DNA from: a virus | Taxonomy: Duplodnaviria; Heunggongvirae; Uroviricota; Caudoviricetes | Strand: one strand, 5' to 3' | Virus record (IMG/VR): IMGVR_UViG_2925908680_000001 | Length of the DNA stretch: 64,000 nucleotides | Shown here: positions 1 through 64,000 of the stretch, piece after piece | How positions within the stretch are numbered: the stretch's first letter is position 1 | Layout: every line of letters starts with the position of its first letter | Translations under genes and position numbers: made by a program | The notes under the pieces: generated by a model | Seen by the model: only the letters and a program-made list of their open reading frames with translations | What the model was told of the DNA's origin: nothing | Database searches by the model: none

Positions 1-837
1 ATTGTTCTTAACTCGGAAGAATCACCGTTCGTCACACCACAATTCATCAAGCAGAAGCTTCTGGAATATGGTGGGCGCGATTCTATTGAGTATATGGTCA
101 AGGTGCTTGGTCAGTTCCCACGAGAAATTAACGGCTATTTGCTTGGTCGTGATGAATGCGATCGCGCTGCTCGCCGCAAGGTGTTGTTGGAGAAAAACTG
201 GGGATGGGTGGCAACGGCTGACGTTGGTAATGGGCGAGATAAGTCGGTCCTCAACATCTGCAAGGTATCTGGTCACAGGGATAAGCGGCGCGTTGTTAAC
301 TTTAAGGTAATGGAGATGCCTGGCACTATGGACCCATTGGCCTTTGCTGACTTTATATATAACGAATGTACGCCGGAAAAATACCCGAATATAACAATCG
401 CGGTTGATGCCGATGGTTTTGGTTCTGATACGTGTGCGCAGTTGGTGCGTCGTGGTGCGAACCCGGTACGTATTCGGTGGGGAAAACCCATGTTTGCGAA
501 CAAAGACAGGGAGCGATTTGTTAATCAGCGTGCCTACGCAAATATTATGGCGCGTGATGCCATAAAGTCAGGGCGTATGCGGATAGACAGTGACCCAAAA
601 ACGGCAGAGCAAGCGTCAAAAATCCCCTTTTTACTGAATGAGGAAGGGAAAATGGCGATGATGCGCAAAGAGCACATGCGGCAAAAGCTAAACATCAAAT
701 CGCCTGACCGATGGGATACCTACTGCTTCACTATGCTGGTGGACTATGTGCCTGCTAATGAAGATATTGGTGCCGAAATGGCAACTTTCCGAGATCAGGT
801 TCTGGCGGATATCGAAATGCCAGATCTGGATATATAA
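1..837 (+). CDS. terminase large subunit (PacB-like), C-terminal nuclease part; 5' end outside window
   Basis: Frame 1 is open from base 1 to the stop at 837; translation has an RNaseH-like acidic motif (IAVDADGFG); it sits beside the recombinase module where pacB lies in P1. Confidence 0.55.
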   Translation: MVLNSEESPFVTPQFIKQKLLEYGGRDSIEYMVKVLGQFPREINGYLLGRDECDRAARRKVLLEKNWGWVATADVGNGRDKSVLNICKVSGHRDKRRVVNFKVMEMPGTMDPLAFADFIYNECTPEKYPNITIAVDADGFGSDTCAQLVRRGANPVRIRWGKPMFANKDRERFVNQRAYANIMARDAIKSGRMRIDSDPKTAEQASKIPFLLNEEGKMAMMRKEHMRQKLNIKSPDRWDTYCFTMLVDYVPANEDIGAEMATFRDQVLADIEMPDLDI

Positions 838-838
838 A

Positions 839-855
839 GCCCCGCTATGCGGGGC
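839..855. terminator. GC-rich hairpin between convergent genes
   Basis: gccccgc-tat-gcggggc inverted repeat directly after the stop at 837; weak T-tract. Confidence 0.4.
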
Positions 856-864
856 CGGTTGTGA

Positions 865-1902
865 TTACCAGAGCTTCGCGGCGTACTGCGTTTGGGGGAA
901 TGTGTATCCGTAACGTTCTTCGATTGCTTTGCCGTATTTTTTACGAGCTTCATTCAGTTTAATGCCGGTCAGGTCGTCTCCAGAGGCCATCATTACGTCT
1001 AACAATTCCAGATCCATTTTATCTAGCCTTGCCATTGCTTCACGTGATGTACGTATCTTACGCTCAATGATATGGCGAATAGCCGGATCGGCATCCTCCA
1101 GCATCTTAGCGGATTTCTGCTTAAGGCTTTCATTGCGAATATCGATGTTCCTTAAGATGTACGACTTCGCAACGTAGCTTGGCTGGTGTTTTTCTAGGTC
1201 ACGAACACGATATAAGTTAAAATCGCCGAGAAGGCTGCAAGGTACCGATTCGACGCCAGAATAAATTGTAATGCTCCGGCGTTCACCAACATTATTGACA
1301 ACGGGGATCGTTGTCTTCGGTAGTCTTGCGAAAACCAATGCGCCATGTGCGCCAACTCTAAAGCGAGAAAGGGCATTGCTGCCTTCGATGTTTGTTGTCA
1401 GCACAACATCTGTATATGCCTCTTTACGCGCCCGGTAGATCTCGCCTTCAGGCTCAGCTTCAAAGAAGCGCTGTTCTTCTTCAAGAGCACCTACAATTTG
1501 AGAAAAAACCCTATTTTTCAGGCTTTTCTTTATGATTTTGTCGTATTTTTTGAGCAATTGTTCACGTGTAAATGTACGTGTTGTTGTAGCGCTTTGCACA
1601 ACAACATGCGTGCTTTGATTGGTGTCCTCAATGATGAATGGGATCGGAGAATATACAGACTCAACAATGTTCGACGCTTTGCCGTCGGCATCGCGGCACA
1701 TGTCAACGAAGGCTTTCCATTCAGCAAGACATTTTTCAGCTTCTTCTAATATGTTTTGGTCATGCGTTAATGCAACATGGCGGAATTCCTCGCCAGCATA
1801 ACTGGTATCATGGAAAACAGAGTTTGCGACCACCAGCTCTTTCCACCGTTCAGCGGTTTGCAGGAACCGTTTGTACTCTTTCTCGATCGACTTCTTACTC
1901 AT
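865..1902 (-). CDS. hypothetical protein, 345 aa
   Basis: Long ORF with no recognised motif; occupies the position where c1/coi lie in P1. Confidence 0.6.
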   Translation of the reverse strand: MSKKSIEKEYKRFLQTAERWKELVVANSVFHDTSYAGEEFRHVALTHDQNILEEAEKCLAEWKAFVDMCRDADGKASNIVESVYSPIPFIIEDTNQSTHVVVQSATTTRTFTREQLLKKYDKIIKKSLKNRVFSQIVGALEEEQRFFEAEPEGEIYRARKEAYTDVVLTTNIEGSNALSRFRVGAHGALVFARLPKTTIPVVNNVGERRSITIYSGVESVPCSLLGDFNLYRVRDLEKHQPSYVAKSYILRNIDIRNESLKQKSAKMLEDADPAIRHIIERKIRTSREAMARLDKMDLELLDVMMASGDDLTGIKLNEARKKYGKAIEERYGYTFPQTQYAAKLW

Positions 1903-2112
1903 TATTCCTACTCGATTTAGTTTTCTAACATAAAATTACTATGACAAATTTATGTCGAATAACAGAGTGAGTAAAGGATCGAACTGTGATTTTTTGTCAT
2001 CAATTTTAGAAAACCAACTGTATAAACCACACTTCGCAAATTAAAGACCATGAAGGCAACGTGTTACTGGTCAAAATCAATCTATGATGGATTAAAAAAA
2101 ATCGCCATTTTG

Positions 2113-2144
2113 TAACTTTAAATAATTGGCATTATTTAAAGTTA
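2113..2144. other. rox-like recombination target site (14-bp perfect inverted repeats, 4-bp spacer)
   Basis: TAACTTTAAATAAT-TGGC-ATTATTTAAAGTTA; its reverse complement matches the rox site of Dre as I recall it; about 150 bp upstream of the recombinase gene. Confidence 0.8.
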
Positions 2145-2296
2145 GGCTATAATCATGTGTAGATGAACAGTGTTGACATCACTGAAAATACGTGCCTCGA
2201 ATCAAAGGTTTGTATTTTGAAAATTAACTTATAGCTACCCTGTCATTTTTATATTTTTCGCGTAGCGACATCTGTATATAGAGGTGAAATAGTTTC

Positions 2297-3325
2297 ATGA
2301 GTGAATTAATTATCTCTGGCAGTTCCGGTGGTTTTCTGCGCAACATTGGCAAAGAGTACCAGGAAGCCGCAGAAAACTTTATTCGGTTCATGAATGACCA
2401 GGGGGCTTATGCGCCGAATACACTGCGCGACCTCCGGTTAGTGTTTCATTCCTGGGCGCGCTGGTGTCACGCTCGCCAGCTTGCCTGGTTTCCGATCTCA
2501 CCAGAAATGGCCCGCGAGTATTTTCTTCAGCTGCATGATGCCGATCTGGCTTCGACCACCATTGATAAGCACTACGCCATGCTGAACATGCTGCTTTCGC
2601 ATTGTGGCCTTCCGCCACTTTCGGATGATAAAAGTGTTTCTCTGGCTATGCGGCGCATCCGGCGCGAAGCGGCAACTGAAAAAGGCGAACGAACAGGCCA
2701 GGCTATTCCTTTGCGGTGGGATGATCTGAAACTGATCGACGTCCTGTTGTCCAGGTCAGAACGGCTGGTGGACCTGCGCAACCGGGCTTTTCTCTTTGTT
2801 GCATACAATACGCTGATGCGTATGTCGGAAATCTCGCGTATTCGCATAAGAGATCTGGACCAAACAGGTGACACTGTCACGTTGCATATTTCACACACGA
2901 AGACAATAACGACCGCAGCCGGGCTTGATAAGGTGCTTTCCCGTCGCACTACTGCTGTGCTGAATGACTGGCTGGAGGCTTCCGGGCTTCGTGAACATCC
3001 TGACGCGGTGCTGTTCCCGCCGGTACACCGTAGCAATAAGGCCAGGATTACGGCAACGCCCCTTACTGCGCCTGCAATGGAGAAAATATTCAGCGACGCC
3101 TGGGTGTTGCTGAATAAAGGAGATGCTACGCCAAACAAAGGAAGATACCGGACGTGGACCGGGCATAGTGCACGCGTCGGGGCCGCTATCGATATGGCTG
3201 AAAAGCAGGTATCTATGGTGGAGATTATGCAGGAAGGAACCTGGAAGAAACCGGAAACACTTATGCGGTATCTGCGCCGTGGCGGCGTGTCTGTGGGGGC
3301 TAATAGCCGCCTGATGGATTTGTGA
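2297..3325 (+). CDS. dre: Cre-family tyrosine recombinase, Dre-like
   Basis: 342-aa translation aligns along its length with P1 Cre from memory (WFPxxPExxRxYLL, LAFLxxAYNTLxRxxEIxRIR, HSARVGAA, EIMQxGxW) and matches my recollection of Dre. Confidence 0.9.
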   Translation: MSELIISGSSGGFLRNIGKEYQEAAENFIRFMNDQGAYAPNTLRDLRLVFHSWARWCHARQLAWFPISPEMAREYFLQLHDADLASTTIDKHYAMLNMLLSHCGLPPLSDDKSVSLAMRRIRREAATEKGERTGQAIPLRWDDLKLIDVLLSRSERLVDLRNRAFLFVAYNTLMRMSEISRIRIRDLDQTGDTVTLHISHTKTITTAAGLDKVLSRRTTAVLNDWLEASGLREHPDAVLFPPVHRSNKARITATPLTAPAMEKIFSDAWVLLNKGDATPNKGRYRTWTGHSARVGAAIDMAEKQVSMVEIMQEGTWKKPETLMRYLRRGGVSVGANSRLMDL

Positions 3326-3398
3326 ATTAAATTTCTAACACATCTTTTTAGATTAACATCTTTGCTGTAAAGTACCCTCGCCTATTTAGGAGGGTGCT

Positions 3399-3743
3399 TT
3401 GCAGAGTCAAATCACGGAATCAAGACGCTTCAAGGTGGATGGTTACACCGTAACCTTCGCCGCTGGTGTTAAGAACAGTCATGCTGTCGTTGTGTTCGGC
3501 ATCATGACCGGGCTTGAGGCCGTCCCTGTGTTTACCCTCGAAAAAAACTGGCGAAATCTGGAGGAAGCAGAAAGCTACGTCCGGAAAGTAACCATCATTG
3601 CCGCCGAAAAACTCCTGGCCCACTATCAGGAAAATTATCGCACTATGGTCGAGAAGATTAATCTCGCTTTCACTCGCCCCACTACCGGCTTTATCGCACC
3701 AGATACTAATGCAGGTCGATATCCTGCAAGGGGGCGTCGGTGA
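3399..3743 (+). CDS. hypothetical protein, 114 aa
   Basis: ORF with an RBS-like AGGAGG upstream; no recognised motif. Confidence 0.4.
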   Translation: MQSQITESRRFKVDGYTVTFAAGVKNSHAVVVFGIMTGLEAVPVFTLEKNWRNLEEAESYVRKVTIIAAEKLLAHYQENYRTMVEKINLAFTRPTTGFIAPDTNAGRYPARGRR

Positions 3744-4216
3744 AAACTTATTACCCATCTCTGAATTGTTACCCGTCTTCCTATCCAGAATTGTCCGGGA
3801 AGCTGTTAGCTCTATTAGCTAAAGCACCTACGGAATGGTTTAAGCCAGTCGTTATTAATCCGCACTTCCAGGATTACGGATCTGTTCGTACTCGTAACGA
3901 ACTCAAAAACCTACTGGCGCATGGATTCATTCGACACCGTGCCGGGAAAGGCTATCAGTTAGCGATTGCGCCAGAAGAGGCCGTGCGGCTATTCGCATAT
4001 CGTGACAGCCAGACAAAAGCTCGGGTAATAGCTCAAATACTTCATAACGGCAGCACCTATGCCCGCCAGTTTGGCGGCGACACGTCGCAGTTCTTGCGGG
4101 CGGTGCGATCGCTGGAGGAGCAAGGAGTTATTGAAAGTTCCTGTCTTCCTGTTCCTACCGTTCCACATATCAAACGTCGGGTTTACACCTTCACGCAGAG
4201 AGCTAAAAAACTATGA
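3740..4216 (+). CDS. hypothetical protein, 158 aa
   Basis: ORF overlapping its neighbours by 4 bp, consistent with an operon; no recognised motif. Confidence 0.5.
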   Translation: MKTYYPSLNCYPSSYPELSGKLLALLAKAPTEWFKPVVINPHFQDYGSVRTRNELKNLLAHGFIRHRAGKGYQLAIAPEEAVRLFAYRDSQTKARVIAQILHNGSTYARQFGGDTSQFLRAVRSLEEQGVIESSCLPVPTVPHIKRRVYTFTQRAKKL

Positions 4217-4707
4217 TTTACGTAAAAGTGAAACGCCTACATCCGGCAGCAAAACTTCCAGCTTATGCCACCTCCGGATCGGCGGCGATGGATTTTGAGG
4301 CTGTTGAAATAACACCATGCGTCGATAGCAATGGTGAAATTTCCTCAAGCTGGTGGGTGCATACCGGACTGGCTATGGAGATCCCGCCCGGCTGGTGTCT
4401 GAAACTCTATCCGCGCTCCGGGTTGGGTTGCAAAAAACATACCCGCCTGGCTAACTGCGTAGGAATTATCGACTCCGATTATCGCGGTGAAATCATGGCA
4501 AAACTGATTGCTGATCCCGGCGGGGAAGGCGTTTGCCTCAAGCCTGGAATGGCTGTTATGCAAGGCATTTTTGAGCGTGTTGAACAAGTCTCACTAGTCG
4601 AGGTTGAGGAACTCAACGAAACGGAACGTGGTGCTGGTGGCTTTGGTAGCACATCGGAAGGCCACTTTGAAATTAAGCGTTCACCGCTTCAGTACGAAAA
4701 GTTATAA
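4213..4707 (+). CDS. dut: dUTP diphosphatase
   Basis: dUTPase motifs in translation (AGxDL-like SAAMDF, PRSG, GIIDSDYRGE). Confidence 0.85.
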   Translation: MIYVKVKRLHPAAKLPAYATSGSAAMDFEAVEITPCVDSNGEISSSWWVHTGLAMEIPPGWCLKLYPRSGLGCKKHTRLANCVGIIDSDYRGEIMAKLIADPGGEGVCLKPGMAVMQGIFERVEQVSLVEVEELNETERGAGGFGSTSEGHFEIKRSPLQYEKL

Positions 4708-4721
4708 GCAGAGAAAAGACT

Positions 4722-5372
4722 ATGAATAACATGGCAACGAAAGAGCTTTTTAAGGTCCTTCCCAAATACAAAGCTCACAAAAACGTTAGTGCATCGAAAA
4801 TCAAAAATGTTGTTATTTTCGGAGTAACTGATGACCCACTTTGGGGCTGCATCGAACTCGTTGAACCCAAAGGGGCAACAGTTTGTGTTGACGCAATTTT
4901 TTTACAAAAACACCGACCAAAAACTGGCGGGTATCTGATCGTTTATGAAAACGGTTATCTGTTCTATGCCCCGGAGAAACCATTTGAGCAATGCTATGGC
5001 CTGGTTAACGACGCCTCCGAAAATGGGGTATCGCTCAGCATTGAAGGTCACAATGGGGTGACATTCATTACAGCCAGGGACGTAACTATTGCTGTCGGTG
5101 GCATCATTACCACACAAGAAGAAATCGACCTTGAAGCAGCCGACTTTTCTGACGCGCTAATGTGGCTGAAAGAAGGAAAAAATGTAGCTCGACGCGAGTG
5201 GAAAGGCGAAAAGCAATTCTGCTGGTTAGTTCTCGCTGGGAGCGTCAATTTACATGACATTCAGGTTCCTTATGGTGACCATTTTGTGTTGAAAGATGCA
5301 CAAAATATAAACAGCGTTTGGTTGCCGTCTGTTGATGATTTACTGGCTTGTGACTGGTTTGTAGTGGAGTGA
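4722..5372 (+). CDS. hypothetical protein, 216 aa
   Basis: ORF in operon after dut; C-terminal region W/K-rich; unassigned. Confidence 0.55.
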   Translation: MNNMATKELFKVLPKYKAHKNVSASKIKNVVIFGVTDDPLWGCIELVEPKGATVCVDAIFLQKHRPKTGGYLIVYENGYLFYAPEKPFEQCYGLVNDASENGVSLSIEGHNGVTFITARDVTIAVGGIITTQEEIDLEAADFSDALMWLKEGKNVARREWKGEKQFCWLVLAGSVNLHDIQVPYGDHFVLKDAQNINSVWLPSVDDLLACDWFVVE

Positions 5373-5378
5373 TTTGAC

Positions 5379-6155
5379 ATGGAAAGCACCAAAACAATTC
5401 AATACCGCTTGCGTAATGGCCTGCTGGTGGCTGTTAACGCCGACATGTCACTGCCGTTTGACACGATTGAACGCACTATCATGACGTATCTCGGCTTTAA
5501 TGAAGAGCTGAATGAAGAGCATGGCGTAGCTATATGGAGTGATGCAGACAGCGGCGTTCGTCGTTACATCACCGCCAGGGGCAAAGACTACTCTCTGGAA
5601 GAACTGTTTGCCCTTGCGCAGTCTTTCGAATGTGTAGCATTAGACCTGTTTAATGATCCTGCTATAGCGCAACGACTTATACGCGAGCTTGGGCTATCCG
5701 TTACACCAATTATCTTTAAAAATGGCAGCCTAACTGGCACATGGCGCGTAGAACGCATCTCAAACTACCTTCCATATAACCGACAGTTAAATGGAGTAAT
5801 CTCCGGCGTTAATCAGCCCGTAGCGTGTGAAAATGTAAACCTGGTTGTCGCTGTTTTGGCAACCGCATGTCGTGTTATCGGTTTGGCTAAACAGGCATTT
5901 ATTCATTTCCCAAATGGTGCAGAAGGTAGCGCAGAGATTATCGCGTGTGATTTCGAATTTACCTGGATGCTACGCGAATATCTGGACCAAACAGTATTCC
6001 GTGCCGAAGAACTGGATATGTATATCACGTCAACGATTCCAGACGATGTGCGAGCTGAAGCAATCGCTACAGCCAGGGCGAAATGCCGTGCGGCGATTGC
6101 AGAACGGGCCAAAGAAGAACAGTCCAATGATACAGCGGCAGAAGAGGTGAAATAA
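5379..6155 (+). CDS. hypothetical protein, 258 aa
   Basis: ORF followed by a clear terminator. Confidence 0.55.
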   Translation: MESTKTIQYRLRNGLLVAVNADMSLPFDTIERTIMTYLGFNEELNEEHGVAIWSDADSGVRRYITARGKDYSLEELFALAQSFECVALDLFNDPAIAQRLIRELGLSVTPIIFKNGSLTGTWRVERISNYLPYNRQLNGVISGVNQPVACENVNLVVAVLATACRVIGLAKQAFIHFPNGAEGSAEIIACDFEFTWMLREYLDQTVFRAEELDMYITSTIPDDVRAEAIATARAKCRAAIAERAKEEQSNDTAAEEVK

Positions 6156-6161
6156 CAAAAA

Positions 6162-6189
6162 GCCCGCTTGGTATGGCGGGCTTCTTTTC
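6162..6189 (+). terminator. rho-independent terminator
   Basis: gcccgc-ttggtatg-gcgggc hairpin followed by ttcttttc. Confidence 0.6.
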
Positions 6190-6406
6190 AAATACTGGAA
6201 GCACTTTGTCTGCTACCAAGCATTCTCTGTTTAAGCACAACCATTTCCTGACGGCATAACACAGCAATAGCGGTCCTGGCACCAATTTGCTTACCAATCA
6301 GGTATTGCTTTACCTCGCGGCGACTCACGCCATCAAGAAGCATCTTTAACGCTTCACGGGACAATTTGTTGTATTTGCGTGCCATTAATCTACTCCGCAG
6401 AACCAT
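6188..6406 (-). CDS. hypothetical small protein
   Basis: Short ORF on the same strand as doc; start uncertain. Confidence 0.3.
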   Translation of the reverse strand: MVLRSRLMARKYNKLSREALKMLLDGVSRREVKQYLIGKQIGARTAIAVLCRQEMVVLKQRMLGSRQSASSI

Positions 6407-6665
6407 ACAATCTACGTAGCGTGGTAGCAGTAGATGCAGATATCGCCCTTAAAACCTCCTCCTTACTTACATCACTGCGGGAGAGGATTTCAGAAGGCGA
6501 TATTTCCTTTAACGACTTTTGCTTCTCTTTGCAGTTCTCGACCAGTTCCGCAGGAATAACAAACCTGCTATCAATCGGCACAAGTTCATCAAGCGTTTGT
6601 TTGGGTACGTTAAACGTAGGATTCTTGAACACCGCAGATTCGGTTCTTAAGTTAATTTTCGACAT
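6390..6665 (-). CDS. hypothetical small protein, 91 aa
   Basis: Short ORF; unassigned. Confidence 0.35.
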   Translation of the reverse strand: MSKINLRTESAVFKNPTFNVPKQTLDELVPIDSRFVIPAELVENCKEKQKSLKEISPSEILSRSDVSKEEVLRAISASTATTLRRLYGSAE

Positions 6666-6684
6666 TGTTTCGTAACTCCACTAC

Positions 6685-7065
6685 TCAAGTCTTGGAACCA
6701 TATAGTTCACGTAGCTTTTCTGCGACTGAAGATACGGCGATTTCACCAGTCGCAGCCCCTACAGTAAGGTCTGCCAGTTCAGGTGAATCAAATACCTGCA
6801 CCCCGTTACGGCGTAGAAATAGCAGCGCACTGTTTAGCGCGGTACGCTTATTGGCATCATTGAATATATGCCCTCTCGCTGTAGCCACCAGGTAGGTGGC
6901 GGAGACTTCGAAAAGGTCGGTGATCTCTTCGTAGGCAACTCTGGCCTGAACTCTCCCGATAATGGCCTCTGCCCTGCCCGGATCTGACATGCCAGGCAGG
7001 CCGCCGTAGCGGCTTATATTCGCATCATGAAGCGCAATAAGTTCTTCCGGTGATATATGCCTCAT
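6685..7065 (-). CDS. doc: Doc toxin (Fic-family kinase)
   Basis: 126-aa translation almost identical to P1 Doc as I recall it ([25 protein letters not shown]...). Confidence 0.95.
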
Positions 7066-7286
7066 TATCGGTTAACCAGTTCCTTGTTGGTGGAGTCCAG
7101 GGTGTCAAACAGGGATGCAAATTCAGCATCCAGCGCCGCTTTTTTGTAGGCTTCGAAAGTAGACTTGCTGACAATTACTGCTGGCTCACGGCCTCTGCGG
7201 GTGATTTCAACCTCTTCCCCGGCTTCAACATTGTTGAGCACTTCAGAAAGGTTGCCGCGCGCGGTACGGAAGTTAATGGATTGCAT
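7065..7286 (-). CDS. phd: Phd antitoxin
   Basis: Translation from the internal Met ([39 protein letters not shown]...) matches P1 Phd; stop overlaps the doc start. Confidence 0.95.
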
Positions 7287-7358
7287 AAACACCTCGTGTA
7301 CTCGTTATGTGTACACAATTATAAACCTCACAGGCATAAAGCACCAGCCCTTTGCAGC

Positions 7359-7748
7359 TTAAATAACCGGACAATCATCAAACTCCCCAATTCGGGCATC
7401 ATTGATGACATGAGTGATCACACCAAAAACAGCATTACTGCCCGTGCATCCATCGTCATCTACTGGTAACGCCTCTTTCTTCCCGGTGCTTAAATCCTCC
7501 AGGTGCTGGCGCGGATACTTCCTGTATCTCTTTATGCGATATTCACCCTCCATAGCGCAGACAAGTAGCGAACCATCAACCGGAGTAAGTGAGGAATCGA
7601 CCACCAGCAAAGCACCCTGCAATATTCCCTCACGGTGATGGCTATCAGCTGCCCGCATGAAGTAGGTTGCTGATGGATGCCTGATTAGTTGCTGATCAAG
7701 AGAAATTCGGCTTTCAACATAATCCGCCGCAGGAGAAGGGAAGCCCAT
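7359..7748 (-). CDS. humD: UmuD-like S24 peptidase (HumD-like)
   Basis: UmuD/LexA C-terminal domain features; adjacent to phd-doc as in P1. Confidence 0.8.
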   Translation of the reverse strand: MGFPSPAADYVESRISLDQQLIRHPSATYFMRAADSHHREGILQGALLVVDSSLTPVDGSLLVCAMEGEYRIKRYRKYPRQHLEDLSTGKKEALPVDDDGCTGSNAVFGVITHVINDARIGEFDDCPVI

Positions 7749-7767
7749 AGCGTTTTCACCTCAACAA

Positions 7768-7787
7768 TACTGTTCATTTATACAGTA
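7768..7787. promoter_or_regulatory. LexA (SOS) box
   Basis: tACTGTtcatttatACAGta, i.e. CTGT-N8-ACAG, about 20 bp upstream of the humD start. Confidence 0.65.
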
Positions 7788-7922
7788 TACATTAAAGGGA
7801 CACCTTTGGTGCAAACGCGTTACGTACATCAACCACCGCTGATGATTTTGTGCTCTTTGCTACTATTCATCACCAACGGATCAGCGTAACCTCGTTGCCA
7901 ATCAGTTAATAAGGAATTAGCT

Positions 7923-8504
7923 ATGCCTAATCGCATTCCTCTCGATCCTGTATTGCCCAAGAATTTTGACTGCACTCCTAACGAGAAACGCTCTAAAGCT
8001 CAGCTGGACGCCTGGTGGGACCATCCCTATGGGGTTACAGAACATGACGGGAAAATTGTTGTTTATTGTCTGAATGGTGGCGCGTGGGACCGTCCATCCG
8101 TGCTTGGTTTGGCAAATAACTATGATGAAGCCTGTGAACTTGCCGAAAGACAGCAGGCTAGATGGGTGAATACACGGTCTGAACCGACATTCATGTTTTC
8201 AAAAGAACCGCCATTTATACTGGCGAGGATGCCGCAGCGACCGGATCATCAACAAGAAATTGTTGCTGAATTTTCCTCAAGGGATGAGATGAATCTCTTC
8301 TCATTAAAGCAGGAAGAAAGGGATCGCGTCGAAGTGTCTCCAACTCTCGACCACAACCAGATGAACCTGGCCCAACTCGCCTGGTACAGCAAAGAATTAG
8401 AGATGTCTATTGCCCGACTTGAAAACGAAAAAGCCGCTATCCAAGCCCAGCATGAAGTAGTTCTGAACCGGATTAGAGAAATGCAAAACGATAATAGAGG
8501 CTAA
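7923..8504 (+). CDS. hypothetical protein, 193 aa
   Basis: ORF divergent from humD; coiled-coil C-terminus. Confidence 0.5.
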   Translation: MPNRIPLDPVLPKNFDCTPNEKRSKAQLDAWWDHPYGVTEHDGKIVVYCLNGGAWDRPSVLGLANNYDEACELAERQQARWVNTRSEPTFMFSKEPPFILARMPQRPDHQQEIVAEFSSRDEMNLFSLKQEERDRVEVSPTLDHNQMNLAQLAWYSKELEMSIARLENEKAAIQAQHEVVLNRIREMQNDNRG

Positions 8505-8564
8505 ATCGAGGTAGAAAACACATTGTTTAAGGCCACTAATTGTGGCCTCAAAGGGGAGAGATGC

Positions 8565-9116
8565 TTATTGGCTATGGCTAAAAATCAAATGAGACACTTC
8601 ATGTGGTTGTAGCTCGTCAAGATCCGGGGCCACAAAACCTTTTCCGAAAAACTTCACAAGTAATTCACCAGCCGAATCATTGTCACCTATTACACGAAAG
8701 TCATACGGCAGCATCGCAAGTTGACGGCGTAATCCTGCGGAGAAAGTCGAACCTAACAGCGCCCACGAATTGCCGCCCGCGTTGTGTACAGCTGCGCTCT
8801 TAAAAATAGACTCAGTTATCCATATTGGGCCATCTTTTAAAGGAAGATAGGTTCCCCAAAGTAACTGTCTGCCATGTGATCGCGTGAAATACCGGGCCAT
8901 CTTCGGATTGCTATGCTGCTTAGGAGCACCTGGTCTATATGTCTGATACCCAGCCAACATCCCATCAAACCTGTATAGAGGGAATGTAACTACTCCTTCA
9001 CTTTCATCGATCCACTGTCTATATGGGTGTATATCATGGCGGTAGTTACGAGTTAGCAAATGAGCTTCCAGCTTTCCAAATTTTGTCATATTCCGTTCTT
9101 CCTGCATACTGGGCAT
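8565..9116 (-). CDS. Toprim-like domain protein, 183 aa
   Basis: Translation has a conserved Glu (ITESIF) followed by VIGDNDSAGE, a DxD motif in Toprim-like spacing. Confidence 0.5.
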   Translation of the reverse strand: MPSMQEERNMTKFGKLEAHLLTRNYRHDIHPYRQWIDESEGVVTFPLYRFDGMLAGYQTYRPGAPKQHSNPKMARYFTRSHGRQLLWGTYLPLKDGPIWITESIFKSAAVHNAGGNSWALLGSTFSAGLRRQLAMLPYDFRVIGDNDSAGELLVKFFGKGFVAPDLDELQPHEVSHLIFSHSQ

Positions 9117-9391
9117 GTGTTCTCTGTGAAATATGGGAAACTATTATCCAGCTCATCTACCCACTGTTTATGGTCGAAGCAGAAAAATATCTCCCACGGC
9201 ATTCCATATTCTTCCATCCATAGGCGGATCTGCATTTCTATTGGAATCGGCGGTATTGCAGACACCATATCAACAGGATAACAGTTCAGACGACGTTCCA
9301 GTTTTTCTACTCTCTTCTGGAGATGAAATATCCGATCCAGATGCACACGCCGCTCCCGTGCCATTTTAAAATAAAGCTCGCCGGTCATCAT
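9086..9391 (-). CDS. coiled-coil / zinc-ribbon small protein (paralog 1)
   Basis: C-terminal FPYFTENTCPVCR; paralogous to the adjacent gene. Confidence 0.5.
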   Translation of the reverse strand: MMTGELYFKMARERRVHLDRIFHLQKRVEKLERRLNCYPVDMVSAIPPIPIEMQIRLWMEEYGMPWEIFFCFDHKQWVDELDNSFPYFTENTCPVCRKNGI

Positions 9392-9756
9392 TAACTCCTA
9401 CATTCAGGGCAAGAGTTCCCTTCCGCAAAATAGGGGAAACTGCTATCAAGCTCATCACACCATCTGCGATGGTCGTAGCACCAAAACGCCTCCCACGGTG
9501 CACGGAAATACTTCATCCACCAGGACACTCGATCAGGTATATCTGCTGGTGGCAGCTCTTCTGGCAATAATTTGCCTGATAATTCCCTTTCCGCCCGCGC
9601 CAGCATTCCTTTTAGACTCGCATTCTCTTTTTCAAGAATATCTATGCGCGCCTGTAACTCAGCTTTCGTTGGCATGGTCCGCCTCATGCTTTTCAGCCAC
9701 CAGCGGCAATAAAGCCCTGGCCATCTTATGAACCAACAGAGCATCGATAATGCCAA
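9391..9756 (-). CDS. coiled-coil / zinc-ribbon small protein (paralog 2)
   Basis: C-terminal FPYFAEGNSCPECR plus shared WE(A/I)FxCxDH(K/R)xWxDELD motif. Confidence 0.5.
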   Translation of the reverse strand: MALSMLCWFIRWPGLYCRWWLKSMRRTMPTKAELQARIDILEKENASLKGMLARAERELSGKLLPEELPPADIPDRVSWWMKYFRAPWEAFWCYDHRRWCDELDSSFPYFAEGNSCPECRS

Positions 9757-10339
9757 GCGTATGCCCCGGCTTAATGTTTAATGCCGCCTCAAGGTGACAC
9801 CTTTCCAGGTCACTTTTCTCGGCTTGTTTATGATGATCTGGCGTAATAACGTCGCCCAAAACACGGCTAATTCTTTCTCGTAATTGCTGGGTGCCTGCAC
9901 ACTTGATCGCTGTATCGTGGAGACGGTTAACCAGTTCGCGATAAACATGCGGCTTAATGCGGATACGTTCACCGGTGACGCCCTTTCCTGGCGCTGGCAC
10001 CGAACTATCCGGAATATCCGGATAGTTGCCAGCCTCGTAAGCTACCCGCAGCCAGTGCATGAATGTTTCAGTGGACACACAACCACAGTCCACATCGATT
10101 TTTCCGCGTTGCTGTTCCAGCCACTGCTCAAAATTCAATCTACACGTATTACTTTCATGTTGCTCTTTTTGTCTCAAGGCCAGCACCTGTTGGGCCAGTT
10201 CCAGAACGATACCGGGTGACGCTAACCTCTCAAATTCCAATAAATAGTTTGCGTCAGGATGACAAGTAGCCTCGCCTGCAAAAAATACCAATTGCTGTAA
10301 GTATGCTGTCGTTAGAGTAGTCATTTCTTTTTGCGCCAT
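9659..10339 (-). CDS. mosaic protein sharing a C-terminal domain with the 18831-19481 product
   Basis: RLHDTAIKCAGTQQLRERISRVL here versus ALRDVAIECHGTDQLRARLSNTL in the other protein. Confidence 0.55.
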   Translation of the reverse strand: MAQKEMTTLTTAYLQQLVFFAGEATCHPDANYLLEFERLASPGIVLELAQQVLALRQKEQHESNTCRLNFEQWLEQQRGKIDVDCGCVSTETFMHWLRVAYEAGNYPDIPDSSVPAPGKGVTGERIRIKPHVYRELVNRLHDTAIKCAGTQQLRERISRVLGDVITPDHHKQAEKSDLERCHLEAALNIKPGHTLGIIDALLVHKMARALLPLVAEKHEADHANES

Positions 10340-10695
10340 TTCTTTTCACATTCCTTAGTCCATTTTTCAATGTTCATTTTGGCAATATCAGTCATTCCAT
10401 CACCTAAGAAATACTTTTTCCGGTACGTCTTGCACTTAAACCACACTACAACAGCCACCAGCCAGAAAATAAAAGGCCATACGGCAATACCAACTCCAGC
10501 CGCGATAAAGCCCAATATCCATAAATGAAGCTCTCCAACTTCTGTTTCCGGCAATATTCTTAAAGAATTAAACAGCAGGCTGAACGAATGGTCGTATGCA
10601 TTGGCAGTATAAGACATGCAATCCATATAATTAAAGTCATAGCCTGCGGCTGCCGCCCATAATGGGCGGTCAAGAAAATGTTTTAGTGTCATCAT
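10321..10695 (-). CDS. small membrane protein, 124 aa
   Basis: Two hydrophobic helices (LWILGFIAAGVGIAVWPFIFWLVAVVVWF) and a Lys-rich tail. Confidence 0.5.
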   Translation of the reverse strand: MMTLKHFLDRPLWAAAAGYDFNYMDCMSYTANAYDHSFSLLFNSLRILPETEVGELHLWILGFIAAGVGIAVWPFIFWLVAVVVWFKCKTYRKKYFLGDGMTDIAKMNIEKWTKECEKKWRKKK

Positions 10696-10701
10696 ATTAA
10701 T

Positions 10702-10995
10702 TTAAGGTTCAGACCAGTTATCTTCAATAGCAATGCTTAATCTTTGTAGCCATTCTGCTAATTTCAGCATTGCTTCTCTTTCGCTTAAACCACACGGAAA
10801 ATCATCAAGCGATATTGTTGGCTTGAAGTTTCCCAAATTATCCATTTCAACGGTCAGATTTTGCTCCAGAACGGTATTTCTTACGCGGCTATTGTGCCGA
10901 AGCAAATATACTGAACGTGATTTATTGGTTTTGTGGTCGAACGTATATTCGGTAAGTATCATCTGACTTCCGCCATGATTATTACCGCGCCACAT
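10702..10995 (-). CDS. hypothetical protein, 97 aa
   Basis: ORF only. Confidence 0.4.
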   Translation of the reverse strand: MWRGNNHGGSQMILTEYTFDHKTNKSRSVYLLRHNSRVRNTVLEQNLTVEMDNLGNFKPTISLDDFPCGLSEREAMLKLAEWLQRLSIAIEDNWSEP

Positions 10996-11018
10996 AATTA
11001 CTCCGTGTTAATTGAAAT

Positions 11019-11381
11019 TTAGCTATTAATCTTCACTTTTATCGCGAACACCTTTACCGGTTTATCACCGAAGTGTGGATGTGTGATTGTTTTTATTTCA
11101 TATCCGTTATACGGGACGTCTATTCTGCGACTGGAATCGTCGCGCTTCGGATATCCCTTTGTGATAATCAGGCGGTCATATTCCCGGAACATGATTCGCT
11201 TATTCCAGTAGTCATTACACAAGCGATACTCTTCCGTTTTCTCTCCAGACTTCATCTGGTCGAAATATTCACCGTTAACTGCCAGTTGAAGGTTAGCCAC
11301 GGTTAACCTCCTGCGGTGGTTCCGGTAGCGGCATCCAGTGAGTTGCCTGCTCAATACCATTACCCGGTTTAATCGTTGCAT
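11019..11381 (-). CDS. hypothetical protein, 120 aa (possibly ASCH-like)
   Basis: ORF; weak resemblance to ASCH-type small domains. Confidence 0.35.
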   Translation of the reverse strand: MQRLNRVMVLSRQLTGCRYRNHRRRLTVANLQLAVNGEYFDQMKSGEKTEEYRLCNDYWNKRIMFREYDRLIITKGYPKRDDSSRRIDVPYNGYEIKTITHPHFGDKPVKVFAIKVKINS

Positions 11382-12537
11382 CTCCGCGCCGAAAGGTGCT
11401 TCCGGTATAGCGTGCGGAGCATATTAGCGGTTCAACCAGAGAGCTATCGAAATTCACCGAAATAAGCACGTTCTGGCCCTTTTCAGGCATTCGCTCACTA
11501 CAGCTTATCCAACTATCCGAAATTACCGGAGAGTTTACGGCTAACGAGCGACCCAACTCAGCGCGGGCTTGCCAGGCTAACCAGGCAGCGTTTTTTGCGC
11601 CAACACCAGCTATGGGGAGGTTCTCGTCGTTATTCCAGGCATTGAAAGCTGCACGTTCATCAAGCCCAACAGGTACTACTGCCAACTGACTGGCATATTT
11701 GTTAATGGTAACGATAAGCTCTTGCTCAGCCTCATCCAGACAATCACCGATACCTCGCCTGTCACCGTCAAAATCATCGAAATCGGCACGAATCTTGGCA
11801 ACCTTCAGGATTGCGGACAACACCTCACTAAGAATTACCGGATAGTTGGTTGACGTTTCCGCGATTTCCCGAAAATTATTGGTTGATGTTTCCGCGATTT
11901 CCCGAAAGTTTCCGGCATGAAGCATAGCCGCGCGGCAGGCGTTCCAGCCACCACGAAACCCATTAGCCCATGCATCACTTTTCGGTAATTTCTCCATTAA
12001 ATCATCAGCAATTTCCCCAGGTACTACCGGCACTGGCTTGGCGGTATAAAGCGGTGTTATATCTGCCCGAAAATTACATGCTTTATGCAGCCGCACCCAC
12101 CGTTCGACTTCTGCTTTGTCAAAATACATACCAGTGAACGTGTTATATTCACGGTCAATTTGCGTGAATGTTACCTTCCACGCCACCGGCTCTGCTTCCA
12201 GCGATGCCAGCGCAATTCGTGCCAGTTCTTCCGCTTCTTCTGCTGGCAGTACAACGTTGCTACCCGGTCCGTATGTTTCGCGCCACTGCTTGATTGTCAG
12301 CAGTCGCTCTTTGGTTATAGTGGTCATGGGTTTTCCATCCGCCATCTCTTCATCGGTTTCCCATAAAACTCGCGCCTGCCCCTCACAGACTTGAATGACT
12401 CCGCCACGACCGCAGGAGTTGCACTTAACGGCATCGTCATCCCACAAGGCGGTTTCATTTCCGCGAGCTGTTTTGACCGTGTGTGATTTATTCCCGCAGC
12501 GGCATTTGTTGAGCCAGTCAATAGTGAAAGTTTTCAT
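11293..12537 (-). CDS. hypothetical protein, 414 aa, DUF551-like C-terminus
   Basis: C-terminal HWMPLPEPP motif; internal duplicated 11-residue unit (NFREIAETSTN x2) from a 33-bp tandem DNA repeat. Confidence 0.55.
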   Translation of the reverse strand: MKTFTIDWLNKCRCGNKSHTVKTARGNETALWDDDAVKCNSCGRGGVIQVCEGQARVLWETDEEMADGKPMTTITKERLLTIKQWRETYGPGSNVVLPAEEAEELARIALASLEAEPVAWKVTFTQIDREYNTFTGMYFDKAEVERWVRLHKACNFRADITPLYTAKPVPVVPGEIADDLMEKLPKSDAWANGFRGGWNACRAAMLHAGNFREIAETSTNNFREIAETSTNYPVILSEVLSAILKVAKIRADFDDFDGDRRGIGDCLDEAEQELIVTINKYASQLAVVPVGLDERAAFNAWNNDENLPIAGVGAKNAAWLAWQARAELGRSLAVNSPVISDSWISCSERMPEKGQNVLISVNFDSSLVEPLICSARYTGSTFRRGDATIKPGNGIEQATHWMPLPEPPQEVNRG

Positions 12538-12803
12538 GATGCCTCTCCTTTACCCGCTGCTTTCGCCTGCTCTTTAGCAAGTCGCTCCGCTTCTCTGAAA
12601 TCCCAATCCACTCGATGTGCTATATCAATTGCAGAGCGCACGGTTCGCTCAATTAGCGTATCCAGATTGTCAATTGTCATTGCCATATCTGGATTGCGAG
12701 ATAAAATCTCCGCCCTCTGAATCTGCCAGTTGTTGCAGGTTTCAAGTAATGAGTTAGCCATATCACTCTCCTTTGATGCGAATGCCAGCGGTGCGGGAAT
12801 CAT
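12534..12803 (-). CDS. hypothetical protein, 89 aa
   Basis: ORF only. Confidence 0.4.
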   Translation of the reverse strand: MIPAPLAFASKESDMANSLLETCNNWQIQRAEILSRNPDMAMTIDNLDTLIERTVRSAIDIAHRVDWDFREAERLAKEQAKAAGKGEAS

Positions 12804-13515
12804 TCCATCGCTTTACTTCTTCACGAATTACGTCAATGCATTCTTTCGAATCCATTAGGTAATCTTCATCAAAAAGACGTTCCTGTTCGTTTTCTATCGC
12901 AACAATGATTGCTTCAACTAACTTTTGTGCCTGAGAATCACTTTCTAACTCTGCTATGCGCTTCTCTGCGGCTTCCAGCTTCTCGCGCATATCGTCAACG
13001 TACTCGACCAGAGATCCGCCAGCAGGAATTTCGCACTCCTCGACCAGTTGGAAGTAGATATCAGCTGCGGCCCGTGTGTTGCTATGCCTTGCGTCGCCCA
13101 TCTCACCTTCACGAAGAGCATCGCGTTCGGCGGTAAGATTGGCTATTTTGCTGTCTTTGCCTTCCAGCTCAACGCGCAGCCTCCCAACCGTTAGCGCAAT
13201 TTCCTCGTTCTCCTGGTCGCGGCGTTTGATGTATTGCTGTTTTCTTTCCAGCTCATCCAGCAGCGCCAAGACGGTAGCCGGATTGGCTGCGGCGATGAAT
13301 TCAGCATTGGCCTGCTGTTCCATTTGGAAATCTTCATCGAAACCGCTTTCTGGATGCGCTCCTTCAATTCTGCAAATTGGAAGATATCCAACAACCTCAC
13401 GATGAATTAGCGCATCATCACCATCAAATCGGCCATTTCCATATTCGAGCGACCACACACCACACGTTGCTTTCTCTGCCTTTTCACGCAGTGCCTGATA
13501 GTCAATCTTGTTCAC
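12763..13515 (-). CDS. Ead/Ea22-like protein
   Basis: N-terminal IDYQALREKAEKAT motif typical of Ead/Ea22-like prophage proteins; coiled-coil centre. Confidence 0.6.
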   Translation of the reverse strand: MNKIDYQALREKAEKATCGVWSLEYGNGRFDGDDALIHREVVGYLPICRIEGAHPESGFDEDFQMEQQANAEFIAAANPATVLALLDELERKQQYIKRRDQENEEIALTVGRLRVELEGKDSKIANLTAERDALREGEMGDARHSNTRAAADIYFQLVEECEIPAGGSLVEYVDDMREKLEAAEKRIAELESDSQAQKLVEAIIVAIENEQERLFDEDYLMDSKECIDVIREEVKRWNDSRTAGIRIKGE

Positions 13516-14105
13516 TGGTTGCCTCCTTTGCGAAGCTGGGCGGCGAACTCGTTAAGTGATATGTAGCAATCTCCAAATGTTAACGAACCGCTCGACCGCA
13601 TATGCTCCATAGCCATCTCCACGCCCTGCGCCCGTACTTCAGCCAGGAAAGCGTCGGTAGCTGGCGTTTCGCTGTGGTGCAGGGCATCATTAATAATCAT
13701 CGCAGCAACTCCGGCCTGCCCTGCATCCGTGACCGACACATGCTCAAGAGTTACGGCCATTGCGTGTTTCAGCCCAGCGTTCTCTGCCACCAGCGCAGCG
13801 AGATTAGTCTCAAGCTCTGAAATTCGGCACGTGGCATCAATATTTGTGTCCTCCAAGCACTTAATTTCACCAAGCAGCTCCAGTGCAACCTTTGGGTTGA
13901 ACGCGGCAACATGACGAGCGTTGTTCTCTGCATTTTTCTGTCCATCAAAGCCGGTCCATTTGATAACGTCTTCACATCGTTCATCACCGGGCGTGCGCAC
14001 CGCATAAGTACCAGTATCCGTCGAAATAAATGCGACCCATTCGTCTGGTGTTGCCTTTTCTGCCGCCTCACGCAGTACCTGATAGTCAATTGTCATTCTC
14101 GCCAT
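13512..14105 (-). CDS. Ead/Ea22-like protein
   Basis: N-terminal IDYQVLREAAEKATPDEW; C-terminal [15 protein letters not shown] shared with the 17557-18219 product. Confidence 0.6.
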   Translation of the reverse strand: MARMTIDYQVLREAAEKATPDEWVAFISTDTGTYAVRTPGDERCEDVIKWTGFDGQKNAENNARHVAAFNPKVALELLGEIKCLEDTNIDATCRISELETNLAALVAENAGLKHAMAVTLEHVSVTDAGQAGVAAMIINDALHHSETPATDAFLAEVRAQGVEMAMEHMRSSGSLTFGDCYISLNEFAAQLRKGGNQ

Positions 14106-14737
14106 CCTTCACAGTTGTAATCACTACAGCCTTCAAAATCATATGGGCTGTACTGCCAGGTGATTTTTCCGCAATGCGGACAATTCCAGCGCACCTTCCC
14201 GCTTCGTGACTTCTTTCTTCTGTTTTGCTTTTTCAACCAGTCAGGCATGATCAAACCTGCGCCCTGAACCATTGTTCTGCGGTTAAAATTATTGATATTG
14301 AACGTCCGCCGCTTTGCTGCATCGGCAATGGAAAATGGCAACCAAACTATTCCTGGTTCGTTTTTGTTGGCGACGCTAAAGATGGTTGCTTTACTGAAGT
14401 CATCGGTTGGCAATCCACCGTGTTGAAGCCAGTAAACATCGTTGCCATTCCAGCAACCTTTTTTGTAGGCCACATACGCAGTGCAATCTGACTCAATCAG
14501 GCTTTCTGTAGGGATGTACTGGCAATCAACGTGCCACACTGCCATTGCATCCACGCTATCAGCGCAAACAGGCTGATCGATATCTCGACCACAATTCCAG
14601 GCTTTTTGGGCTTCTTCCAGCGTGTAAACATGAGCGCGATCGATATCAGAGCTGTAACCATTGCCGTTATGGCAATGGAATGAGGCGTTATTACCCACAG
14701 TTTCACGCAAGCACATCATGTAAAAGCGGTTATTCAC
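14093..14737 (-). CDS. Cys-rich hypothetical protein, 214 aa
   Basis: C-terminal CPHCG...C...C zinc-ribbon-like arrangement. Confidence 0.5.
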   Translation of the reverse strand: MNNRFYMMCLRETVGNNASFHCHNGNGYSSDIDRAHVYTLEEAQKAWNCGRDIDQPVCADSVDAMAVWHVDCQYIPTESLIESDCTAYVAYKKGCWNGNDVYWLQHGGLPTDDFSKATIFSVANKNEPGIVWLPFSIADAAKRRTFNINNFNRRTMVQGAGLIMPDWLKKQNRRKKSRSGKVRWNCPHCGKITWQYSPYDFEGCSDYNCEGWRE

Positions 14738-15023
14738 TGGTTGCCTCCGCTTCCCACGTTTTCAGACTTTCACCACAGAACGGGCAAAATGAAACTCGAA
14801 TCGGCGATTTAGAAAATTCACCAGACCGCAGCATGATCAGGTCCTGTGAATGAATTAATTCATGGTTATAGATTTTGTATTTCAGCAGACCTTTCCGCGT
14901 CGTGTATTCAGCATCCTGCTCCAGGGATTGTGCCAACGCCGCGCACGGTTCTATTTTTTTGTCATTAATCAAACAAGTGGAGATTCTGCACTTTGCAGCT
15001 CCGTCACCATTACCTTGACTCAT
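14730..15023 (-). CDS. hypothetical small protein with CPFCG motif
   Basis: ORF only. Confidence 0.4.
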   Translation of the reverse strand: MSQGNGDGAAKCRISTCLINDKKIEPCAALAQSLEQDAEYTTRKGLLKYKIYNHELIHSQDLIMLRSGEFSKSPIRVSFCPFCGESLKTWEAEATSE

Positions 15024-15036
15024 TGCATTGTTCCCA

Positions 15037-16032
15037 TCAGTTATTGAACGTGATCACTCCGCGCTCGATGGCGAAGTCGAAAAGCTGGTTGGCGGCTACG
15101 TAAAGGCGTATGCCATGTGCTTTTTCCCATGCCCGGACATCGTTTTCTGCGCTTCTGGCGCATTCATCGCAAAGAGGAACGGCCCAGCGATCGTGTTCGT
15201 TTAACGAGCGGGCGCGGTACATGAACGGGTGGTTAACTTTGCCACCGCATCCGATGCACGGACGAGAAACCACAAACCGGAGATAAGCCGGGCTTTTACC
15301 GAGGACCGCTTTTGGTCGGCGCATATACAGCAGGCCAGAATCCTCATCTACAGACAGGTTGACGATCTGCTCTGCGGTTATGTCCACCAGCTCGCGCGTA
15401 CTGCGCTCCCAGGTGATATCTGATTCTTTCAGCGTACCGGTAGGGATGTCAGTTTTTGGCTGACAAAATGCAATGCGACCAGCTTCATCAGGCAGTTCGT
15501 CTTTAAGATTCCGGCGAATGGCCCAAAAGGTGAGTTCAACCATGCTCAGATCGCGATCTGGCGGAAGTTTTAACTCGCTGGCAGCCCAGTTCATAATCCA
15601 GTTGGCGCGATTCAGTGACAGTTGGTCTTCCAGCTTGCCGTATCCCTTCATCATGTATTCCGCATCATGCTTCCAGCACAGGCGAACGGCAGAACCGTTA
15701 TAGAAGTGAGTGGTTAGCTGGTGGCTACAATCGCGCTTATCATGCGCCTGGCAATCGTGAATGTTGGTGCTAACCCAGTGAACGATAGAATCCTCGCCAC
15801 CTAACGCATTAAATACGCGCTCACTTTGAAAAAAGGGTGTCAGTGACTGGTTGGCAACCAGGGAATAATTCAGGTCCACGACGCCATCAGGGGTGTTTTC
15901 AGCCTGTTCGCGCGGCAATGGGGAGATAAGAAAACGGCGACCGGCGCCGATGTAATTGCTGGTGGGCTTATCTACAGGAAAGACAGCCACACCAGTTTCA
16001 TTTACGACATATGGGGTGATTATTGCACTCAT
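15037..16032 (-). CDS. hypothetical protein, 331 aa, with C-terminal Cys cluster
   Basis: CIGCGG...CDEC zinc-binding-like C-terminus. Confidence 0.55.
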   Translation of the reverse strand: MSAIITPYVVNETGVAVFPVDKPTSNYIGAGRRFLISPLPREQAENTPDGVVDLNYSLVANQSLTPFFQSERVFNALGGEDSIVHWVSTNIHDCQAHDKRDCSHQLTTHFYNGSAVRLCWKHDAEYMMKGYGKLEDQLSLNRANWIMNWAASELKLPPDRDLSMVELTFWAIRRNLKDELPDEAGRIAFCQPKTDIPTGTLKESDITWERSTRELVDITAEQIVNLSVDEDSGLLYMRRPKAVLGKSPAYLRFVVSRPCIGCGGKVNHPFMYRARSLNEHDRWAVPLCDECARSAENDVRAWEKAHGIRLYVAANQLFDFAIERGVITFNN

Positions 16033-16136
16033 AATGCATACCGACTCTGTTTTGTTCCGAGCGGTAAAATAATATGTTAGAAAATTAAAATCAACAATCT
16101 AACACGATTTTGAGCGCGTAAACGATGTAACCCGGC

Positions 16137-16820
16137 TTACGGTTGCCCTCCCTTCACCTGCATTAGCGTCAGGTTTCCGCAAAATACAGCACCAGTATCG
16201 ATATAATGCTGGTTCCAGAATGCTTTTGGGCTTTTAGCCGGGGTGTGTCCGAAGATAAAGCGATCTGCACCTGTAATTTCTTCACCGATGCCATCTATCG
16301 AATCACTAACACGGTCGCGCGACCAGATGACATTGAAAAGCGGCACAGCCTTACCGAACTGATACTCTCTATCCGGATAGTCAGCATGAGCAATGACAAT
16401 AGTCTCCTGCCCGGTGTTCAGCTCAATGATATGAGGCAATTGCCTTACCAGCTCCACCAGCGCCCTGGCTAAAACTTCCTTATCACTATCCAGCATAAAG
16501 AACCACTGGCCGCCATTCATTAGCCAGTTATTCACGTTTCCAGCTGGGCTTAACGCATCGATCATCAACCGCTCATGGTTACCCATGACAGCCCGGAACC
16601 AGGGCATCTGCAATAACTCCAGGCATTCGACATTTTCAGTACCGCGATCGATAAGGTCGCCGACTGATATCAGTAAATCCTGCGCCGGGTCAAAATCCAC
16701 ACGATGGAGTTCATTCATAAGCAGGGTGTAGCAACCGTGCAAATCACCAACAACCCATATGTTTCTGTATCCTGAACCATCAATACGGCTATATAACGCC
16801 TGGTCGTTAACGGTGATCAT
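16137..16820 (-). CDS. Ser/Thr protein phosphatase (lambda PPase / calcineurin-like)
   Basis: GDLHG, GDLIDRG, GNHE metallophosphatase motifs. Confidence 0.85.
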
Positions 16821-17044
16821 TCTGCAACATCCTCCAAATCAGCAACCGCGTCCATCACATCAGAACCTCGAATAACTTCAAAAGCGCGGCAGGCCATTTG
16901 AAATACCTGTTGTTCTTGCGGGTGCGGAGACTCCCAATATTTGAAGCCTGGGCGATGCGTGTACCCCATCATGGAATAAAAATCGCCAGCAAGTTCAATC
17001 GCGGCATCAACAAGTTCGCGATTAGTCATTCGCTTTGCTGCCAT
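16817..17044 (-). CDS. hypothetical small protein
   Basis: ORF only. Confidence 0.4.
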
Positions 17045-17315
17045 TTGCTTTCTCCTGTCGGAACATCACGATCATCAGGTCACCTTTTGTCGCTATCCTG
17101 GCTGTTGTGCCAGGCTCAATGCGGCTAAGTTCAAATGCGTCATAGAACGCCTCTAACGCTTTCTGGCGTATCTCCTGTTTGCGGCGCTTTCCCCACTGCT
17201 TTAGAAAAACAGAGGCCGCCCACTTCCCCGCACTGAACATGATGTAAAACCAACCGAGCAGGGCCAAACCTGTGTTGAGGGCCGTATCGATCGTTATCGT
17301 GGTGTCGATATTCAC
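17022..17315 (-). CDS. hypothetical small membrane protein
   Basis: Hydrophobic N-terminal segment. Confidence 0.4.
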   Translation of the reverse strand: MNIDTTITIDTALNTGLALLGWFYIMFSAGKWAASVFLKQWGKRRKQEIRQKALEAFYDAFELSRIEPGTTARIATKGDLMIVMFRQEKANGSKAND

Positions 17316-17560
17316 TGTGGTGGCTCCTGCTTTTCTGCCTTCAATACCATGCGCGAACCATCATCCAGCTCCCAATTAATTTCACCGCCTTCTTCCATGA
17401 CCAGATGCCAGACGAGTTGAGCGGCCTCGTTGGTTACATCACGACCGCGATCATTGCCAACACGACGTTTTGTTCCATCCCCTAAGTCACGCATTTTTGC
17501 CAACACGATGGTTTTTGATAGCGGTGAAAAACCAAGCTGTAGTCGTGCTGAATTGCTCAC
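17312..17560 (-). CDS. hypothetical small protein
   Basis: ORF only. Confidence 0.4.
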   Translation of the reverse strand: MSNSARLQLGFSPLSKTIVLAKMRDLGDGTKRRVGNDRGRDVTNEAAQLVWHLVMEEGGEINWELDDGSRMVLKAEKQEPPQ

Positions 17561-18219
17561 TGTTTCCCTCCCTTGCGAAGCTCTGCGGCAAAGTCAGTGG
17601 CATGTTCACCGAGTAGCTTCCAGTTATCGCGTATATCAGATGCAAATGACTGTTCAGATTTTGAGTTACATTTCTGTGCAAACATCTCCAATCCCTGCGC
17701 CCGGACTTCAGCCAGGAAAGCGTCGGTGGTTGGAGTCCCTTCAACCTTCAGCCCTATAGGGGCCAGGTAATACTTCAGCCCCGCATTCTCCGCCGCCAGC
17801 GACGCGCAATTACCCTCCAGCTCTGCAATGCGCTGTTTTGCAGCATCAAGTTCAATCGATAATTTTTCCAACTGCTCTTTATGCTTCTTGTATTCCTGAT
17901 ATGCGTGCCAGGACTGACCTTTGCGCACACTATCAGTAATATCAGTAATCTGTTCTGGTGTTAGCGTGGTTAGTGGCTGTGCTGGGAAAATCAGCACTTT
18001 CCCGGAATCCCAATCAAAACCAGCGTGAATTGACTGAACCTCAACTGAGGGTGTTGAACCAATGCTGCCAGGCGAATGAACAACGATCGTTACATCCATA
18101 TCGCGACGATGGCTGTGGTTGTTGGACAAAATACGATTCACCAACTCAGAAAATTTGGAAAATTTCATGCTGATTCCCTTTGCTCTTCCTGGATAATATT
18201 GTTGCAATCTTTCACGCAC
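17557..18219 (-). CDS. mosaic Ead/Ea22-family protein, 220 aa
   Basis: C-terminal [15 protein letters not shown]...[10 protein letters not shown] shared with the 13512-14105 product. Confidence 0.55.
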
Positions 18220-18527
18220 TCGTTGCAGATGAAAACGTTGTCCCCGGCAATTAACTTTTTAACGGTGTGCTGGGATTTGTTGCAGAAGCTGCAATAAAGC
18301 GTTGGACTGGCTGATACGGATTGTGCGCCAGATGTCAGCCGCGCGATGTCGTTCTTGCGACGCAATATCACACGGCTGCACTCGACCAGCATCTCCGGGG
18401 ATATCTTCTCCTCCGTAGCGAGCGTTTCTAATCGTTCGAGTATGTGGAAGGCTTTTTCCTGGGTAATCCTGGGTAATTCAGCGTTACGCTCTGCCAGTTG
18501 TGCGGGCGTTAAACCTTCAGACTTCAT
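18165..18527 (-). CDS. small protein with ClpX-type C4 zinc-binding domain at its C-terminus
   Basis: [39 protein letters not shown] closely parallels the N-terminal zinc-binding domain of E. coli ClpX ([39 protein letters not shown]). Confidence 0.6.
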
Positions 18528-18834
18528 ACACTCTCCTTTCGAAATAAACGTACTGATTAATCATGCCCAGGGGCATTTCGAGTTTTTCCGCGATCTCACG
18601 GCGGGGAACACCACACTGATGAAGCTGCCGTGCCAGTTCTATATCGCTCTGCCGGTATTTGGCTGACGGATGAAAGTCTCCTTTCAGAATCATGCTGATC
18701 CCCAGCTCCCGCGCTTTAGTCCTGACGGCATCACCGGTACGACCGATCAGCTTCCCAATACTCTCTACCGTCATAGTTCCGGCGCACTGGCGGAGTATCA
18801 TGATTTCTGCCCTTCCCCATCCCCGCCAGCTCAC
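18517..18834 (-). CDS. putative helix-turn-helix DNA-binding protein, 105 aa
   Basis: HTH-like segments. Confidence 0.45.
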
Positions 18835-19481
18835 GCCGACATCCTCTGAGACATAAACTCCACAAAACGAACTGCATCTTCAGAAACAACGCCGCATGAC
18901 TTCAGATAATTCATTGCGTCATCAGGTAGCGGATTAGTTGGTTCGGCATTTGCCAGGGATTGAGATAAACGCGTGATTAATTTGACCATTCTCCGCTGCC
19001 GGAGGTTGTATCCTTCAGCTAAAGACAGGTAACTGGAAAGGGTATTGCTTAAGCGGGCGCGAAGCTGATCCGTGCCGTGACATTCAATAGCAACATCACG
19101 TAACGCATCGACCAGTTCACGGTAAAGATGCGCTGCCATTCTGCAATCTGTGTCAGATGGTGCTTCATAAATTACCGTCAACCCCAGTTTTTCAGCCAGA
19201 GCGTGTTCTGCACGTGCTCCTGCGGACACATCCCATCCCTTAAGCAGATAGATCGCATCAGCAGAACGCACCATTGCCAGGCAAATATCCATGTATTCAC
19301 TCTGACAAAGGCCACCAGGTAACACAGCTGGATTCAGAACGATATGCCCTTCAGCCATCAGCTCGCTCGCTTTCGCATTAAACGCCGCACGGTTGTAATC
19401 TGGATAACCAGTCATCGGCCCCGCGATGTAAATTTTCAAAACACGTTTCACCATCAAAATTTCCCCAAAATCGTGACGCAA
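18831..19481 (-). CDS. nucleoside 2-deoxyribosyltransferase-like (DUF4406-like) protein fused to a shared C-terminal domain
   Basis: N-terminal KIYIAGPMTG motif; C-terminus shared with the 9659-10339 product. Confidence 0.55.
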   Translation of the reverse strand: MRHDFGEILMVKRVLKIYIAGPMTGYPDYNRAAFNAKASELMAEGHIVLNPAVLPGGLCQSEYMDICLAMVRSADAIYLLKGWDVSAGARAEHALAEKLGLTVIYEAPSDTDCRMAAHLYRELVDALRDVAIECHGTDQLRARLSNTLSSYLSLAEGYNLRQRRMVKLITRLSQSLANAEPTNPLPDDAMNYLKSCGVVSEDAVRFVEFMSQRMSA

Positions 19482-19726
19482 AACATAAGCACTGCGAAAA
19501 GCTCAATACCAAGCTCAAGTAGCGCCAACGCCCCGAAAAACAACACATAGAACAGGCCAATCTCATTCACAGATGGCTGGTGGATCGCACTTAAAGCTAT
19601 AAGCATCATGTCCTCCAAACAGTTATCAGGAATGATATTAATGTTTTGTGTTAGAAAATCAATTTTGAATATCTAATCATTTTGATCAATCATAGAAAAA
19701 TCGCTGAAAAGTAAGAGGCAGCCATC

Positions 19727-20305
19727 ATGCAGAAACAGAGCTATTGGGAGAAACAGAGACAAAAAGCCATGCAAAAATTGGCTGACCCAGCCTGGCGAGA
19801 GGAACAAAGGGCAAAGCGCCTTCAACAAGCTCAACGCCAGCAGCAGCGAGCGAGAGAAAAAGCCGCATCGCCTGAATATCGGCAAAAGAAAATTGAAAAA
19901 GCAAAGCAATATGAACAGCGGAGAAAAGATAAAGCTGTATCCGCTCCGTCCAAAAAAACACGCACGTCACGCGGCCTGAAAGGCAGATCACTCACAGCCG
20001 ATGAACGCCGGATACAGACCGCTATCGGTGCTCTCCCCTGCATTGCCTGCCATATTCACGGGCAACATAGCCCAGTGGTATCCCTGCACCATATCTTCGG
20101 GAGAACGGCAGAGAACGCACATAGATATGTCCTCCCTTTGTGTAAATGGCACCACCAGTACGCAGCGCCAGCCGAGGTCCGAGAACAATATCCCTGGCTG
20201 GTCCCTGTTCATGCTGACGGAAAAATAGGCGGAAAAGCAGATTTCATGCGGCACAATGCCGATGAAATGACGTTGTATCAGATGGCGATTGAATTGATAA
20301 ATTAG
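19727..20305 (+). CDS. Ref-like HNH endonuclease
   Basis: Basic N-terminus and HNH-like C-terminus (CIACHIHG...HHIFG...CKWHH), as in P1 Ref. Confidence 0.55.
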   Translation: MQKQSYWEKQRQKAMQKLADPAWREEQRAKRLQQAQRQQQRAREKAASPEYRQKKIEKAKQYEQRRKDKAVSAPSKKTRTSRGLKGRSLTADERRIQTAIGALPCIACHIHGQHSPVVSLHHIFGRTAENAHRYVLPLCKWHHQYAAPAEVREQYPWLVPVHADGKIGGKADFMRHNADEMTLYQMAIELIN

Positions 20306-20909
20306 TTTTCTAACATTTTAAGTTGAATTGTAAATTTCTCCGATGTACATTCACTACCGATTGGCACACCGGTCAACTTTTTGAGACAAACTGTTTAGTT
20401 TTTCGTATTATTGCCGCCGCTATACCTATGGCGGTGCAATATAGGTGGCTGAAAAGCCCCCGTTGACTCACGGTGTTCCAGCCTTTATTGCGCCGCCACC
20501 AGACCGTGGAACAGTCGATGGCGGCTCCGAAAGCAAGGAGTCACCACACTATGAACAGCTACTGTCTTTTCCCATCACTCGTTGTCCGCCACTCACGCGA
20601 TAATCTGCATTCTTTACTCGCGCTGGGGGTGTCAAAATGACCGTTCGCTACCTCAACTTTCAAATCCAGAACATCACTGGCGGTTGCTATGACTGGTTTG
20701 TCACTCTCGGAAAAGAAGTGATCACCGGGAAGCTGGATGAAGTGAAAGCTAAAGCAATGGCCTACGCCTGCAAGCAAGCCCGGAAGAAATCCGCCAAAGC
20801 ATAAAATACTGACTGTTGCGCCCTGGCATTATCGTGGGGTATATTTCTACGGCACCTTAGAAAAACGGGTGCCGGGATTGGAACCCCGGATAATGCAAAA
20901 GGCGACACA

Positions 20910-20931
20910 GACGCCGAAAGCGTCTTTTTTT
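20910..20931 (+). terminator. rho-independent terminator
   Basis: gacgc-cgaaa-gcgtc hairpin followed by a run of seven T. Confidence 0.55.
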
Positions 20932-21116
20932 GTGTCATGCCATCGCACAGCCATACGTAGCGTTTAGCTCAGAGATCAATGGTAGTGCTGGCTGGGCTGC
21001 CGAAAGGCAGGCCGGTTCCCTTTTGCGCCGGTAGTTCCAACCCAGTCAGTGCTACCGCCATTGAGATTGGAACCTCACGCGGTAGCTCCTTAAATTAGCA
21101 AAAGGAGGCTGCCAAT

Positions 21117-21332
21117 ATGGCTACTATCCCTACCCCAACTCATTCTGAATTTATCTGGCGTTTCTATTCCTGCCAAAAACACCTGTATATCTGCGTCATG
21201 GCTGCTACCGAAGCAGAAGCTCGTTCATACCTTCCTGAAGAACCCTGCATTTTTGCCGCACGCTTCACTCTTGATGCGATGGAGATCCTAAATTACTGGA
21301 ATCTGCCAATGAACTGCGTGGAGGTGCACTGA
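21117..21332 (+). CDS. Icd-like small protein (immI-like module 1)
   Basis: 71-aa ORF whose TGA stop overlaps the ATG of the downstream antirepressor (TGATG), the arrangement of P1 icd-ant. Confidence 0.5.
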   Translation: MATIPTPTHSEFIWRFYSCQKHLYICVMAATEAEARSYLPEEPCIFAARFTLDAMEILNYWNLPMNCVEVH

Positions 21333-22273
21333 TGAATCTGTCCATCTCTCAAAAAGCGACAATGACCAGTATTGAGATCGCGGAACTGGTAGGTAAGCGT
21401 CATGATAATGTGAAGCGTACCATTGAAGTATTAACTAAAGGTGGTGTCATTCAATTTCCTCAAATTGAGGAAATTGAAAATAAACAATCAGTTGGCCCTC
21501 GTCGATTTTCCAAGGCTTACATATTTGAAGGCGAACAAGGAAAACGAGACAGCATCATTGTCGTCGCGCAGCTCTCTCCGGAATTCACCGCCCGGCTGGT
21601 GGACCGCTGGCGCGAACTGGAGAATGCCCGGGTACAGTTAAAATCAAAAGCCGAAATTCTGGCTGAAATGGCGCAAATGCATCTTGAGCATGAACGCCGG
21701 ATCAACGCCGTAAATGCCCAGGTAGCCGAGGTATCAGCACAAGTATCGATGGTCGCTGAAACACTCGAGCAAATCAAGAAAGGCAATATTCCGGAAGGCT
21801 ACATTGGCTACCGCCAGCTGGCGGCGAAATGTGGCCTGACTGAAGCCAAATGTCGCAACCTGGTTAACGCTTTCCGGATTCCCACCGATACGCATGAGTT
21901 TTTAACTCCAGATGGTTTGCTTGCGCGACGCTCCATTGTGGCCCTGGTCCCCTTCCGGAAAGCCTTTAAGCAGGTGATGTCGGAGGCAGAACCACGCAAT
22001 AAACGCTGGTATCATCCAAAGATGGGGATGTTTCAGGCAATCCACCATCCTGTGCCTGAAAGCCCAAAGGATAATCTGTCACTACATACCGTCAGAGAGA
22101 AGATCAGGACTGGATACGCAACAGTGTGTCGTCGTTCTTCCTGGCCTGAAGGTATATGGGTGTGGCCCGAAGGTGGATCACGAAAGCACTGGCGCACCAT
22201 CCGTGACGGGAAAATCCATGCTATTGATTTAGCTCCAGAGGATGTTATTGCTATGGACTGGATTGTTAGTTAA
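21332..22273 (+). CDS. ant: antirepressor Ant (copy 1)
   Basis: N-terminal phage regulatory (pRha-type) domain; P1 Ant-like context. Confidence 0.75.
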   Translation: MNLSISQKATMTSIEIAELVGKRHDNVKRTIEVLTKGGVIQFPQIEEIENKQSVGPRRFSKAYIFEGEQGKRDSIIVVAQLSPEFTARLVDRWRELENARVQLKSKAEILAEMAQMHLEHERRINAVNAQVAEVSAQVSMVAETLEQIKKGNIPEGYIGYRQLAAKCGLTEAKCRNLVNAFRIPTDTHEFLTPDGLLARRSIVALVPFRKAFKQVMSEAEPRNKRWYHPKMGMFQAIHHPVPESPKDNLSLHTVREKIRTGYATVCRRSSWPEGIWVWPEGGSRKHWRTIRDGKIHAIDLAPEDVIAMDWIVS

Positions 22274-22282
22274 ATGCTGCAT

Positions 22283-22304
22283 CCCCGGCGACGCCGGGGA
22301 TTTA
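22283..22304 (+). terminator. hairpin after ant copy 1
   Basis: ccccggcg-a-cgccgggg palindrome after the stop; weak T-tract. Confidence 0.45.
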
Positions 22305-22332
22305 ACTGCCAAATAATCGGATTATCCGCACG

Positions 22333-22644
22333 ATGAAAAAAATAGATTTCACTTATTCTGCCGCCACACTTGAGCGGCGCTTCACCCTCATTAGAGAGTT
22401 GGAACTGTCAAAAGTCTGGTATCAAATCCTACTGGATGAAGAGTTTTCACTGATGGTTATAGCAGAAAAATTGGCTATGCCTAATGATCGGCACAAGGTC
22501 ATAGCCAGCCTCGATCTGGTGACAAACAGATACTGGGAAACAGAGGAACTACATGAGGCGGGAGTAATTCGTGACCTGATGGAGAATTCCGTTCCCCGCC
22601 GCTATCGTGCAGGGAACGGCATCTCCGTGGTTAAAGGTGTTTAA
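22333..22644 (+). CDS. hypothetical protein, 103 aa
   Basis: ORF only. Confidence 0.4.
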   Translation: MKKIDFTYSAATLERRFTLIRELELSKVWYQILLDEEFSLMVIAEKLAMPNDRHKVIASLDLVTNRYWETEELHEAGVIRDLMENSVPRRYRAGNGISVVKGV

Positions 22645-23033
22645 AGCTCACCTGCGCGCTGTTTTTCAAGCACAGATTTAACATTTGGCGCTTTCCCTTT
22701 AAAAGAATGGAAAGTGCCACATTTTTCTGTTTTAACCTCGCGCAGAGCTTCGCCATCGGCGTTCTGCCATTGATGGGATAATGTCATATCACCGCGAGAA
22801 GGAACATCCAGCGAGTACAGCGTGTAAGTTCCCCCCATCTCCGCATACTCCTGGAACACATAGCTCATTACGTCAGATTCAGTTTTTCGGTGTGCGTTAT
22901 CAACCTTATTCCCATTCAGAAATATGGCATCTGGATAGATTTTTATATCAAACCTACCGCACTTAACTTGTAAATTTCCGGCGCTCGCGATCAAAGGGAA
23001 AGACGCCAGTAAAGCAATAGCCAATCTTTTCAA
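22641..23033 (-). CDS. secreted hypothetical protein, 130 aa
   Basis: N-terminal signal peptide (MKRLAIALLASFPLIASA). Confidence 0.5.
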   Translation of the reverse strand: MKRLAIALLASFPLIASAGNLQVKCGRFDIKIYPDAIFLNGNKVDNAHRKTESDVMSYVFQEYAEMGGTYTLYSLDVPSRGDMTLSHQWQNADGEALREVKTEKCGTFHSFKGKAPNVKSVLEKQRAGEL

Positions 23034-23053
23034 TTCTGCCTCCGCTGCGTAAC

Positions 23054-23677
23054 TTATTGCCCGTATTTTTTACACCATTGCTCTGCCATTTGTTTGGCTA
23101 AAGGCCCGGCTACTGCACTGTATTCTGCTGTTTTACTTTGCACACATGAAGCAGATGGTTTTTTATTTCGCTGCTCGGTTAGTTTGCGCTCATAAGCCAT
23201 CATGCTATCGAACCCGGCAATATCACTTTGGCGAAGCATTCCCTTTTTAACCAAAAATTGCTGCCCCTCGGGCACCAGCGCAAGCATAAAAAGTGGTTGT
23301 AATAACTCACCTAATCCTTGCTGGCGATACACTTCGAATTGCTGCCATCCCTGACTTAATCTGGAAAGAGTATCTTTGGTTGAATAACCTGTTTTTGTTA
23401 TAGCTTTGTCCGTCAGATATGCTGTATATGCAAAAACGCAAAAGTCAGTTTTACCAATAAACTGAGTTCCAACAGGCCGTAATGGAATGCCCTCTCTCTT
23501 GCAAAAGTCCATAATTGCCGCTTGTGAATGATCCCCACCAGCGTTATTCATAACCTGCTGCCCTGCCCTGTATTGTGCAGGTAACGCAGTTGCATTGGCT
23601 GTATTAACAGATACGCATCCCAACATAGCCGCGAGCGCGGTCCCTAAAACCCTTAACTTCACTACACCGTCCTTCAT
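23054..23677 (-). CDS. secreted hypothetical protein, 207 aa
   Basis: Signal-peptide-like N-terminus (LRVLGTALAAMLGCVSVNTANA). Confidence 0.5.
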   Translation of the reverse strand: MKDGVVKLRVLGTALAAMLGCVSVNTANATALPAQYRAGQQVMNNAGGDHSQAAIMDFCKREGIPLRPVGTQFIGKTDFCVFAYTAYLTDKAITKTGYSTKDTLSRLSQGWQQFEVYRQQGLGELLQPLFMLALVPEGQQFLVKKGMLRQSDIAGFDSMMAYERKLTEQRNKKPSASCVQSKTAEYSAVAGPLAKQMAEQWCKKYGQ

Positions 23678-23945
23678 GTAAACAAAATGAAGTTTTATGT
23701 TACAAAAACAATCAACTACATCAACATGATTTAGGCCAAATTTCGGTCAAAAAATAAAATCCACAAAAAGTGGTTGACACTATTTTGGAAATCACAAACT
23801 GCACATAATCCATCGCGCTAACGGCTCCCGTTGAAGGTTCTTTTGACGATTAACTTTCAGCCGAAGCGCGGTAGGGAGTCATAACGCCAAAGCAGGCCGC
23901 CATGTGCGGCCTTTTTTTGTATCCGTCATCCGTGGAGGAAGGACA

Positions 23946-24599
23946 ATGGAAAAGATCGCAATATTCAGCCTGACCACCAGCAAGCCTCAAATGCTCACTG
24001 CAATACTGAAAGACGGTGCTCTCATTATTAACGAAGTAAAACCCCTTCCCGCGTCAGCATTGGAGCAAAAGCAAAAAATTCCTCCAGCCATAGCAGCCCT
24101 GCGGAAAAGCAAATTTAAGGTACTGGTAGACGAAATTACGCCAACGATCTCCGCTGGCACCGGAGCAAGCCAGGTGACTCTCAAGACCCGTCATGCCGAT
24201 GGCAGAGCAGCAATCATCGTCGGGATGGAAAGATACAGAGAGTTAAAACTCCAGAAGCTATTATCCCTGCCGCAAAATAACAAAGGTGCTTTCGAAATCC
24301 CCGACTCTATCGTTGATACCGAATACAACGGTAACGGAGAAGAAGTCTACAGGGTGAACTGGCAGGATATCAGGCCGGAGCATATTCTGATGATCCTGTG
24401 TTGCTACGCGACCGTATACCACAACGTTGCCAGTGCGGATTACGTAGAGCAGATGACCGGTACAGTCGAGAAAGAGCAAAAAACAGGCATACTCGCTTCG
24501 TTCCTTTCCATTATTGGGCATGAAAAAGTTAAAGCAGGCACCTCCCAGCCAAAGTCACTGGCTGGGAAAGAAGTTGATGAAGATACCGTGATACTTTGA
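23946..24599 (+). CDS. hypothetical protein
   Basis: ORF; start taken at the internal Met (MEKIAIF). Confidence 0.5.
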   Translation: MEKIAIFSLTTSKPQMLTAILKDGALIINEVKPLPASALEQKQKIPPAIAALRKSKFKVLVDEITPTISAGTGASQVTLKTRHADGRAAIIVGMERYRELKLQKLLSLPQNNKGAFEIPDSIVDTEYNGNGEEVYRVNWQDIRPEHILMILCCYATVYHNVASADYVEQMTGTVEKEQKTGILASFLSIIGHEKVKAGTSQPKSLAGKEVDEDTVIL

Positions 24600-24907
24600 T
24601 CACATTAGTAGCTTTGTTAACTCCCTCAACACCAGGTAGAAGAGTAACAAAAATATTGACGCGAGTATTTGAGTGGTCAATGAGGCGTTCATAAACAGAT
24701 CAATTAGCTTTAATATTTCGAAGATAACATCCATGTCATTCACTCCGTTTAATTTTTAATCTAATGCCAGCAAATGAAGCTGGCCCCCGCATAAAGATTA
24801 ATGAAAGTCACTTGTCACCAGTGAGGGGATTTATGGTGGCCTGTCTGTTTCTCGCATTTCACACCCTGCATACAGTTTCCCCCAGGTTATGACTGAGAGG
24901 CTTTGTT

Positions 24908-25237
24908 ATGGGCTATAGCAGACTCGACGATAGGTACATTGAAGACGATATTTTTCGTGCGCTGTTTCACCAGGAAATGATTAAGCGGGTATCGGAGTAT
25001 CACTCTGATAATTTCCAGTACACGATAAAGATTGATGAAGTATATCGTTCAGACCTTGCAGCCTACCGGGCGTATGGCAATGCAGATTTGCGCTGGGTAT
25101 TCCGGGTGCTGGTGGGCCATGAGTCAGAAATGGAAGAAATGCCCGCCGGGACCACGTTAACTCTTCCTGATGTGGCATGGCTGAGGAATAAGATCCGTGA
25201 TTACGCGAGCGCGGAACCGGAGATAGAAAATGCCTGA
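24908..25237 (+). CDS. hypothetical protein, 109 aa
   Basis: ORF overlapping the next gene by 8 bp, consistent with an operon. Confidence 0.4.
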   Translation: MGYSRLDDRYIEDDIFRALFHQEMIKRVSEYHSDNFQYTIKIDEVYRSDLAAYRAYGNADLRWVFRVLVGHESEMEEMPAGTTLTLPDVAWLRNKIRDYASAEPEIENA

Positions 25238-26426
25238 TTTCCTGAAAAACCAGGACGGGCGCTATATCACTGACGGCCTGTCCTCTAAGGACTTCACGCG
25301 TTTATTCGACCTTATCAGGAAAGAACAAACCCGTAAGCGCCGGCAAGCTCACCGGACGCTGACGCCAGGTAGACTGAGGAACAAATCCGCCGAAGATATT
25401 CTCAAGTTAGGGAAGAAAAAAGGCGGCACGTTCTTCACGCGAGACGACCTGAAAGGTTTCGAAAAGCTACGGAGTAAAACGCGCGAAAAATATGACAGCA
25501 AGACGGCTGGCATCACATACGCCCAGCTGGTGGCATCCAGCCAGGCAATCGATATTAAGCGTGCAAATAACGCCGTGGATGACGGATCCGGTATCAAAAG
25601 AGCTACCCCCGTATCTCTTCGCCACAATGTGATTAATATCCGCGTAGAAGCATCGGATATATCCGTCCACCAGCACCATATCGTCCGGATACGCTTTGAA
25701 GAATGGGATCAGATGGTTGATGACATCGCAGAAGACGATAAATCAGCTCTCAAAATCACTAAATCACTGTGCGCCGGGCGAGTGTCTTTCGATTGTGACT
25801 GTGGTCGTCATCAATACTGGTATCGTTACATCGCCACTGCGGGTAACTTTGCCCTGGCACCGCCAAAAGAATACGCCTATCCAAAAGTTCGCAACCCGAA
25901 GCTGCAAGGCGTCGCCTGTAAACACGTGATCCACTCAATGACGCGGTTACAGTCCGCCAGTTGGCAAATGAGTATTGCTCGTGCGCTACAAAAGGCTGCA
26001 ACGCAAATTGCATTTGGTGACGATCGCCGCCGTACAACTAAACACTTCTCAAAAGAAGACGAGAAGGAGTTTAATCGCAATCGTAGCAGTAAAACGAACG
26101 TTGAAGCCGCCAAACGCGAATGGAGGCTCTATCAGAAGCGCCAGGCAGCTTTAAGTACAAAACTGGCAAAGGACAACGGCAAGATCGACAAGCTACGTGA
26201 CCAATTGACCAGGGCCAGAAAGTTGTCAGACGCACAGAAAAAACGGGCGGCTGCAAAAGAAGCGGCCTTGCAACGTGAGAAACAGAAAAATAAGGAACTT
26301 CAGCAACGCCTTGCCGATCAGTTCGCACTGAAGAAGCAGGCGTTCATTGATGCACTGGTCATGGCAGGAACGTCACCTGAGCAAGCTGAAAAAATGTTTA
26401 TGGAGTACGTGAAGAAAGGTTCTTGA
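25230..26426 (+). CDS. hypothetical protein, 398 aa, SWIM-type zinc-finger-like motif and Lys-rich coiled-coil tail
   Basis: CDCGRHQ...CKH motif; K/R/E-rich C-terminus. Confidence 0.5.
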   Translation: MPDFLKNQDGRYITDGLSSKDFTRLFDLIRKEQTRKRRQAHRTLTPGRLRNKSAEDILKLGKKKGGTFFTRDDLKGFEKLRSKTREKYDSKTAGITYAQLVASSQAIDIKRANNAVDDGSGIKRATPVSLRHNVINIRVEASDISVHQHHIVRIRFEEWDQMVDDIAEDDKSALKITKSLCAGRVSFDCDCGRHQYWYRYIATAGNFALAPPKEYAYPKVRNPKLQGVACKHVIHSMTRLQSASWQMSIARALQKAATQIAFGDDRRRTTKHFSKEDEKEFNRNRSSKTNVEAAKREWRLYQKRQAALSTKLAKDNGKIDKLRDQLTRARKLSDAQKKRAAAKEAALQREKQKNKELQQRLADQFALKKQAFIDALVMAGTSPEQAEKMFMEYVKKGS

Positions 26427-26460
26427 TTGACAACAAAGGCGGTCATACAGACCGCCAAAC

Positions 26461-26820
26461 TCATACACCAACCAGGCTTTCAAGAGGAATGCCAAACTGG
26501 GAATGTAAACGACGAATCATAGGTAACGTTAAATTTCGTGTCCCATTTAGCACTTCGTAAACACGATTTGACTTACCAATCGCCGGTTCCAGATCCTTCA
26601 CGGTCAGCCCTTGCTGTTCCATACGGAATTTAATGGCCTCAATAGGTGATGGTGGCTCAATTGGGTAATGTTTTTTCTCGTACTCCTCAATGAGAAGACA
26701 CATAACCTCAAAGAAATCGCCTTCCGGTGTGTTCATTTCCGGTTCATTATCGAACATCGGTTCGACCGCACGCAGTGCGGCCTCATAATCTTGTTCTGTA
26801 CGGATAGGTTTAATGTTCAT
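26461..26820 (-). CDS. higA: HigA-type antitoxin (HTH)
   Basis: HTH-containing 119-aa ORF immediately downstream of a HigB-like toxin. Confidence 0.75.
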   Translation of the reverse strand: MNIKPIRTEQDYEAALRAVEPMFDNEPEMNTPEGDFFEVMCLLIEEYEKKHYPIEPPSPIEAIKFRMEQQGLTVKDLEPAIGKSNRVYEVLNGTRNLTLPMIRRLHSQFGIPLESLVGV

Positions 26821-26823
26821 GAT

Positions 26824-27126
26824 TTACTCCAGTTCTATTGTATCCGCTTCAATGGCATCGTATTCCTTATGTGTTCCAATAAACTTAACGAACATCCATC
26901 CTCGCTGATAAGCAATTGCGACAATTAACCTGTAATCATTTCCCTTAATATTGAACACCACGCGCCTGTTTTTAAGGATGCTGGCTGTCCGGTACTGTTC
27001 TTTGATCTCAGCCGGATTTTTCCAGTCAGCCTTTGTTGCTTCATCAACCCATGCCTTTAATGGCTGTTCTGCATCGGGATTCTTCGCCCAGAAATCCCTT
27101 AGTGTTTTTACCGAAATTATTTTCAT
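26824..27126 (-). CDS. higB: HigB-type toxin (RelE superfamily)
   Basis: Resembles E. coli K-12 HigB including the C-terminal THKEYD; toxin-first order typical of higBA. Confidence 0.75.
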   Translation of the reverse strand: MKIISVKTLRDFWAKNPDAEQPLKAWVDEATKADWKNPAEIKEQYRTASILKNRRVVFNIKGNDYRLIVAIAYQRGWMFVKFIGTHKEYDAIEADTIELE

Positions 27127-27229
27127 CACAGATTCCTTCTCTCTGAAAGTATAGTAGTCCCAATATGGGACAATGTAAAGCACTTTAGTCCCATGCTGGG
27201 ATATGAATTGAAATCACAATCTCCAGACA

Positions 27230-28063
27230 ATGCACCCTCGATACCTGATAAATCGACCTTTGAGGATGCTTATGGGCCGTTTTGACGAATGGTTTTCTGA
27301 CGATGCAAACCTGGCAAGTAAGGAGTCAGAACATGACAGCACGCAGAGAGAAACGCCAGCGCCGATTGAAGCGAATGCAGGAGGCGCGCCGGAACATGGC
27401 AATACCAGTTCGGATTCATTCAGCATTCTGGAAGAGCAACCCGCCGCCAAAGCTGATAGCCATGATAATTTTGCTGATAGCAACGGTGGCCTTACTCCAG
27501 ATGCTGGCGAATCAGATATAGCCATACTTCCACCTTCCCTGGCTGGCAGAGAACCAACTCCACAGCTAAAAGCACGCTATAACGGGCATAAAGCCTTTAA
27601 CGACCAAATCCGCACAGACTGGATGCTGATTATTGAATCCAGCCCAGACGCGTTTCAGGCTCTCTTATATCGACCAGATGTTGGCACATATGGGGTAGTC
27701 AGCGACGAAACAGGAGAAGAGTCATTCACTGAACTGGATAACAACCAACGCGAACTGACTTACCAGGAACCTGAAATCGTTTATGTGCTGGATAACCCGG
27801 ACGGGCGTGACTCTTTCCATGCGATTGACGCAGACGGTGAGCAGGATGGCTTAACCGATGATGTTCTGATTCTGCGTATTGCAGCAAATAACGTCCCCGT
27901 CGGCTCAATTCTTGAATGGAATGAAGAGATGGTAAACGGCGTAGCCCGCCGCTGGTGGTACGTGCACCGTATTTTTAGCTACGGCACACAGCATGTTGGT
28001 TCGCTTTACTACTGCATACCAGCCAGGAATTTTGATACGACTCAAAACGGAGTGATCGAATGA
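27230..28063 (+). CDS. acidic hypothetical protein, 277 aa
   Basis: ORF; strongly D/E-rich. Confidence 0.45.
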   Translation: MHPRYLINRPLRMLMGRFDEWFSDDANLASKESEHDSTQRETPAPIEANAGGAPEHGNTSSDSFSILEEQPAAKADSHDNFADSNGGLTPDAGESDIAILPPSLAGREPTPQLKARYNGHKAFNDQIRTDWMLIIESSPDAFQALLYRPDVGTYGVVSDETGEESFTELDNNQRELTYQEPEIVYVLDNPDGRDSFHAIDADGEQDGLTDDVLILRIAANNVPVGSILEWNEEMVNGVARRWWYVHRIFSYGTQHVGSLYYCIPARNFDTTQNGVIE

Positions 28064-28827
28064 CTTCAAATAAAACCCTCCTGGCGCGAACAGGTGAATG
28101 GCAAACCTCACGCACAGGAAAATTCCAGACCACGGGCTTTGAAAACGTGGATAACGCGTTTGCGACGCTAATCAGCAACATTTTTTCTGATATCTTACTG
28201 GTGGCCCCCGCGCCGGAAGAAAAACGCTTTGCGTCATTCTTGAATCGTCCACCAGCAGAGCGTGTCTATGTGGCCCGTTTCGACAATGCGATCGAGTTTC
28301 TTAAAGCAGTTCGTCGCGCAAATGCCGGGCAAGGGAGAAAACCTGAAAACCAGAACATTAACCGGGATGCTCTCCCCCTGGTCAATATCTCACGCACTAT
28401 GGATATCAATTATATCAACGATGATCAGCAGATTGACCGCAAAAAAGTAGCCAGTTTTTGCGAACCGGATACCGGAATGCCTTTAGCAGAACTGGAATAC
28501 ACCCAGGCCATTCTGACGTATGACGTTACGTTAATGGCAACTGATAAAGCGACCATGAGTCTGATGTGTAATTCGCTGGGCGCACGGCTTCGCCTGATGA
28601 CAGGTACACAATTTGAAGCAACCACTCACCTTGTTCGTGTTCCGGTCCCGCTGATTTGCTCGATACAGGATGCCAAAGAAGTCGGCTTTACGGATGTTTC
28701 AGCACCAATTGGAGAAGAGCGTATTTATGCCACACAAGCGCCGATAAGTGTGATTGCAGACGTGATCACAGCATGGGAGTTGGACGCAAAACGTATTATT
28801 ACCGAAACCTCGATATCTATGGGGTGA
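28060..28827 (+). CDS. hypothetical (possibly virion-associated) protein
   Basis: ORF in operon with a baseplate-like gene. Confidence 0.45.
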   Translation: MTSNKTLLARTGEWQTSRTGKFQTTGFENVDNAFATLISNIFSDILLVAPAPEEKRFASFLNRPPAERVYVARFDNAIEFLKAVRRANAGQGRKPENQNINRDALPLVNISRTMDINYINDDQQIDRKKVASFCEPDTGMPLAELEYTQAILTYDVTLMATDKATMSLMCNSLGARLRLMTGTQFEATTHLVRVPVPLICSIQDAKEVGFTDVSAPIGEERIYATQAPISVIADVITAWELDAKRIITETSISMG

Positions 28828-28830
28828 TAA

Positions 28831-29811
28831 GTGGCCCAGGAGTTACAACAATATTTTCTACAGTCAGTGCTCATTAACGATAACAAAGTGCCACGAGACT
28901 GGATTTTTACCGCAGTATATGTAGAAAAAACCAGCCTCAAAGCCCCTTTGCTAAAACTGGAAATTCATGACGCTACCGGCACCGTAATTGATGACTGGAA
29001 AGCCAAATACGGTGCATCGCTGGTGGCTGAAATGGGCGAACCAAACGGTAATGCAGGCACTTTTAAAACAGATTTCTTTGTTACGTCTGCAATGCTGGCT
29101 GGTGATGTTGTTACCGTTATTGCTGTCAGTGAAGACGTGCGCAGGTTTAAGATCCCCTCCCCGCGCACAAATTTACATACCAACAAAACACCAGACGCTA
29201 TATTCAAGGCATATTCCGGCAAGCTTAAAATTACCAGCAGCGTGCTAAAACGCGCAGTTACATATCATCTGAATGCCGGTGACAAACCGTCAAAAATGCT
29301 TTCGGAGATAGCGCGAGACAAAGGTGCATTATGTTGGGTATGCCGGGGGGAATTTAACTTTTACACCCTGGCTGATCTGATGAAGCAAACGCCATCATTT
29401 ACCTACGAGGGGAATAACCCTAAAGCAGAATACACTTTGTCCAAAATGCGCCTACTCCAACAGGAACATGCGACAACAGCAAAGAATCAATATCGTTTTG
29501 TTGGGTATTCCATGACCGATGGCTACGTCGAATATGGCGATAGCTCACTCCCAGTGCGTTATATATCCGACTCTGATATGGAAACTCTTCGCAATATGCA
29601 GCTGTCTCTCGTCCCCAAAATGGATATAGAAGTCGCAGGCAATCCTGATATAAAACCGGGGATGGTGATAGAGATTATCGTATACCGCTATGACCAGGAA
29701 AACCGCATTGATGAATCAATGCCCCGTAAGCTGATAGTAAAAAATGTTGCGCACTTTGAAGACCGCGTAGGCTACACAACACGAATGATATTGGGAGTGC
29801 CGAACAAATGA
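28831..29811 (+). CDS. hypothetical (possibly virion-associated) protein
   Basis: ORF in operon. Confidence 0.45.
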   Translation: MAQELQQYFLQSVLINDNKVPRDWIFTAVYVEKTSLKAPLLKLEIHDATGTVIDDWKAKYGASLVAEMGEPNGNAGTFKTDFFVTSAMLAGDVVTVIAVSEDVRRFKIPSPRTNLHTNKTPDAIFKAYSGKLKITSSVLKRAVTYHLNAGDKPSKMLSEIARDKGALCWVCRGEFNFYTLADLMKQTPSFTYEGNNPKAEYTLSKMRLLQQEHATTAKNQYRFVGYSMTDGYVEYGDSSLPVRYISDSDMETLRNMQLSLVPKMDIEVAGNPDIKPGMVIEIIVYRYDQENRIDESMPRKLIVKNVAHFEDRVGYTTRMILGVPNK

Positions 29812-30461
29812 AGCGTAGAGCGCAAATTGTTGGAACTGTGCACCCGGCAGGGCTTATGCGTGCTCAAGTCCGTGTTTTACCTGACTGGAATGGCGTTCCT
29901 GATGACGATCTACCCTGGGCGGAATACCTGTTACCCATCGGAAACGCTTTTGTACCCACAGTCAAAGGTGACCTGGTCTGGGTAGAGTTTCCTTATTTAG
30001 ATGTTAACGGTCGAATAGACACCAGACGCCCAATGATAGTTGGTGCCGCTCAGGATGCACCGGGTGGAATTCCAAACGTTGCACCAGAAGCATCTGGCAA
30101 AGGCAACGGCTGGACGCCGCCGGAAGTAGATGGAGCACCTCCCCGCCCCCAAATCTCAGCAACGAAAGACTTCGTTATTCACCGCAACAATATTCTTGAA
30201 GTACGAACTGCTGGTGGCGGCTATGAAATTGCCAATACGGCAGCAGGCTCAAGGATTGGCATGAATGAGTCCGGGCAGATATATATCATTGGTCCGGCTG
30301 ATGTAATCGTGAATGCAGGAGGGAGTGTTAACGTCAAATCAGCCAACAACATCAATGTTAATGGGGAAAATATAGCTGTCACCGCTAACGGAGACATAGC
30401 TTTCAAGGCAGGAGGAACCTTTCAGGCCACTGCTGGCAACTTCGATTTCAAGAAAGGATAG
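29808..30461 (+). CDS. baseplate spike/hub-like protein
   Basis: N-terminal region resembles the OB-fold of phage baseplate V/gp5-type proteins; C-terminal G/N-rich repeats suggest a beta-helix. Confidence 0.45.
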   Translation: MKRRAQIVGTVHPAGLMRAQVRVLPDWNGVPDDDLPWAEYLLPIGNAFVPTVKGDLVWVEFPYLDVNGRIDTRRPMIVGAAQDAPGGIPNVAPEASGKGNGWTPPEVDGAPPRPQISATKDFVIHRNNILEVRTAGGGYEIANTAAGSRIGMNESGQIYIIGPADVIVNAGGSVNVKSANNINVNGENIAVTANGDIAFKAGGTFQATAGNFDFKKG

Positions 30462-30520
30462 AAAATGCACCCATTTGTGTTAGATAATTAACATGTATTT
30501 TCTAACACAAATGGTGAGAC

Positions 30521-31426
30521 ATGAGATCAGTCGCTTTCAAAAATATCTTCATCTATCGTCTTTCACGCGAAGTTAGCTGGGATACTGCAGCGGTAAACGC
30601 TGCTCTTGGCAAATTTGTGTTTACCCCATGCGGTTCTCAGGACATGGTTAAAGCTGGTTGGACGCCTGTTCTTGGCAACAACCTCACACATGAATACCAG
30701 GGTTTTCTTCTGATACAGCATAAACGAGAGGAAAAAATCCTACCTTCTCAAGTGCTCAAAGAAGAGTTACAGAAAAAAATCCTGACACTTGAAGAAGAGC
30801 AAGACAGAAAGCTGAAGAAGACCGAAAAAGATTCGCTGAAGGATGAAGTGCTTCACTCTCTTCTTCCTCGTGCTTTCACGAGAAAATCACTCGCCAAAAT
30901 CCTGATCGACCGCAGCAACCATCTGGTATTCGTTGAGGCAAGCAGCGCCAAAAAGGCAGAGGACCAGCTGGCTTTATTGCGAAAATCGCTCGGCAGCCTG
31001 CCTGTCATTCCATTCACACCACGCGAACCGCTGGAAATTACAATGACCGAGTGGTTTAAAAACGGCTTCCCTGCCGGATTTACAGCAGGTGAAGACGCCA
31101 CATTAAAGGGTCTGCTCGATAATGGTGGTGCCGTTCGCTGCAACAAAGTTGATCTACAGTCCGACGAGATTATGTCTCACATTGAGGCGGGGAAAGTAGC
31201 TACGACCGTTGCAATTAACTGGATGGAACGCGCGTCGTTCAGAGTCAACGATGATATGAGTATCAAAGCCCTGACATTCTGTGATGATCTCTATGACCAG
31301 AACGACGATATCGACCGGGAGGATGTAGCACAACGATTTGATGCTGATTTCGTGCTCTTTACGGGCGAATTATCTGCACTGTTTAACGCGCTGGTGGAGG
31401 CCATTGGCGGTGAAGCAGAACGATAA
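30521..31426 (+). CDS. rdgC: recombination-associated protein RdgC homolog
   Basis: Collinear with E. coli RdgC (FKNxxxYRLSRE, FTPCGSQDM, KEEKILPSxV, KKTEKDSLKDEVLHSLLPRAF, LALLRKSLGSLPV). Confidence 0.85.
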   Translation: MRSVAFKNIFIYRLSREVSWDTAAVNAALGKFVFTPCGSQDMVKAGWTPVLGNNLTHEYQGFLLIQHKREEKILPSQVLKEELQKKILTLEEEQDRKLKKTEKDSLKDEVLHSLLPRAFTRKSLAKILIDRSNHLVFVEASSAKKAEDQLALLRKSLGSLPVIPFTPREPLEITMTEWFKNGFPAGFTAGEDATLKGLLDNGGAVRCNKVDLQSDEIMSHIEAGKVATTVAINWMERASFRVNDDMSIKALTFCDDLYDQNDDIDREDVAQRFDADFVLFTGELSALFNALVEAIGGEAER

Positions 31427-32090
31427 TAACCGACAGCTTGTTGTGAGTCTTTGTGATTTTACGGGGGCAATGGTTGCCCCCTGGCTGGAATACGGTGTCG
31501 ATGCCGCTATCGTCGATCCACAGCACTTATCGACCAGTGACGAGCGGATGCAATCAGGTGCCGTTCTGACGCGTATTAGTGCGATCATCGATAGCGATGA
31601 AGTATACGCTTTTCTCCGTAAGAATTTGCAGCGCATCGTGTTTCTGGCCGGGTTCCCACCGTGTACTGACCTGGCTGTTTCCGGCGCGCGCTGGTTTTCG
31701 GACAAGGCTAATAAAGATCCGGTTTTCCAGTTCAAAGCAATGCAGGTTGTCTGGCAGTGTTATGACATTGCAAAGATGATCGGTTGTCCGTACATGATTG
31801 AAAATCCGGTCAGCAAAATATCGACATTCTGGCGTAAGCCAGATCACATCTTTCACCCTTACTTCTTCACTGCATATTGTCAGGAAGATAACTACACCAA
31901 AAAAACATGCCTCTGGAGCGGCCAGGGCTTTGTCATGCCTGATGCCCTAATGGACGAATCATTAGGCAAGCCAGATAACAGAATCCATGCCGCGCCACCA
32001 GGGCCTGACAGGGCTAATTTTCGAAGTGCTACTCCACATGGATTCGCAAAGGCAGTTTTCGAAGCGAATAAGGGGGTGCTCTATGAGTAA
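31410..32090 (+). CDS. short C5-cytosine methyltransferase-like protein
   Basis: PPC-containing motif (FLAGFPPCTDLAVSG) and ENV motif (YMIENPV); start uncertain (GTG at 31410 or a downstream start). Confidence 0.5.
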   Translation: MKQNDNNRQLVVSLCDFTGAMVAPWLEYGVDAAIVDPQHLSTSDERMQSGAVLTRISAIIDSDEVYAFLRKNLQRIVFLAGFPPCTDLAVSGARWFSDKANKDPVFQFKAMQVVWQCYDIAKMIGCPYMIENPVSKISTFWRKPDHIFHPYFFTAYCQEDNYTKKTCLWSGQGFVMPDALMDESLGKPDNRIHAAPPGPDRANFRSATPHGFAKAVFEANKGVLYE

Positions 32091-32988
32091 ATCTATAGCA
32101 AGCATAGCCATAGAAAAACAGGATACGATGGCTGAAATTAGCTATATGCGCACCATTCGGACTCAGGATGAATATGAGCGTCCGATATTCAAATGGGTAG
32201 GTGGTAAATTCTCAGAATTGCCTACAGTGCTTGAGCATCTACCACACGGTAAGCGGTTAATAGAACCATTCGTTGGTGGCGGTTCCGTATTTACGAATGC
32301 AGGATTTCGCCACAACCTGCTTAATGATATTAACGGTGACCTGATTAACTTCTATCAGACATTGCAGCGAGAAGGACATTCGCTTGTCACGCTGTCATAT
32401 AGTTTTTTCCAAAATTACAACAACGCTGACGCTTACCTCGAAGTGCGTGAGGCATTTAACAGAGGAAAGTATGACCAGCTACATCATGCTGCCGCCTTTT
32501 TGTACCTTAATCGGCACTGTTTTAATGGCGTAACGCGGTACAACCAAAATGGCGAGTTCAACGTGGGGTATGGCAAATACAAAGCGCCCTACTTCCCACA
32601 TGCAGAGATGGAGGCATTTTTGGCTGATGACGTACTCAAAAACACGTCCTTTGTATCAGGTGACTTTGCTGGCGTCATCGAGGCGGCTGGTGAAGGCGAT
32701 GTGATTTTTTGCGATCCGCCGTATGAACCGCTGCCGGATACAGAAGGGTTTACCAGTTATTCAGGAAATAGCTTCCGTTTCGACGAACAGAAACGGCTGG
32801 TATCTCTATTGGTGGAAGCCCACCAGCGCGGCGCTAAGGTAGTGATAACAAATAGTGGTGCGCCAAACATCCGTGAACTATATGAAGGAAACGGGTTTAA
32901 AGTACATCATATGGCAGCCAGACGGTCGGTGTCCTGCAAGGCGTCAACACGTGTAGTTGCTAACGATATAATTGCAATAATGAAGTAA
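32083..32988 (+). CDS. dam: DNA adenine methyltransferase (Dam family)
   Basis: KWVGGK, FVGGGSV and DPPY motifs; start ATG overlaps the upstream stop. Confidence 0.85.
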   Translation: MSKSIASIAIEKQDTMAEISYMRTIRTQDEYERPIFKWVGGKFSELPTVLEHLPHGKRLIEPFVGGGSVFTNAGFRHNLLNDINGDLINFYQTLQREGHSLVTLSYSFFQNYNNADAYLEVREAFNRGKYDQLHHAAAFLYLNRHCFNGVTRYNQNGEFNVGYGKYKAPYFPHAEMEAFLADDVLKNTSFVSGDFAGVIEAAGEGDVIFCDPPYEPLPDTEGFTSYSGNSFRFDEQKRLVSLLVEAHQRGAKVVITNSGAPNIRELYEGNGFKVHHMAARRSVSCKASTRVVANDIIAIMK

Positions 32989-33020
32989 AAAACGCCGCAG
33001 TAGCGGCGTTTACTTTTTTA
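32989..33020. terminator. bidirectional rho-independent terminator
   Basis: aacgccgc-agta-gcggcgtt hairpin with T/A runs on both sides, between convergent dam and glnS. Confidence 0.55.
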
Positions 33021-33036
33021 TGTGGCGAAATACCTA

Positions 33037-34698
33037 TTAACCTAACTTCGCCCAGGTATCACGCAGCCCAACGGTGCGGTTAAATACCGGTTTTTCCGCC
33101 GTAGAATGGCGGCTGTCGAGGCAGAAATAACCTTCACGCTCAAACTGGAATGCTTTACCCGCTACCGCTTCTTTCAGCGACGGTTCAGCAAAACCCTGTT
33201 TGATCACCAGCGATTCCGGGTTAATCACCGACAGGAAATCATCCGCAGCACCTGGGTTCGGCACGCTGAACAGACGATCGTACAGGCGGATTTCAACCGG
33301 CAGCGCATGTGCCGCGCTCACCCAGTGAATAACGCCTTTCACTTTACGACCATCTGCCGGATCTTTGCTTAAGGTGTCGGCGTCATAAGTACAGAAGATG
33401 GTGGTGATATTGCCTTCGGCATCTTTCTCCACGCGTTCAGCCTTAATGACGTAAGCATTACGCAGACGCACTTCTTTACCCAGCACCAGACGTTTGTACT
33501 GCTTGTTAGCTTCTTCTCGGAAATCGGCGCGGTCGATCCAAATCTCACCGCTAAACGGCACCTGACGGTTACCCATTTCCGGTTTGTTTGGATGGTTCGG
33601 CATGGTGACCATTTCGCCTTCGCCCTGATAGTTTTCGATGACCAGTTTCACCGGATCGATAACCGCCATTGCGCGCGGCGCATTTTCGTTGAGATCTTCA
33701 CGGATGCAGGATTCCAGCGACGCCATCTCAATGGTGTTGTCCTGCTTGGTCACGCCGATGCGTTTGCAGAACTCACGAATAGAAGCCGCAGTGTAACCAC
33801 GACGACGCAGACCGGAAATGGTCGGCATACGCGGGTCATCCCAGCCTTCAACGTGCTTGTCGGTCACCAGCAGGTTCAGCTTACGCTTGGACATCACAGT
33901 GTATTCCAGATTCAGGCGCGAGAATTCGTACTGGCGCGGGTGAACAGGAATGGTGATGTTGTCCAGCACCCAGTCGTAAAGGCGACGGTTGTCCTGGAAC
34001 TCAAGCGTACACAGAGAGTGCGTAATACCTTCCAGCGCATCGCTGATGCAGTGGGTGAAGTCGTACATCGGGTAGATGCACCACTTGTTGCCAGTCTGGT
34101 GGTGTTCAGCAAACTTAATGCGATACAGCACCGGATCGCGCATCACGATAAACGGCGAAGCCATGTCGATTTTCGCACGCAGGCAGGCTTTACCTTCTTC
34201 AAAACCACCGGCACGCATTTTTTCGAACAGCGCCAGGTTCTCTTCAACGCTGCGATCGCGGTACGGGCTGTTTTTACCCGGCTGCGTCAGGGTGCCGCGG
34301 TATTCGCGGATCTGTTCCGGCGTCAGTTCGTCAACATACGCCAGGCCTTTGTTGATCAGTTCAACAGCATAGGCGTGGAGCTGATCAAAATAATCGGAGG
34401 AGTAACGGATGTTGCCAGACCAGTGAAAACCTAACCATTCAACGTCGTTTTTAATCGACTCGACGTACTCGATATCTTCTTTTACCGGGTTAGTGTCGTC
34501 GAAACGCAGGTTGCACTGGCCTTTATAGTCCTGGGCGATCCCGAAGTTCAGGCAGATAGATTTCGCATGACCAATATGCAGATAGCCATTCGGTTCCGGC
34601 GGGAAACGGGTATGTACTGTGGTGTGCTTACCACTGGCCAGATCTTCATCGATGATCTGACGAATAAAGTTAGTCGGGCGGGCTTCTGCCTCACTCAT
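33037..34698 (-). CDS. glnS: glutaminyl-tRNA synthetase
   Basis: 553-aa translation matches E. coli GlnS from memory with only a handful of substitutions (HIGH and VMSKR motifs present). Confidence 0.95.
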
Positions 34699-34966
34699 TG
34701 TGGATTCCTCAAAGCGTAAACAACGTATAACAGCGTATGATCTTATAAGCCGAATAGGCTGACAACCACTAGTTGATTAGAAATTGCTTTCTATCGTTAT
34801 TTCAATAATGAGCTTTTTCATTAAGCCCACTTTTGCGCATAAGTAAATTAATGACAAATGGTACACAATTGGAACCAAAAAGGATGTAAAGGTGCACCAA
34901 ATTAGTGGTGTATTGGTGCACCTTTGGTTCAAGACTTTTTAAGTTCTAAAACCAACCTGAAAGACT

Positions 34967-35254
34967 TTATTTTGCTTCCTCAGACTCCGCTAACATGAGG
35001 ATAGCATGGCGGATCATATTCAATTTGCTACGATTATGCTTTTTACTTAACGCATCAAGTACCTGGTACTCGTATTCATTGAAACCAACACGAATAGATT
35101 TAAAATCACGTGGAGCGTCCTTATCGAGCACTTTGTTGTCTTCTGGTTGCTCACCCGGCACCAAATCAGCCTTACTTGCAAAATCCTCAATTCGGCGTTC
35201 AAGATCGGGGTCTTTTACTTCGGGGGCTTTTACCGATTTACGAGGCTTAATCAC
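34967..35254 (-). CDS. small partition DNA-binding protein (ParG/ParB-like)
   Basis: 95-aa ORF immediately downstream of, and overlapping, a ParA-type ATPase gene. Confidence 0.5.
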   Translation of the reverse strand: MIKPRKSVKAPEVKDPDLERRIEDFASKADLVPGEQPEDNKVLDKDAPRDFKSIRVGFNEYEYQVLDALSKKHNRSKLNMIRHAILMLAESEEAK

Positions 35255-35888
35255 TTAATAACTCCTTAACCAACATCTGGATTTCACCTTTAGCTTTCCC
35301 GTTGTCCATCTCAACAACGCCCTTCCCTTCAGCCATGCAATCGCGGTAAACCTTACGATCACGAATGATGGTTTTCAGCAACTTCAGTTGCGGATATTCA
35401 GCCAGGTACTCTTTGGCCTCATTGGTTTCATTCACAACCGGATTGGATGGGGCCATTGTTAAGACTGCGAACGCCTTAATGCTAGGATTAGGCATCAGGT
35501 CCAAAGCCTCTTCAAACACTTCAACAAAGTGTGCCAGCGTGTCTAAATCTGGTTGAGATGGTCTGAATGGGACCAACACAATATCTGCAGCGGTTATGCC
35601 TGTACGCATCTCTTTGCTATCGCGCCCGGCTGTATCAACAACTACAAATTCATAACGCTTATCCAGATCGAGAAGTGTTTCTCGAATATTACCAAACTTC
35701 TGGACACAATGAATTACAGGAGAAACCTCTGCCGTGTTACGGTCAGCGGCCCAGCGGGCAGCTGTTCCTTGCTTGTCTGCATCTAGTAACACTACATCCT
35801 TATTTTCGCGGGCAAGCTCCGCACAGATGTTTACGCTTGTGGTTGATTTTCCACAGCCACCTTTTTGGCTGACTACCAATATAATCAT
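35247..35888 (-). CDS. parA: ParA/ParF-type partition ATPase
   Basis: Deviant Walker A (KGGCGKST) and ParA family layout. Confidence 0.85.
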   Translation of the reverse strand: MIILVVSQKGGCGKSTTSVNICAELARENKDVVLLDADKQGTAARWAADRNTAEVSPVIHCVQKFGNIRETLLDLDKRYEFVVVDTAGRDSKEMRTGITAADIVLVPFRPSQPDLDTLAHFVEVFEEALDLMPNPSIKAFAVLTMAPSNPVVNETNEAKEYLAEYPQLKLLKTIIRDRKVYRDCMAEGKGVVEMDNGKAKGEIQMLVKELLSD

Positions 35889-35889
35889 A

Positions 35890-36170
35890 TCCGTTCCTCG
35901 GTGTTATTTTGGTATCAAACTGGTTCCAAACAGAAGCCTTATTGATGCGGTTTTGGCTCTATAGTGGAGTCATTATGCTTTGCAAAAGTATAACACTAAT
36001 CATTCTAAATTTGCCCTCTGTTGCATCCTGTTTAACACGAAATCAGCACTAAATTGGAACCAGATACAAAGCAGCACCATAACAACACCGTTTTGGTACT
36101 AAAAGAGCACCAAACTAGAATCATAACGGTATAAAAAAGGCTGCAAATTGCAGCCTTTGAAGATGTAGAT
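35890..36170. repeat. centromere-like repeat region (TTGGTAC / TGGTTCCAAA / GGTGCACC motifs)
   Basis: Multiple direct and inverted short repeats upstream of parA; related motifs also at about 34860-34930. Confidence 0.35.
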
Positions 36171-36173
36171 TGG

Positions 36174-36545
36174 TTAATCAGGGAGTGAGTTTGCCAAATT
36201 CTGAGCAGAGCGGCTTTTCGGAACGCCTGGTTTTTTTACATCCTCTGAGACAGAGGTTTTTCCTTCAGTAGGTTCCCGAACTTCATGCGAAATTTCAAGA
36301 AACGAAACCAGCATTTTTCTGATCACTTCAGAGCTATTATCACCGGATAAAAGCGATGCCAACATGGGAGGTAATCTGCTATCAACCTCGCCAAGAGCGA
36401 TACCTGCAAGCATCGCAGTGCGCACCATATCATTGCGATCACTTAATGGATGGGCCTCAATTTTTGCCACAGCATATTGCTCACTGGCGTAAGCGTTAAG
36501 ATCTGAACGAAGATAAAACATTATTTTTCGACGTTCTTTAGACAT
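36174..36545 (-). CDS. ParR/StbB-like partition adaptor
   Basis: Small ORF immediately downstream of the actin-like ATPase gene. Confidence 0.5.
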   Translation of the reverse strand: MSKERRKIMFYLRSDLNAYASEQYAVAKIEAHPLSDRNDMVRTAMLAGIALGEVDSRLPPMLASLLSGDNSSEVIRKMLVSFLEISHEVREPTEGKTSVSEDVKKPGVPKSRSAQNLANSLPD

Positions 36546-36555
36546 GGCAACCTCA

Positions 36556-37515
36556 TCAACCGATAGATTTTAGACCATATACAAGAGCAAGTTGTGGATC
36601 ATCAGCAACGAAAAACCTATCGTCACGAATGTTTACCTGCTCACGGATAGCATCAGCAACAAGCGGCGCGCCGCCACCAATTACCATAACATGTGTGTAT
36701 CCTTTGAAATCACTGATCACATCCAGTACGCGTGTACGGAGTCGCTCTATGCTTGACGAAATGGCTTTCTTAACATCATCAATAGCAGACGGATCGTTAA
36801 TATTGTCGGTCAGATAATCCTCATCATCTCGATTAATGATTAATTGATCGACGTTATAATTAGAGGTTTCGGTATTAGCTTTTGCAAGTGCCTGTCTGAC
36901 CTCTTTAGTTACCAGCGAAACGCCGAGATTAGAATCGCCAAATACGCGAGAAACGGCGGTCATTTGCCCGGCAACCATCGACACATCCAGAGTAGTCCCG
37001 CCAAGATCAACAATAAGCACAGAATGCGCTGGCACAAGGCTGTCGCACAGACCGATCCCTGCGGGTATTGACTCCGGGCGCACAGTCACTTTTTTGATAG
37101 TAAAAACCTGACCTTTGTTAAGGGTGACTGGTCGCATCAGGCTGGCCTTTTTCCGCTCAATATTTTTCATGTTGTATTGTGCGTCGTCGTCATAAAACTC
37201 TGCCAGTGGCAACGTGACTACTATTTCCACTTCTTGAGGCTCAATGCCACTTGTAAGCAGGGCATGATGAACAGCAAGCACATTAAGCGGGCTGTATTGC
37301 CATTCAACGTTATTCGTTGGCAGAACATCCGGCGAGATCAAGTCATATGAATATTTTTCGTCATCAATGATGTAGTTAAACGTTTTTCCTGCGCCAAATG
37401 TGGCGGACCATCCACGTTTAAAACTGTTCGGGCAGATATGGGTTCGAGTTTCCCCGTCTTGTTCCCACAGCATTTTGATATTGGTAGAACCATCGTCGAT
37501 AAAAATGCGCATCAT
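36556..37515 (-). CDS. parM: ParM/StbA actin-like segregation ATPase
   Basis: Actin-fold motifs (IFIDDGSTNIK, VLIVDLGGTTLD, VMVIGGGA); start taken at the internal MMRIF. Confidence 0.85.
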   Translation of the reverse strand: MMRIFIDDGSTNIKMLWEQDGETRTHICPNSFKRGWSATFGAGKTFNYIIDDEKYSYDLISPDVLPTNNVEWQYSPLNVLAVHHALLTSGIEPQEVEIVVTLPLAEFYDDDAQYNMKNIERKKASLMRPVTLNKGQVFTIKKVTVRPESIPAGIGLCDSLVPAHSVLIVDLGGTTLDVSMVAGQMTAVSRVFGDSNLGVSLVTKEVRQALAKANTETSNYNVDQLIINRDDEDYLTDNINDPSAIDDVKKAISSSIERLRTRVLDVISDFKGYTHVMVIGGGAPLVADAIREQVNIRDDRFFVADDPQLALVYGLKSIG

Positions 37516-37610
37516 ATTGCTCCACTTCTGAGACACATTTGAGAAAGAATTGAATCTTATATGAGAAAACAAAATAAAACCAGAAGTTGAGAGAGCAAAA
37601 AGCACCAGAT

Positions 37611-37666
37611 TTGAGACAAACCAGAGACAAACTAGAGACACACTAGAGACAAGTATGAGAAACAAG
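37611..37666. repeat. parC-like iterated repeats
   Basis: Four to five tandem copies of about 11 bp (ccagagacaaa, ctagagacaca, ctagagacaag) upstream of parM. Confidence 0.5.
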
Positions 37667-37723
37667 AAATCTTAAGAGTGAAAATCACAAAGTGGAGAAG
37701 ATTTAAGAAAAAGGAGGTGTTAG

Positions 37724-38008
37724 ATGAGTGCAATAGCGACCTGTGACACAGTTTGTTCCGGTCATGGAGGATTCCCTCCGCGACCTGTAGCAGAAACAGT
37801 TTCCTGGTTTACCGTAAATGGAAAGCCAGTTGTTGTAGATGGTGCCATGTTTCCCAGTCACACTGACGGTAACAGTGCACATCCAGGGGCAGCTGTATCG
37901 ACGCGAGTATGGTTTTCGATAGGTGGAAAGGGAGTTGTCTGTGTAGGCGATCCGCTTTCTTGTGGTTCTGTTATCGCCAACGGCGAGGATATTTTTCAGG
38001 TTGCATAA
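37724..38008 (+). CDS. PAAR-like domain protein, 94 aa
   Basis: Gly/Cys-rich small protein with PAAR-like spacing (CSGHGG, GDPLSCGSV). Confidence 0.45.
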   Translation: MSAIATCDTVCSGHGGFPPRPVAETVSWFTVNGKPVVVDGAMFPSHTDGNSAHPGAAVSTRVWFSIGGKGVVCVGDPLSCGSVIANGEDIFQVA

Positions 38009-38814
38009 TGCTTGATTCAATAGGTGAAGTTAAAGCCTTCAAAATTCTGTCAGATGCCGGTATCTCTACACCAGAATCTATAACCATAAGCCGGGCAGCT
38101 TCTGTAAAAGCCTCATCGCTCGCCAGCGCCATACAGGGAATAGTTCACGCCGATAAAACCTATCCTGATTCTGTTTCGGCCTGGACTACTCAATTGCTTG
38201 GCTTTTCTGAACAGCTCAATGAGGCCAGCAAAGCGTCTTCATCACTGGCTGATTCTCTTTCCCCATACACCAAGCCATCAGAGCTGTTACAGATGAAGAT
38301 TGGCTGGGAATGCTACGCAAAAGGTAACGAGCTGACCCCCATACCTGCTTTCGCCCTTGTTGAGGGAATGGGGAATGTTTCCATTCCGCAATCTCTAACG
38401 GACGCATTGACGGCGCTAAAACTTGATGCTCTGAAAACCGCCATGAACGCCATTAACGCAAAAATTGAAGCTGCCGGAAGTGCTGGTGGTGGTGAAAGCA
38501 ATGGTGGACAGGGTGGTGCTGGGGGCGCTCAGGCTCCAGTCATTACTCAGGATGAAATTGATGCTTTACGGGAAGCAGTGACAGCCGCCGAAGTTTTACT
38601 CTCCGAAATTAACTCAGCAAGTGAGGGTGTCGTAGCCCTTACAGGTCGCATTAAAACGTCAACCACTCAGGCAACCAAAGGTTTAGAGAACGCTGTCGCC
38701 ATCACGTTAACTGGTTCTCTACTGGATGATGCAGTAATGAGTCCGGCAATCAGTTTAATCATGCCACAAGGCGTTATCGATGCGCTCCAAAAGAACACCA
38801 AAAAGGAACCATAG
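38008..38814 (+). CDS. hypothetical Ala/Ser/Gly-rich protein
   Basis: ORF from the ATG at 38008 (MLDSIGEV); low-complexity G/S linker. Confidence 0.45.
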   Translation: MLDSIGEVKAFKILSDAGISTPESITISRAASVKASSLASAIQGIVHADKTYPDSVSAWTTQLLGFSEQLNEASKASSSLADSLSPYTKPSELLQMKIGWECYAKGNELTPIPAFALVEGMGNVSIPQSLTDALTALKLDALKTAMNAINAKIEAAGSAGGGESNGGQGGAGGAQAPVITQDEIDALREAVTAAEVLLSEINSASEGVVALTGRIKTSTTQATKGLENAVAITLTGSLLDDAVMSPAISLIMPQGVIDALQKNTKKEP

Positions 38815-38869
38815 AAACACCACTTAGGCACACAAAAGGATGTAAATTGGTACATGTTTAACACCAAAA

Positions 38870-39343
38870 ATGAACCTGGAGAGGATGGTTTTGAAAAAGA
38901 TAATTTTGATTGTAAATGCGCTTTTAGCCATTTCTGGAATTTACCGAACAACGACGGCAGTTATCGAACACATCAGGTATGTCCGATCGCTTGAAGACTC
39001 AAAATCACAACTGGAAAGCACGAACAACACGCTTTCTACCGCATTACAGTTAAGTGAGAACGCTCGCTCAGCCATGCTGACCGAAAACGAAAGAATTAAA
39101 GCACTGGAAAAGGAGTACCAGCGCAAAACAGCAGAACTGAATGCCAACCTAATCAAACAACGAGAGGAAAGCCAGAATGAAATCACTCGCCTTGAAAATA
39201 CGTTGCGCCGTGCTGGGATTAACGATGTGCGTGTACCTGATGACGTTATCAGGATGCAGCGGGAACGGGCAAAAGCCATCAACCAGCGTGCCAGTGAAAA
39301 TTACCGTAGAAGCCACCAGCAAGCCGCAGGCAAATCTGATTGA
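38870..39343 (+). CDS. i-spanin (Rz-like)
   Basis: N-terminal transmembrane segment then coiled-coil periplasmic domain. Confidence 0.6.
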   Translation: MNLERMVLKKIILIVNALLAISGIYRTTTAVIEHIRYVRSLEDSKSQLESTNNTLSTALQLSENARSAMLTENERIKALEKEYQRKTAELNANLIKQREESQNEITRLENTLRRAGINDVRVPDDVIRMQRERAKAINQRASENYRRSHQQAAGKSD

Positions 39344-39503
39344 TTACTCCCCTTGTTTAGTGCCAGAGGACACGCCAGTGCTGTTAAACAAGTATCCGAC
39401 ATACGCTGAACAGTTATTCAGCACGATCGACGAATGCAACCAACGAAACGCACTGAATAACCAAAGAAACAGGGAGATTTGGGAAGGGGACAGGCGGCAG
39501 TGA
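39177..39503 (+). CDS. o-spanin lipoprotein (Rz1-like), overlapping the Rz frame
   Basis: Lipobox LSGC after a signal peptide; +1-frame gene overlapping the 3' end of Rz. Confidence 0.55.
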   Translation: MKSLALKIRCAVLGLTMCVYLMTLSGCSGNGQKPSTSVPVKITVEATSKPQANLIDYSPCLVPEDTPVLLNKYPTYAEQLFSTIDECNQRNALNNQRNREIWEGDRRQ

Positions 39504-39869
39504 GCTTCACAAAAGCTACATAATTATTTTGCGTTAGAAAAATAATTTGAATTTTCGAACATAAATAATAAAATAAATCATCAAAAATTTGATGTTGATC
39601 TTCCATGTTTTCAGGCTTATATTCACGCCGTCGTAGCAAATTCTGCGACCGGGTTTAGCAGCCTGAATGATTGTGCGGACAACCGCAGATTTCCGATATT
39701 GCGGTATTTTTGTGTCCGTAAACCGCGTTACGCCCGAATTATGGTGGGGCGTGATGGGGAGGCTTCGGCCTGCTGGTTTCACAATCGCCAGTCTGCTAAC
39801 CCCGTCACGTCCTGCCACCCGTTTAGCAGCGGGTAGCAGGTTGTTAAACCTGATTGTGAGGCCGTAACT

Positions 39870-40085
39870 ATGGTTAATGCCAATCCTTGCCCTCGCCCGG
39901 AATTTATCTGGCGCTTTTATTCCTGCACAAAACACACCTACATCAGCGTAATGGCAGCTACTGAGGCTGAAGCGCGTTCATTTCTTCCTACAGATCCGTG
40001 CATTTTTGCCGCTCGCTTTAAACCCGATGCTCTGGACGTTTTGACCTACTGGAACCGCCCAATGAACTGCGTGGAGGTGCACTGA
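39870..40085 (+). CDS. Icd-like small protein (immI-like module 2)
   Basis: Paralog of the 21117-21332 product; stop overlaps the ant start. Confidence 0.5.
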   Translation: MVNANPCPRPEFIWRFYSCTKHTYISVMAATEAEARSFLPTDPCIFAARFKPDALDVLTYWNRPMNCVEVH

Positions 40086-41011
40086 TGAATCTGTCCATCT
40101 CTCAAAAAGTGACAATGACAAGTATTGAGATCGCGGAGCTGGTGGGAAGTCGTCATGACAAGGTGAAACAATCTATTGAACGACTGGCGGGACGAGGTGT
40201 AATAGCTTTTCCCCCAATGGGGGAGAAGCCCACCGCAGGCCGCCCGGCGAGCTATTACGTCTTTGAAGGCGAGCAAGGCAAGCGCGACAGCATTGTTGTC
40301 GTCGCACAGCTTTCTCCCGAATTTACCGCCCGACTGGTGGACCGCTGGCGCGAACTGGAGAGTGCCAAAGTACAGTTAAAATCAAAGGCCGAAATCCTGG
40401 CCGAAATGGCGCAAATGCATCTTGAGCATGAACGCCGGATCAACGCCGTAAATGCCCAGGTAGCCGAGGTATCAGCACAAGTGTCCAGGGTCACTGAAAC
40501 ACTTGAGCAGATCAAGAAAGGCAATATTCCGGAAGGCTACATTGGCTACCGCCAGCTGGCGGCGAAATGTGGCCTGACTGAAGCCAAATGTCGCAACCTG
40601 GTTAACGCTTTCCGGATTCCCACCGATACGCATGAGTTTTTAACTCCAGATGGTTTGCTTGCGCGACGCTCCATTGTGGCCCTGGCCCCCTTCCGGAAAG
40701 CCTTTAAGCAGGTGATGTCGGAGGCAGAACCACGCAATAAACGCTGGTATCATCCAAAGATGGGGATGTTTCAGGCAATCCACCATCCTGTGCCTGAAAG
40801 CCCAAAGGATAATCTGTCACTACATACCGTCAGAGAGAAGATCAGGACTGGATACGCAACAGTGTGTCGTCGTTCTTCCTGGCCTGAAGGTATATGGGTG
40901 TGGCCCGAAGGTGGATCACGAAAGCACTGGCGCACTATCCGAGATGGGAAAATCCATGCTATTGATTTAGCTCCAGAGGATATTGTTGCTACGGACTGGA
41001 TTGTTAGTTAA
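40085..41011 (+). CDS. ant: antirepressor Ant (copy 2)
   Basis: C-terminal roughly 250 aa nearly identical to copy 1; N-terminal roughly 60 aa divergent. Confidence 0.75.
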   Translation: MNLSISQKVTMTSIEIAELVGSRHDKVKQSIERLAGRGVIAFPPMGEKPTAGRPASYYVFEGEQGKRDSIVVVAQLSPEFTARLVDRWRELESAKVQLKSKAEILAEMAQMHLEHERRINAVNAQVAEVSAQVSRVTETLEQIKKGNIPEGYIGYRQLAAKCGLTEAKCRNLVNAFRIPTDTHEFLTPDGLLARRSIVALAPFRKAFKQVMSEAEPRNKRWYHPKMGMFQAIHHPVPESPKDNLSLHTVREKIRTGYATVCRRSSWPEGIWVWPEGGSRKHWRTIRDGKIHAIDLAPEDIVATDWIVS

Positions 41012-41019
41012 TTACTGTT

Positions 41020-41043
41020 GCCCCGGCCAGGCCGGGGCTTTCG
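41020..41043 (+). terminator. hairpin terminator after ant copy 2
   Basis: gccccggcc-ag-gccggggc followed by tttcg. Confidence 0.5.
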
Positions 41044-41046
41044 TGA

Positions 41047-41451
41047 CTAAAAATCTGTTCGCTGTCGCCATGCGTTTTTTAACTCAGGAATATCCGCCAT
41101 TTCAATTAACTTGCGAAGTCCAGCACTGACTTTCCCATTGCCAACCATAGCAAGCCAATCTCTTACTGCTTTCGGCATGTAGAGCGTTGCAGTTACCGGC
41201 TCTTCAACCCTGGCAGGACATCCGCATACAGGCCATTTAATTGATTCCATAACTTCGGATGCCGGGGTGAGGGCGGGGACATTGAGTATATCTCTACCAG
41301 AAAACTGGATAACGATCCGTTCAGCGAGCGAGAGTATCTCACTTTCGGCAAGAATTGATGCCAACTGCGCCTCAACAAGAAAGCGACTTGTTGTGTTCAG
41401 AGAGTGGCTCTTAGCGCCATTTTTATACGAAACAAAGATTCGATACGCCAT
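41047..41451 (-). CDS. hypothetical protein, 134 aa
   Basis: ORF only. Confidence 0.5.
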   Translation of the reverse strand: MAYRIFVSYKNGAKSHSLNTTSRFLVEAQLASILAESEILSLAERIVIQFSGRDILNVPALTPASEVMESIKWPVCGCPARVEEPVTATLYMPKAVRDWLAMVGNGKVSAGLRKLIEMADIPELKNAWRQRTDF

Positions 41452-41609
41452 AACTCTAATGATTTGTGTTAGAAAACTAAAATTAAATCACATAACAACA
41501 TGCGTGTTAATATATTTTATTTTACTAAACCTATTGACTAAATCACAAAGTAGGTATTGTTAGCCCGTCAAAAGAACCTTCACGCCGCGCCCGAATTTAG
41601 GGCTTAACC

Positions 41610-43307
41610 GTGAATAAAAACATTCAGCCAGCTCGTGATCGCGAGCGCGAGATTATGAATCGGGCGGCAAGCGTCATGGCTATGACCGTCGATCCGACCA
41701 CCGATGCAGCAGGCAACATGATTGCTGACCAGGCAGTAATGATGGAAAACCTGGATAAAGCAATCCAGAAAGTGCCTATGTTTGAAGGCGTAAATCCAGA
41801 GGTTGCACGTCAGATCGCTGGTGGGTGGGCTATGTCTCTGCATGAGTACAAGCGCCAGCATGGTCACTACCCGGCAAGCGATATCCTGGCAAACGCACAC
41901 ATGGCACTTGAACGCCTGATGACTGAATGTGCCAGCGATACACACGTAGGCACTGGCAAGGCAATGTTTGAGTCTGTCGCGCAATCAATGCGTAGCTCTG
42001 ACGGCGTAATGAAAGTTGCTCAATATGCTGCACTAATTCTGCCTGCCTCTCTGGGTGCTGCTACCAGTGATGCCTGTACTTTTGTTCCTTGTGATCGTGA
42101 TGAGTCAAATATTTATGAACTGGTCAACGTAGCAGGCACAAAATTCGGCACCTTCGAGCAAGGTGACGAACTGAATATGCAATCCGCTGGTGTTTATTCT
42201 CAAATGAAGCGCCTGTATACCCTTTCCACGAAAGGGGACGGCAGCACCAAAACTTTCCAGTTCGACATCCAAAATTTTGAGGGGCAGTCCTGCCCGCTGC
42301 GTGCTGGTTATAACAAGCTGCTTATCAACCGCAAACCGTCCAAGGTTGACGACGGCGATGGCAACCTTTATTTCAATGATAAAGACTGCAAAGGCAATGC
42401 ATTCTCAGCTACCGCAAAAGTCGCTTATGACACTGGTGTCATCGACATTACCTTCACTCAAGCGCCAGCAGAAGGGACTGAAATTGCGGTTCAGGTCGAA
42501 ATTAACATCGAGCGCAATCCAAGCCTGATTCCGGTAATCAACCAGGCTATGCGTAAGTATGAAGTTCGACCGTCTCAGTACGTAATTGCTTCCGAACACA
42601 CCGTAATGTCCGCTTCCGATTTAAGCCGTGAACACGGCCTTGAATTGGCGGCACTTCAGTTCTCCGCAATGCGGAACTGGATCTCCCATGAAACCGACAT
42701 CATGCGTCTGCGCACCCTGGTATTCCATACCGTTTATGGTCGTGAATTTGATGTGGCTCTGCCTGAAGCTCAAAACTATGAGTCCTGGGTCGGCCTCCTG
42801 CGCCACGCAGTAAACGCCCTGTCTCAGGAAATGGCAAACCGCACCCTGACCACAGGTATTCGCGGTGGCTTCGCAGGTGGTGACGCAGCTAACTTCCTGC
42901 GTTCTCTGCCTCCACAGCACTTCCAAATCGCGCCGGGCTACGTTCAGTCACCGTATGTGCAGTACATCGGCACCCTGTTTGGCACGATTCGTATTTACGA
43001 AGTGCCGCAGCCTGTGTGTGAGCAATTCAAGGCTCAGGGATATGACTTAGGTCTGGATGACATTTATTTCTATGGTCGCGGTGAAGGCATCGGTAAAGCC
43101 GGGCTGATCGCTGGTGATGCGGTCCCAGCAATCCCGTATGTGCACGAAACCAATCCATCTCTCGTTAACCGCACCACTCTCTGGGGTAGTGCTATCAACG
43201 AAGTCCACCCGCGCAACGGTGAGAATTATTTCGCCCGCCTGCGTCTGACTCGTGCCAAAGAAGGTGCTATCGACATGCTGACAGGCAAGGTTAACGAAAA
43301 AAAGTGA
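41610..43307 (+). CDS. putative major head protein (P1 gp23-like); identity uncertain
   Basis: 565-aa (about 62 kDa) protein upstream of an Ig-like protein and the sheath gene; assignment by size and context only. Confidence 0.4.
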   Translation: MNKNIQPARDREREIMNRAASVMAMTVDPTTDAAGNMIADQAVMMENLDKAIQKVPMFEGVNPEVARQIAGGWAMSLHEYKRQHGHYPASDILANAHMALERLMTECASDTHVGTGKAMFESVAQSMRSSDGVMKVAQYAALILPASLGAATSDACTFVPCDRDESNIYELVNVAGTKFGTFEQGDELNMQSAGVYSQMKRLYTLSTKGDGSTKTFQFDIQNFEGQSCPLRAGYNKLLINRKPSKVDDGDGNLYFNDKDCKGNAFSATAKVAYDTGVIDITFTQAPAEGTEIAVQVEINIERNPSLIPVINQAMRKYEVRPSQYVIASEHTVMSASDLSREHGLELAALQFSAMRNWISHETDIMRLRTLVFHTVYGREFDVALPEAQNYESWVGLLRHAVNALSQEMANRTLTTGIRGGFAGGDAANFLRSLPPQHFQIAPGYVQSPYVQYIGTLFGTIRIYEVPQPVCEQFKAQGYDLGLDDIYFYGRGEGIGKAGLIAGDAVPAIPYVHETNPSLVNRTTLWGSAINEVHPRNGENYFARLRLTRAKEGAIDMLTGKVNEKK

Positions 43308-43453
43308 TGGTGGCGAACGTGTCGGTATCACCAACGTCACTTGACGTAGATGAAGGTGAAACTATCGCCGCGAACACTTCAAAGGCACAGAAAAAAACAA
43401 AGCAGAAGTAAGGCAAAAACACGCCCCTGATTAAGGGGCGTTCAGGAGAAAAA

Positions 43454-43732
43454 ATGGCAAACATTCAAGTAACTATCACGCCATCTGACGCAACAGACAA
43501 ATCTTTCACTGTTGAGTCAGATCACCCTGAAATTGTCCGGGTTGATGGCACTACATGTACCGCTCTTAAGGCCGAGCAGGCAGTGCTGACAATCAAAACA
43601 AATGACGGCAATAAAACCGCACAGTGCACAGTCACTGTTAGGGAGGCACCTAAAAGCGTAAGCGCCGTCAGTGTTGAACCAACTACGAAAGAAGTAACCG
43701 TAGGCGACAACTTCACGGTAAGCGAATCCTGA
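43454..43732 (+). CDS. Ig-like (Big_2-type) domain protein
   Basis: Ig-like beta-sandwich pattern (VTITPSDATD...VLTIKTNDGNKTAQCTVTV). Confidence 0.5.
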   Translation: MANIQVTITPSDATDKSFTVESDHPEIVRVDGTTCTALKAEQAVLTIKTNDGNKTAQCTVTVREAPKSVSAVSVEPTTKEVTVGDNFTVSES

Positions 43733-43799
43733 TCAGAGACTGCCCATTAACCGTGGGTAGCCTTGCCTCGTTCTCTCGCTTTAGAGGATAAGAACCAGC

Positions 43800-45458
43800 A
43801 TGAATAAGATTAGTTTTTCGGTAGGGCAGGCAGCTGGCGTTGCTGTAATGTCAGTAAATGCTGACGCTACCCTCACCAATACCAGCGGTGGCGCATCCGT
43901 CTTTGCTGGGCTTGTAATATCGCGTCGTGGCGCACCGGGTAAGGTACTGAAAGTTGACGATACGACTTATCAAAGCGTATTAGGTTCACCGATTCACCCT
44001 CGCCAGGGCGCGGCATTTGAACCATATCGCCACGTGGAGCGTGCAGTAAAAGGCGGCTCTGGATATGTCGTTCGAGTTTGCGCTAAAGACATGAAGGTGC
44101 CGGGTATTTCTGTTTCCGTTGTGGGCAGAGCAAAAGCGGCAAAGGCGAGTAAAGAACTTTCCGTTGAACCAACTGAAACCACAGTAAATCCAGGTGACAC
44201 ATTAAGCGTTGGTGTTGCTTCAACTGCAACGACTCAATCAGTGTCCTTCACACCCAAAGAGACGCCCCAGATTAAAGGTGAAGAGAAGGCATTATTCTTC
44301 ATCAAAGATGGTGATGCATCTCAAAATCGCACGTTATCACTAACTCGCGATGATGAAGAAAGCGAACTCTTTACGCTGACGCTGAAAGAAAAACAAACCG
44401 ATGGGTCCATTGAGGTGCTGGAAAGCCACCAGGTGTCTTTCAATCCAGAAGGCACTAACGACATGGGCCAACCAGCATGGATTCCGACACTGCTTGAAAG
44501 CCAGTCCACTCGAATTGGTGCCGTACTGGCAGATAATGCAGAAGCATCCGCTGCTCAACTCATTTTTGAGGATGTAGCTTTTGAAGGTGGTACTGATGGA
44601 GATCTGTCCGAAATTGACACTGAAGACTATCTGGAAGCATTAAAGGTTCTCGAAGCTTCAGAGGTTAATTACACCGCATTGCTGTCACTGGGTTGTTATG
44701 ACGCATCCGCCTTAGCCGCAATCAAAAAGCTGGCTGAAGATGTTCGCGTAGACATGTTCTATGACCTGAAGGGCAACCAGACACCTGAAAACGCTATTTC
44801 AGAAGCGAAAAGCCATAGTTTTGGCGGCTCACATCAACCAAGCCGTTACTACTTCCCGCTCTCCTGCCGAGATACTTTCACTGGAATGAATGTCGTCTAT
44901 GGCATTAGCTGCGACGCATTCGTAGCGAAAGCAAAAGGAGTGGCGCTGGTACCGGATGTTGGTGGTTGGCATTACGCACCGGCAGGTATATCACGCGCGA
45001 TTATTGATCGACAGAACATTGCCCGAATTCCAAATATCGGTGCAGTTGATCGTGAAGCGTTCGTTCTTGCGCGCATTAATCCAGTTTCAGTTGCTGCTGA
45101 CGGGTCCGTTTACATTGACGACTCTTTAACAACTTACAGCAAAAACAACTATCTGCGATTCCAGCATGTGTCTTCCTTGATGAACGCCATCGCCAGAGAT
45201 TTCTATGAAGTAGCTCAGGCGATTAAGCACGAACCGGATGGCATTACCAAAGAAACGCTAATGAAAGCAATGACTGAATTGCTTGACCGTTACGTTGCAG
45301 CCGGTGCGCTGGTTACTCCACGTGACAAGTCCCAGGGCGAAGATCCATATGTTGTTCAGGTTGTCCAAAAGGACATCGATCTGTGGGAAGTGTCCTGGTC
45401 TGTTTGTCCGACCGGTACAGCTCGCCGAATCGTCGGTAAGCCAATTCTGATGCGCTGA
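43800..45458 (+). CDS. contractile tail sheath protein
   Basis: 552-aa protein whose C-terminal region resembles the sheath domain; followed by tube-sized ORFs. Confidence 0.6.
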   Translation: MNKISFSVGQAAGVAVMSVNADATLTNTSGGASVFAGLVISRRGAPGKVLKVDDTTYQSVLGSPIHPRQGAAFEPYRHVERAVKGGSGYVVRVCAKDMKVPGISVSVVGRAKAAKASKELSVEPTETTVNPGDTLSVGVASTATTQSVSFTPKETPQIKGEEKALFFIKDGDASQNRTLSLTRDDEESELFTLTLKEKQTDGSIEVLESHQVSFNPEGTNDMGQPAWIPTLLESQSTRIGAVLADNAEASAAQLIFEDVAFEGGTDGDLSEIDTEDYLEALKVLEASEVNYTALLSLGCYDASALAAIKKLAEDVRVDMFYDLKGNQTPENAISEAKSHSFGGSHQPSRYYFPLSCRDTFTGMNVVYGISCDAFVAKAKGVALVPDVGGWHYAPAGISRAIIDRQNIARIPNIGAVDREAFVLARINPVSVAADGSVYIDDSLTTYSKNNYLRFQHVSSLMNAIARDFYEVAQAIKHEPDGITKETLMKAMTELLDRYVAAGALVTPRDKSQGEDPYVVQVVQKDIDLWEVSWSVCPTGTARRIVGKPILMR

Positions 45459-45496
45459 TTTATAACCCCCCGCTAAATGATGCGGGGGAGAGAGGT

Positions 45497-46237
45497 TTGA
45501 ATATGAAAAATTATACTGCTGATCCTTTTATGCGTGCGATTTTCGGTTCTGGCTGCTTTGAAAGCGGTGATAAATCCACGCAGGACAATAATGATAACGC
45601 CATGCTGGAAAGCGCAGGACAGAAAGGAAAGGACACTCAACCAAAGCCCAAAGACGACATTGAAACCGCGATGATGGAAGCGGTTGAATCCCGTGCACAA
45701 GGTGATATGCGCAGCCTGGCAGCTTCCATGCTTGCTGGTTGGGTTGAAGATGGTGATCCGGAGGCTGACTCATTTGATGCATTAGCAATCACTATGGCTG
45801 GCCTGGCTGATATCGATGAAGACACCGATTTCACCGATGAGCAAATCGATGCTTATAACGATGCTCTCGCAGCTCTTGCTGATGCAGCTGTTGCGCTTGG
45901 CGCTGATCAGGACGATGTAACCGAAATGATCGACGATGAAGATGACTCAGCTGCCGAACGTGTTTATGACGCTCTTTCCGAAAGCGACACCGACATGATG
46001 GAAACAGCTATTGCCATTTACACCGTTGCTGGTGGTGATAGCGCAATGCTGGAAGCGGTACGTAAAAAAGTGGTTCGTGATGGCAAGGTTACCATCATCC
46101 GTAAACGCCCGCGTCCTCGCCGCATGACGTCATTGCAAAAACAGGCGCTGAAAAAAGCACGCCGCAAAGCACATACATCCGTAGCGAATATCAACCGCAA
46201 AAAATCAATGCGCATTCGCAAAAAACGCGGTTTGTAA
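45497..46237 (+). CDS. acidic protein with basic C-terminal tail
   Basis: D/E-rich body and KR-rich C-terminus. Confidence 0.45.
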   Translation: MNMKNYTADPFMRAIFGSGCFESGDKSTQDNNDNAMLESAGQKGKDTQPKPKDDIETAMMEAVESRAQGDMRSLAASMLAGWVEDGDPEADSFDALAITMAGLADIDEDTDFTDEQIDAYNDALAALADAAVALGADQDDVTEMIDDEDDSAAERVYDALSESDTDMMETAIAIYTVAGGDSAMLEAVRKKVVRDGKVTIIRKRPRPRRMTSLQKQALKKARRKAHTSVANINRKKSMRIRKKRGL

Positions 46238-46286
46238 GTGACATAGGCCGCCTGCAAAGGTGGCCTCTACCTGGGAGAAATAGCGT

Positions 46287-46877
46287 TTGATTTGCGGCGC
46301 GATAATGCCTGACGGAATAAGTCCGTTAATGAAGGTTTATATCCTCTCTTCAGAGGATATGGTCGTCGGTTATATCGGTGAAGGATCTACCGCAGAACTG
46401 TCATCAATGTGGCAATCACCATTTGAAAACCAGTCAGTAGGAGGTTTGCTTGGCGGTATTAGCGCTGCGGCTGGCTCTCTTGCAGATACGCTTCAGACCG
46501 CAACCGGCGTAACAACAAAAACCCTCTTCAACTCAATGCTTGTTTGGGAAGGTCAGCAACCGCCTGAATTTAATCTGGTAATTGATTTCATGGCGACAAC
46601 GAACGCGCAACTTGAAGTGAACGCAGCCATTACAGCATTGCTGAAGATGGAATCGCCGGAACTGAACAATGTAGCGCCATTCGGTCGTCGCCCGGAGACA
46701 GTAACGTTAAACATAGGTAGGAACATAGCCCTTACCGACGTTGTTATCAAAAGCGTGAGTTACCAACTGGACGCCCCGCGCACACCGGAAGGCTATTTCA
46801 CTCATAACACGGTAACCCTGCAATGCAGCGGTAACACATCGATCAACCGTAGCAATATCTCATCTGTTTTTGTGTAG
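46287..46877 (+). CDS. tail structural protein (possible tube)
   Basis: Size and position after the sheath. Confidence 0.45.
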   Translation: MICGAIMPDGISPLMKVYILSSEDMVVGYIGEGSTAELSSMWQSPFENQSVGGLLGGISAAAGSLADTLQTATGVTTKTLFNSMLVWEGQQPPEFNLVIDFMATTNAQLEVNAAITALLKMESPELNNVAPFGRRPETVTLNIGRNIALTDVVIKSVSYQLDAPRTPEGYFTHNTVTLQCSGNTSINRSNISSVFV

Positions 46878-46885
46878 GAGTATTT

Positions 46886-47377
46886 ATGTCCGGTTTTGCA
46901 AATACAAAAGCCGATATGGCCTTTCTAAAATCCCGGTTTAATAAAAACCTGGCTGCAGGCGAAAAACTTATTGGTTCTGAATATTGGATGACCATTAAGG
47001 GTTACGAACATCTGTCTGTACTAGTTCGTACAGCTCAGTTACCAGAAATGACACGTGAAGATGTGGAGGATTACGCCCCTGGTGGCATGAAATTCAACCA
47101 GCACGGACCATTACGCAACTCTGGTGAATTTCAGGTCACATGCGCGGAAACTATCGAAGGCGCAGTTCTCGCCGCTGTAAAACAGATGGTATACGGAAAA
47201 GAATATCTGGAAATTACCTTACAGGCGGCGGCTGAATCGAATAGCGGTAACCATAAAGGTCTGATCCGCACATATTCTCATTGCAAAGTGTATTCCGACG
47301 CCGTGGACTTCTCATCCGAAGACGTAACGGCGGTCGTTAAACCTTCCCTGCGCATTGTTTACAACTGGGCGGAATAA
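46886..47377 (+). CDS. tail tube-like protein, 163 aa
   Basis: Size and position typical of a myovirus tube protein. Confidence 0.45.
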   Translation: MSGFANTKADMAFLKSRFNKNLAAGEKLIGSEYWMTIKGYEHLSVLVRTAQLPEMTREDVEDYAPGGMKFNQHGPLRNSGEFQVTCAETIEGAVLAAVKQMVYGKEYLEITLQAAAESNSGNHKGLIRTYSHCKVYSDAVDFSSEDVTAVVKPSLRIVYNWAE

Positions 47378-47431
47378 TCCCTATCCCGCCCTTGTGGCGG
47401 GAACATCCTTGTTATTGAGTTGTAGGCAACA

Positions 47432-47983
47432 ATGACACCAATTGAATTATTAGAAAGCGTTAAAGAGCGATTTAATCCGCTGCTTGTGCGTGAAGAAGAA
47501 ACGTTGAAAGCATTCCTGATCAAAGCTCTGACCACGTATCAGGACAGGGCAGGGGTAGTGAAAACGTTAAAACTTGAAAAAGCTGGTGGTACTGCAATCC
47601 CGTTGCCAGAAGATTATCTCTCTCTGGTTCATGTTACCGACAACAACGGCTTATTGGTCTATTCGGATGAATTATCCGGATTTATTGAATTAGAGCTAAC
47701 AGGTTCAGAACGCTGGCCTTTTCGAATGCTGTATCTGGTTAATCTACGCGACAGAGAGCTGGATGAATGGCAAGTGCCTCCTGCAATCATTGGAATGCTG
47801 GAGGAATATCTGGAGGCGCTTATCAATGTAAGAAATGTCGCCCGGCAGCGTAGAGCGTCCATCGACGGGAAATTTGACTACTCAGATCTGCCCGATGAAG
47901 CCACGCTATATGCCCGCGTGCAGGAGATTGAGGAAAAAATGTCCTCAAACCGGGCCATTATTCCGGGGGCTACCATTTTTTAA
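47432..47983 (+). CDS. tail-associated hypothetical protein
   Basis: ORF in the tail operon. Confidence 0.45.
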   Translation: MTPIELLESVKERFNPLLVREEETLKAFLIKALTTYQDRAGVVKTLKLEKAGGTAIPLPEDYLSLVHVTDNNGLLVYSDELSGFIELELTGSERWPFRMLYLVNLRDRELDEWQVPPAIIGMLEEYLEALINVRNVARQRRASIDGKFDYSDLPDEATLYARVQEIEEKMSSNRAIIPGATIF

Positions 47984-47998
47984 CGCTGGAGGCGCAGA

Positions 47999-48706
47999 GT
48001 GAGTATTTTCAGCAGCGTTGGTAGAACGTTGACCACCGCATTGTCATTTAACACGAAATCATTCACCAGCAACCTCATTAGCGACATTCTTGATAAAGCC
48101 ATATCAGGCGGCGGGGTAAGCGGGAATTACAGTAGCGATATTGCCTACGGGAAAAATATTGTTGCTGCCGCTATGCGTATCCGTTACGCCCAGGGGTGGC
48201 AGTGGACCGTTGAAGTGGATGGCCTGAACGGCTTCGATATGTTCGTGAAGGATATCACCTACAGCAGTGGAAACATTGAGACAGAAAGCAAGGTGATCGG
48301 CAGCGTAGAATTCAGCAAGCCAACCTATGTTAGCGCCGGACCGGTCACTATGACCGTGAGGGATACCGAAGATGGCAAGATCATGGACTGGTTCAAAGAG
48401 CGTCGTTCTCGTGTAACAAATCCTGATGGAACAATAAACCTTCCTCCTGAATATCTGATGAAAATCCGTGTCTACCGGGTGACTCAGGACGGCGGAAAAG
48501 AACTGGAAGAAGAAATGCGCGTATTTCCTACGCAACTTGGGGAAATCACACGCTCACGTGATCAGGTGTCAGAGTTCTTGTCATACCCAATCACTTTCCA
48601 GAAATACACATCCGCAGGCTCAGGTGTTTCTGCTTTGGTCAACGGTGCCGCTGGCATGGCTACAAGTGCGTTAAAGGGGGCTGTGAGTGGAGTGATCAAA
48701 TTCTGA
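47999..48706 (+). CDS. tail-associated hypothetical protein
   Basis: ORF in the tail operon. Confidence 0.45.
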   Translation: MSIFSSVGRTLTTALSFNTKSFTSNLISDILDKAISGGGVSGNYSSDIAYGKNIVAAAMRIRYAQGWQWTVEVDGLNGFDMFVKDITYSSGNIETESKVIGSVEFSKPTYVSAGPVTMTVRDTEDGKIMDWFKERRSRVTNPDGTINLPPEYLMKIRVYRVTQDGGKELEEEMRVFPTQLGEITRSRDQVSEFLSYPITFQKYTSAGSGVSALVNGAAGMATSALKGAVSGVIKF

Positions 48707-48794
48707 ATAGCTTTAATTATGTGTGCTGGAGGGTTGCTCATTTCCCGTCAGCACCCACGCCCTCAACGATAGCGGGTAGGGAAGGTAGCGCAAT

Positions 48795-49087
48795 TTTGAG
48801 GGCATTTTTTACATCATCAATTCATCTGTAATGAAGGCATTCTTTACACATTTCATATCAATCAGTTAACACAGTGAATGATAATAAAAAAGCGCAATAA
48901 GAATGCACGATACGCACGATATTGGTTGAGGGCGATTTTTACATAGTCCTTACATATCAATACGTTATATAAAAACACAACTTGCTAATAACAAGATACA
49001 TGCAATTAAGATGTAAAAATTGCCCTCAATTGCCGATCGTTAAGGGCAAATTCTACACCTTGAGAGGGGTGTAAAAATTGCCCTTAA
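48795..49087. repeat. iteron array downstream of repA (incA-like)
   Basis: Five copies of an about 20-bp unit TTGAGGGCAnnTnTTACA(C/T)C in both orientations (48795, 48926, 49020, 49040, 49068). Confidence 0.7.
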
Positions 49088-49872
49088 GACTGCTGATAGG
49101 TAAATTTTATCCTGGTAACTTTGCCGCCTTCCGTCACCTCTGAGAAGACTATTTTCATTTTTGTATTTTTTTCAATCTCTGCTACAGCCTTCGTTAAAAA
49201 ACTTCTCTTAAATTCGGCATACCGCTGATAGCTTTTTGGTAACCCATAACGCTCCCGCATCCATTCGACGCCAAGTATGGCAAAGCCGCTTCCATCATCC
49301 TTCCTGTACTGGCATAAGGACTCATAAAGCCGCATAGAATAAGGATTTGTAAGGCGAGATACTTCGGTAAAATTCAGCCTTGTGAATCTCTTATCAAGCA
49401 GAGTAAAAAACGGCATGAGATATGGATTAAGATGAATAATGTAAGTCCCGCGCCGTGGTGAATAGGCATCCTTAATCATCCAAGGATAAGACTCATAACT
49501 GTCTTCTGATTCGGTCGATTCATCAGGGTTATATATCGTAACTTTCTTCTCGCTAAGCCCTGAAATGGCCTTACGAATATCCTTGCTGGCTTCAGCAGAG
49601 GGCAAATTATACATCTCTGCATATTCGTTGACCGTCAACTCACAGGCACCTGAACCAAGAACGCCATCCTTAGAAGCATAGCGAAGTCTTCCCACCACAA
49701 TAAACAACAGTCGCTTTTGGTCGCGAGTCAGGTGATAAGCAGCCTCCGTGATCTCATTGGCTTGTGCCAAACTACGACTAATAGGTGTCGCTGACTCAAT
49801 CAGGCTGACGGCTTTTGCTGTTAATTCCGCTCTGTTCATAACCCTGTGTGATCCTTCAAATGGTGAGGGCAA
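49084..49872 (-). CDS. repA: plasmid replication initiator RepA (iteron-binding)
   Basis: ORF flanked on both sides by iterons of one family; start codon uncertain (possibly the internal MNRAEL). Confidence 0.75.
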   Translation of the reverse strand: MPSPFEGSHRVMNRAELTAKAVSLIESATPISRSLAQANEITEAAYHLTRDQKRLLFIVVGRLRYASKDGVLGSGACELTVNEYAEMYNLPSAEASKDIRKAISGLSEKKVTIYNPDESTESEDSYESYPWMIKDAYSPRRGTYIIHLNPYLMPFFTLLDKRFTRLNFTEVSRLTNPYSMRLYESLCQYRKDDGSGFAILGVEWMRERYGLPKSYQRYAEFKRSFLTKAVAEIEKNTKMKIVFSEVTEGGKVTRIKFTYQQS

Positions 49873-50123
49873 TTTTTACATCACTTTGAGGGCAATTACT
49901 ACACCTTTTAAGGGCAAATCTTACACCTTTTGAGGGCAAATCTTACACCGATCGTATTTAATTGAGGGCAAATCTTACACCAGCCTCCTCTACAGCCCGC
50001 GCCACTACTGGCTCCAGCGACGCCTAAAAAGGATCTAAAAAGAATTAAAAATGGAAAAAGGTTTATAAAAATACTCTGTGGATATGTGAGTAGCGTCACT
50101 TAAGGTGTAAAAATCACCCTCAA
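49864..50123. other. plasmid origin region (oriR-like): five direct iterons, one inverted iterons, DnaA box, AT-rich stretch, GATC sites
   Basis: Iterons at 49864, 49886, 49908, 49930, 49963 and inverted at 50104; DnaA-box-like TGTGGATAT at 50078-50086; GATC at about 49951 and 50032. Confidence 0.7.
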
Positions 50124-50227
50124 TAATCGCTTCTCGACCGGCAAAGATCTTCATTCAATCCCCATCGCAAATCACACACTCCCTATCCTCTGGAAAATGA
50201 ACAGATACCTGCTTTTCGGAGGAATAA

Positions 50228-51049
50228 TTGAACATTCCAAAATTCCCATTGCCTTCCCGTCCTGAGACAGAAATTCAGTTCCACGCCCCTACCGTGAAGG
50301 ATGCGCTGAAATATTCTGACCTGAACCCGGCAGAAGATGAGGCAACTACTACAGAGTACCTTAACTCTATGCAGGATGGTGAAATTAACGACAGTGCTAA
50401 CTGGACAGTTCAGGATCGCAGAACTGCTCTTTGGTGGATATTTGTTAATTCGCGCCCCGATGCAGTAATGACCTACTCCTATGAGTGCAGTCACTGCGGT
50501 AATACGCATCATGCAGATATTAACCTGAGCGACCTGGCCCAAACAGTAGAAATACTCACTGTACCTCCTTACGTGAAAACCAACGTACCAGTAAATGGAG
50601 TACCAACTGACTGGATACTTAAACCATTAACCGGGAAAGGCGCGGAACTCCTTGAACGAATGCGAGCGTCACTTCCTGATATGAAAAGCCCCGAATACAG
50701 TGCTGGCGTGGCACGGATGCGAATTGCTGAACTCGCTTTATGCACGGCGCTTGAAGACGATCCGGAGGACTTCACGCAGGCCGCTAACCGACGCTTTGAC
50801 ATCATTGAAAGCATGGCGCTTGAAACCGAATTTACTCCGCTTGTGGCTCGCATACAGCTTATGCAAAAAGACCTACGCCACGGCCTGAAAATGTCTATTG
50901 AGAGAGGCTCAAGCCGACTGATCCTGCCTCCGCAACATTGCAAAAACGCTAAGGAGGGTGCAGATGTGACAACCACACTGTACGTCCCCTTTCTCAATAG
51001 AGAGTTTATCCCATCAATTAGATCTGAATGGATGGCTAACCATTATTAA
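50228..51049 (+). CDS. hypothetical protein, 273 aa (possible tail assembly chaperone by position)
   Basis: ORF immediately upstream of the tape-measure-like gene. Confidence 0.45.
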   Translation: MNIPKFPLPSRPETEIQFHAPTVKDALKYSDLNPAEDEATTTEYLNSMQDGEINDSANWTVQDRRTALWWIFVNSRPDAVMTYSYECSHCGNTHHADINLSDLAQTVEILTVPPYVKTNVPVNGVPTDWILKPLTGKGAELLERMRASLPDMKSPEYSAGVARMRIAELALCTALEDDPEDFTQAANRRFDIIESMALETEFTPLVARIQLMQKDLRHGLKMSIERGSSRLILPPQHCKNAKEGADVTTTLYVPFLNREFIPSIRSEWMANHY

Positions 51050-51063
51050 CAACCTGACTCTAT

Positions 51064-54000
51064 ATGGATATCAGCCCGTTAGCGACGTTGAACAATTACC
51101 GCAATGGCGAGCACTCCATATGTCAAAAGCCCTGGAAGAAAAATACAAAGCTCAAGCCGGGAAACGTTGATCGCGCTGGTAAAAGAGAGGTTATTTTGAA
51201 AGAGAATAAAGACCGTATCGCAATAATTGACGCTATTCAGGAAGCGAGCACAAACGAACTTAAAGCTCTTGCTGAGGTAAAAGACGCCATTCTTTCTGGG
51301 GCAAGCACCATAACTCAACAGGACGAAAGGCAAGGCAGAGTTAGCAACAGACTATCACGCAGGCATAAAGAGTACGAGCAAAGTACATCTGATAGCGTTA
51401 GAGATGTCCAAACTAACCCATATAAAAAACGTCTCCCTGCTAAAAAGGAAAGGGCACCGATAAACCAAACCGTGGACCGCGCTATCGTTGCAACGAACAC
51501 ACCAGAAAGTGTTCGCTCCGTGCAATCACGTCAGACCATCCGAAAATCGGAAGGTTTTATACCGGTAGCTGCTAATTCAGCCCCTCTTGAACCACAACCC
51601 CCCCAAAGTCTAAAAGGCCCGCTGCGGGATAGTAATGGACGTTTTGTATCCCAGAAAAGTAATGAGGATGTAGCCAGAAAAAAAGAATTGCAGAACGCAC
51701 GTAAAGCCGACGCAAAATTACAAGCTGGCTTTCTCAGAAAGCTAGGTTCCATTATGGGGGTAGATGGCAATCAGTCTTCCAGTGAAGAGTCTTTAACAAA
51801 TGCAGCTGGTGTCGGTGCTGGTGGGCCGTTATGGATGGCGGCTCGTGGCATGTACGACATAACTAAAGAGATCACAGGTAAAGCAGAATCTCTTAAAGAA
51901 TTGGTAGAAAAGGGGAAAAAAGAAACATCAACCTCGAAAGCGATATCACCAGTAATTACTTATCCGGCGGCGGTGAATTCTCAAAAAGCAACATCTGCAA
52001 AAGCGTTCAATAACGCTGTTGAGACAAAATCCGCACAAGCAGTAGAAGAGCAAACCAAAATCCTTCAGACCAATGACAACAAAATAATTGATGGTCTGGA
52101 AAATGTTTCTGACGAGATAGTTAAGCTTCGGAAATCAGTGTCTTCTGGAAATAAGTTCGGCTTAAGTGATCTCTGGAAAAATCGAGCAAGCAGAAGAAAT
52201 AAAATCAATATTGGTGATCAGACGGGAAAAAATAAACGGAACAAATCGAAAAGGAAAGGACGCAATCTTGGGAAAAAAGCACTCTCCGCTGGCGAAAAAG
52301 TTGCTGCCGGTAGCGCTGCGGCTGGCACTGGTGTCGGAGCAGCAAAAGTAGTTAAAAATAAGATCAGCAAACCCAAAGATGTAAGCACTATCAGCGATAC
52401 ATCAAAGGGGATTGCAAAGGAAACAAAAAATACTGCTAAGGCCGTGAAGTCAGCTGGTGTTGTGGCTGAAGATGCCACCATTAAAACCGGCGAAGCCATT
52501 GCAAAGAAAAAAACTGAATCTGTAGCCCTCAAAAGTGCTGCAAAAATAGGTGTTAAATCAGCAGCATCCACAGCGGCAAGAGCGGTCCCTATCATCGGTT
52601 CGCTGGCAATGGCTGGATATGACGCCATAGATGGTTACACAGATACAGAGGCGCAAAAGGCAGCCTTTGGTTTAAGTGACGATGATGCTGTATCCGAACA
52701 GCAAAAAACGGCTTACGCAACAGCTAATGTGCTCGATATGGGGGGCTTGGTGTCGGGCGCAACGAACTTGATAGGGAAAGGAATTTCTGCGCTAGGATTT
52801 GAAAGAGCAGGTGAAAAACTTCAGAATTTTGATACCGGAGATATTGCTCGTGGTGTTAACGGCGCGGTAGATATCACCAAATCTGTTTTTGGTAGCCTTA
52901 AGGATACATTTTTATCCACTGACGAAAACACGAAACAAGTAAAAAAAGCTGTTGAAGACGGCACCAAAAAAACTGTCGATGCGATTCATTCTCTAGGTGA
53001 ACAATTACAAGGTGGGCGTAATGGCGAGGATGGAGTTGGTGAGCACGGGTATACTTCTCCAACTGAATTTAGTGCACCTGCCAACAACACCATTGCAGCG
53101 GATCTGAATATTGGCGGCAGCAACGCTAAAAACCGCAATTACCGAAATAATAATCTCGGTAATCTTGTTTTTGCCAACCAGGAAGGGGCGACGCTGGAAT
53201 CGCCAAATGCAAAGGGTGAACAACGTTTTGCGCGATTTAACACACCTGAAGAAGGGATCAGGGCACTGGCAAACCAGGTTTCCAGCTATTACAACGGCAC
53301 CAGTGCTGCAGCGGGATATCAGAAGTTACAGACGGTATCCAGCATCATTTCAAAATGGGCACCGCCAAATGAGAACAATACTAACCAATATATTGATAAC
53401 GTCAGTAAATATCTTGGTGTATCGCCTAATGAAAAAATAGATGTCAGCAACCCAGAGGTTATGACGCAATTAGTTCGTGCAATTGCGACGAAAGAAGGCG
53501 GAAATCCGGCAGTTAATAATGAGTTCATTAAGAATGCACTTGGAGCATTTAACACTAACACTGGTCGATGGGAGGGACAATTCTCTGACGAAACATTGGC
53601 GCGGATTAATAAAATTCAGAAAGAAAATGGTGGTCAGCTAATTGCCCGCGATTCGCAATATAGTGTTGGTCGCAAGGTAAAATATGCTAATGGAAAATCT
53701 CCAGCTCAACCAGTTTTGAATGCCGTTCCGACAGCAACACAACAGCCAATTGAGGTTGCACAACATGCCCAGGCAGTCAAAAAGCCACAAAAAACAGGCA
53801 ATCAATCGCAACCGATTAATCCAGAGATTGTTGATGTTAATACTGGCTCGCCATCAAGTCTGCTTGAGAGATTAATCGCTATAAATGACAGCGGGGTAGG
53901 TAATTTATTTGGAGGTGCGGCTACCAGCCTTGCTGGTACAAGCCTTGGCCTGATTAAGGATTTTGCGTCGGCGACTTCGTTTGGTTCTATATCTTCGCTT

Positions 54001-54999
54001 TCCGAAAAAGCGAAAGGAATGGATCAGGCTCTTACTGAAAAGATATCCGGCTTAACCGGTAAATCTTTTGGATTTAAAAAAGCTTCTCAAGTGGCTGATA
54101 TCGCAACAGCCATACAACAAAAACGCACTGTTAATCACGATACAGAAATCATTGATCTACTTCCGGGAGATCAAGTATCCCCTTCTACTCCGAAAACTCC
54201 ACAGCAGGAGCAGGCTCTAGCAATCAGCCAGGCTATGGAGGGCTTTTCGTCTGCAGCGCCAGCACCGAAAACTCCACAGCAGGAGCAGGCTCTAGCAATC
54301 AACCAGGCTATGGCGGGAGCTGCGCCAGTAGTTACCTCTGGAAAACGAACTATCACGGCACCAAGTGATGTGCAGATTTATGACAACGGCTACAAGGTGG
54401 TTACAGGTGAGGATAAGAGCTTCTTTGGTTCGCTATTTGATTCCACGGTGTCAGGGCTTAAACAGACAGGAACCGCAGTAATTCCTGCCGTTGGCGATAA
54501 CCTTTCACGACTTGTTGGGGGGATTGATAGTACAGGGATATTGAACGATCTTGTAATGCAGTCTACTGGACAGAATAGTGCGATTGCGCGAGCTATTAGC
54601 CCATTAACAAGAAATGTTGGAGACTGGCTGAATGGGGGGATTCAACAAACCGCTAATAGCATTAGGGGAATAGCAACTGGTGCCAATAACGCCATATTTG
54701 GCTCTGCTTCAGCTGTGCAAGAACCTTTTCTTGCTATGCCACCACAGCTTCCTACTGTAACAGATCTCGCACGAAGCGGAATAAGACAACCATTAACTAC
54801 TGACACTATAAATAACGATCCTGCTATGTTGAAGGCGCTGGATAACATCTGCTCTATCCTGAACGATCTTCTGAATGTGAACAAGAACAATACAAAAGGC
54901 GATCCGGATAAGGTTGTCAAAACATCGCAGCCGCAACCGCGACCACGTGCTAGCACAACTATTAATGACCCGTCGCTGGATGCTCTGCTTGAGGATTAA
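51064..54999 (+). CDS. tail tape-measure / Sit-like protein
   Basis: 1311-aa A/K/S-rich protein in the tail cluster with an internal 60-bp tandem repeat; precise start uncertain. Confidence 0.6.
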   Translation: MDISPLATLNNYRNGEHSICQKPWKKNTKLKPGNVDRAGKREVILKENKDRIAIIDAIQEASTNELKALAEVKDAILSGASTITQQDERQGRVSNRLSRRHKEYEQSTSDSVRDVQTNPYKKRLPAKKERAPINQTVDRAIVATNTPESVRSVQSRQTIRKSEGFIPVAANSAPLEPQPPQSLKGPLRDSNGRFVSQKSNEDVARKKELQNARKADAKLQAGFLRKLGSIMGVDGNQSSSEESLTNAAGVGAGGPLWMAARGMYDITKEITGKAESLKELVEKGKKETSTSKAISPVITYPAAVNSQKATSAKAFNNAVETKSAQAVEEQTKILQTNDNKIIDGLENVSDEIVKLRKSVSSGNKFGLSDLWKNRASRRNKINIGDQTGKNKRNKSKRKGRNLGKKALSAGEKVAAGSAAAGTGVGAAKVVKNKISKPKDVSTISDTSKGIAKETKNTAKAVKSAGVVAEDATIKTGEAIAKKKTESVALKSAAKIGVKSAASTAARAVPIIGSLAMAGYDAIDGYTDTEAQKAAFGLSDDDAVSEQQKTAYATANVLDMGGLVSGATNLIGKGISALGFERAGEKLQNFDTGDIARGVNGAVDITKSVFGSLKDTFLSTDENTKQVKKAVEDGTKKTVDAIHSLGEQLQGGRNGEDGVGEHGYTSPTEFSAPANNTIAADLNIGGSNAKNRNYRNNNLGNLVFANQEGATLESPNAKGEQRFARFNTPEEGIRALANQVSSYYNGTSAAAGYQKLQTVSSIISKWAPPNENNTNQYIDNVSKYLGVSPNEKIDVSNPEVMTQLVRAIATKEGGNPAVNNEFIKNALGAFNTNTGRWEGQFSDETLARINKIQKENGGQLIARDSQYSVGRKVKYANGKSPAQPVLNAVPTATQQPIEVAQHAQAVKKPQKTGNQSQPINPEIVDVNTGSPSSLLERLIAINDSGVGNLFGGAATSLAGTSLGLIKDFASATSFGSISSLSEKAKGMDQALTEKISGLTGKSFGFKKASQVADIATAIQQKRTVNHDTEIIDLLPGDQVSPSTPKTPQQEQALAISQAMEGFSSAAPAPKTPQQEQALAINQAMAGAAPVVTSGKRTITAPSDVQIYDNGYKVVTGEDKSFFGSLFDSTVSGLKQTGTAVIPAVGDNLSRLVGGIDSTGILNDLVMQSTGQNSAIARAISPLTRNVGDWLNGGIQQTANSIRGIATGANNAIFGSASAVQEPFLAMPPQLPTVTDLARSGIRQPLTTDTINNDPAMLKALDNICSILNDLLNVNKNNTKGDPDKVVKTSQPQPRPRASTTINDPSLDALLED

Positions 55000-55004
55000 T
55001 ACAG

Positions 55005-55379
55005 ATGCTTTATGAAATAGACGCAAGACTTCAAACGAATGAGAGCGGTGTCATTATTGCAGAAGGAAGTACCGCAGCATGGATGGCCCGACTTGACGAG
55101 TGGTTACGAACCCCTGAAGGGAGTGTTTATGGTTTACCCTCTTGGGGGAATCCAATGGAAGAATTTAAGCATGAACCATTCGGCTCTGAAACTTCGCACA
55201 TAGTTGAAGTGGCTATTGAAGGGAGAATGATGAAAAAACTACGGCAAGACTTGCCAGGTTTGGATGTGCAGGGGATTCGTTGCACATCAATTTCTGAAGA
55301 TTCTTTATTAATTAGTTTTTATGCGAAAGGTGGGAGCATGGATATTGTTATGCAGAAATCAAGTGGGGTGGGCGCGTGA
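55005..55379 (+). CDS. baseplate protein (gp25/GpW-like)
   Basis: 124-aa ORF preceding a J-like baseplate gene. Confidence 0.45.
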   Translation: MLYEIDARLQTNESGVIIAEGSTAAWMARLDEWLRTPEGSVYGLPSWGNPMEEFKHEPFGSETSHIVEVAIEGRMMKKLRQDLPGLDVQGIRCTSISEDSLLISFYAKGGSMDIVMQKSSGVGA

Positions 55380-56806
55380 CGATTACAGAATTACTGGACA
55401 AATTTAACGCTAAGTTAAATGAAAACACATGGTGGTCACGATTTGTAAATAGTCAGTTTGTGCAGATGCACGCTATATTCGGATCACAGCTTATTTATAT
55501 TGCCCGTACATTTGCAAGCCGCGGCCTCACTGAGGGACTTATTTCAACGGCTACGCGCCGCTCAAGTATTTTAGCGGTTGCTGAAGATCGTAGCTACGTA
55601 GGGCGATTTGTTAGTGCTTCATACGGAACAACGTCTATAACCAATAAAACTGATCGGGATATTACATTACCAGCCGGGGCTGAATTGCTTGCCAATGACC
55701 AAACACCTTTGGCAATTATTAACAGTGTTGTAATTCCTGCTGGAGGAACTGTTTCTGGCGTAGAAACTAAACAGCATGAAGCTGTTAGCGTTACATTTGA
55801 TATTGAGAAGGAAACTTTATTTCTGACATTGTTGCTTTCCAGAGAGTTAACAAAAGAAGTCTCTAGCCTGGATGTTTATGTTATTACAGATGGCGTAGAA
55901 GAAAAATGGACATATAACCCATTATTTAGAATGTCCAGAGACAAGAGTAAGCACTATTCATTGGCATATAAACCTACAGAACAACTTGGAGTCAAGTTTG
56001 GTGATGGTTCTATGGGTATGATGCCTCCAGCAGGCTGTCAGGTTCGAATCGATGTTATGGCTAGCCTTGGCGACTATACTTTGGCTGAAGGACAAAAGTT
56101 AGAACCGGCTGGAAATATCGCTCAATATGTGGAGTCACTTGAGTTTAAAACTGATTCGATCATTACCGGTGGTAGTGGTATGGAAACTACAGAAGAAACT
56201 CGAAATCGTGCTCAGTATTATGTTGCATACGATGAACAAGTGGTATGGGGCGGTGATTATCGCCAATTCATTCAGAATGTTGTTCATGGAACTTCATGGT
56301 TGAACGTTTGGGGCGAAGCGTTACAAGAGAAAATAACTGGGTTTGACGTTCGAAACATCAACAAAATTTTCTTTTGCGGACATAAGCCGGGTGTAAGCCA
56401 GGCTCAGCTAAAATCAGAAATACTGAAAGCTCTAGAGAATGTTCCAAATGAGTTGAACAAGCGGTTCGAGTATGTAGATACAAATGAACAGCCATTTACT
56501 ATAAATTTTATAGGTATTGCACGTAAAAATGTTCTGATAGACGATGCTCAAAATGCTATTAAAGCAGCGTTGGAAGATAATTTTGGCCGTGATTCGTCAT
56601 CATTCAGTTTATTACTACAGAGTGATGATGATTCCCAGCAATGTTATGCACAGGTAAAAGTTAAAGATATTTGGCGAGTAATAGAGTCTCTGGATATGTT
56701 TCTGTCTTACGACATAACAATACAAAATATGAAAGATGCTGTTTACTTTAATGACTTCATTTATCTTGACGTGAAATCTTCAACGTTCAGCATTTCTTAC
56801 CCGTAA
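55376..56806 (+). CDS. baseplate J-like protein
   Basis: 476-aa ORF in baseplate position. Confidence 0.5.
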   Translation: MTITELLDKFNAKLNENTWWSRFVNSQFVQMHAIFGSQLIYIARTFASRGLTEGLISTATRRSSILAVAEDRSYVGRFVSASYGTTSITNKTDRDITLPAGAELLANDQTPLAIINSVVIPAGGTVSGVETKQHEAVSVTFDIEKETLFLTLLLSRELTKEVSSLDVYVITDGVEEKWTYNPLFRMSRDKSKHYSLAYKPTEQLGVKFGDGSMGMMPPAGCQVRIDVMASLGDYTLAEGQKLEPAGNIAQYVESLEFKTDSIITGGSGMETTEETRNRAQYYVAYDEQVVWGGDYRQFIQNVVHGTSWLNVWGEALQEKITGFDVRNINKIFFCGHKPGVSQAQLKSEILKALENVPNELNKRFEYVDTNEQPFTINFIGIARKNVLIDDAQNAIKAALEDNFGRDSSSFSLLLQSDDDSQQCYAQVKVKDIWRVIESLDMFLSYDITIQNMKDAVYFNDFIYLDVKSSTFSISYP

Positions 56807-56816
56807 TGAGGTTAGC

Positions 56817-57662
56817 ATGAAAGATAATTGGCTTAAGGAACGATTAACTAAAGTAAAACAGGATTCCCATCTCTGGAGTGCCTTTATAGACGCTTTGCAA
56901 GATGTCTGGAATGAGGCAGTAGAACCAATATTAACAAGAATAAGTAACAGAAAATCCTTCTTCACTATGGACAGTGAGGATATGGATGCCCGCATTGCTG
57001 AATACGGGCGTTTTTTCGTTATCACTGAAAAAGATAAGACCCGTAGGCCAATGCTGCTGGCGCAACGATTAGATGAAGTGCACTTTAAAGGCACTATCTT
57101 GCCTATTGAGCAGACATTCTGGCGTGAATTCGGTTGTATTCCTGTTAGTTGGGAACCGCTATATGCACCTGTAAATATAGAAAAACACCCCTATGGTTCA
57201 TATTTTGCGACAGAAATAGAAATACCTACGGCACAGGCTCAATTCGGTGAGTTCTTCCTGACATCAAGGGGGCTGGTCGTTGTTGATCAGAACAAGCTAT
57301 ATCGCTCATATGGAGAGCAGGATAAAGAAGCCGCTGTGCAGAAATTGTTATCTGACTTCGAAACAGTAATAGCCCCTTTGTTGCCATTGCATATTGTTTT
57401 TGATGGCGTCTCGTTTCGGCTTAGTGCTGTATTCCCTGAAGTGGCAGAAATACTAAATTGCCTGTCTACGGATGTTTCGGTAATTGAAGGTGTTTATGTT
57501 ACTGAGAGTATGGCTGATATGCTATCCCGTAGTGATACCTCCTGCCAGGTAAACAATATTTCTCTTAACGCCATACCGAACAGAACGGCAGAAAAGCAAT
57601 TACATCTTGATGTAACCCCACTCGATGCGTGGCCTTTGGATTACCACCTTCAACCTGTTTAA
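56817..57662 (+). CDS. baseplate / tail-fibre-attachment protein
   Basis: ORF in operon upstream of the tail fibre. Confidence 0.45.
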   Translation: MKDNWLKERLTKVKQDSHLWSAFIDALQDVWNEAVEPILTRISNRKSFFTMDSEDMDARIAEYGRFFVITEKDKTRRPMLLAQRLDEVHFKGTILPIEQTFWREFGCIPVSWEPLYAPVNIEKHPYGSYFATEIEIPTAQAQFGEFFLTSRGLVVVDQNKLYRSYGEQDKEAAVQKLLSDFETVIAPLLPLHIVFDGVSFRLSAVFPEVAEILNCLSTDVSVIEGVYVTESMADMLSRSDTSCQVNNISLNAIPNRTAEKQLHLDVTPLDAWPLDYHLQPV

Positions 57663-57756
57663 TAATTCTTCCCCCAAATGCGGGGGAAGAACAACGGAAA
57701 TCACAAACTGAGCATACTCTCCTTTGGTTCATTGCTTATGAAGGGGCTATGTTCGT

Positions 57757-58203
57757 ATGGCTGAAAATTTAAAGGCAAGAGATGGTAACCGCCTGTATAA
57801 GGCGCAATTGCTTTCCTACTATTATTCACGCCGCGCTGAGTCGGCGATCGGCAAAGGTGCGCGTTTTGTTATCTCTAAGGCGTATTGGTGCAAATCTAGT
57901 CTGGTAACTGCTAATGGTGCAGGAGGCTGGAATATAGCGGACATTCCACTCGATTTTAAATTGAGTAACGCTCAACAGTTTGCTGTGTCCGATCTGATAT
58001 TGTCCAGTGTGGATGGGATTATCACTATCAATGCAGCCTTCCCTCAAGAAAGAATGCCGGATAACACGCCTTACGACTTTAACACGCTTGTGCTTGTTGA
58101 TGCTGAGGAACAGGCTTTTGCTGTGCTTTGCACCCAGCAAGACACCCTCTATAAAGGTAAACGTTACAGTATTCTCATGACAATCGAGCAAGTTGAGGGA
58201 TGA
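57757..58203 (+). CDS. tail protein (P1 R-like position)
   Basis: ORF immediately upstream of the tail fibre gene. Confidence 0.45.
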   Translation: MAENLKARDGNRLYKAQLLSYYYSRRAESAIGKGARFVISKAYWCKSSLVTANGAGGWNIADIPLDFKLSNAQQFAVSDLILSSVDGIITINAAFPQERMPDNTPYDFNTLVLVDAEEQAFAVLCTQQDTLYKGKRYSILMTIEQVEG

Positions 58204-61200
58204 TTATGGGTGCTGATAAAACGAACAACATAATGACACTATCCTCTGGTGTCTCACAGCCGTTGCTTGCTGATGTTCAATATTTCGAACTCTATAGTAG
58301 TTCGGCTCTTAACAGAAAACTTAAAAATATTGTTTTGCCGGGCTTTTACTGTGGATTTGAACCAGTTCCCGGCACAGGGTTGAGCGTCCGTATAACTTCT
58401 GAAAACTCAGAAGGTAAAGGGGCTGCTTCAGTAGATGTAAATAATGTTCAGATATCCGTTCAGCAAATAGAAGATGTGACTGTCTCGGTAAAGGCTGGGG
58501 CTACCAACATTATTGTGCTAGAAGCCAATTTTGAACATGGTGTAAAAACGACACAGGTAGAGAGCGCATCTTCTGTCAGTGCTGCAAGAATTTACGCGCG
58601 TACGGACAATACTATTGGGCAGAATCAAATTGAATTATGTCGAGTTATCGTGCCTAACGGCGCAACGGCTGTGACGAAAGAAATGATTGTGCTTAAATAC
58701 CGGGTTAACCGTGCTGTTGGTGTCGAATTCTCTAATGAAATAAGCAGTACAGAAGAAAGAAAAGCGGCTACACCTCTGGCTGTCAAAACTCTCCATGATT
58801 TGGTTGATACAAAAGCTCCGCTCGATAGTCCACATCTGTCAGGTACGCCGACTTCGCCGACACCTGAACCCGGTACAAACAACACACAGATCGCAAATGC
58901 GGCCTTTGTCTATGCTGCTATAAATGCGCTTATCAATGGTGCTCCGGGAACGATGGACACGCTGAAAGAAATAGCGGCTGCGATCAATAACGACCCGAAT
59001 TTCAGCACAACTATCAACAATGCCCTGGCTCTTAAAGCTCCTTTGGCAAGCCCGGCGTTCACAGGTACGCCGACAGCACCTACGGCCTCACAAGGCACAA
59101 ATAGCACGCAGATTGCAAATACAGCCTTTGTTAAGGCAGCTATAACGGCACTTATCAACGGTGCACCTGGCACATTGGATACGCTGAAAGAAATAGCGGC
59201 TGCGATCAATAATGACCCGAATTTCAGCACAACTATCAACAATGCCCTGGCTCTTAAAGCTCCTTTGGCAAGCCCGGCGTTCACAGGTACGCCGACAGCA
59301 CCTACGGCCTCACAAGGCACAAATAGCACGCAGATTGCAAATACAGCCTTTGTTAAGGCAGCTATAACGGCACTTATCAACGGTGCACCTGGCACATTGG
59401 ATACGCTGAAAGAAATAGCGGCTGCGATCAATAATGACCCGAATTTCAGCACAACTATCAACAATGCCCTGGCTCTTAAAGCTCCTTTGGCAAGCCCGGC
59501 GTTCACAGGTACGCCGACAGCACCTACGGCCTCACAAGGCACAAATAGCACGCAGATTGCAAATACAGCCTTTGTTAAGGCAGCTATAACGGCACTTATC
59601 AACGGTGCACCTGGCACATTGGATACGCTGAAAGAAATAGCGGCTGCGATCAATAATGACCCGAATTTCAGCACAACTATCAACAATGCCTTGGCTCTCA
59701 AAGCGCCTTTGGCAAGCCCTGCATTAACGGGTGTCCCTACTGCGCCGACCGCCGCACAGGGCACAAATAATACGCAGATAGCTACGACCGCTTATGTAAG
59801 AGCTGCCATATCCGCATTGGTTGGTTCATCACCAGAAGCTCTTGATACCCTGAATGAGCTTGCCGCAGCACTTGGCAATGACCCGAACTTTGCGACAACA
59901 ATGACAAATGCGCTGGCAGGCAAACAGCCTCTGGATGCAACTTTAACCGCGTTTGCTGCCCTTGCGACTGGTGCAAACAAACTGCCTTATTTCACCGGTA
60001 AGGATACGGTAGCGCAGACTGATTTAACGTCAGTCGGTCGCGATATTCTGGCTAAAACAAGCACACTGGCCGTTATCCAATACCTTGGTTTAAGAGAACT
60101 CGGAACAAGCGGTGAAAAGATCCCCCTGTTGAGCACGGCTAACACATGGAGTGCACGCCAGACTTTCAACGGCGGGATCACCGGGGCGCTGACAGGGAAT
60201 GCCGACACCGCGACGAAATTGAAAACAGCCATAAACATTAATGGCGTCAGGTTCGATGGTTCTACGAACATTTCGATACCAACAATTACGTCTAGAGGAC
60301 GCGTTACTGCGCTTACCGGTACAACGCAAGGTGCTGCTACTGGATTGCAGATGTATGAGGCATACAACAATGGCTACCCTTCCCCCTATGGCAATGTGCT
60401 TCACCTTAAAGGTGCCACCGCTGCTGGCGAAGGTGAGTTATTCATTGGCTGGAGTGGCACGAGCGGTGCCCATGCGCCCGTACATATCCGTTCGCGGCGG
60501 GATACTGATTCTGCCAACTGGTCTGAATGGGCGCAGGTCTATACGTCAAAAGATTCAGTTCCCGGCGTCAATGCCAAAGGGGATCAGGATACCTCCGGCA
60601 ATGCTGCTACGGCGACCAGATTGCAGACGGCGCGCACTATTAACGGTGTCTCGTTTGATGGTTCTAAAAACATTGAGCTAACGGCGGAAGATTTAAATCT
60701 TGAGCAAACCGTAGAATTAGCCGCTGGATCATTGCAGAAAAACCAGAACGGCGCAGATATTCCAAACAAAGATAAATTTACGCAAACAATAGGTGCTTGC
60801 CGCTCTTTTCATGGTGCTATTAGCACAGGTGCAGGAAACTGGACGACGGCACAATTGATTGAATGGCTGGATTCTCAAGGGGCATTCAATCACCCATACT
60901 GGATGTGCAAATGTTCATGGTCATACGGCAATAATAAAATTATTACCGATACTGGCTGTGGAACTATTCATCTTGCAGGTTGCGTTATTGAGGTTATGGG
61001 TAATAAAGGTGCCATGACCATCCGTGTAACCACCCCGAGCACTTCCAGCGGTGGCGGAACTACTAATGCACAATTTACTTATATAAACCATGGCGCAGAT
61101 TACGCACCAGGCTGGCGGCGTGACTACAGTACCAAAAATCAGCAGCCTGCATTTGCTTTAGGGCAGACAGGAAGCACAGTTGGAAATGACAAAGCTGTTG

Positions 61201-61646
61201 GATGGAACTCGATTAGCGGGGTTTATAACGCTAATATTGGTGGAGCATCTACGTTGATTCTCCATTTTTATATGGGAGCTGGTAGTTGTCCGGCTGTTCA
61301 GTTCCGCGTGAATTATAAGAACGGCGGTATTTATTATCGTTCTGCGCGTGACGGTTATGGTTTTGAAGCCGACTGGTCGGAATTTTATACTACAACACGT
61401 AAACCATCTGCGGGAGATGTTGGGGCATATACCAAAGCAGAATGTAATTCACGATTTATTACAGGTATTCGATTAGGTACAAAATCGTCTGTGCAAACAT
61501 GGAATGGTCCTGGATGGAACGATAAATCTGGTTATGTTGTTACTGCCTCAATCAACTCAAATAAGGACGAACTTATTGATACAACTCAGGCAAGGCCGGT
61601 GCAGTATTGTATCAATGGTACATGGTATAACGCGGGAAGTATTTAA
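58200..61646 (+). CDS. tail fibre protein (S-like), constant N-terminal part plus variable C-terminal part
   Basis: 1148-aa protein with five 74-residue tandem repeats; C-terminus similar to the inverted alternative gene. Confidence 0.8.
58812..59920. repeat. tandem 222-bp repeats (five copies) inside the tail fibre gene
   Basis: Units begin near 58812, 59034, 59256, 59478 and 59700; the central three are near-identical. Confidence 0.8.
60689..60765. repeat. left inverted repeat of the invertible tail-fibre segment
   Basis: About 77 bp matching the reverse complement of 63924-64000 (two mismatches, one 2-bp indel). Confidence 0.6.
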
Positions 61647-61648
61647 TT

Positions 61649-62182
61649 ATGCAGCATTTAAAAAACATCAGATCAGGTAATCCAAAAACTGTTGAACAAT
61701 ATGAATTGACGCGACAATTTGGTGTTGTCTGGTTGTATTCTGAAGACGGTAAAAACTGGTATGAGGAACAAAAGAACTTCCAGGATGACACTATAAAAAT
61801 TGCTTACACATCAGATGGAATTATTGTGGCTATAAATAAAGACGTATCTACAATAAATCCAGAAGGTTTAAGTGTGGTTGAGGTTGCTGACATTACTGCA
61901 AATCGCCGTGCTGACATTTCTGGTAAATGGATGTTCAAAGATGGCGTAGTGATAAAGCGAACTTATACCGAGGAAGAACAGAGGCAACAAGCTGAAAATG
62001 AAAAGCAAAGCCTATTGCAACTTGTCAGGGATAAAACCCAACTATGGGACTCACAGCTACGGCTGGGCATCATTTCCGATGAGAATAAACAGAAATTAAC
62101 CGCGTGGATGCTATATGCGCAGAAAGTAGAATCTACAGATACCTCCATCCTGCCAGTAACGTTTCCCGAACAACCAGAATGA
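61649..62182 (+). CDS. tail fibre assembly protein (U-like)
   Basis: Tfa-family features; paralogous to the oppositely oriented ORF at 62211-62618. Confidence 0.75.
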
Positions 62183-62186
62183 GAAA

Positions 62187-62212
62187 AGGCCCGTTATCGG
62201 GCCTTATTTTTT
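62187..62212. terminator. bidirectional rho-independent terminator
   Basis: aggcccg-ttat-cgggcct followed by tatttttt, between convergent U and U'. Confidence 0.65.
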
Positions 62213-62618
62213 ACTCAGGTTTTTGTGGCCATTCTGGCTTTGCCGTATCCACGCGGCTTACAAGAACGCTGTAGCGTTCCCATGCTTCCAGTCGGCTACG
62301 CTCCTCATCTGTTGCCATGTTCAGCCTGACAGCGCGTTCCAGTGGCTGAATAATGCTTTCTGCTTCGGAAAGTAACGCGGCCTTTTGTGATTCGGCCTGT
62401 TGTTGCTGTTCGTCTGCCGTATAAATCCGTTTAACCACAGCTCCGTCCTTAAACATCCACTTACCGGAATCATCGGCCCGACGATTGGCCGTTATATCGG
62501 GAACCTCAACGACGCTAAAACCTTCAGGGTTAAGCGTGGATGCATCTTTGGTGATGGCGACAATAATATTATTTTCATCGTAAACAATCTTTATTGTGTC
62601 TGGCTGAAAGTTTTTCAC
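62211..62618 (-). CDS. alternative tail fibre assembly protein (U'-like)
   Basis: Tfa-family paralog in opposite orientation. Confidence 0.7.
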
Positions 62619-62740
62619 TTCCTCATACCAGTTTTTTTTCGTCCTCAGAGTAAAGCCAGATGACTCCGTGCTTCTTTGTTAACTCATACTGCTCCACTGT
62701 TTTAGCATTACCAGCTTTTATGTTCTTTAAGTGCATCATA

Positions 62741-63955
62741 TTAAACGCTCGCTACATTATACCAGGTGCCATTTATATACTTTTGAACGGGTCTGTAATA
62801 AACACCAGCAATATTATCGGCGGAGTTGGAACCTGTATCCTGAACATTTATACCAGACAATACATGACCTGAAGGACACTGGAAATTCCATGTTTGCCAG
62901 TTGTTTACACCATAATATTGCTGTGAGCCAAGCCGAACATCCTTTACATATCGGGAATCAATGTTACCCCAGTTGCTTGGTTGTATCTGACCGTTTACAG
63001 CAAATGTCACCGAGTTATCTGTATTTCGCTGACTATAGAAATGCCAGCCTGAATCATCACCAAGCTCTGCAACAGTTGGTCTTGACGAATTTCCCCACAA
63101 GTTAAATGATGCATTACGGGCAGCTGTATTTGAGCTTGAAAGTGTGAATAACTTACTTTCCCCAGTCTGAATACCCTTTAATGATATTGCTGAACCATTT
63201 CTAAAGCGGAATACATGCACACCATTAGCATAAGCATCCAGCACCCCATCACCATTTTGTTTAAACCCGGTATCGTTATCTCCTAAAACTATTGAATTGC
63301 CACCCAGGGCATTAGCCGTTCCAATCCCCAGATTTCCGCTAAAAATGGCATTAATACCGAATATTGAGTGAGAACAATAAAACCCTCGCCCATTGTTAAA
63401 ATCAAGAATAGCTTGTGCGTTCGTGCTTTCTGTCGCGGGATTAGTTGCTCCCCACTTATATGTTGTTTGACCGACGGTATAATCCTGAGTTGGAACAATA
63501 ACCGTTAGCCCTTCTTCAGCAGAAACCCGCACAGGAAAAGCCCTGCCTTCAACGTAAAAAACGCTGCATACATCATCTTCTTTAAGGCTTGTTACAATGG
63601 AATGGATTGCGCGCTCATTAGTCTGATACGTCGAAAAATAACCTGCCGCATATGAACCACGATCAGTCCAGCCACCAGGCATTACCATTCCATTGAATTC
63701 GCAGTTATTCATTTCGTAATTACCACCGGCAGATGTGGTCGTTATAATCACTCTGGAAGCCAGCTCGCCAGTGCTGCCTGTGGAACGCCGGAAAATAACT
63801 GGATACCACTTTCCACCAACTGCATTAGACGGCGCATTAAATGCGTACTGCCGCATTCCTTTTTTCTTATCCACTTCGCCTTTGCTGTAAACATTAATGT
63901 TACTCAGGAAGCGATCTTTATCAGGAATATCCGCGCCGTTCTGGTTTTTTTGCAA
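62741..63955 (-). CDS. alternative tail fibre variable segment (S'v-like)
   Basis: N-terminus ([10 protein letters not shown]) identical to the junction residues in S; C-terminus similar to the S C-terminus. Confidence 0.75.
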
Positions 63956-64000
63956 TGATCCAGCGGCTAATTCCTTACGGTTTGCTCAAGATTTAAATCT
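63924..64000. repeat. right inverted repeat of the invertible tail-fibre segment (cut by window end)
   Basis: Reverse complement matches 60689-60765. Confidence 0.6.

Follow-up and report, generated by a model that had tools for sequence, protein, structure and literature searches.

The 64,000-nucleotide stretch of DNA analysed in this work (the window) begins with the 3' part of pacB, the gene for the large terminase subunit (1-837, + strand; assigned from the list of open reading frames and from the D6 immC record). It is the left neighbour of a convergent open reading frame of 345 aa (865-1902, - strand), which starts with ATG and carries an AGGA sequence 5-8 nt 5' of the start codon. Between both genes a G+C-rich terminator-like hairpin, GGCCCCGCATAGCGGGGCT, is followed by a T-rich tail (838-856, - strand). 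Upstream of the 345-codon frame, only about 210 bp separate it from rox, the Dre recombination site (2113-2144, unstranded; annotated in AY753669.1 and read in the sequence), and dre, which encodes a Cre-like tyrosine recombinase, is located beyond it (2297-3325, + strand). The frame is a genuine coding sequence, as full-length homologues down to 43% identity keep the whole ORF from end to end.

A comparison with phage D6, which had been suggested in an earlier note on this DNA, revealed that the same position is occupied there by an identical protein. Positions 1-4300 of the window are 98% identical at the DNA level to the D6 immC record AY753669.1, in which 27 nt lie between the end of pacB and the stop codon of c1 and the ORF is annotated as c1, phage repressor protein, similar to P1 C1 repressor (AAV84948.1). 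In the complete D6 genome (MF356679.1) the same gene is orf1, described as 'prophage repressor' (ASR76322.1), and the window protein was found to be 100% identical to both D6 GenBank entries by tblastn. The earlier note had described an orphan gene of 345 aa; the coordinates and size stand, but the term orphan has to be abandoned in view of the full identity to D6 c1 and of the assignment to the families phrog_1678 and PF27008. The window is a D6-like plasmid prophage. The gene is present in 99 of 5,426 complete E. coli genomes, always on a plasmid and in one copy per genome, and on 149 PLSDB plasmids from Escherichia, Salmonella, Citrobacter, Shigella, Pantoea and other genera. On most of these E. 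coli plasmids the RefSeq name of the protein is 'hypothetical protein'. Both the identity of the gene and its proposed role are already in the public record, and the gene is no discovery in itself.

Because the annotation of the D6-type C1 might have been based on position alone, the homology to P1 C1 has been tested separately. Pairwise BLASTP aligned residues 7-237 with residues 8-242 of P1 C1 at 21% identity (E 2e-8). The phrog_1678 profile was matched end to end by the D6-type protein and by P1 C1 (2.8e-170 and 2.6e-140, respectively), and the family PF27008, Phage_P7_repressor_C1, is assigned to both D6-type and P1-type proteins in the precomputed Pfam annotation of a large protein collection. 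The NCBIfam model NF041318 (phage_rep_C1) gave 25.4 bits (E 8.9e-6, residues 7-240), far under its equivalog cut-off of 500 bits, and the RefSeq label 'hypothetical protein' is explained by this low score. The D6-type C1 is, on sequence similarity, a distant subfamily of P1/P7 C1 and no NF041318 equivalog. A search of the local Pfam-A copy retrieved no family at E<=1 for the D6-type protein, and none for P1 C1 either; this copy predates PF27008. Similarly, tblastn of the D6-type protein against the phage collection (E<=10) retrieved D6 only and did not reach P1, and therefore the homology has been shown by pairwise and profile methods. The membership in the P1/P7 C1 family is also in agreement with the location, since c1 lies between pacB and the lox/rox-recombinase module and converges with pacB, as in P1. 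The earlier note had compared this place with that of c1-coi-imcAB in P1, which the P1 annotation confirms, and had rightly described the protein as larger than C1 (345 aa versus 283 aa in P1).

A profile built from D6-type sequences alone was used to search 1.84 billion cluster representatives, and it retrieved 83 clusters, P1-type C1 among them. A long class of proteins of ~344-380 aa matched mostly to about profile position 340, a short class of ~250-285 aa matched positions ~5-245 only, and a few proteins bear other C-termini. These two size classes define a family core of ~245 aa, to which the D6 type adds ~100 aa at the C-terminus. In the window the alpha/beta core common to P1 C1 corresponds to codons 1-245 (1168-1902, - strand) and has a predicted Tus-like fold, and the helical C-terminal extension, which is not present in P1-type C1, to codons 246-345 (868-1167, - strand). 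Residues R41, W62, P88, R159 and G187 are invariant in 62 family sequences, and F13, P86, A105 and R157 are nearly invariant. The extension is kept among homologues down to 43% identity; it has no Pfam match and no similarity to Lxc.

The D6-type c1 is the only C1 homologue in the 64-kb window. Homologues of the P1 proteins Coi, Lxc, ImcA and ImcB were found neither in the window nor in the D6 genome (tblastn, best E 0.03). The absence of lxc from this search agrees with a previous description in which lxc was undetected and the control of lysogeny was considered to differ substantially between D6-like phages and P1 (PMC6799933). In P1, Coi and Lxc shape the decision between lysis and lysogeny (PMC8546580). 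The window contains two secondary immunity modules, each with a C4 antisense RNA (Rfam RF01695), located at 20975-21062 (+ strand, 76.7 bits) and at 39737-39822 (+ strand, 70.5 bits), the second copy being accompanied by c4-a1b1 targets at 39617-39669. These two c4-icd-ant modules, each behind a predicted operator, constitute the sole visible antirepressor route.

The P1 C1 operator has the consensus ATTGCTCTAATAAATTT, with 22 sites on the P1 genome (PMC8546580). This consensus has no match in the window at three or fewer mismatches, which suggests that the window lacks the P1 operator specificity and would not fall in the same immunity group as P1. An unbiased k-mer enrichment analysis of the window, in line with the search for repeated asymmetric operator-like motifs proposed in the earlier note, yielded the core TGTTAGAAAATTA of an enriched asymmetric motif, TGTTAGAAAAYTA (reverse complement TTTTCTAACA), which is dispersed over the places where P1 has C1 operators. 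The core was observed 11 times at two or fewer mismatches against 2.35 expected, a number reached in 0 of 100 shuffles, and 12 times against 3.7 expected when Y was allowed at position 11. At one mismatch or less there were 7 sites, whereas 500 permuted cores of matched composition averaged 0.13 sites and never exceeded 3. Extended with its flanks, the consensus reads aTTTTGTGTTAGAAAAyTAA (TTArTTTTCTAACACAAAAt on the opposite strand), and a weight matrix trained on the sites of the lineages L009 and L010 alone recovered 9 of the 10 window sites. The stretch (T/A)CTAA is also the most conserved part of the 19 annotated 17-bp operators of P1. A first register that aligned P1 ATTGCTCTAATAAATTT with D6 TTTGTGTTAGAAAATTA (10 of 17 positions identical) was rejected, as 7.5% of the permutations reached the same score, and the register adopted instead is based on the TCTAA core common to both and on the orthology of the positions. 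The interpretation of the motif as P1 late-promoter boxes was discarded because the motif is unlike them, and a regulatory role of the remaining enriched k-mers was rejected, as they stem from Chi sites and from a tandem repeat of 222 bp within the tail-fibre gene.

Each predicted site in the window falls either into a short gap between genes or at the end of a gene, next to a gene start. Two inverted sites precede c1. The proximal one, TGTTAGAAAACTA (1918-1930, - strand), is situated 16 bp upstream of the c1 ATG and reads TGTTAGAAAA in the orientation of c1. The distal one (2004-2016, + strand), 86 bp further upstream, is TTTTAGAAAACCA on the + strand and GGTTTTCTAAAA on the c1 strand, and its TCTAA is 108 bp upstream of the ATG. 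Another site (3328-3340, - strand) lies between the dre stop codon and the orf117 homologue, 59 bp before the start at 3399, a position also occupied in D6, in L009 and L010 and in the Citrobacter plasmid described below. The site at 16075-16087 (+ strand), adjoined by a weak inverted partner, is 43 bp upstream of a DUF968/pdcB-like gene (15037-16032, - strand), and L010 has a site upstream of its DUF968 gene too. A site at 19649-19661 (+ strand), 66 bp upstream of ref (19727-20305), corresponds to P1 Oref, and the following one (20303-20315, - strand) overlaps the stop codon of ref and precedes the first immI module, the position that its counterpart Omat has in P1. A bivalent predicted operator with two inverted cores centred 21 bp apart (30478-30507, unstranded), 14 bp upstream of hrdC (30521-31426), is the counterpart of P1 Odmt, which precedes uhr-hrdC-dmt. 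The second c4-icd-ant (immI) module is preceded, at a distance of about 56 bp, by another bivalent inverted pair (39532-39561, unstranded), the counterpart of P1 Oc4. The last site (41467-41479, + strand) precedes the orf52 homologue (41047-41451, - strand) by 16 bp and the major capsid gene by 176 bp.

Beyond the region covered by the window, D6 has further copies of the motif before lpa, repL, pmgS and its second icd-ant (immI) module. The P1 C1 operators annotated at matching places are Oc1a-e, Olpa, OrepL, Oc4, Oref, Omat, Odmt and OpmgRa/b. In silico, asymmetric sites of ~17 bp are dispersed over the D6-type genome, including c1, lpa, repL and c4, as described for the operators of this family, and the predicted set of D6-type sites largely matches the P1 C1 regulon. 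In three independent cases the core centres of D6-type bivalent sites are 21 bp apart. Sigma-70 scans did not reveal a convincing c1 promoter, and the sigma-70 matches that overlap the sites were weak (8-9 of 12 positions), as expected by chance in A+T-rich DNA. Three weak candidates for c1 are TTGTCA-17-AAAACT, overlapping the proximal site, TTTACT-17-TAAATT, between the proximal and distal sites, and TTGATG-17-GATCCT, read by eye and abutting the distal site.

Five further lineages have been compared, namely L009, L010 and plasmids from Pantoea, Citrobacter and Xenorhabdus, whose C1 proteins are 51%, 44%, 29%, 29% and 25% identical to the window protein, respectively. P1, D6 and the five further lineages all have the gene order recombinase - site - c1 - pacB - pacA, with lpa nearby. 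The spacer between c1 and rox is almost wholly diverged in L009 and L010, yet TGTTAGAAAA is found at -25 to -31 from the c1 start and TTTTCTAACA is also kept at about -114 to -120. Further sites in these two lineages follow the recombinase gene and precede lpa, pmgS and the DUF968 gene. The more distant lineages have other, though related, words at these positions. In the Pantoea plasmid the upstream regions of c1 and lpa have in common the exact 13-mer GCAATTCTAAGGA; the Citrobacter plasmid carries ATTCTAAGG at c1, lpa and ref and after the recombinase gene, and the Xenorhabdus plasmid carries GTAAATTCTAA at c1 and lpa. All seven lineages, among them P1, have a forward (T/A)CTAA element 88-120 bp before the start of c1; in P1 it is the annotated operator Oc1a, and the flanks of this element change with the C1 lineage. 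We read the D6-type motif as the probable C1 operator of this lineage, with a TCTAA core common to the family and flanks that would set the specificity. The link between protein and motif is circumstantial, and another factor could bind the motif.

A structure-based search, also among the suggestions of the earlier note, has been carried out with predicted models. In the full-length AlphaFold model (pLDDT 85.8, pTM 0.56) residues 1-232 form an alpha/beta core, residues 233-306 a long hairpin of helices and residues 316-342 a small bundle of helices, and a model of the core alone, built from a 62-sequence alignment, reached pLDDT 94.0 and pTM 0.83. With a predicted structure as the query, four Tus chains were the sole significant Foldseek matches (E 2e-8 to 4e-7, probability 1.00, TM 0.42-0.52), the next match having an E of 0.059, and the predicted core of the D6-type C1 can be assigned to the Tus fold. 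At the sequence level, alignment of the C1 family with E. coli Tus by hhalign gave a non-significant probability of 7.6%, the D6-type C1 has no Pfam match to the Ter profile (PF05472), and the search of PDB sequences with the family profile missed Tus; this PDB search gave no solved structure of any C1 homologue. Every Tus homologue among the matches listed has an identity of 81% or more to the E. coli protein. Since Tus was found by Foldseek with no link in sequence, the likeness between C1 and Tus is, as judged from the predicted structure, at the level of the fold only. Monomeric Tus binds the asymmetric Ter site by its interdomain beta strands and, through TerB, also represses the promoter of its own gene. 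In the core model R41, R157 and R159 sit on the long strands 39-46 and 155-171, and the location of these arginines would fit a Tus-like mode of DNA binding. Our best guess for the C-terminal extension is that it may mediate self-association, either for the 21-bp bivalent sites or for looping between the two sites at c1; alternatively, it could be a docking surface for an antirepressor.

Taken as a whole, the open reading frame, the homology, the enriched motif, the conserved position and the similarity in fold observed here indicate that the gene is c1, a divergent and longer member of the P1/P7 C1 family that probably encodes the primary lysogeny (immunity) repressor of the D6-like phage-plasmid, to which we assign a probability of about 85%. 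The earlier note had considered the primary repressor of this lineage as one possibility, and the homology to P1 C1, the common position and the dispersed operator-like motif support it. P1 C1 is an experimentally established transcriptional repressor with operators that overlap promoters (PMC8546580 and P1 annotation). A literature search found no experiment on the D6 C1, and its presumed repressor activity is based on homology to the P1 protein; we infer binding, its stoichiometry and repression. According to the proposed mechanism, the ~245-aa core would recognise asymmetric operators of ~17-20 bp with the flank-extended consensus given above, scattered over the genome at or near promoters. 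The two inverted sites before c1, of which the distal one is at the position of P1 Oc1a, would account for autoregulation, and the sites before lpa and repL in D6, outside the window, would allow C1 to block late transcription and lytic replication. The regulon would be completed by the sites before ref, hrdC-dmt, the pdcB-like gene, the orf117-dut operon, orf52 and both c4-icd-ant modules. Since Coi, ImcA/B and Lxc are lacking, de-repression would presumably proceed through the c4-controlled antirepressors. The Tus-like core would be suited to recognise asymmetric sites without a helix-turn-helix, possibly by means of long beta strands with invariant arginines.

The C1 homologue might no longer be the master repressor but, for example, a regulator of few genes, with another factor holding immunity and binding the TGTTAGAAAA motif. 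The 21% identity to P1 C1 and the NCBIfam score far under the equivalog cut-off are compatible with such a loss of function, as are the missing P1 partners, the presence of two c4-icd-ant modules and the substantial difference said to exist between D6-like and P1 lysogeny control (PMC6799933). However, the motif is placed at c1, lpa, repL and c4, where P1 has its main points of switching, the distal c1 site is the positional counterpart of Oc1a in seven lineages with flanks that vary with the C1 lineage, and the window contains no second C1 homologue, all of which makes this explanation unlikely. Much less probable still is that the protein acts like Tus, as a polar barrier to replication forks or helicases at dispersed sites on the plasmid prophage. 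Tus as the sole significant structural neighbour and the asymmetry and dispersion of the sites could be cited for it, but experiments have established the homologous P1 C1 as a repressor of transcription, with operators that overlap promoters (PMC8546580), the sites are located just upstream of gene starts and not around a replication terminus, and the protein does not belong to the Ter family by sequence. The replacement of c1 by an unrelated accessory gene, which the earlier note had offered as its second possibility and to which the failure of the local Pfam-A and phage tblastn searches might lend some colour, has a negligible probability, as it is refuted by the collinear homology to P1 C1 over the N-terminal ~240 aa in four independent resources.

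A broader proposal can be made tentatively, at slightly less than even odds. The whole P1/P7/D6 C1 family would consist of Tus-fold DNA clamps that read a (T/A)CTAA-core operator through long beta strands with R41, R157 and R159; the lineage-specific flanks would set immunity specificity, and the D6 extension would replace the functions of separate P1 proteins, such as co-repression or looping by Lxc, or the docking of an antirepressor. If this is true, one structural class would unite a terminator protein of chromosomal replication with an immunity repressor of phages. No paper linking C1 and Tus was found in the literature search. It is a long-standing question how C1 can recognise an asymmetric operator with no helix-turn-helix, and the Tus-like model and the TCTAA core make it testable. 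Of the ~100 E. coli phage-plasmids with this gene, most have its product under the RefSeq name 'hypothetical protein', which the assignment to the C1 family corrects. The predicted operator set provides a testable immunity map for D6-like phage-plasmids, which are common in E. coli and Salmonella, and this map shows a system without Coi and Lxc. The operator motif with its regulon, the TCTAA core found across the family at a constant place and the Tus-like fold may be new; neither the operator set nor the fold was found reported in a literature search that had two key D6 papers outside its reach.

In comparison with known systems, the C1 protein of phage D6 is no different from that of the window and its neighbours pacB, rox and dre are identical in kind, whereas the rest of the window differs from D6; for instance, the second immI module of the window adjoins the capsid region. 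P1/P7 C1 shares the homologous core of ~245 aa, the same place between pacB and the recombination site and the same strand. However, P1 C1 (283 aa) and the D6-type protein (345 aa) are only 21% identical, and the latter adds a conserved helical C-terminus of ~100 aa. The P1 interval between pacB and lox holds c1, coi, imcB and imcA, whereas the D6-type interval is devoid of coi and imcA/B. The P1 Oc1a operator has its positional counterpart in the distal c1 site, but the additional inverted site just before the c1 ribosome-binding site is a D6-type feature, unlike P1. The operators of both types have only the TCTAA core in common, with flanks ATTGC-TCTAA-TAAATTT in P1 and TTArTTT-TCTAA-CACAAA in the D6 type, and the two sites overlap with an offset of 11 bp in P1 Oban and Oc1ab, in contrast to the 21-bp spacing of centres in the D6 type. 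E. coli Tus (PF05472; PDB 1ECR, 4XR0) has no detectable sequence relationship to C1 and its DNA sites are unrelated, and it is a chromosomal fork-arrest protein, unlike the phage repressor C1. Repressors of the lambda CI type fulfil the same role in lysogeny maintenance and immunity. The D6-type C1 had no match at E<=1 to helix-turn-helix or Peptidase_S24 families in the local Pfam-A search. Lambda CI-type repressors are composed of a helix-turn-helix N-domain and an S24 autocleaving C-domain, a fold unlike the predicted alpha/beta core with long strands of the D6-type C1, and the lambda CI operators are dyad-symmetric, whereas those predicted for the D6 type are asymmetric.

The protein encoded by c1 (865-1902, minus strand) is mostly named 'hypothetical protein' by PGAP in the RefSeq plasmids of E. 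coli, and its name in the GenBank entry of D6 is c1. The NCBIfam model for C1 is an equivalog with a cut-off of 500 bits, a score that the D6-type proteins are unable to attain.

A match to the operator core, the asymmetric motif read as the predicted C1 operator of the D6 lineage, was also considered at 41002-41014 (+), where the sequence TGTTAGTTAATTA, with 2 mismatches, is located at the 3' end of an antirepressor gene. An identical sequence is present in D6 (74021-74033). The bases on either side of the core depart from the motif, and the match is therefore probably due to chance.

Upstream of dre, a near-consensus sigma-70 promoter-like site (TTGGCA-16-TATAAT, 11/12) was found at 2126-2153 (+), overlapping the recombination site rox and directed towards dre. 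In relatives, rox-like palindromes of variant sequence adjoin genes for Dre-like recombinases, as observed in the related locus L010 (9725-9756, TAACTTTAGATAACTCCCATTATCTAAAGTTA) and in the Citrobacter plasmid (about 7599-7630, TAACTTTATATAACCCCCATTATCTATAGTTA). These palindromes and their neighboring recombinases could constitute new heterospecific recombinase/target pairs.

The 64 kb window has a strong excess of the Chi octamer GCTGGTGG, with 35 copies (22 on the plus strand and 13 on the minus strand) against about 2 expected. Words containing Chi likewise predominate in the k-mer enrichment lists of the Pantoea plasmid and of L010.

A 222-bp unit is repeated in 4 tandem copies in the tail-fibre (S-like) gene of the window (58959-59690), and the matching region of the P1 gene S carries annotated repeated elements.

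Two separate immI-type modules, the c4-icd-ant secondary immunity system, are present in the window at 20852-21062 and 39617-39822. Both include a C4 antisense RNA (RF01695) followed by icd and an antirepressor gene, with an isrK-like RNA upstream in the first module and c4-a1b1 target sites upstream in the second one. P1 has a single module of this type, and the second module of the window adjoins the capsid region, an arrangement that differs from that of D6.

Follow-up and report, generated by a model that had tools for sequence, protein, structure and literature searches.

Six proteins encoded between 8.5 and 19.6 kb of the 64,000-nucleotide stretch of DNA analysed here (the window) are chimeras of P22 EaD-, EaE- and EaA-type and P1 PmgU-type pieces with a DUF4406 enzyme domain, and amount to at least ten short portable modules. 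These modules include the EaD/Ea22 N-domain and coiled coil, the EaE/Oad2 C-module, the EaA N-module, DUF551, the PmgU core, the PmgU C-terminus, a helical hairpin of about 40 residues and the DUF4406 domain, and other genomes have the same modules in many further combinations. The block is a lambdoid/P22 "ea-region" accessory gene set transplanted into a phage-plasmid, and it exemplifies a known phenomenon, mosaic Ea22 proteins having been published already. Taking all the results together, we consider it moderately probable that the block is a transplanted ea-region operon of recombination-made chimeras, controlled by a repressor and coding for host-takeover or anti-immunity products.

Homology of the shared segments

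The five minus-strand open reading frames named in the preliminary description are present where it had placed them, but two of the starts had to be moved, to 18168 and 19454, because of ATGA-type overlaps and of 99-100% identical database proteins; the corrected genes are 17557-18168 (203 aa, MKFSKF...) and 18831-19454 (207 aa, MVKRV...). We refer to each gene by its lowest coordinate. The N-terminal pieces of 12763 and 13512 are 36% identical over 94 aa (BLASTP E = 1.7e-6; Smith-Waterman score 94, with whole-sequence and local-block shuffles giving 33 +/- 5, z = 11-12), the C-terminal pieces of 13512 and 17557 are 41% identical over 125 aa (E = 4e-17, z = 24-27), and 18831 and 9659 share a piece with 50% identity over 40 aa (E = 1e-9, z = 15). 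All three shared pieces are hence homologous, as had been proposed, and the shuffles gave no sign of the compositional artefact against which that proposal had been set. Part of the alignments does run through coiled-coil-like sequence rich in Ala, Glu and Leu, with weak matches to unrelated coiled-coil Pfam families; however, the idea that the segments are compositional or coiled-coil artefacts is refuted by z values of 11-27 against shuffles that keep local composition, by curated Pfam and PHROG models matching the same pieces, by nucleotide islands 85-89% identical, and by a hairpin profile that recovers 260 representatives at E <= 1e-10.

The shuffling of segments in different combinations is thus real, but within the window it does not link the five genes into one set: 12763, 13512 and 17557 form one group and 9659 and 18831 another, the two being joined only via fusions in other genomes. 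Nor do the genes make up a single Ead/Ea22-like family, since only two of the five, 12763 and 13512, pass PF13935 (Ead_Ea22), with 17557, 9659 and 18831 not matching that model. A sixth member of the network, 11293-12537, had not been listed before. Near-identical database relatives exist for every protein, and other architectures join DUF4406 to a TDAF tail (P0075), to Ead_Ea22 (P0083) or to DUF4752 (P0084), and the PmgU C-terminus to Ead_Ea22 (P0228) or to HAD_PNKP (P0127).

EaD/Ea22-type and EaE/Oad2-type proteins

The EaD/Ea22-like protein 12763 (12763..13515, minus strand, 250 aa) matches PF13935 with 104 bits (region 12943-13509), is 44% identical to P22 EaD aa 37-147 and has a C-terminal domain of its own. 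Its neighbour 13512 (13512..14105, minus strand, 197 aa; PF13935 87 bits, phrog_368 full-length) is an EaD-N/EaE-C fusion, consisting of an Ead N-module (13860-14093), a coiled-coil-like segment (13752-13856) and an EaE/Oad2-type C-module (13515-13676). In the chimera 17557 (17557..18168, minus strand, 203 aa) a C-module of the same type (17560-17742, ending in RKGGKQ) and a coiled-coil-like segment (17767-17871) follow an unrelated N-domain matching phrog_6026 (17872-18168).

Sequence comparison identifies the TDAF module, with its QLRKGGNQ end, as the C-terminal part of the P22 EaE / HK446 Oad2 family: aa 95-197 of 13512 are 36.8% identical to aa 57-175 of HK446 gp27 (Oad2) (E = 4.6e-12), and aa 81-203 of 17557 are 28% identical to the same protein (E = 2.8e-10). 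A 2026 preprint reports that Oad2 inhibits the P2 OLD nuclease and binds OLD directly, mentions fusions of Oad2 with EaD/Ea22 like that in 13512, and describes a homologue with 54% identity as inactive against OLD (bioRxiv 10.64898/2026.07.10.737580); HK75_28, 53.9% identical to HK446 gp27, fits that homologue. Because even a homologue this close is inactive, OLD inhibition cannot be transferred to 13512 and 17557 by homology. Literature support for the counter-defence idea extends to the TDAF module only, via 28-37% identity to Oad2. PADLOC gave no defence-system match for the block, and neither PADLOC nor NCBIfam supported a function for its proteins.

Hairpin cassette and PmgU- and EaA-like proteins

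The third shared module, common to 9659 and 18831, is a helical hairpin of some 40 residues that carries no annotation. Its profile matches 1,284 protein-cluster representatives at E <= 1e-3, with partner domains that include DUF551, Ead_Ea22, DUF3850/ASCH, dATP-dGTP_PPHyd and a Rv2179c-like exonuclease, and 14 positions, many of them polar, are nearly invariant across 145 diverse representatives. In PmgU-like proteins it behaves as a present/absent (indel) cassette, several relatives being without it. The PmgU-like mosaic 9659 (9659..10339, minus strand, 226 aa) comprises a divergent N-module (10181-10324), a conserved core (10001-10138), the hairpin cassette (9818-9979) and the PmgU C-terminus (9662-9817); over aa 86-214 it and P1 PmgU have 84.6% identity, and its 98% identity to D6 orf104 begins only at aa 103. 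The AF2 model of this protein is unreliable throughout (mean pLDDT 48.6). A morphogenetic role in the virion would be suggested by the name given in P1, pmgU ("putative morphogenetic"), and by the hdm/sht annotations nearby in P7, in keeping with the identity of the 9659 C-terminus to PmgU and with P7 neighbours annotated as head-morphogenesis or sheath genes. We regard such a role as highly improbable: the pmg names are themselves only putative, lambdoid and P22-like phages whose virions are wholly different carry the same modules in their early-left operons, and the proteins match no structural-protein family beyond a weak, sub-threshold Phage_scaffold match on a coiled-coil segment.

The sixth member, EaA-like 11293 (11293..12537, minus strand, 414 aa), has a Zn-ribbon-like N-terminus (12343-12537), an MTTITKERL N-module (12187-12327), DUF551 (11311-11514; 78 bits) and a 33-nt tandem duplication (11846-11910), and is 26% identical to P22 EaA over 365 aa. 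It belongs to the same network because its N-module is common to relatives of 9659 and because both proteins match phrog_60/phrog_924.

The DUF4406 fusion protein

The fusion protein 18831 (18831..19454, minus strand; P0001 is 99% identical at 207 aa) carries an NDT-like DUF4406 domain (19167-19436), the hairpin module (19023-19142) and a helical tail (18834-19022). The DUF4406 assignment made earlier is confirmed by PF14359 (8.4e-34, 116 bits, aa 16-105 of the 216-aa open reading frame), and the nucleoside-deoxyribosyltransferase-type fold is supported by Foldseek, whose top matches are NDT, MilB and DNPH1; the family-invariant Glu is retained. The N-domain of the AF2 model has pLDDT values mostly of 82-98, while the C-terminal half (45-63) is unreliable. 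Across the DUF4406 family S77-x-G79-A80-x-x-E83 is invariant and Y9 is present in at least 90% of members; D56 aligns to the catalytic Asp of NDT but is not invariant within the family. In other phages DUF4406 is joined to a dATP/dGTP diphosphohydrolase (phrog_12019). The literature searched mentions DUF4406 in only three papers and PF14359 nowhere, and no DUF4406 protein is known to have an activity.

Nucleotide islands and the origin of the chimeras

At the nucleotide level the similarity is concentrated in short islands. A 54-nt island (13614..13667), 89% identical to 17683-17736, encodes the TDAF peptide, 12 residues between TP(A/T) and (V/L)EM, with an identity profile peaking at 93% against 40-47% downstream, and a 41-nt island (13466..13506), 85% identical to 14050-14090, encodes IDYQxLRExAEKAT. 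In the latter the same codon is used at 8/12 positions inside and 8/37 outside (Fisher p = 0.006), whereas the codon-level recombination signal of the TDAF island is not significant (p = 0.08); peptide-level selection instead of recombination could explain the islands. In addition, the 19-nt gene junction GGAGGCAACCAGTGAACAA (13508..13526; on the coding strand a Shine-Dalgarno sequence, GTG start and overlapping stop) recurs at 14730-14748 (95%) and 17553-17571 (84%). The codons for the RKGGNQ*/RKGGKQ* end of the C-terminal "module" coincide with the following gene's Shine-Dalgarno sequence and its overlapping start codon. One mosaic breakpoint at least falls inside the DUF4406 domain and not at a module border, and exchange is therefore not limited to linkers.

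Breakpoints inside domains are also what would be expected if the chimeras were recombination debris, that is, in-frame leftovers of deletions or illegitimate joins tolerated without a selected function. Many alternative fusions are indeed singletons or tiny clusters (one member each in P0083 and P0127, five in P0228), PmgU-like proteins fused to the downstream gene exist (P0135, P0193), and 17557 is a 28-aa deletion variant of longer, 231-aa proteins annotated as "ead/Ea22-like" (P0247). We nevertheless find this explanation improbable, considering that every open reading frame is intact and translationally coupled, that the hairpin keeps its nearly invariant positions, that the catalytic-type motif of DUF4406 is invariant, and that the exact architectures of the window are widespread, with 667 member sequences in P0002, 758 in P0121 and P0243 on 95 contigs. 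The wide recurrence of identical or near-identical proteins points to selection on the block proteins.

Genomic setting and regulation

The window is a P1/D6-type phage-plasmid of E. coli. Its D6-like, P1-family identity follows from D6 being the best phage match, from the gene order common to both (isaA...humD, pmgU, pdcB, ppp, DUF4406, ref, icd, ant) and from a C4 antisense RNA located just downstream. The block itself is one long, tightly packed leftward operon whose first gene is a small hydrophobic open reading frame (19454..19609, minus strand, 51 aa), 98-100% identical in D6 and two plasmids, with a stop overlapping the DUF4406 start (TGATG). Its lambdoid origin is indicated by the approximately 95% identity of 11.0-14.7 kb to Stx and P22-like phages and by the pL operon of phage 611R6, where a 214-aa gene, Ea22 and DUF551 follow one another between recT and xis. 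The region had been described as fast-evolving and accessory, and its accessory, hypervariable nature was borne out: in a comparison with 50,697 phage records, 72,556 plasmids and 5,426 complete E. coli genomes, at least 80% of the block was covered by none, and pieces of it were present in 3,760 genomes. Slot-by-slot comparison of D6, P7 and two plasmids showed different N-domains on the same C-module in the same slot.

Upstream of the operon, and at the same place in D6, lies the operator-like 15-mer TGTTAGAAAATCAAT (19649..19663, plus strand), a motif that the window contains 10 times where 0.8 occurrences would be expected. The 15-mer and a weak minus-strand sigma-70-like promoter (-35 at 19657-19662, -10 at 19635-19640) overlap; this promoter was read by eye at 8/12, below the scan threshold used, and predicted promoters of the block are weak by consensus. 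A second operator-like site (16075..16089, plus strand), also conserved in D6, lies in a gap flanked by the ppp-like and DUF968 genes, the one other intergenic gap of appreciable size within the block, and the P7 record annotates the C1 operator Op(hea) ahead of the homologous genes.

Apparent repressor control and early expression, as in lambdoid pL operons, would also suit Ead/Ea22-type proteins that are developmental regulators biasing lysis-lysogeny and not anti-defence factors, acting as coiled-coil tetramers with variable C-terminal domains that contact host factors, as reported for lambda/Stx-phage Ea22. Deletion of ea22 gives faster induction and a higher burst, and the Ea22 protein forms tetramers and varies in its C-terminal domain (PMC7093339, PMC10834534); furthermore, 12763 and 13512 are true PF13935 members. 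This reading is possible but rather unlikely for the block, where the C-terminal domains are unrelated to that of lambda Ea22, the C-modules of 13512 and 17557 are of EaE/Oad2 type, and a plasmid prophage lacks an integration step such as that with which Ea22 was compared. The regulatory and anti-defence readings are compatible with each other.

Under the transplanted-operon model that we favour, co-resident temperate phages would generate new combinations through homologous or microhomology recombination, the short high-identity islands and the conserved Shine-Dalgarno/start/stop junctions being the likely crossover points. The C1-type repressor of the element would keep the operon off, with expression being early, and the products would be dispensable proteins for host takeover or anti-immunity. 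The two EaE/Oad2-type modules may bind and block OLD-family (ABC-ATPase/TOPRIM) nucleases, with target specificity set by their variable inter-island segments, the DUF4406 domain may be an N-glycosidase acting on (deoxy)nucleotides, and the hairpin and coiled coils may serve as oligomerisation or docking elements.

Comparison with known systems

The closest counterparts of the block are D6 orf89/orf92/orf100/orf104 and the P7 "hea" operon (upf86.8-upf89.5), which likewise lie between the pmgU-type end and ref, share a backbone of the small open reading frame, DUF4406, DUF4752, ppp and DUF968, and have a repressor operator upstream. However, DNA-level alignment to D6 covers only 45% of the block, and in D6 and P7 the Ead/EaE slots and the 10.3-12.8 kb segment hold other genes or other N-domains. 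The C-terminal 129 aa of 9659 are common to P1 PmgU, and its core to Stx-phage EaA/DUF551 proteins, but the D6 and P1 counterparts have another N-terminus and the hairpin cassette of 9659 is optional. P22 EaA combines an N-module and DUF551, both present in 11293, with a dATP/dGTP pyrophosphohydrolase that 11293 is missing.

The DUF4406 domain resembles the NDT, DNPH1 (Rcl) and MilB-BcmB N-glycosidases in its flavodoxin-like fold and in the invariant Glu of an S/D-x-G-x-x-x-E motif, and the N-terminal (K)IYIAGP motif of T. brucei NDT is identical to that found here. It differs from NDTs in being a minimal domain of about 95 aa lacking their C-terminal elements and in having Ser and not Asp before the Glu, a Ser that resembles the phosphate-binding Ser of DNPH1; 18831 differs from the whole superfamily in its fused non-catalytic helical tail.

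EaE/Oad2 and the modules described here have in common phrog_614, phrog_492 and phrog_368, the LAAENAG(L/M)K coiled-coil motif, a 15-residue island and the QLRKGGNQ end. In 13512 and 17557, however, an EaD N-domain or a phrog_6026 domain takes the place of the N-terminal 55 aa or so of Oad2, only the C-terminal two-thirds of Oad2 are covered, at 28-37% identity, and the inter-island segments are unrelated. As to lambda Ea22 and P22 EaD, 12763 and 13512 match the full PF13935 model, whereas 17557, in which just the C-terminal half of the family region remains, fails it, and the lambda Ea22 C-terminal domain differs from those here. Ea22 of Stx phages occurs as mosaic variants V1-V3, one of them with DUF551 (Goddard et al. 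2024, PMC10834534), and the published proteins, like those of the block, run from an N-module through a coiled-coil-like middle to a variable C-terminus, with several paralogues per genome (PMC10834534); those systems are integrated lambdoid prophages, whereas the present one is a P1/D6-type plasmid prophage.

Homologous segments in the minus-strand block

The five open reading frames listed in the preliminary description are all present, and all-against-all BLASTP of the 22 minus-strand products gave exactly the three links that it had proposed between them. Naming each gene by its start coordinate, the products of 12763 (250 aa) and 13512 (197 aa) are joined by an N-terminal segment (36% identity over 94 aa, E 1.7e-6), those of 13512 and 17557 (203 aa) by a C-terminal one (41% over 125 aa, E 4e-17), and those of 18831 (207 aa) and 9659 (226 aa) by a third module, which we call the hairpin (50% over 40 aa, E 1e-9). 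That such segments are compositional artefacts was ruled out by Smith-Waterman scores of the shared pieces, which lay z = 11-27 above those of shuffled controls, 500 of them permuted over the whole sequence and 500 permuted inside blocks of 15 residues. The same BLASTP search yielded a further paralogous pair (52% over 54 aa, E 3e-20), namely the adjacent minus-strand genes 9086-9391 and 9391-9675, which belong to phrog_3797 and have the C-terminal motif W..F.C.DH..W.DELD.SFPYF.E...CP.CR in common.

Gene starts were revised on two grounds: neighbouring genes nearly all overlap by ATGA or GTGA, and the database proteins 99-100% identical to window products start with MVKRV (207 aa) and MKFSKF (203 aa). 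The corrected genes are therefore 18831-19454 and 17557-18168, and the same reasoning gives 9391-9675, 12534-12761 and 11019-11297 for neighbours.

The direct links define two sub-networks, one running through 12763, 13512 and 17557 by way of the N-terminal and C-terminal pieces and the other joining 9659 to 18831 by way of the hairpin. Gene 11293 (414 aa) is a sixth member of this network, joined to 9659 only via shared PHROG families and relatives of 9659. The sub-networks of the six genes are bridged only by architectures found in other genomes, among database cluster representatives: DUF4406 with the C-terminal tail of 13512 and 17557 (P0075), with Ead_Ea22 (P0083) or with DUF4752 (P0084), and the C-terminal part of PmgU with Ead_Ea22 (P0228) or with a HAD-PNKP phosphatase (P0127).

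Ead/Ea22 membership and domain composition

The name of an Ead/Ea22-like family, originally given to all five genes, holds for two of them. The products of 12763 and 13512 match PF13935 at 104.3 and 86.8 bits (gathering score 27 bits), covering profile positions 2-139, whereas that of 17557 has no match even at E <= 1, and no match was found in the products of 9659 and 18831, which are tied to Ead_Ea22 only via rare fusions elsewhere (P0228, P0083). In the case of 17557, an 82% identical relative (P0247, 231 aa) reaches 37.7 bits at profile positions 75-138 only, and the window protein is a 28-residue deletion variant of the 231-aa proteins that NCBI names 'ead/Ea22-like', the 28 aa being missing from the very stretch by which P0247 matches the profile.

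The product of 12763 is EaD/Ea22 over most of its length, with 44% identity to P22 EaD aa 37-147. That of 13512 is a full-length member of phrog_368, a family matched by P22 EaD with its N-terminal half and by P22 EaE with its C-terminal half, and it is therefore an EaD-EaE fusion. The product of 17557 begins with an unrelated N-domain (phrog_6026) followed by a coiled-coil-like segment and a C-module as in 13512, while D6 orf92, which occupies the slot of 17557, differs in having an Ead N-domain on a C-module 36% identical to that of 17557. Ea22 proteins have been described as mosaics in three parts, made up of a short N-domain, a central coiled coil and a variable C-terminal domain, with several variants per genome, including one bearing DUF551 (PMC10834534); the domain borders in the window fit this build, the coiled coil being represented by weak matches to coiled-coil Pfam families only.

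Just upstream of the Ead genes, the minus-strand gene 14093-14737 (214 aa, phrog_2457) was considered as an EaE homologue and rejected, as it matches P7 Upf87.6 and Vibrio-phage proteins and gives no P22 match. Its product carries a C-terminal CxxC...C motif and is spread unusually wide for this block, with relatives at 95-99% identity in P7, SJ46 and P22-like coliphages and others at 37-45% in 129 records of Vibrio phages.

The C-terminal module belongs to the EaE/Oad2 family

In tblastn searches of phages, the C-terminal half of the 13512 product matched proteins annotated Eae or EaE, HK97 gp37 and an HK75 gene. P22 EaE, HK75_28, HK446 gp27 and both window proteins have in common an LAAENAG(L/M)K motif, a conserved island that we name after its residues TDAF, and a QLRKGGNQ end. 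Identity to HK446 gp27 is 36.8% for 13512 aa 95-197 (E 4.6e-12) and 28% for 17557 aa 81-203 (E 2.8e-10). Both window proteins match phrog_614 (5.9e-23 and 2e-13, respectively), and Oad2 and EaE match the same PHROGs. HK75_28 is 53.9% identical to HK446 gp27, which identifies gp27 as the protein named Oad2, an inhibitor of the P2 OLD nuclease, in a July 2026 preprint (bioRxiv 10.64898/2026.07.10.737580). According to that work, Oad2 relieves the toxicity of OLD and abolishes its defence, binding OLD directly and keeping the OLD tetramer from being activated; a relationship of Oad2 to P22 EaE and occasional fusions with an HNH nuclease or with EaD/Ea22 are also described there, and OLD binding and inhibition were found for HK446 gp27 only, the 54%-identical HK75 homologue being inactive (bioRxiv 10.64898/2026.07.10.737580).

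Unlike EaE and Oad2, the window proteins carry the EaD N-domain (13512) or the phrog_6026 domain (17557) at their N-termini; the EaE-type N-terminal module (MKQM.LIEMDGFLKGK...) is absent from both, and their alignments begin at Oad2 aa 57 and aa 24, respectively. EaE/Oad2 is covered by no Pfam family, and PF13935 reaches the TDAF island with its last positions since fusions were among the sequences used to build that model.

The HK446 and HK75 proteins differ mainly between and after the conserved islands, and the two window C-modules follow the same pattern, with a nucleotide identity of 93% at the island and of 40-47% beyond it. We infer from this distribution that the islands may form a framework on which the segments between them set specificity. 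Placed beside the published activity of Oad2, these similarities suggest that the window modules could exert an anti-OLD-type inhibition. Scanning with PADLOC gave no useful match, its sole result, to LmuB, being weak (E 0.0074) and lying in a coiled-coil segment. As a separate observation, in SfV, 2H10 and Stx phages the N-terminal 40 residues of EaE/Oad2-type proteins occur at 67-72% identity beside genes for a YfdR-type 5'-deoxynucleotidase or in fusion with them, another instance of an ea-module joined to a nucleotide-metabolising enzyme.

The DUF4406 domain of 18831

The assignment of the 18831 N-terminus to DUF4406 was borne out by a PF14359 match of 116.3 bits (gathering score 22 bits) over profile positions 2-91 of 91. 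When PDB was searched by sequence, the DUF4406 profile and the domain itself yielded no more than marginal matches to nucleoside 2-deoxyribosyltransferases (NDT; E 0.5-0.9), so that a fold search was needed for this part of the assignment. In the AF2 model, built on a 55-sequence alignment, the alpha/beta N-domain is mostly confident (block means 82-98, with one of 75) and the helical C-terminal half is poorly defined. Foldseek against PDB placed the Trypanosoma brucei and Leishmania mexicana enzymes first (E 8e-4 to 6e-3), followed by MilB, DNPH1 and BcmB, the top matches having a probability of 1.00 and a target-normalised TM of about 0.5. Among viral models (BFVD) 34 matches were obtained at E <= 1e-3, those with names being mostly annotated deoxyribosyltransferase and several being fused to dATP/dGTP diphosphohydrolase domains. 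The deoxyribosyltransferase-like character first suggested for this N-terminus is thus supported as a predicted NDT-type fold.

Residues G12, P13, M14, G16, N21, F25, S77, G79, A80 and E83 are invariant among 55 members of the DUF4406 family, and Y9 is present in at least 90%. The KIYIAGP stretch of 18831 aligns to an identical motif in the T. brucei enzyme, the HMM alignment ending at aa 68, before E83; D56, which aligns with the catalytic Asp of NDT, is present in the 18831 product and is not invariant in the family. The S-x-G-x-x-x-E spacing of DUF4406 would resemble that of the phosphate-binding Ser and the Glu nucleophile of DNPH1; by this motif spacing E83 is a putative equivalent of the NDT/DNPH1 nucleophile, and Y9 a candidate for the active-site Tyr of YxAGP. 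The DUF4406 protein may be a nucleotide glycosidase, its most likely activity being the N-glycosidic cleavage of a (deoxy)nucleoside monophosphate; fusions of DUF4406 to dNTP pyrophosphohydrolases would fit a two-step destruction of a nucleotide. Literature retrieved under the names DUF4406, PF14359 and pmgU added no functional information, PF14359 going unmentioned and the listed pmgU matches being unrelated to the phage gene.

In a P22-like phage of Serratia, a standalone DUF4406 gene fills the moron slot that separates Q from holin, and no conserved partner gene was found at that locus. The window gene 18831-19454 is itself an allelic mosaic, with residues 1-71 identical to a D6/N15-type allele (P0015) and the remainder about 65% identical.

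The hairpin, PmgU and EaA

Both AF2 models predict, with low confidence, that the module common to 9659 and 18831 is a helix-turn-helix hairpin, and an alignment of 50 PmgU-like proteins shows it to be a clean present/absent cassette of about 54 residues. A three-sequence profile of it found 1,284 representatives of 50%-identity clusters at E <= 1e-3, 260 of them at E <= 1e-10. The motif was seen in 131 of 145 inspected representatives and lay at most 70 residues from the C-terminus in 79 of the 131, often preceded by linkers of the kind ...ACRAAML...PVSxxYKLPPH or TAPPAP. Pfam partners among the 145 were DUF551 (9), Ead_Ea22 (3), DUF3850 (3), ASCH (2), DUF5490 (2) and, in single cases, dATP-dGTP_PPHyd, a Rv2179c-like exonuclease and DUF1382; most representatives had no Pfam domain, and no Pfam model covers the hairpin itself. 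Its 14 nearly invariant positions (H, RELVN, L, D, A, G, Q, RE, L), many of them polar, fall off the usual pattern of a classical DNA-binding helix-turn-helix when inspected by eye, and that role was set aside. We favour a putative role in oligomerisation or docking.

The 9659 product is 98% identical to D6 orf104 from residue 103 onward only, and over residues 86-214 it shares 84.6% identity with the P1 pmgU locus; the N-terminal 85-102 aa have another origin. Stx-phage proteins that are annotated as EaA or as containing DUF551 resemble its residues 63-114 at about 60% identity, and relatives of 9659 have the N-terminal module of 11293 (MTxITxERL...ELAxxALA), which is divergent in 9659 itself. 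The AF2 model of the 9659 product (mean pLDDT 48.6) was too poor for a fold search and was discarded. The adjacent 9391-9675 product is fused in frame to a PmgU-like protein in some genomes (P0135, P0193), and the last gene of the operon, 8565-9116 (minus), is annotated 'toprim domain-containing protein' in plasmid pKOr024_2 and has no Pfam match at E <= 0.01.

The 11293 product aligns with P22 EaA over 365 residues, possesses the N-module and ends in DUF551; it gave no match to PF04447 (dATP/dGTP pyrophosphohydrolase), for which P22 EaA scores 167 bits. At 11846-11910 the gene contains a 33-nt tandem duplication with copies 94% identical, encoding NFREIAETSTN twice, and related proteins have similar 'GNFRE...SSTNNFR' stretches.

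How the mosaic may arise

Two DNA islands, 85-89% identical, lie inside otherwise diverged paralogues: one of 41 nt encoding IDYQxLRExAEKAT (13466-13506 and 14050-14090) and one of 54 nt encoding the TDAF residues (13614-13667 and 17683-17736). Identical residues use the same codon in 8 of 12 cases inside the N-terminal island versus 8 of 37 outside it (p = 0.006), and in 12 of 15 versus 19 of 35 for the TDAF island (p = 0.08). The RKGGNQ and RKGGKQ ends of the tails, each followed by the stop codon, are encoded by CGCAA(A/G)GGAGG(C/G)AA(C/A)CAGTGA, a stretch that also supplies the next gene with its Shine-Dalgarno sequence and its overlapping GTG start, and a 19-nt form of this Shine-Dalgarno/start/stop junction is found at three gene boundaries. 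Many diverse N-termini are joined to the PmgU C-terminus at the same GNYPDIPDSS linker. These features fit a process of exchange at short conserved sequences. Breakpoints also fall inside domains, one of them within the enzyme domain, as the drop in identity after residue 71 of the DUF4406 protein indicates.

Element, gene content and regulation

The region is part of a D6-like member of the P1 phage-plasmid family of E. coli. Escherichia phage D6 is the best phage match, its alignment taking in 45% of 9659-19481 with an identity of 90.8%; next come SJ46, P1-like records, RCS47 and P7. The backbone order in common with the D6 annotation is isaA, pdcA, doc/phd, humD, hot, pmgU-like, ..., pdcB-like DUF968, ppp, ..., DUF4406 and a small ORF, with divergent ref, icd and ant thereafter. 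Every protein here has database relatives at 96-100% identity, and pieces of the block occur in 3,760 of 5,426 complete E. coli genomes, mainly in chromosomal prophages; none of 50,697 phage records, 72,556 plasmids and those 5,426 genomes covers at least 80% of it, and the block is thus a unique assortment of widespread parts. A presence matrix of D6, two plasmids, P7 and a P22-like phage separates a conserved backbone (small ORF, DUF4406, 18517, DUF4752, 16817, ppp, DUF968 and 14730) from variable slots (the Ead/EaE genes, the 11293 slot and 10321-11019).

Of the intergenic gaps in the block only two are sizeable, and one motif, TGTTAGAAAATNAAT, is common to both. Allowing up to 2 mismatches it occurs 10 times in the window versus 0.8 expected, at 1916-1930, 3326-3340, 16075-16089, 19649-19663, 20301-20315, 23698-23712, 30478-30492 and 30493-30507 (side by side), 39532-39546 and 41467-41481. 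The sites compared with the ORF list (1916, 3326, 16075, 19649, 20301, 23698 and the 30478/30493 pair) are intergenic or sit at the ends of genes, one pair of sites is inverted, and the motif is kept at three equivalent sites of the D6 locus. Weak sigma-70-like promoters of the coding strand, which were read by eye and score 8/12, below the scan threshold, overlap the motif at 19649-19663 and 16075-16089. The P1 C1 operator consensus ATTGCTCTAATAAATTT was rejected, being absent even when 3 mismatches were allowed; the element is heteroimmune, and the enriched 15-mer TGTTAGAAAATNAAT is a different one. We propose TGTTAGAAAATNAAT as the candidate operator of the element's C1-type repressor, under whose control the operon would be expressed early; in P7, an annotated C1 operator, Op(hea), stands in front of genes homologous to the block.

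Just beyond ref on the plus strand, Rfam identified isrK (20852-20930, 62.5 bits) and C4 antisense RNA (20975-21062, 76.7 bits), and found no RNA families inside 9659-19481; the two RNAs lie upstream of an ant-like gene (21332-22273), which is the immI-type arrangement of P1-family phages. The NCBIfam scan gave nothing useful except on 18165-18527 (minus, 120 aa), whose C-terminal 43 residues match the ClpX N-terminal zinc-binding domain (NF003745, E 1.5e-12) and whose plasmid relatives are annotated 'ClpX C4-type zinc finger protein'; its product could be a decoy or adaptor for ClpXP.

Significance and comparison with known systems

Few parts of otherwise classic genomes are as poorly understood as the ea/exo-xis regions of temperate enterobacterial phages, which are now emerging as anti-immunity hotspots. 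One broad reading of the block, to which we give little credence, is that interchangeable tail modules (the hairpin, the EaE/Oad2 C-module and DUF551) would dock small nucleotide-processing enzymes and scaffold domains either to sensors of host immunity or to one another, the enzymes being DUF4406, dATP/dGTP pyrophosphohydrolase, ASCH/DUF3850, exonuclease and HAD phosphatase. In such a scenario the repressor-controlled operon of D6-like phage-plasmids would be a combinatorial anti-immunity island, its variable segments would pick the OLD-, Gabija- or PARIS-type ABC-ATPase/TOPRIM variant to be neutralised, and DUF4406 would deplete or destroy a dNMP or signalling nucleotide needed by immunity. 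Irrespective of that reading, the two natural chimeras, which carry an Oad2-type module on different scaffolds, are ready reagents to map the part of the module that sets target specificity, 18831 offers a defined and abundant DUF4406 fusion with which to measure a first activity of the domain, and the unannotated and widespread 40-residue hairpin merits a family definition.

The mosaic is real and was well described from the outset, and the block reveals no new kind of system. The D6 and P7 annotations already name Ead-like and DUF4406 genes, a pro-lysogenic phenotype of Ea22 has been published (PMC7093339), as has its tetrameric state, and EaD-EaE/Oad2 fusions are mentioned in the OLD preprint (bioRxiv 10.64898/2026.07.10.737580). 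To these our analysis adds the exact module map, the placement of the TDAF module in the Oad2 family, an abundant unannotated hairpin cassette, tails encoded by Shine-Dalgarno sequences and a candidate operator.

Follow-up and report, generated by a model that had tools for sequence, protein, structure and literature searches.

Modules and genomic setting

The window analyzed here, the whole 64 000-nt stretch of a Caudoviricetes genome (IMG/VR record IMGVR_UViG_2925908680_000001), contains two modules, each consisting of a leader, an icd-like gene, and a larger antirepressor-type gene (Table 1). Both 71-aa icd-like ORFs pass the NCBIfam model phage_ICD_like (cut-off 25 bits) and align with Icd of phages P1 and P7, the gene 1 product being 56% identical to P1 Icd within the alignment. 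Each overlaps a downstream ORF of 313 (module 1) or 308 codons (module 2) by one base (TGATG). The two larger products are 89% identical and diverge only in their first ~60 residues; they carry a Rha-type N-terminal domain (Pfam Phage_pRha for antirepressor 1, 37.3 bits versus 29.9) and fall within phrog_63, 'anti-repressor Ant' (E ~1e-61; 2e-61 for antirepressor 1). The ant label given to them in the initial annotation holds insofar as an antirepressor-type ORF overlaps each icd, and fails as a statement of kinship with P1: BLASTP detected no homology between these Rha/phrog_63-type proteins and P1 Ant1/2 (E = 0.2 for Ant1). They are positional analogues of P1 Ant, not homologues, and 'antirepressor' is used here as an annotation-level and positional label for putative proteins assumed to target a repressor. 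Alignment to phage D6 (99% identity) places a C1-type prophage repressor gene near the window start (~865–1902, − strand), and its product is the presumed antirepressor target.

Over most of its length, the window is 90–99% identical to D6 in reverse orientation. Module 1 is syntenic with D6 orf83/orf82, and D6 likewise has an isrK, C4, icd, and ant module adjoining ref; in the D6 record the isrK and C4 elements are unannotated and a minus-strand 'orf84' is drawn across them. Module 2 (~39489–41062) is an insertion relative to D6, which has no module at this capsid-linked site. The insertion lies between the capsid gene and upfB-like genes. A repL-linked module of D6 falls beyond the window end, so the element may hold a third C4 module there. 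For a D6-like prophage, a paper from 2019 had already described a second region of antisense RNA and icd (PMC6799933). The D6 RefSeq record (L005, NC_050154, 7700–7850; L001, 3163–3462) annotates tRNA genes on the plus strand that covariance models place on the minus strand.

The promoter proposed for module 1 was read from the sequence; its −35/−10 geometry is kept in relatives with otherwise divergent upstream regions, and it scores below the strict promoter-scan threshold. No C1 operator (Op51) with a promoter under C1 control was found ahead of the constitutive promoter in either module, and neither the P1 C1 operator ATTGCTCTAATAAATTT nor a guessed D6-type operator ATTGCTGAAATTTTTAG matched the window with up to three mismatches. 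Given the absence of a P1-type C1 operator upstream of both modules, transcriptional control differs from that of P1. Several P1-like isrK-type loci (L044, L051, L083, and others) carry a C1-operator-like ATTTGCTCTAATAAATTGTG ~110 nt upstream of isrK, which is absent in the D6-like window. A 55-aa ORF (20637–20804, phrog_7786) abuts the module 1 promoter.

Table 1. Parts of the two modules; positions are counted from the first base of the window.
Feature	Positions	Strand	Basis
Module 1: predicted sigma-70 promoter (TTGCGC, 18-nt spacer, TATATT; start ~20852)	20816–20845	+	Read from sequence
Module 1: isrK-like 5' element (hairpin 1, hairpin 2 with a1 in loop, b1 linker, intrinsic terminator)	20852–20930	+	RF01394, 62.5 bits (gathering 50)
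Module 1: a1 target site TTGGAAC	20878–20884	+	Perfect complement of a'; co-varies with a' in 32 leaders
Module 1: b1 target site GCAAAAGG	20895–20902	+	Perfect complement of b'; co-varies with b'
Module 1: intrinsic terminator of isrK-like element (AGACGCC GAAAG GCGTCT + T7)	20909–20932	+	Terminator scan; isrK-model terminator hairpin
Module 1: C4 antisense RNA copy 1	20975–21062	+	RF01695, 76.7 bits, E = 3e-13, model positions 1–87 of 87
Module 1: b' recognition element CCUUUUGC, loop of C4-1 hairpin 2	21019–21026	+	Complementarity, covariation, fold
Module 1: a' recognition element GUUCCAA, single-stranded linker of C4-1	21034–21040	+	Complementarity, covariation, fold
Module 1: a2 target site TTGGAAC, small-hairpin loop	21067–21073	+	Complementarity, covariation, predicted fold
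Module 1: b2 target site GCAAAAGG (21098–21105) overlapping Shine-Dalgarno AAGGAGG (21102–21108)	21098–21108	+	Sequence, complementarity, covariation
Module 1: icd-like gene 1, 71 aa	21117–21332	+	NF033153, 49.4 bits
Module 1: Rha/Ant-type putative antirepressor 1, 313 aa; start overlaps icd stop	21332–22273	+	Pfam Phage_pRha; phrog_63
Module 2: promoter (TTGATC, 17-nt spacer, TATATT), aligned with P1 promoter P1c4 (former P51b)	39595–39623	+	Promoter scan; alignment with P1 leader
Module 2: a1/b1 leader element, including weak terminator-like hairpin and U-run	39617–39711	+	RF03163 (39617–39669), 54.4 bits (gathering 46.7); sub-threshold isrK (39630–39711)
Module 2: a1 target site TTAGCAG (P7 type)	39655–39661	+	Alignment with P1/P7, complementarity, triplet matching
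Module 2: b1 target site GATTGTG (P7 type)	39669–39675	+	Alignment with P1/P7, complementarity, triplet matching
Module 2: C4 antisense RNA copy 2	39737–39822	+	RF01695, 70.5 bits, E = 1e-11, model positions 1–87 of 87; exact P7 c4 match
Module 2: b' recognition element UCACAAUC of C4-2	39779–39786	+	Complementarity, triplet matching
Module 2: a' recognition element CUGCUAA of C4-2	39793–39799	+	Complementarity, triplet matching
Module 2: a2 target site TTAGCAG	39823–39829	+	Complementarity, triplet matching
Module 2: b2 target site GATTGTGA (39852–39859) overlapping Shine-Dalgarno GAGG (39858–39861)	39852–39861	+	Sequence, complementarity, triplet matching
Module 2: icd-like gene 2, 71 aa; P1/P7-like 5' end, copy-1-like 3' end	39870–40085	+	NF033153, 46 bits; BLAST breakpoints
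Module 2: Rha/Ant-type putative antirepressor 2, 308 aa	40085–41011	+	89% identical to antirepressor 1; phrog_63

C4 RNAs and their recognition sites

The initial annotation had proposed c4-like antisense RNAs in both leaders and named covariance models, folding, and target complementarity as ways to check this; all three bear the proposal out. Scanned against Rfam 15 at gathering thresholds, the whole window yielded four matches, all on the + strand and all within the two leaders: a full-length C4 (RF01695, gathering score 45) in each, an isrK element (RF01394) in module 1, and a c4-a1b1 element (RF03163, 'a1, b1 targets of C4') in module 2. Both C4s are more stable than shuffled sequences (z = −5.5 for copy 1 and −5.0 for copy 2; 0/200 shuffles as stable), and this stability is strand-specific, the reverse strands not being unusually stable (z = −1.4 and −2.0). 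The minimum free energy folds (−46.4 kcal/mol for copy 1) reproduce the family model, a long outer stem around two hairpins and a single-stranded linker. GC content is 54–55% in the leaders and 59–60% in the C4s, versus 47% in the window. Over 39743–39819, copy 2 matches the annotated mature c4 RNA of P7 at every position (77/77), and the mature copy 1 RNA probably spans ~20980–21058. Elsewhere, near isrK/C4 loci, matches to sRNA-Xcc1 (RF02221) lie upstream of antirepressor-type genes (L169, 2215–2298; L178, 4740–4824); this family has a C4-like architecture with an outer stem, two inner hairpins, and a 3' CACCC.

The leaders were also described as GC-rich, structured, and equipped with a strong RBS ahead of both icd-like genes, which is what we find, except that the copy 1 unit begins upstream of 20950. 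In module 1, the Shine-Dalgarno sequence ends 8 nt before the icd-like ATG. Its surroundings (21062–21113) are predicted to form a local hairpin, GGUAGCUCCUU / AAGGAG-GCUGCC, with half of b2 in the loop, a kissing-loop-like presentation. Their description as non-coding stands in the sense that, in the ORF list, each icd-like ORF is preceded by roughly 250–270 nt without credible coding potential; mechanical ORFs do occur, such as one of 39 aa (20979–21098) that opens at the conserved C4 AUGG. We consider it very improbable that this small ORF is translated and controls icd/ant. Most isrK-type leaders keep it open, it stops 18 nt short of the icd ATG, and PGAP calls it 'ash family protein' in plasmid p702_18_3; its Gifsy-1 equivalent was named 'orf45', and start-codon mutations of orf45 lower activation there (PMC4825925). 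Yet orf45 is conserved in nucleotides, not in amino acids, according to a review (PMC12197685), and the length of the ORF varies from 14 aa in P1 to 28–47 aa elsewhere, or ends in an in-frame fusion to the next gene in Stx phages. The peptide changes non-conservatively exactly at the compensatory changes of the RNA stems, and no protein family is matched. On these grounds (no family match, and neither length nor peptide of the AUGG ORF conserved), a protein-coding reading of the leaders was rejected.

Read as C4 antisense RNAs, both transcripts are perfectly complementary, through a 7-nt a and an 8-nt b element, to a2/b2 sites downstream and a1/b1 sites upstream in their own module. The recognition codes are TTGGAAC/GCAAAAGG in module 1 and TTAGCAG/GATTGTG, the P7 code, in module 2, whereas the ref-linked a site of D6 reads TTGAGAC. 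Copy 2 aligns base for base with the P1/P7 leader, and all four P7-type sites fall at the positions annotated in P1, whose RefSeq record lists a1, b1, c4, a2, and b2. The element CCUUUGAC is a natural variant of the module 1 b' element CCUUUUGC.

For covariation analysis, 80 viral contigs encoding relatives of copy-1 Icd were reduced to 32 distinct leaders and aligned. Standard pairs filled 98.8% of cells for a1:a' plus b1:b', 99.2% for a':a2 plus b':b2, and 99.8% for the C4 stems, percentages that are somewhat inflated by counting inherited changes and by deriving the structure from the window sequence; sliding the partner by 1–3 columns lowered site pairing to 25–58%. Changes on both sides occurred at 7/15 positions in each interaction, and compensatory (double) changes at 13/27 stem pairs. 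A stronger argument for pairing than these percentages is the existence of several independent code types. On near-identical backbones, the a-site triplets switch together among TTGGAAC, TTGAGAC, TTGGCCT/TTGGTCT, and TTGGCGT, and the b-site triplets among GCAAAAGG, GTCAAAGG, GTCTAAGG, and ACTCAAG, with a types and b types assorting independently and combinatorially across the 32 leaders. The P1/P7-type family comprises two a-types and four b-types, with all three sites agreeing in every case, and copy 2 has the common P7a/P7b combination. Overall, at least five a-types and at least five b-types were counted. Two Stx phages differ solely in the a triplet (TTAGGAC versus TTGCTAC), and among distant loci the cognate target set scored best for 14/15 C4s.

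Three loci depart from this pattern. In an IMG/VR contig of the leader alignment (L039), a1 is TTGAGAC and unmatched, while a' and a2 are of the TTGGAAC type. This leader is probably a recombinant, and its unmatched a1 indicates that a1 pairing is not strictly required. Pairing at b is imperfect in L199, and a2/b2 are absent within 80 nt in L181.

The initial annotation had also guessed that the two leaders differ in specificity, which the data support: the codes differ at 4/7 a positions and at most of the 8 b positions, more than P1 differs from P7, and cognate energies exceed cross energies. RNAcofold of C4 with its targets gave ΔΔG ~0, as the algorithm cannot form loop–loop (kissing) contacts, and duplex energies of the short elements were therefore used. 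These ranged from −8.5 to −12.4 kcal/mol for cognate pairs and mostly from −0.5 to −5.6 kcal/mol for cross pairs. The exception is a 5-bp GAUUG/CAAUC overlap between b' of C4-2 and the flank of the module 1 a site, which at −7.1 kcal/mol means that complete orthogonality is not proven. Judging from these sequences, the two switches should not cross-regulate. Across the window, adjacent a and b sites pairing with C4 were found only in the two leaders.

BLAST breakpoints show that module 2 is a mosaic, in which a P7-like leader with the icd 5' end (39610–39979, 91%) gives way to an icd 3' end and ant resembling copy 1 (39900–41041, 88%). A patchwork of this kind, inserted relative to D6 and lacking both the P1 C1 operator and an upstream promoter, could be a non-functional relic of recombination. 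We regard this as quite improbable, since all six recognition sites, the P1c4-aligned promoter, the Shine-Dalgarno sequence, and both ORFs are intact. The capsid-linked site is also occupied by a module in about a dozen D6-like plasmids. One of the closest D6-like plasmid prophages (named as pYU39_89 and p702_18_3), the complete plasmid p702_18_3 (NZ_CP074704.1, loci L165/L166), carries three C4–icd–ant modules in ref-linked, capsid-linked, and repL-linked positions, with three different codes (TTGGAAC/GTCAAAGG, TTAGCAG/GTACATG, and TTGACAG/GTTAGTG). Its capsid-linked module differs from that of the window in having b = GTACATG and an ORF6N-type ant N-terminus. The occupancy of the site and this coherent exchange of the b triplet argue for selection on the capsid-linked module.

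IsrK-type elements and related switches

The a1/b1 elements of the two modules match different Rfam families, and we consider isrK (RF01394) and c4-a1b1 (RF03163) to be one element class, as judged from reciprocal model matches. The isrK model aligns over its full length with the P7-type leader of module 2 (45.5 bits, E = 3e-9) and the c4-a1b1 model matches the copy-1 leader (22.4 bits, E = 8e-4), both below threshold, and a Klebsiella phage locus (L168, 1170–1258) passes both thresholds on the same bases. Rfam assigns c4-a1b1 to clan CL00128 and isrK to none, and a 2025 review still separates IsrK and c4 (PMC12197685). In the Klebsiella phage and in gammaproteobacterial genomes (12/12), C4 lies downstream of isrK in the same orientation. 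These genomes came from a scan of genome contigs with a rigid isrK hairpin pattern, which gave many chance matches in unrelated phyla and 12 usable gammaproteobacterial loci; the Salmonella (Gifsy-1) match was absent from that scan. At least eight P1-like viral contigs carry an isrK-type and an a1b1-type module together.

The Gifsy-1 locus resembles module 1 in the order of its parts: an isrK-family RNA ending in a terminator, then a C4-type RNA, then an antirepressor-type gene (anrP). There, the short terminated IsrK activates translation of its own read-through isrK–orf45–anrP mRNA >100-fold and triggers prophage induction, and a processed ~80-nt RNA downstream, STnc1160, is complementary to IsrK (PMC4825925), as are the corresponding RNAs of module 1 to each other. 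Gifsy-1 is also the sole system with experimental support for this activation by the short RNA and for its binding of Hfq (PMC4825925). Mutations reveal helix-like behaviour of IsrK G28/G31 with the partner positions C162/C159 (PMC4825925). Unlike module 1, Gifsy-1 has no icd-like ORF, and the structured RNA there is overlapped by 'orf45'. Its authors propose a structural switch acting in cis and trans and do not invoke P1 c4; our comparison is with the paper's account of the locus (PMC4825925). Based on the Rfam consensus and the numbering in the paper, G28/G31 and C162/C159 would correspond to a1 and a', and by its coordinates STnc1160/orf45 would be a C4 RNA. Most simply, the two systems would be reconciled if IsrK-type RNAs served as a1/b1 decoys titrating C4.

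Applied to the window, the Gifsy-1 model would have the unprocessed leader silence itself through a1/b1–a'/b' pairing and the IsrK-like RNA act as an activator in trans, C4 being no repressor. Module 1 has the bona fide isrK match and terminator that this would need, its icd Shine-Dalgarno sequence lies in a predicted local hairpin as in the Gifsy-1 structure, and in Gifsy-1 itself the G28/G31–C162/C159 helix was attributed to cis pairing and IsrK activated at least 100-fold in trans (PMC4825925). A switch built on a1/b1 only does not, however, require a2/b2, which co-vary with a'/b' as tightly as a1/b1 do. The b2 site overlaps the Shine-Dalgarno sequence in both modules. Copy 2 is the c4 of P7, an RNA known to repress in trans, and Gifsy-1 too yields the processed STnc1160 (PMC4825925). 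We therefore hold a purely cis-acting switch to be unlikely. The cis switch and the trans-acting C4 are in any case largely compatible, the decoy acting on the repressor.

Phage P4 immunity offers a further comparison, in that the processed CI RNA has matched up- and downstream sites (seqA and seqC) in the same transcript; it differs in acting by premature transcription termination of replication genes, as described in the Gifsy-1 paper (PMC4825925). A P4-type action, with C4 pairing mainly causing premature termination, would suit the terminator between a1/b1 and C4 in module 1 and the description of IsrK by the Gifsy-1 authors as a structural homologue of seqA (PMC4825925). Co-expressed STnc1160 nevertheless did not act as a termination factor in Gifsy-1 (PMC4825925). 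The downstream site of both modules, unlike that of P4, covers the Shine-Dalgarno sequence of the antirepressor operon: b2 overlaps that of the first ORF here and in nearly all relatives, the hallmark of control at translation. The effect on ant transcription in P1 is a consequence of blocked translation, which also counts against termination as the main action. Taken together, a P4-type mechanism is improbable for the window, and repression of translation by C4 remains the preferred reading.

Proposed mechanism and implications

With high confidence, we conclude that each leader specifies a C4 antisense RNA of the P1 type whose targets lie in its own icd/antirepressor operon, and that the P1/P7 mechanism best explains both modules, given the identity of copy 2 to P7 c4 and the full structural and site equivalence of copy 1. 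The same confidence applies to the explanation as a whole, in which the window comes from a D6-like plasmid prophage related to P1 and its two immI-type RNA switches are independent. Membership in the RNA families, folding, the complementarity and covariation of the sites, and gene content are observed or computed.

C4 of P1 prevents translation of icd, on which ant expression relies, and has no direct action on ant. This refines the statement in the initial annotation that c4 represses ant translation. The c4 RNA of P1/P7 is processed to ~77 nt by RNase P, and Rho-dependent polarity operates in P1. Both the processing of c4 to 77 bases and the need for translated icd in ant expression are attributed to studies by Citron and Schuster, Biere et al., and Heinrich et al. 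By homology with P1/P7, one promoter per module would give a leader transcript with the a1/b1 element, a ~77–80-nt C4, a2/b2, the icd-like ORF, and the overlapping antirepressor-type ORF, from which C4 would be cut to act in trans. Its b' (loop) and a' (linker) would pair with b2 and a2 and so block ribosome binding at icd. The translationally coupled antirepressor would thereby stay silent, both in the lysogen and on incoming phages with the same code, and with two unrelated codes the antirepressors of two immunity types would be kept off. Judged by analogy to IsrK of Gifsy-1, the short terminated IsrK-type RNA of module 1 is a probable decoy that would titrate C4 and switch the antirepressor on. 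That C4 is processed, represses in trans, and is orthogonal in vivo, and that the IsrK-type RNA is a decoy, is inferred; for processing, the identity of copy 2 with the mature P7 RNA gives indirect support, and repression in trans is predicted from the site energies.

Both modules share with P1/P7 immI the order of promoter, a1/b1, C4, a2/b2 over the RBS, icd, and overlapping antirepressor gene, as well as the two-element recognition code; the C4 of copy 2 and all its sites are identical to those of P7. By contrast, P1 has one module instead of two, a C1 operator that the window modules lack, and Ant1/2 proteins unrelated to the Rha/phrog_63-type antirepressors. Copy 2 also does not adjoin kilA–repL, as immI does, but lies at the capsid-linked site.

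As a finding, this is a phage immunity switch of a well-known kind, correct but ordinary and already noticed in this phage group, and it does not overturn current understanding. What is added here is a precise map, the two distinct codes (one of them P7), the covariation set, the unification of isrK and c4-a1b1 in one class, and the mosaic origin of copy 2. For annotation, the RNA genes, target sites, and isrK-type element should be entered in D6-like plasmid prophages in place of spurious ORFs such as D6 orf84 and the PGAP 'ash family protein'.

We tentatively suggest, as a possibility well short of even odds, that D6-/P1-like phage-plasmids carry arrays of up to three orthogonal C4 switches with a combinatorial code and built-in IsrK-type decoys, which would unify P1, P4, and Gifsy-1. 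If so, stacked codes would enable a resident prophage to switch off antirepressors belonging to several heteroimmune relatives, an arms race of diversification fought over 15 nucleotides, and the read-through ratio at the IsrK-type terminator would set the induction threshold. The literatures on P1 c4/a1b1, P4 CI/seqA, and Gifsy-1 IsrK/STnc1160 would then describe one mechanism. The natural triple-covariation set also provides a design table for orthogonal RNA repressors. The 15-nt code predicts mutual antirepressor immunity among P1/P7/D6-like phage-plasmids, and since these elements are frequent carriers of resistance genes in E. coli and Salmonella, it would predict their coexistence or mutual induction.

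Follow-up and report, generated by a model that had tools for sequence, protein, structure and literature searches.

Two immI-type icd-ant cassettes, with antisense RNAs predicted not to cross-react, in a D6-like plasmid prophage

Introduction

What does one prophage do with two icd-ant operons of the immI type, and are the two redundant or separately controlled? The question is raised by the stretch of DNA analysed here (the window; 64,000 nucleotides of the virus IMGVR_UViG_2925908680_000001), which covers some two thirds of a plasmid prophage resembling phage D6. D6 is collinear with most of the window in blastn blocks of 90-99% identity, and according to these alignments and the D6 annotation the synteny and high identity span c1, cre/lox, ref and the tail, partition, glnS and capsid genes. 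Two pairs of icd and ant genes lie on the + strand, 18.74 kb apart, each with an Icd of 71 aa and with Ant proteins of 313 and 308 aa. A sequence-only reading had located two icd-ant modules about 18.7 kb apart; the ORFs are found at those places, all of them are intact, and neither copy is a pseudogene. We consider it likely that these are two complete immI-type cassettes, A and B, each gating an Ant-like regulator through an antisense RNA that should not cross-react with the other.

Anatomy of the two cassettes

The mechanistic precedent is the immI region of P1 (PMC8201110). Both cassettes have the order of P1 and P7 immI, namely a1/b1, c4, a2/b2, icd and ant, with b2 lying over the icd ribosome site (Table 1); in cassette A it overlaps the icd Shine-Dalgarno sequence AAGGAGG. 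The icd genes are homologous to those of P1 and P7 (56-64% aa), and the overlap of icd stop and ant start, TGATG in both cassettes, suggests that the two genes are translationally coupled. The present cassettes differ from P1 and P7 in their arrangement as well: the internal ant2 start is missing, kilA-repL is not downstream, and there are two cassettes, probably three in the whole element, as against one.

Table 1. Features of cassettes A and B (positions counted from the first letter of the window)
Feature	Position	Strand	Remarks
Candidate D6-type C1 operator	20300-20316	+	AATTAGTTTTCTAACAT; followed by two small ORFs and cassette A
a1/b1 element A, IsrK-type short RNA (predicted)	20852-20930	+	a1 TTGGAAC, b1 GCAAAAGG; ends in intrinsic terminator
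C4 antisense RNA A	20975-21062	+	loops b' CCTTTTGC, a' GTTCCAA
Leader A	21063-21116	+	a2 TTGGAAC, b2 GCAAAAGG
icd A, 71 aa	21117-21332	+	NCBIfam phage_ICD_like 49.4 bits (cutoff 25); phrog_1426 4e-41
ant A, 313 aa	21332-22273	+	Pfam Phage_pRha 4e-9; phrog_63 'anti-repressor Ant' 2e-61
Direct repeat, copy A	21535-22273	+	partner 40273-41011; 95.8% over 739 bp
Hairpin after ant A	22285-22303	+	CCCCGGCG-ACG-CCGGGG then ATTT; read from sequence; conserved in copy B
Cassette B, extent against D6-type 'empty' loci	39489-41062	+	replaces about 0.49 kb
Candidate C1 operator, cassette B promoter region	39531-39547	-	motif scan
a1/b1 element B	39617-39669	+	a1 TTAGCAG, b1 GATTGTG, same as P7
C4 antisense RNA B	39737-39822	+	Rfam C4 70.5 bits, gathering score 45
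Leader B	39823-39869	+	a2 TTAGCAG; b2 GATTGTGA over icd ribosome site
icd B, 71 aa	39870-40085	+	5' ~110 nt inside P7-like stretch 39610-39979
ant B, 308 aa	40085-41011	+	ant A body, different variable patch; phrog_63 3e-61
Direct repeat, copy B	40273-41011	+	partner 21535-22273; repeat finder and MAFFT alignment

The RNA elements are recognized by Rfam in both cassettes. The C4 of cassette A scores 76.7 bits (RF01695; gathering score 45). Its a1/b1 element is filed under isrK (RF01394; 62.5 bits, gathering score 50), whereas that of cassette B falls under c4-a1b1 (54.4 bits, gathering score 46.7). Directly 5' of the cassette A element we read a promoter-like TTGCGC-18-TATATT, and the terminator scan places a hairpin at 20909-20925 followed by a T run. 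The hairpin 3' of ant A fails the T-run criterion of the same scan.

The match to isrK, terminator included, brings in the Gifsy-1 prophage as a second relative. The IsrK/orf45/AnrP region of Gifsy-1 likewise has a short upstream ORF coupled to an antirepressor-like gene and, downstream of IsrK, a processed RNA complementary to it; however, in Gifsy-1 the short ORF extends into the C4-like RNA region, and icd, present here, is missing. IsrK activates translation in trans, with the antiterminator AntQ as the downstream output (PMC4825925), and the element here may play a similar part. The CI RNA of P4, named as a structural relative in the IsrK paper (PMC4825925), is also a processed antisense RNA with complementary targets (seqA/seqC) on both sides on one transcript. 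As compared from the literature alone, it causes premature termination of replication-gene transcription and is without an icd-ant output.

Taken on these precedents, a transcript from the proximal promoter would run through the a1/b1 element and its terminator-like hairpin, C4, the a2/b2 leader, icd and ant. The processed C4 would pair through its loops a' and b' with a2/b2, by analogy with P1 and P7, blocking the translation of icd and thereby the expression of ant. The upstream a1/b1 copy could pair with the same C4 loops, as a decoy or as an activator in the manner of IsrK in Gifsy-1; in cassette A this copy may be made as an IsrK-like short RNA.

A shared body and divergent control parts

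Aligned with MAFFT, the two cassettes are quite dissimilar in their RNA parts (46% identity in the a1/b1 element, 49% in C4, 41% in the leader) and closer in icd (74.5% nt, 69% aa). Identity along ant then changes abruptly: 93% over nt 1-60, 56% over nt 61-200, 87% over nt 201-330, and 97.7% (598/612) from nt 331 to the end; the Ant proteins are 90.3% identical. The direct repeat that results has 708 identical positions out of 739, a longest perfect run of 249 bp and a core, 21773-22197, with one mismatch in 425 bp, and the repeat finder lists direct repeats spaced 18,738 and 18,753 bp from start to start. Similarity stops a few bases past the ant stop codon, except for the hairpin kept in both copies.

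The sequence-only reading thus had the icd-like ORFs right as differing, with its figure of about 65% too low. Its claim that the C-terminal 750 bp or so of ant are nearly identical holds for the repeat as a whole (95.8%) and best for the last 612 bp, the first ~130 bp being less so. Its coordinates for copy A stand, and those for copy B shift: the alignment register puts the start at 40273, not 40275.

Specificity of the C4 RNAs

In each cassette a1 equals a2 and b1 equals b2, and the four boxes are exact 7-8-nt complements of the loops of the cassette's own C4. Every comparator shows the same agreement; among IMG/VR modules the rule is kept in 28/28 of the A type and 112/112 on P1 backbones, 140/140 together. 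Covariation between alleles is equally clear. Cassette B and p702_B differ in 25 of 501 alignment columns, 12 of which are concentrated, four nucleotides at a time, at b1, b' and b2, and coordinated triple changes separate cassette A from p702_A and from D6_A, at b and a boxes. The D6 counterpart of cassette A, orf83/82, is its orthologue (91.7% nt, at the same locus between ref and pmgF) and has the a box TTGAGAC in place of TTGGAAC.

Between cassettes A and B, only 6 of the 14 box positions are shared; for the heteroimmune P1 and P7 the number is 10. Since the other eight positions differ, each C4 should silence its own cassette only. The calculated duplex energies go in the same direction: cross-pairing between A and B reaches only 53-68% of the cognate value, against 68-76% for P1/P7 and 100% for B/P7, in a calculation that leaves out intramolecular structure and sometimes scores near-cognate alleles as fully cognate (the D6_A C4 on the cassette A leader). 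From complementarity, with the P1/P7 pair as the sole experimental calibrator, we infer repression and orthogonality in vivo. The earlier proposal of two modules of different specificity is borne out in this form, both by the mismatch of C4 and target boxes between the cassettes and by a hypervariable patch in the N-terminal winged helix of Ant.

Cassette B has its match elsewhere. The 77-nt core of its C4 is the annotated P7 c4 (77/77 nt) and its boxes agree with those of P7 at 14/14 positions, so that, judged by these sequences, P7 immI and cassette B should be able to replace each other.

Stacked modules in related phage-plasmids

Two modules on one element had been called unusual, a view that the relatives contradict. 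D6 has two, orf83/orf82 and orf19/orf18 (annotation and Rfam); p702_18_3 and pNCYU-26-73-5 have three each; and 17 IMG/VR contigs carry 2-4. A second c4-icd region is also known in the D6-like plasmid pYU39_89 (PMC6799933), and PLSDB contains 1,131 icd places, spread over 683 plasmids. Modules are thus commonly stacked in related phage-plasmids. The second D6 module adjoins repL, a locus outside this window; a third, repL-adjacent module is expected beyond the window, and the whole element probably has three cassettes rather than two.

Modules within one element do not have full specificity in common in any of 24 pairs (24/24), a result to which chance alone would give a probability of ~0.12-0.15 for the P1-backbone pairs. 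Some same-element pairs share one box, as do the B and C modules of pNCYU-26-73-5, which share b.

Origin of cassette B

Cassette B is mosaic, its leader being of the P7 type: over 39610-39979 the identity is 91% with P7 and 89% with P1. Homology of the flanks to the D6, Iso and FSIS loci stops at 39488 and restarts at 41063, which delimits a discrete 1.5-kb unit. D6 itself has orf53/54 at this locus, where cassette B brings P7 specificity. A counterpart of the cassette (39533-41041) adjoins repA in NZ_CP122828. Within the common ant body there is a short A-B gene-conversion tract, and gene conversion is the outcome of recombination that can be seen in the sequence. Of the suggestion of a recently recombined heteroimmune region, recombination is supported: the cassette is mosaic, the most similar backbones lack it, and it has a conversion tract in common with A. 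The long direct repeat is the common ant body, which probably circulates by recombination among loci and elements, while the RNA boxes and the N-terminal recognition patch of Ant diversify.

Candidate C1 operators

In P1 a promoter under C1 control, with the operator Op51, precedes the immI operon. A 17-mer motif is found 8 times in the window, where 0.25 occurrences are expected. Copies stand in front of c1, ref and cassette B here and, in D6, in front of c1, repL and the locus-C module, the last oriented as at cassette B. The candidate at cassette B borders on promoter-like sequences (39547-39574 and 39595-39623); the nearest one to cassette A is ~550 bp upstream. The P1 operator consensus has 0 matches in the window, and the C1 of the element is only 21% identical to P1 C1. 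The positional parallel with the P1 operator map suggests that the 17-mer is a D6-type C1 operator, and through these candidate sites both cassettes appear to be wired to the element's own D6-type C1.

Alternative explanations

Could cassette B be a redundant passenger, recently gained by recombination with another phage-plasmid and bound to decay or be lost, so that cassette A and the module expected beside repL alone matter to the prophage? It is missing from the backbones most similar to this one (99.2-99.3% identity at the flanks), D6 gets by without it, and an Icd of the B type at no less than 95% identity occurs in just 13 of the 683 icd-bearing plasmids of PLSDB. We nevertheless find this improbable, as every part of the cassette is intact and consistent, from the promoter-like sites through a1/b1, C4 and a2/b2 to full-length icd and ant, and as it recurs at this locus in ~10 complete E. 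coli plasmids and elsewhere in one more, with b boxes that are compensated separately in each. Since ant without repression would carry a cost, the cassette must stay functional as a unit. Much less probable still is that the pair is mainly structural, the 0.74-kb repeats driving RecA-dependent excision of the 18.7-kb block between them to give deletion derivatives or a programmed rearrangement. Their length, identity and 249-bp perfect run are ample for RecA, Ref is encoded beside cassette A and RdgC within the block, and the conversion tract means that the repeats do interact; deletion between them is mechanistically possible. Against it, the predicted junction occurs in one place in 0 of 72,556 PLSDB plasmids (best coverage 70%), a weak test because few of them carry cassette B. 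Pfam agrees with the sequence-only reading on higBA, rdgC, dam, glnS and both partition loci (HigB with an HTH antitoxin, RdgC, a Dam-type D12 methylase, GlnS, ParA-like and ParM/ParR), and D6 synteny adds the tail and baseplate genes 26, 25, 7, 24, 6, 5 and mat of P1, which that reading had left out. Having lost all of these, the deletion product would be defective and unstable, partition-less and without HigBA, and the loss of HigA would poison the cell; the excised circle would be without a replicon, because repA is outside the block.

The nature of Ant leaves more room for doubt. The AF2 model of Ant A combines a Rha-type N-terminal winged helix with a long helix, another winged-helix-like domain and a C-terminal tail, the model weakly matches MarR-type regulators in fold, and variation is concentrated at aa 22-62, the predicted recognition helix and wing (entropy map). 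Ant A scores 37.3 bits against Pfam PF09669 (Phage_pRha; cutoff 29.9) and Ant B, at 27.0, slightly under the cutoff. Homologues are labelled 'Rha family transcriptional regulator' in public databases, and p702_B has an ORF6N domain in place of the N-domain. BLASTP detected homology neither to P1 Ant1 (E 0.2) nor to KilA (E 0.75). The comparison with P1 immI put forward in the sequence-only reading is accordingly unsupported for Ant, with no detectable homology to Ant1/2, the effectors of P1 immI; the cassettes would work like immI with an effector from a different protein family. With two winged-helix-like domains, Ant may regulate by binding DNA instead of binding the repressor: the two proteins would be Rha/Roi-type lytic regulators with two DNA specificities, and a separate antisense RNA would gate each of them. 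We hold this to be a genuine possibility, though not a likely one, given that the best family match of both proteins, over the full length, is phrog_63 'anti-repressor Ant' (a family name that is itself an annotation) and that the slot behind c4-icd is filled by AnrP in Gifsy-1 and, in P1 and P7, by antirepressors of proven activity. By that analogy Ant A and Ant B may act as antirepressors. If they do bind DNA, it alters the effector step only, and the antisense logic stays.

Implications

Two separately addressed immI-type cassettes, the reading we prefer, may benefit the prophage in two ways. With stacked channels the prophage could silence a broader range of rival antirepressor operons, a defensive half of the benefit that is weakened by the low identity of its C1 to that of P1, since P7 Ant may not affect the prophage at all. 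The other half would lie in its own expression: with channels stacked, at least one Ant channel of the prophage would stay unsilenced when a P1-, P7- or D6-like element resides in the same cell.

Two complete cassettes with a mosaic repeat in common

The sequence-only reading of two intact icd-ant pairs on one element holds: all four reading frames are open on the plus strand (table), and in both copies the ant start overlaps the icd stop in a TGATG. Since each copy also has a C4 RNA gene, upstream target boxes (a1/b1), a second set of targets in the icd leader (a2/b2) and a hairpin 3' of ant, copies A and B are complete immI-type cassettes rather than just duplicated genes. The shape of the post-ant hairpins is conserved between the copies, with differences in the loop and one stem pair, and a strong T run is found in neither.

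Alignment of A with B gave a sharply mosaic identity profile, and the repeat finder placed direct repeats in the window at spacings of 18,738 and 18,753 bp. The repeat had been described as nearly identical, which is right for the whole (708 of 739 positions of 21535-22273, or 95.8%, with a longest perfect run of 249 bp) but not for its first ~130 bp, where identity is just 87%; likewise the limits of copy A stand, while copy B begins at 40273 instead of 40275. Pfam agrees with the genes that had been named in the intervening block (higBA, rdgC, dam, glnS and both partition loci), to which synteny with phage D6 adds mat and the tail/baseplate genes 26, 25, 7, 24, 6 and 5.

Features of the two cassettes, of the Ant protein and of the 17-mer sites
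Feature	Position	Strand	A vs B identity	Basis or sequence
icd A	21117-21332	+		ORF list, uninterrupted
ant A	21332-22273	+		ORF list, uninterrupted
icd B	39870-40085	+		ORF list, uninterrupted
ant B	40085-41011	+		ORF list, uninterrupted
Hairpin 3' of ant A	22274-22303			CCCCGGCG/ACG/CCGGGG
Hairpin 3' of ant B	41012-41041			CCCCGGCC/AGG/CCGGGG
a1b1 element			46%	
C4			49%	
Leader			41%	
icd			74.5% nt, 69% aa	
ant	nt 1-60		93%	
ant	nt 61-200		56%	
ant	nt 201-330		87%	
ant	nt 331 to end		97.7% (598/612)	
Ant N-terminal winged helix	residues 10-66			AF2 model
Ant two helices	residues 67-101, 106-149			AF2 model
Ant second winged-helix-like unit	residues 157-204			AF2 model
17-mer sites	1915-1931, 2003-2019, 3325-3341, 16074-16090, 19648-19664, 20300-20316, 39531-39547, 41466-41482			

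C4 RNAs and their recognition boxes

Searches against Rfam found a C4 antisense RNA 5' of each icd, scoring 76.7 bits in copy A and 70.5 bits in copy B against a gathering score of 45, and upstream of it the element bearing a1/b1, which matches isrK in copy A and c4-a1b1 in copy B. The boxes were extracted with the annotated a1, b1, c4, a2 and b2 of P1 as a guide. The C4 loops of copy A (b' and a') are CCTTTTGC and GTTCCAA, and the sequences exactly complementary to them, GCAAAAGG and TTGGAAC, are present at a1/b1 and again at a2/b2, with b2 overlapping the ribosome site AAGGAGG. Copy B has the boxes GATTGTG and TTAGCAG, which are identical to those of P7, as is the entire 77-nt C4 core, and the P1 boxes are GTTAGTG and TTGACAG. 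Of the 14 box positions, 6 are common to A and B and 10 to P1 and P7, whose reported heteroimmunity is due to small differences in this region (PMC6906374). Predicted duplex energies agree with these counts: cognate loop-leader duplexes reach -21 to -26 kcal/mol, those of A on B and B on A 53-68% of the cognate energy, P1/P7 cross duplexes 68-76%, and B on P7 100%.

In every module examined (14 from the window, D6, P1, P7 and four plasmids, and 3 from pNCYU-26-73-5), a1 equals a2, b1 equals b2, and both are complementary to the module's own loops. The rule is kept in 28 of 28 A-type modules of IMG/VR, the only type recovered there by the icd-motif scan, and in all 112 of the 112 P1-backbone modules with full flanks. 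The sharpest evidence comes from nearly identical alleles, and it points to a functional three-way pairing. Cassette B and its counterpart in plasmid p702_18_3 (p702_B) differ in 25 of 501 aligned columns, 12 of which form three 4-nt clusters at b1, b' and b2; b1, b' and b2 of cassette A each differ in 2 nt from those of the A module of the same plasmid (p702_A), and its a1, a' and a2 in 2 nt each from those of the orf83/82 module of D6.

The a and b specificities assort freely. On the P1-type backbone in IMG/VR, 2 a alleles and 7 b alleles occur in 12 combinations, four further a/b combinations are seen among A-type modules, and the combinations are independent of the downstream Ant type. The P1-backbone C4 genes of IMG/VR (L045-L164), whose targets always match, occur in up to four modules per contig, as on one 97-kb contig (L059, L094, L142 and L164), and the modules precede at least three unrelated Ant types: P1 Ant, a Rha protein of 235 aa, and a ~370-aa protein beginning MRTSLVTREEM. 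None of 24 within-element pairs had identical specificity, an avoidance that has no significance against random assortment in a sample of this size, which is underpowered. A 39-aa "ash family protein" ORF of RefSeq lies almost entirely inside the A-type C4 gene (L006 45052-45171, from p702_18_3; L009 1980-2099; L011 1980-2099), and is probably the RNA gene called as a protein.

Stacked modules in a D6-like element

Two modules on one element had been called unusual. This turned out otherwise, as two or more are carried by D6, p702_18_3, pNCYU-26-73-5, NZ_CP122828 and 17 IMG/VR contigs, the last with two to four each; module stacking is normal in this phage-plasmid family. D6 has the copy A orthologue (orf83/82) and a second c4-icd-ant module adjoining repL, with the boxes TTGACAG and ACTTACG. 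The three modules of p702_18_3 are found at locus A, at locus B and at the repL locus, the last with exact P1 specificity; pNCYU-26-73-5 also has three, and NZ_CP122828 has one at locus A and one adjoining repA. By tblastn, Icd occurs at 1,131 places in 683 plasmids of PLSDB, with 2 places in the D6-like records sampled and 3 in those with a B-type Icd. In the D6-like plasmid pYU39_89, too, a further stretch with homology to the antisense RNA and icd has been noted (PMC6799933). The locus-A ant of p702_18_3 (L006 44108-44818) is flagged by PGAP as a pseudogene "missing C-terminus"; its frame is open for 313 aa, and the flag thus reflects an artefact of annotation instead of gene decay.

D6 matches the surroundings of copy A at 91.7% identity, and blastn of the window against this phage gave collinear blocks of 90-99% identity spanning c1, cre, ref, tail genes, glnS, the partition loci, the capsid gene, repA and the tail fibres. 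These blocks, together with 99% identity in the c1 region, identify the window as roughly two thirds of a D6-like plasmid prophage; the repL-bearing D6 segment is absent from it, and ~31 kb of the element would lie beyond. The tail-fibre region at 58812-59777 holds four tandem 222-nt (74-codon) repeats of 78-85% identity; D6 matches it with one repeat unit, so that an internal domain of the fibre gene appears to have expanded. Two inverted repeats nearby (60714-60773/63914-63973, 60 nt at 92%; 61751-62005/62382-62636, 255 nt at 71%) are consistent with a Cin-type invertible segment with alternative fibre/assembly genes, as in the cixL/cixR annotation of D6.

Cassette A is orthologous to the D6 module and has another a box. 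Cassette B joins a leader of P7 specificity and the icd 5' end to a D6-type ant body, and its locus carries no module in D6. Locus B is occupied by a cassette in no more than about ten complete E. coli plasmids, whose Ant has an ORF6N N-terminal domain, while dozens of others match the locus-B flanks alone; D6 and four fetched relatives have a different filler of ~0.5 kb there. It is worth noting that the 21-kb stretch is matched over at least 80% of its length in 84 plasmids, which might be taken to mean that both modules are conserved; this was ruled out, as most relatives hold the B flanks only, four of them with the D6-type filler. Relative to D6-type loci, cassette B extends over 39489-41062. 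It is missing from the closest backbones (NZ_CP066033 is 99.2% identical at locus A and 99.3% at the B flanks), and the unit 39533-41041 also adjoins repA in NZ_CP122828. Cassette B is therefore a discrete, relocatable 1.5-kb unit, either recently gained here or lost by the nearest relatives.

Recombination between the repeats

The 3' 609 nt of ant are 92-99.5% identical across ten full-length genes and do not sort by locus: A-versus-B pairs diverge by 2-4%, A-versus-A orthologues by up to 8%. The two ant copies of NZ_CP122828 are 99.3-100% identical over the whole gene. Within the repeat of the window, mismatches concentrate at the edges, and the 425 nt of 21773-22197 have one A/B difference. 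B departs from p702_B, its orthologue at the locus, at four sites in this stretch, each time with the A state; in the last 73 nt of the repeat, B matches p702_B throughout and is distinct from A at six sites, and A equals the A copies of other plasmids there (4/4 versus 0/6 A-state sites, Fisher probability ~0.005). We read this as a short A-B gene-conversion tract in ant, which argues that the repeats do recombine, with conversion as the visible outcome.

When the product of a crossover between A and B was used as a synthetic query, no PLSDB plasmid covered it in one place, the best coverage (70%) being locus A, a weak negative since few plasmids carry B. Such a deletion would keep repA and lose tail/baseplate genes, both partition systems and HigBA. 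What remained should be defective and unstable, the circle cut out would be devoid of a replicon, and selection should act against losing the antitoxin gene. A gene for a Ref-family RecA-dependent nuclease (19727-20305) lies directly 5' of cassette A and one for the RecA inhibitor RdgC (30521-31426) within the repeat-flanked block; both could modulate inter-repeat recombination.

The Ant effector

Both Ant proteins match Pfam Phage_pRha at their N-termini and phrog_63, "anti-repressor Ant", over the full length (2e-61); neither P1 Ant1 (E = 0.2) nor KilA (E = 0.75) is detectably similar to them. A homologue search returned 5,088 proteins; the best 120 were 75-98% identical, and nearly all of those with a name were "Rha family transcriptional regulator". 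Variation among 41 aligned sequences centres on residues 22-62, with 15 distinct variants that are themselves mosaic; entropy is 1.0-1.6 bits there and 0-0.3 bits in residues 63-100 and 141-313. At the nucleotide level this patch is saturated, with 50-60% identity over 46 codons. The AF2 model (mean pLDDT 63.7) is confident for residues ~10-215 and falls below 50 for residues 218-313; the predicted recognition helix and wing fall within the variable patch. Foldseek against PDB gave weak MarR-type matches only, none better than E = 0.05, and the fold evidence adds only a predicted "winged helix". The C-terminal 76 aa of Ant, and Icd, have no Pfam match at E up to 10; a DUF2829/Tad2-like tail, suspected from the sequence pattern, was dropped, nothing in that search being supportive. 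In p702_B, an ORF6N domain takes the place of the N-domain on the same body. The effector is thus a modular regulator whose hypervariable head can be exchanged, and a candidate binder of the repressor, of DNA or of both.

Candidate repressor sites and promoter-like sites

The C1 gene of the element (865-1902, minus strand) encodes a protein 21% identical to P1 C1, and the P1 C1 operator consensus has no match in the window at up to 3 mismatches. The 17-mer AATTAGTTTTCTAACAT and its variants occur 8 times in the window, against 0.25 expected; they lie 5' of c1 (two sites), 5' of ref, at the cassette B promoter, 3' of ref ahead of the small ORFs preceding cassette A, and 5' of the gene adjoining the capsid gene. 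In D6 they precede c1 and repL and also occupy the promoter of the module adjoining repL. Because these positions parallel the annotated P1 operators at c4, kilA-repL and c1, the 17-mer is probably the D6-type C1 operator. Just 5' of a1/b1, both cassettes have a proximal promoter-like site ending in TATATT (39595-39623 by scan in cassette B, read from the sequence in cassette A), analogous to the second c4 promoter of P1, P1c4 (former P51b).

Likely mechanism and meaning

Cassettes A and B share with P1/P7 immI its defining RNA-level features and icd, and differ from it in Ant, where the homology is lacking. As a2/b2 are annotated in P1 as the sites of C4 repression of icd-ant translation, each cassette would be self-repressing, its own C4 silencing its own icd-ant. 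The a1/b1 RNA may titrate C4, by analogy to Gifsy-1, where the short IsrK RNA from an a1/b1-like element turns on, in trans, the translation of a small ORF coupled to the antirepressor-like AnrP (PMC4825925). Since the boxes of A and B differ, the two cassettes would be independent channels into the same kind of effector. Two advantages can be proposed: more C4 types would silence more rival antirepressor operons, and more separately gated Ant channels would be harder for a resident to silence completely. Silencing between cassette B and P7 should run both ways: a resident P7 would shut off cassette B, and cassette B would shut off the icd-ant of an incoming P7. However, with a C1 so unlike that of P1, the D6-like prophage may not respond to P7 Ant, and for this reason "escape" may count for more than "defence".

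We would also raise, tentatively and as a rather doubtful proposition, a broader reading: P1-like and D6-like phage-plasmids draw on one shared pool of C4 "immunity barcodes", with combinatorial a/b boxes and two to four stacked channels, and recognize competitors by RNA. A resident would then silence the antirepressor of an incomer with the same barcode, and an incomer would escape with at least one barcode missing from the resident. A new barcode would come about when three short boxes (target, loop, target) were replaced in concert, perhaps with box-to-box conversion supplying the template, and cassette B, which combines a P7 barcode with a D6-type effector, would represent the transfer of a barcode across clusters. 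The two groups have mostly different Ant types and C1 proteins 21% identical in the sole pair compared.

Cassettes of the immI type are already known in phage-plasmids, and A and B are further examples. The combinatorial boxes common to P1-like and D6-like elements, the triple compensatory changes, the stacking to four and the hypervariable head on a recombining body may not have been described before. For the window itself the result is mainly clarifying: what looked like a duplicated ant proves to be a pair of complete immunity cassettes, each gated on its own and one of them with exactly the specificity of P7. Three-site covariation that is perfect in about 150 modules, free box assortment and hypervariable effector heads on a recombining body together offer a usable stock of natural, probably orthogonal antisense repressor-target pairs, and a testable model of inclusion and exclusion between co-resident phage-plasmids, which are frequent carriers of resistance genes.
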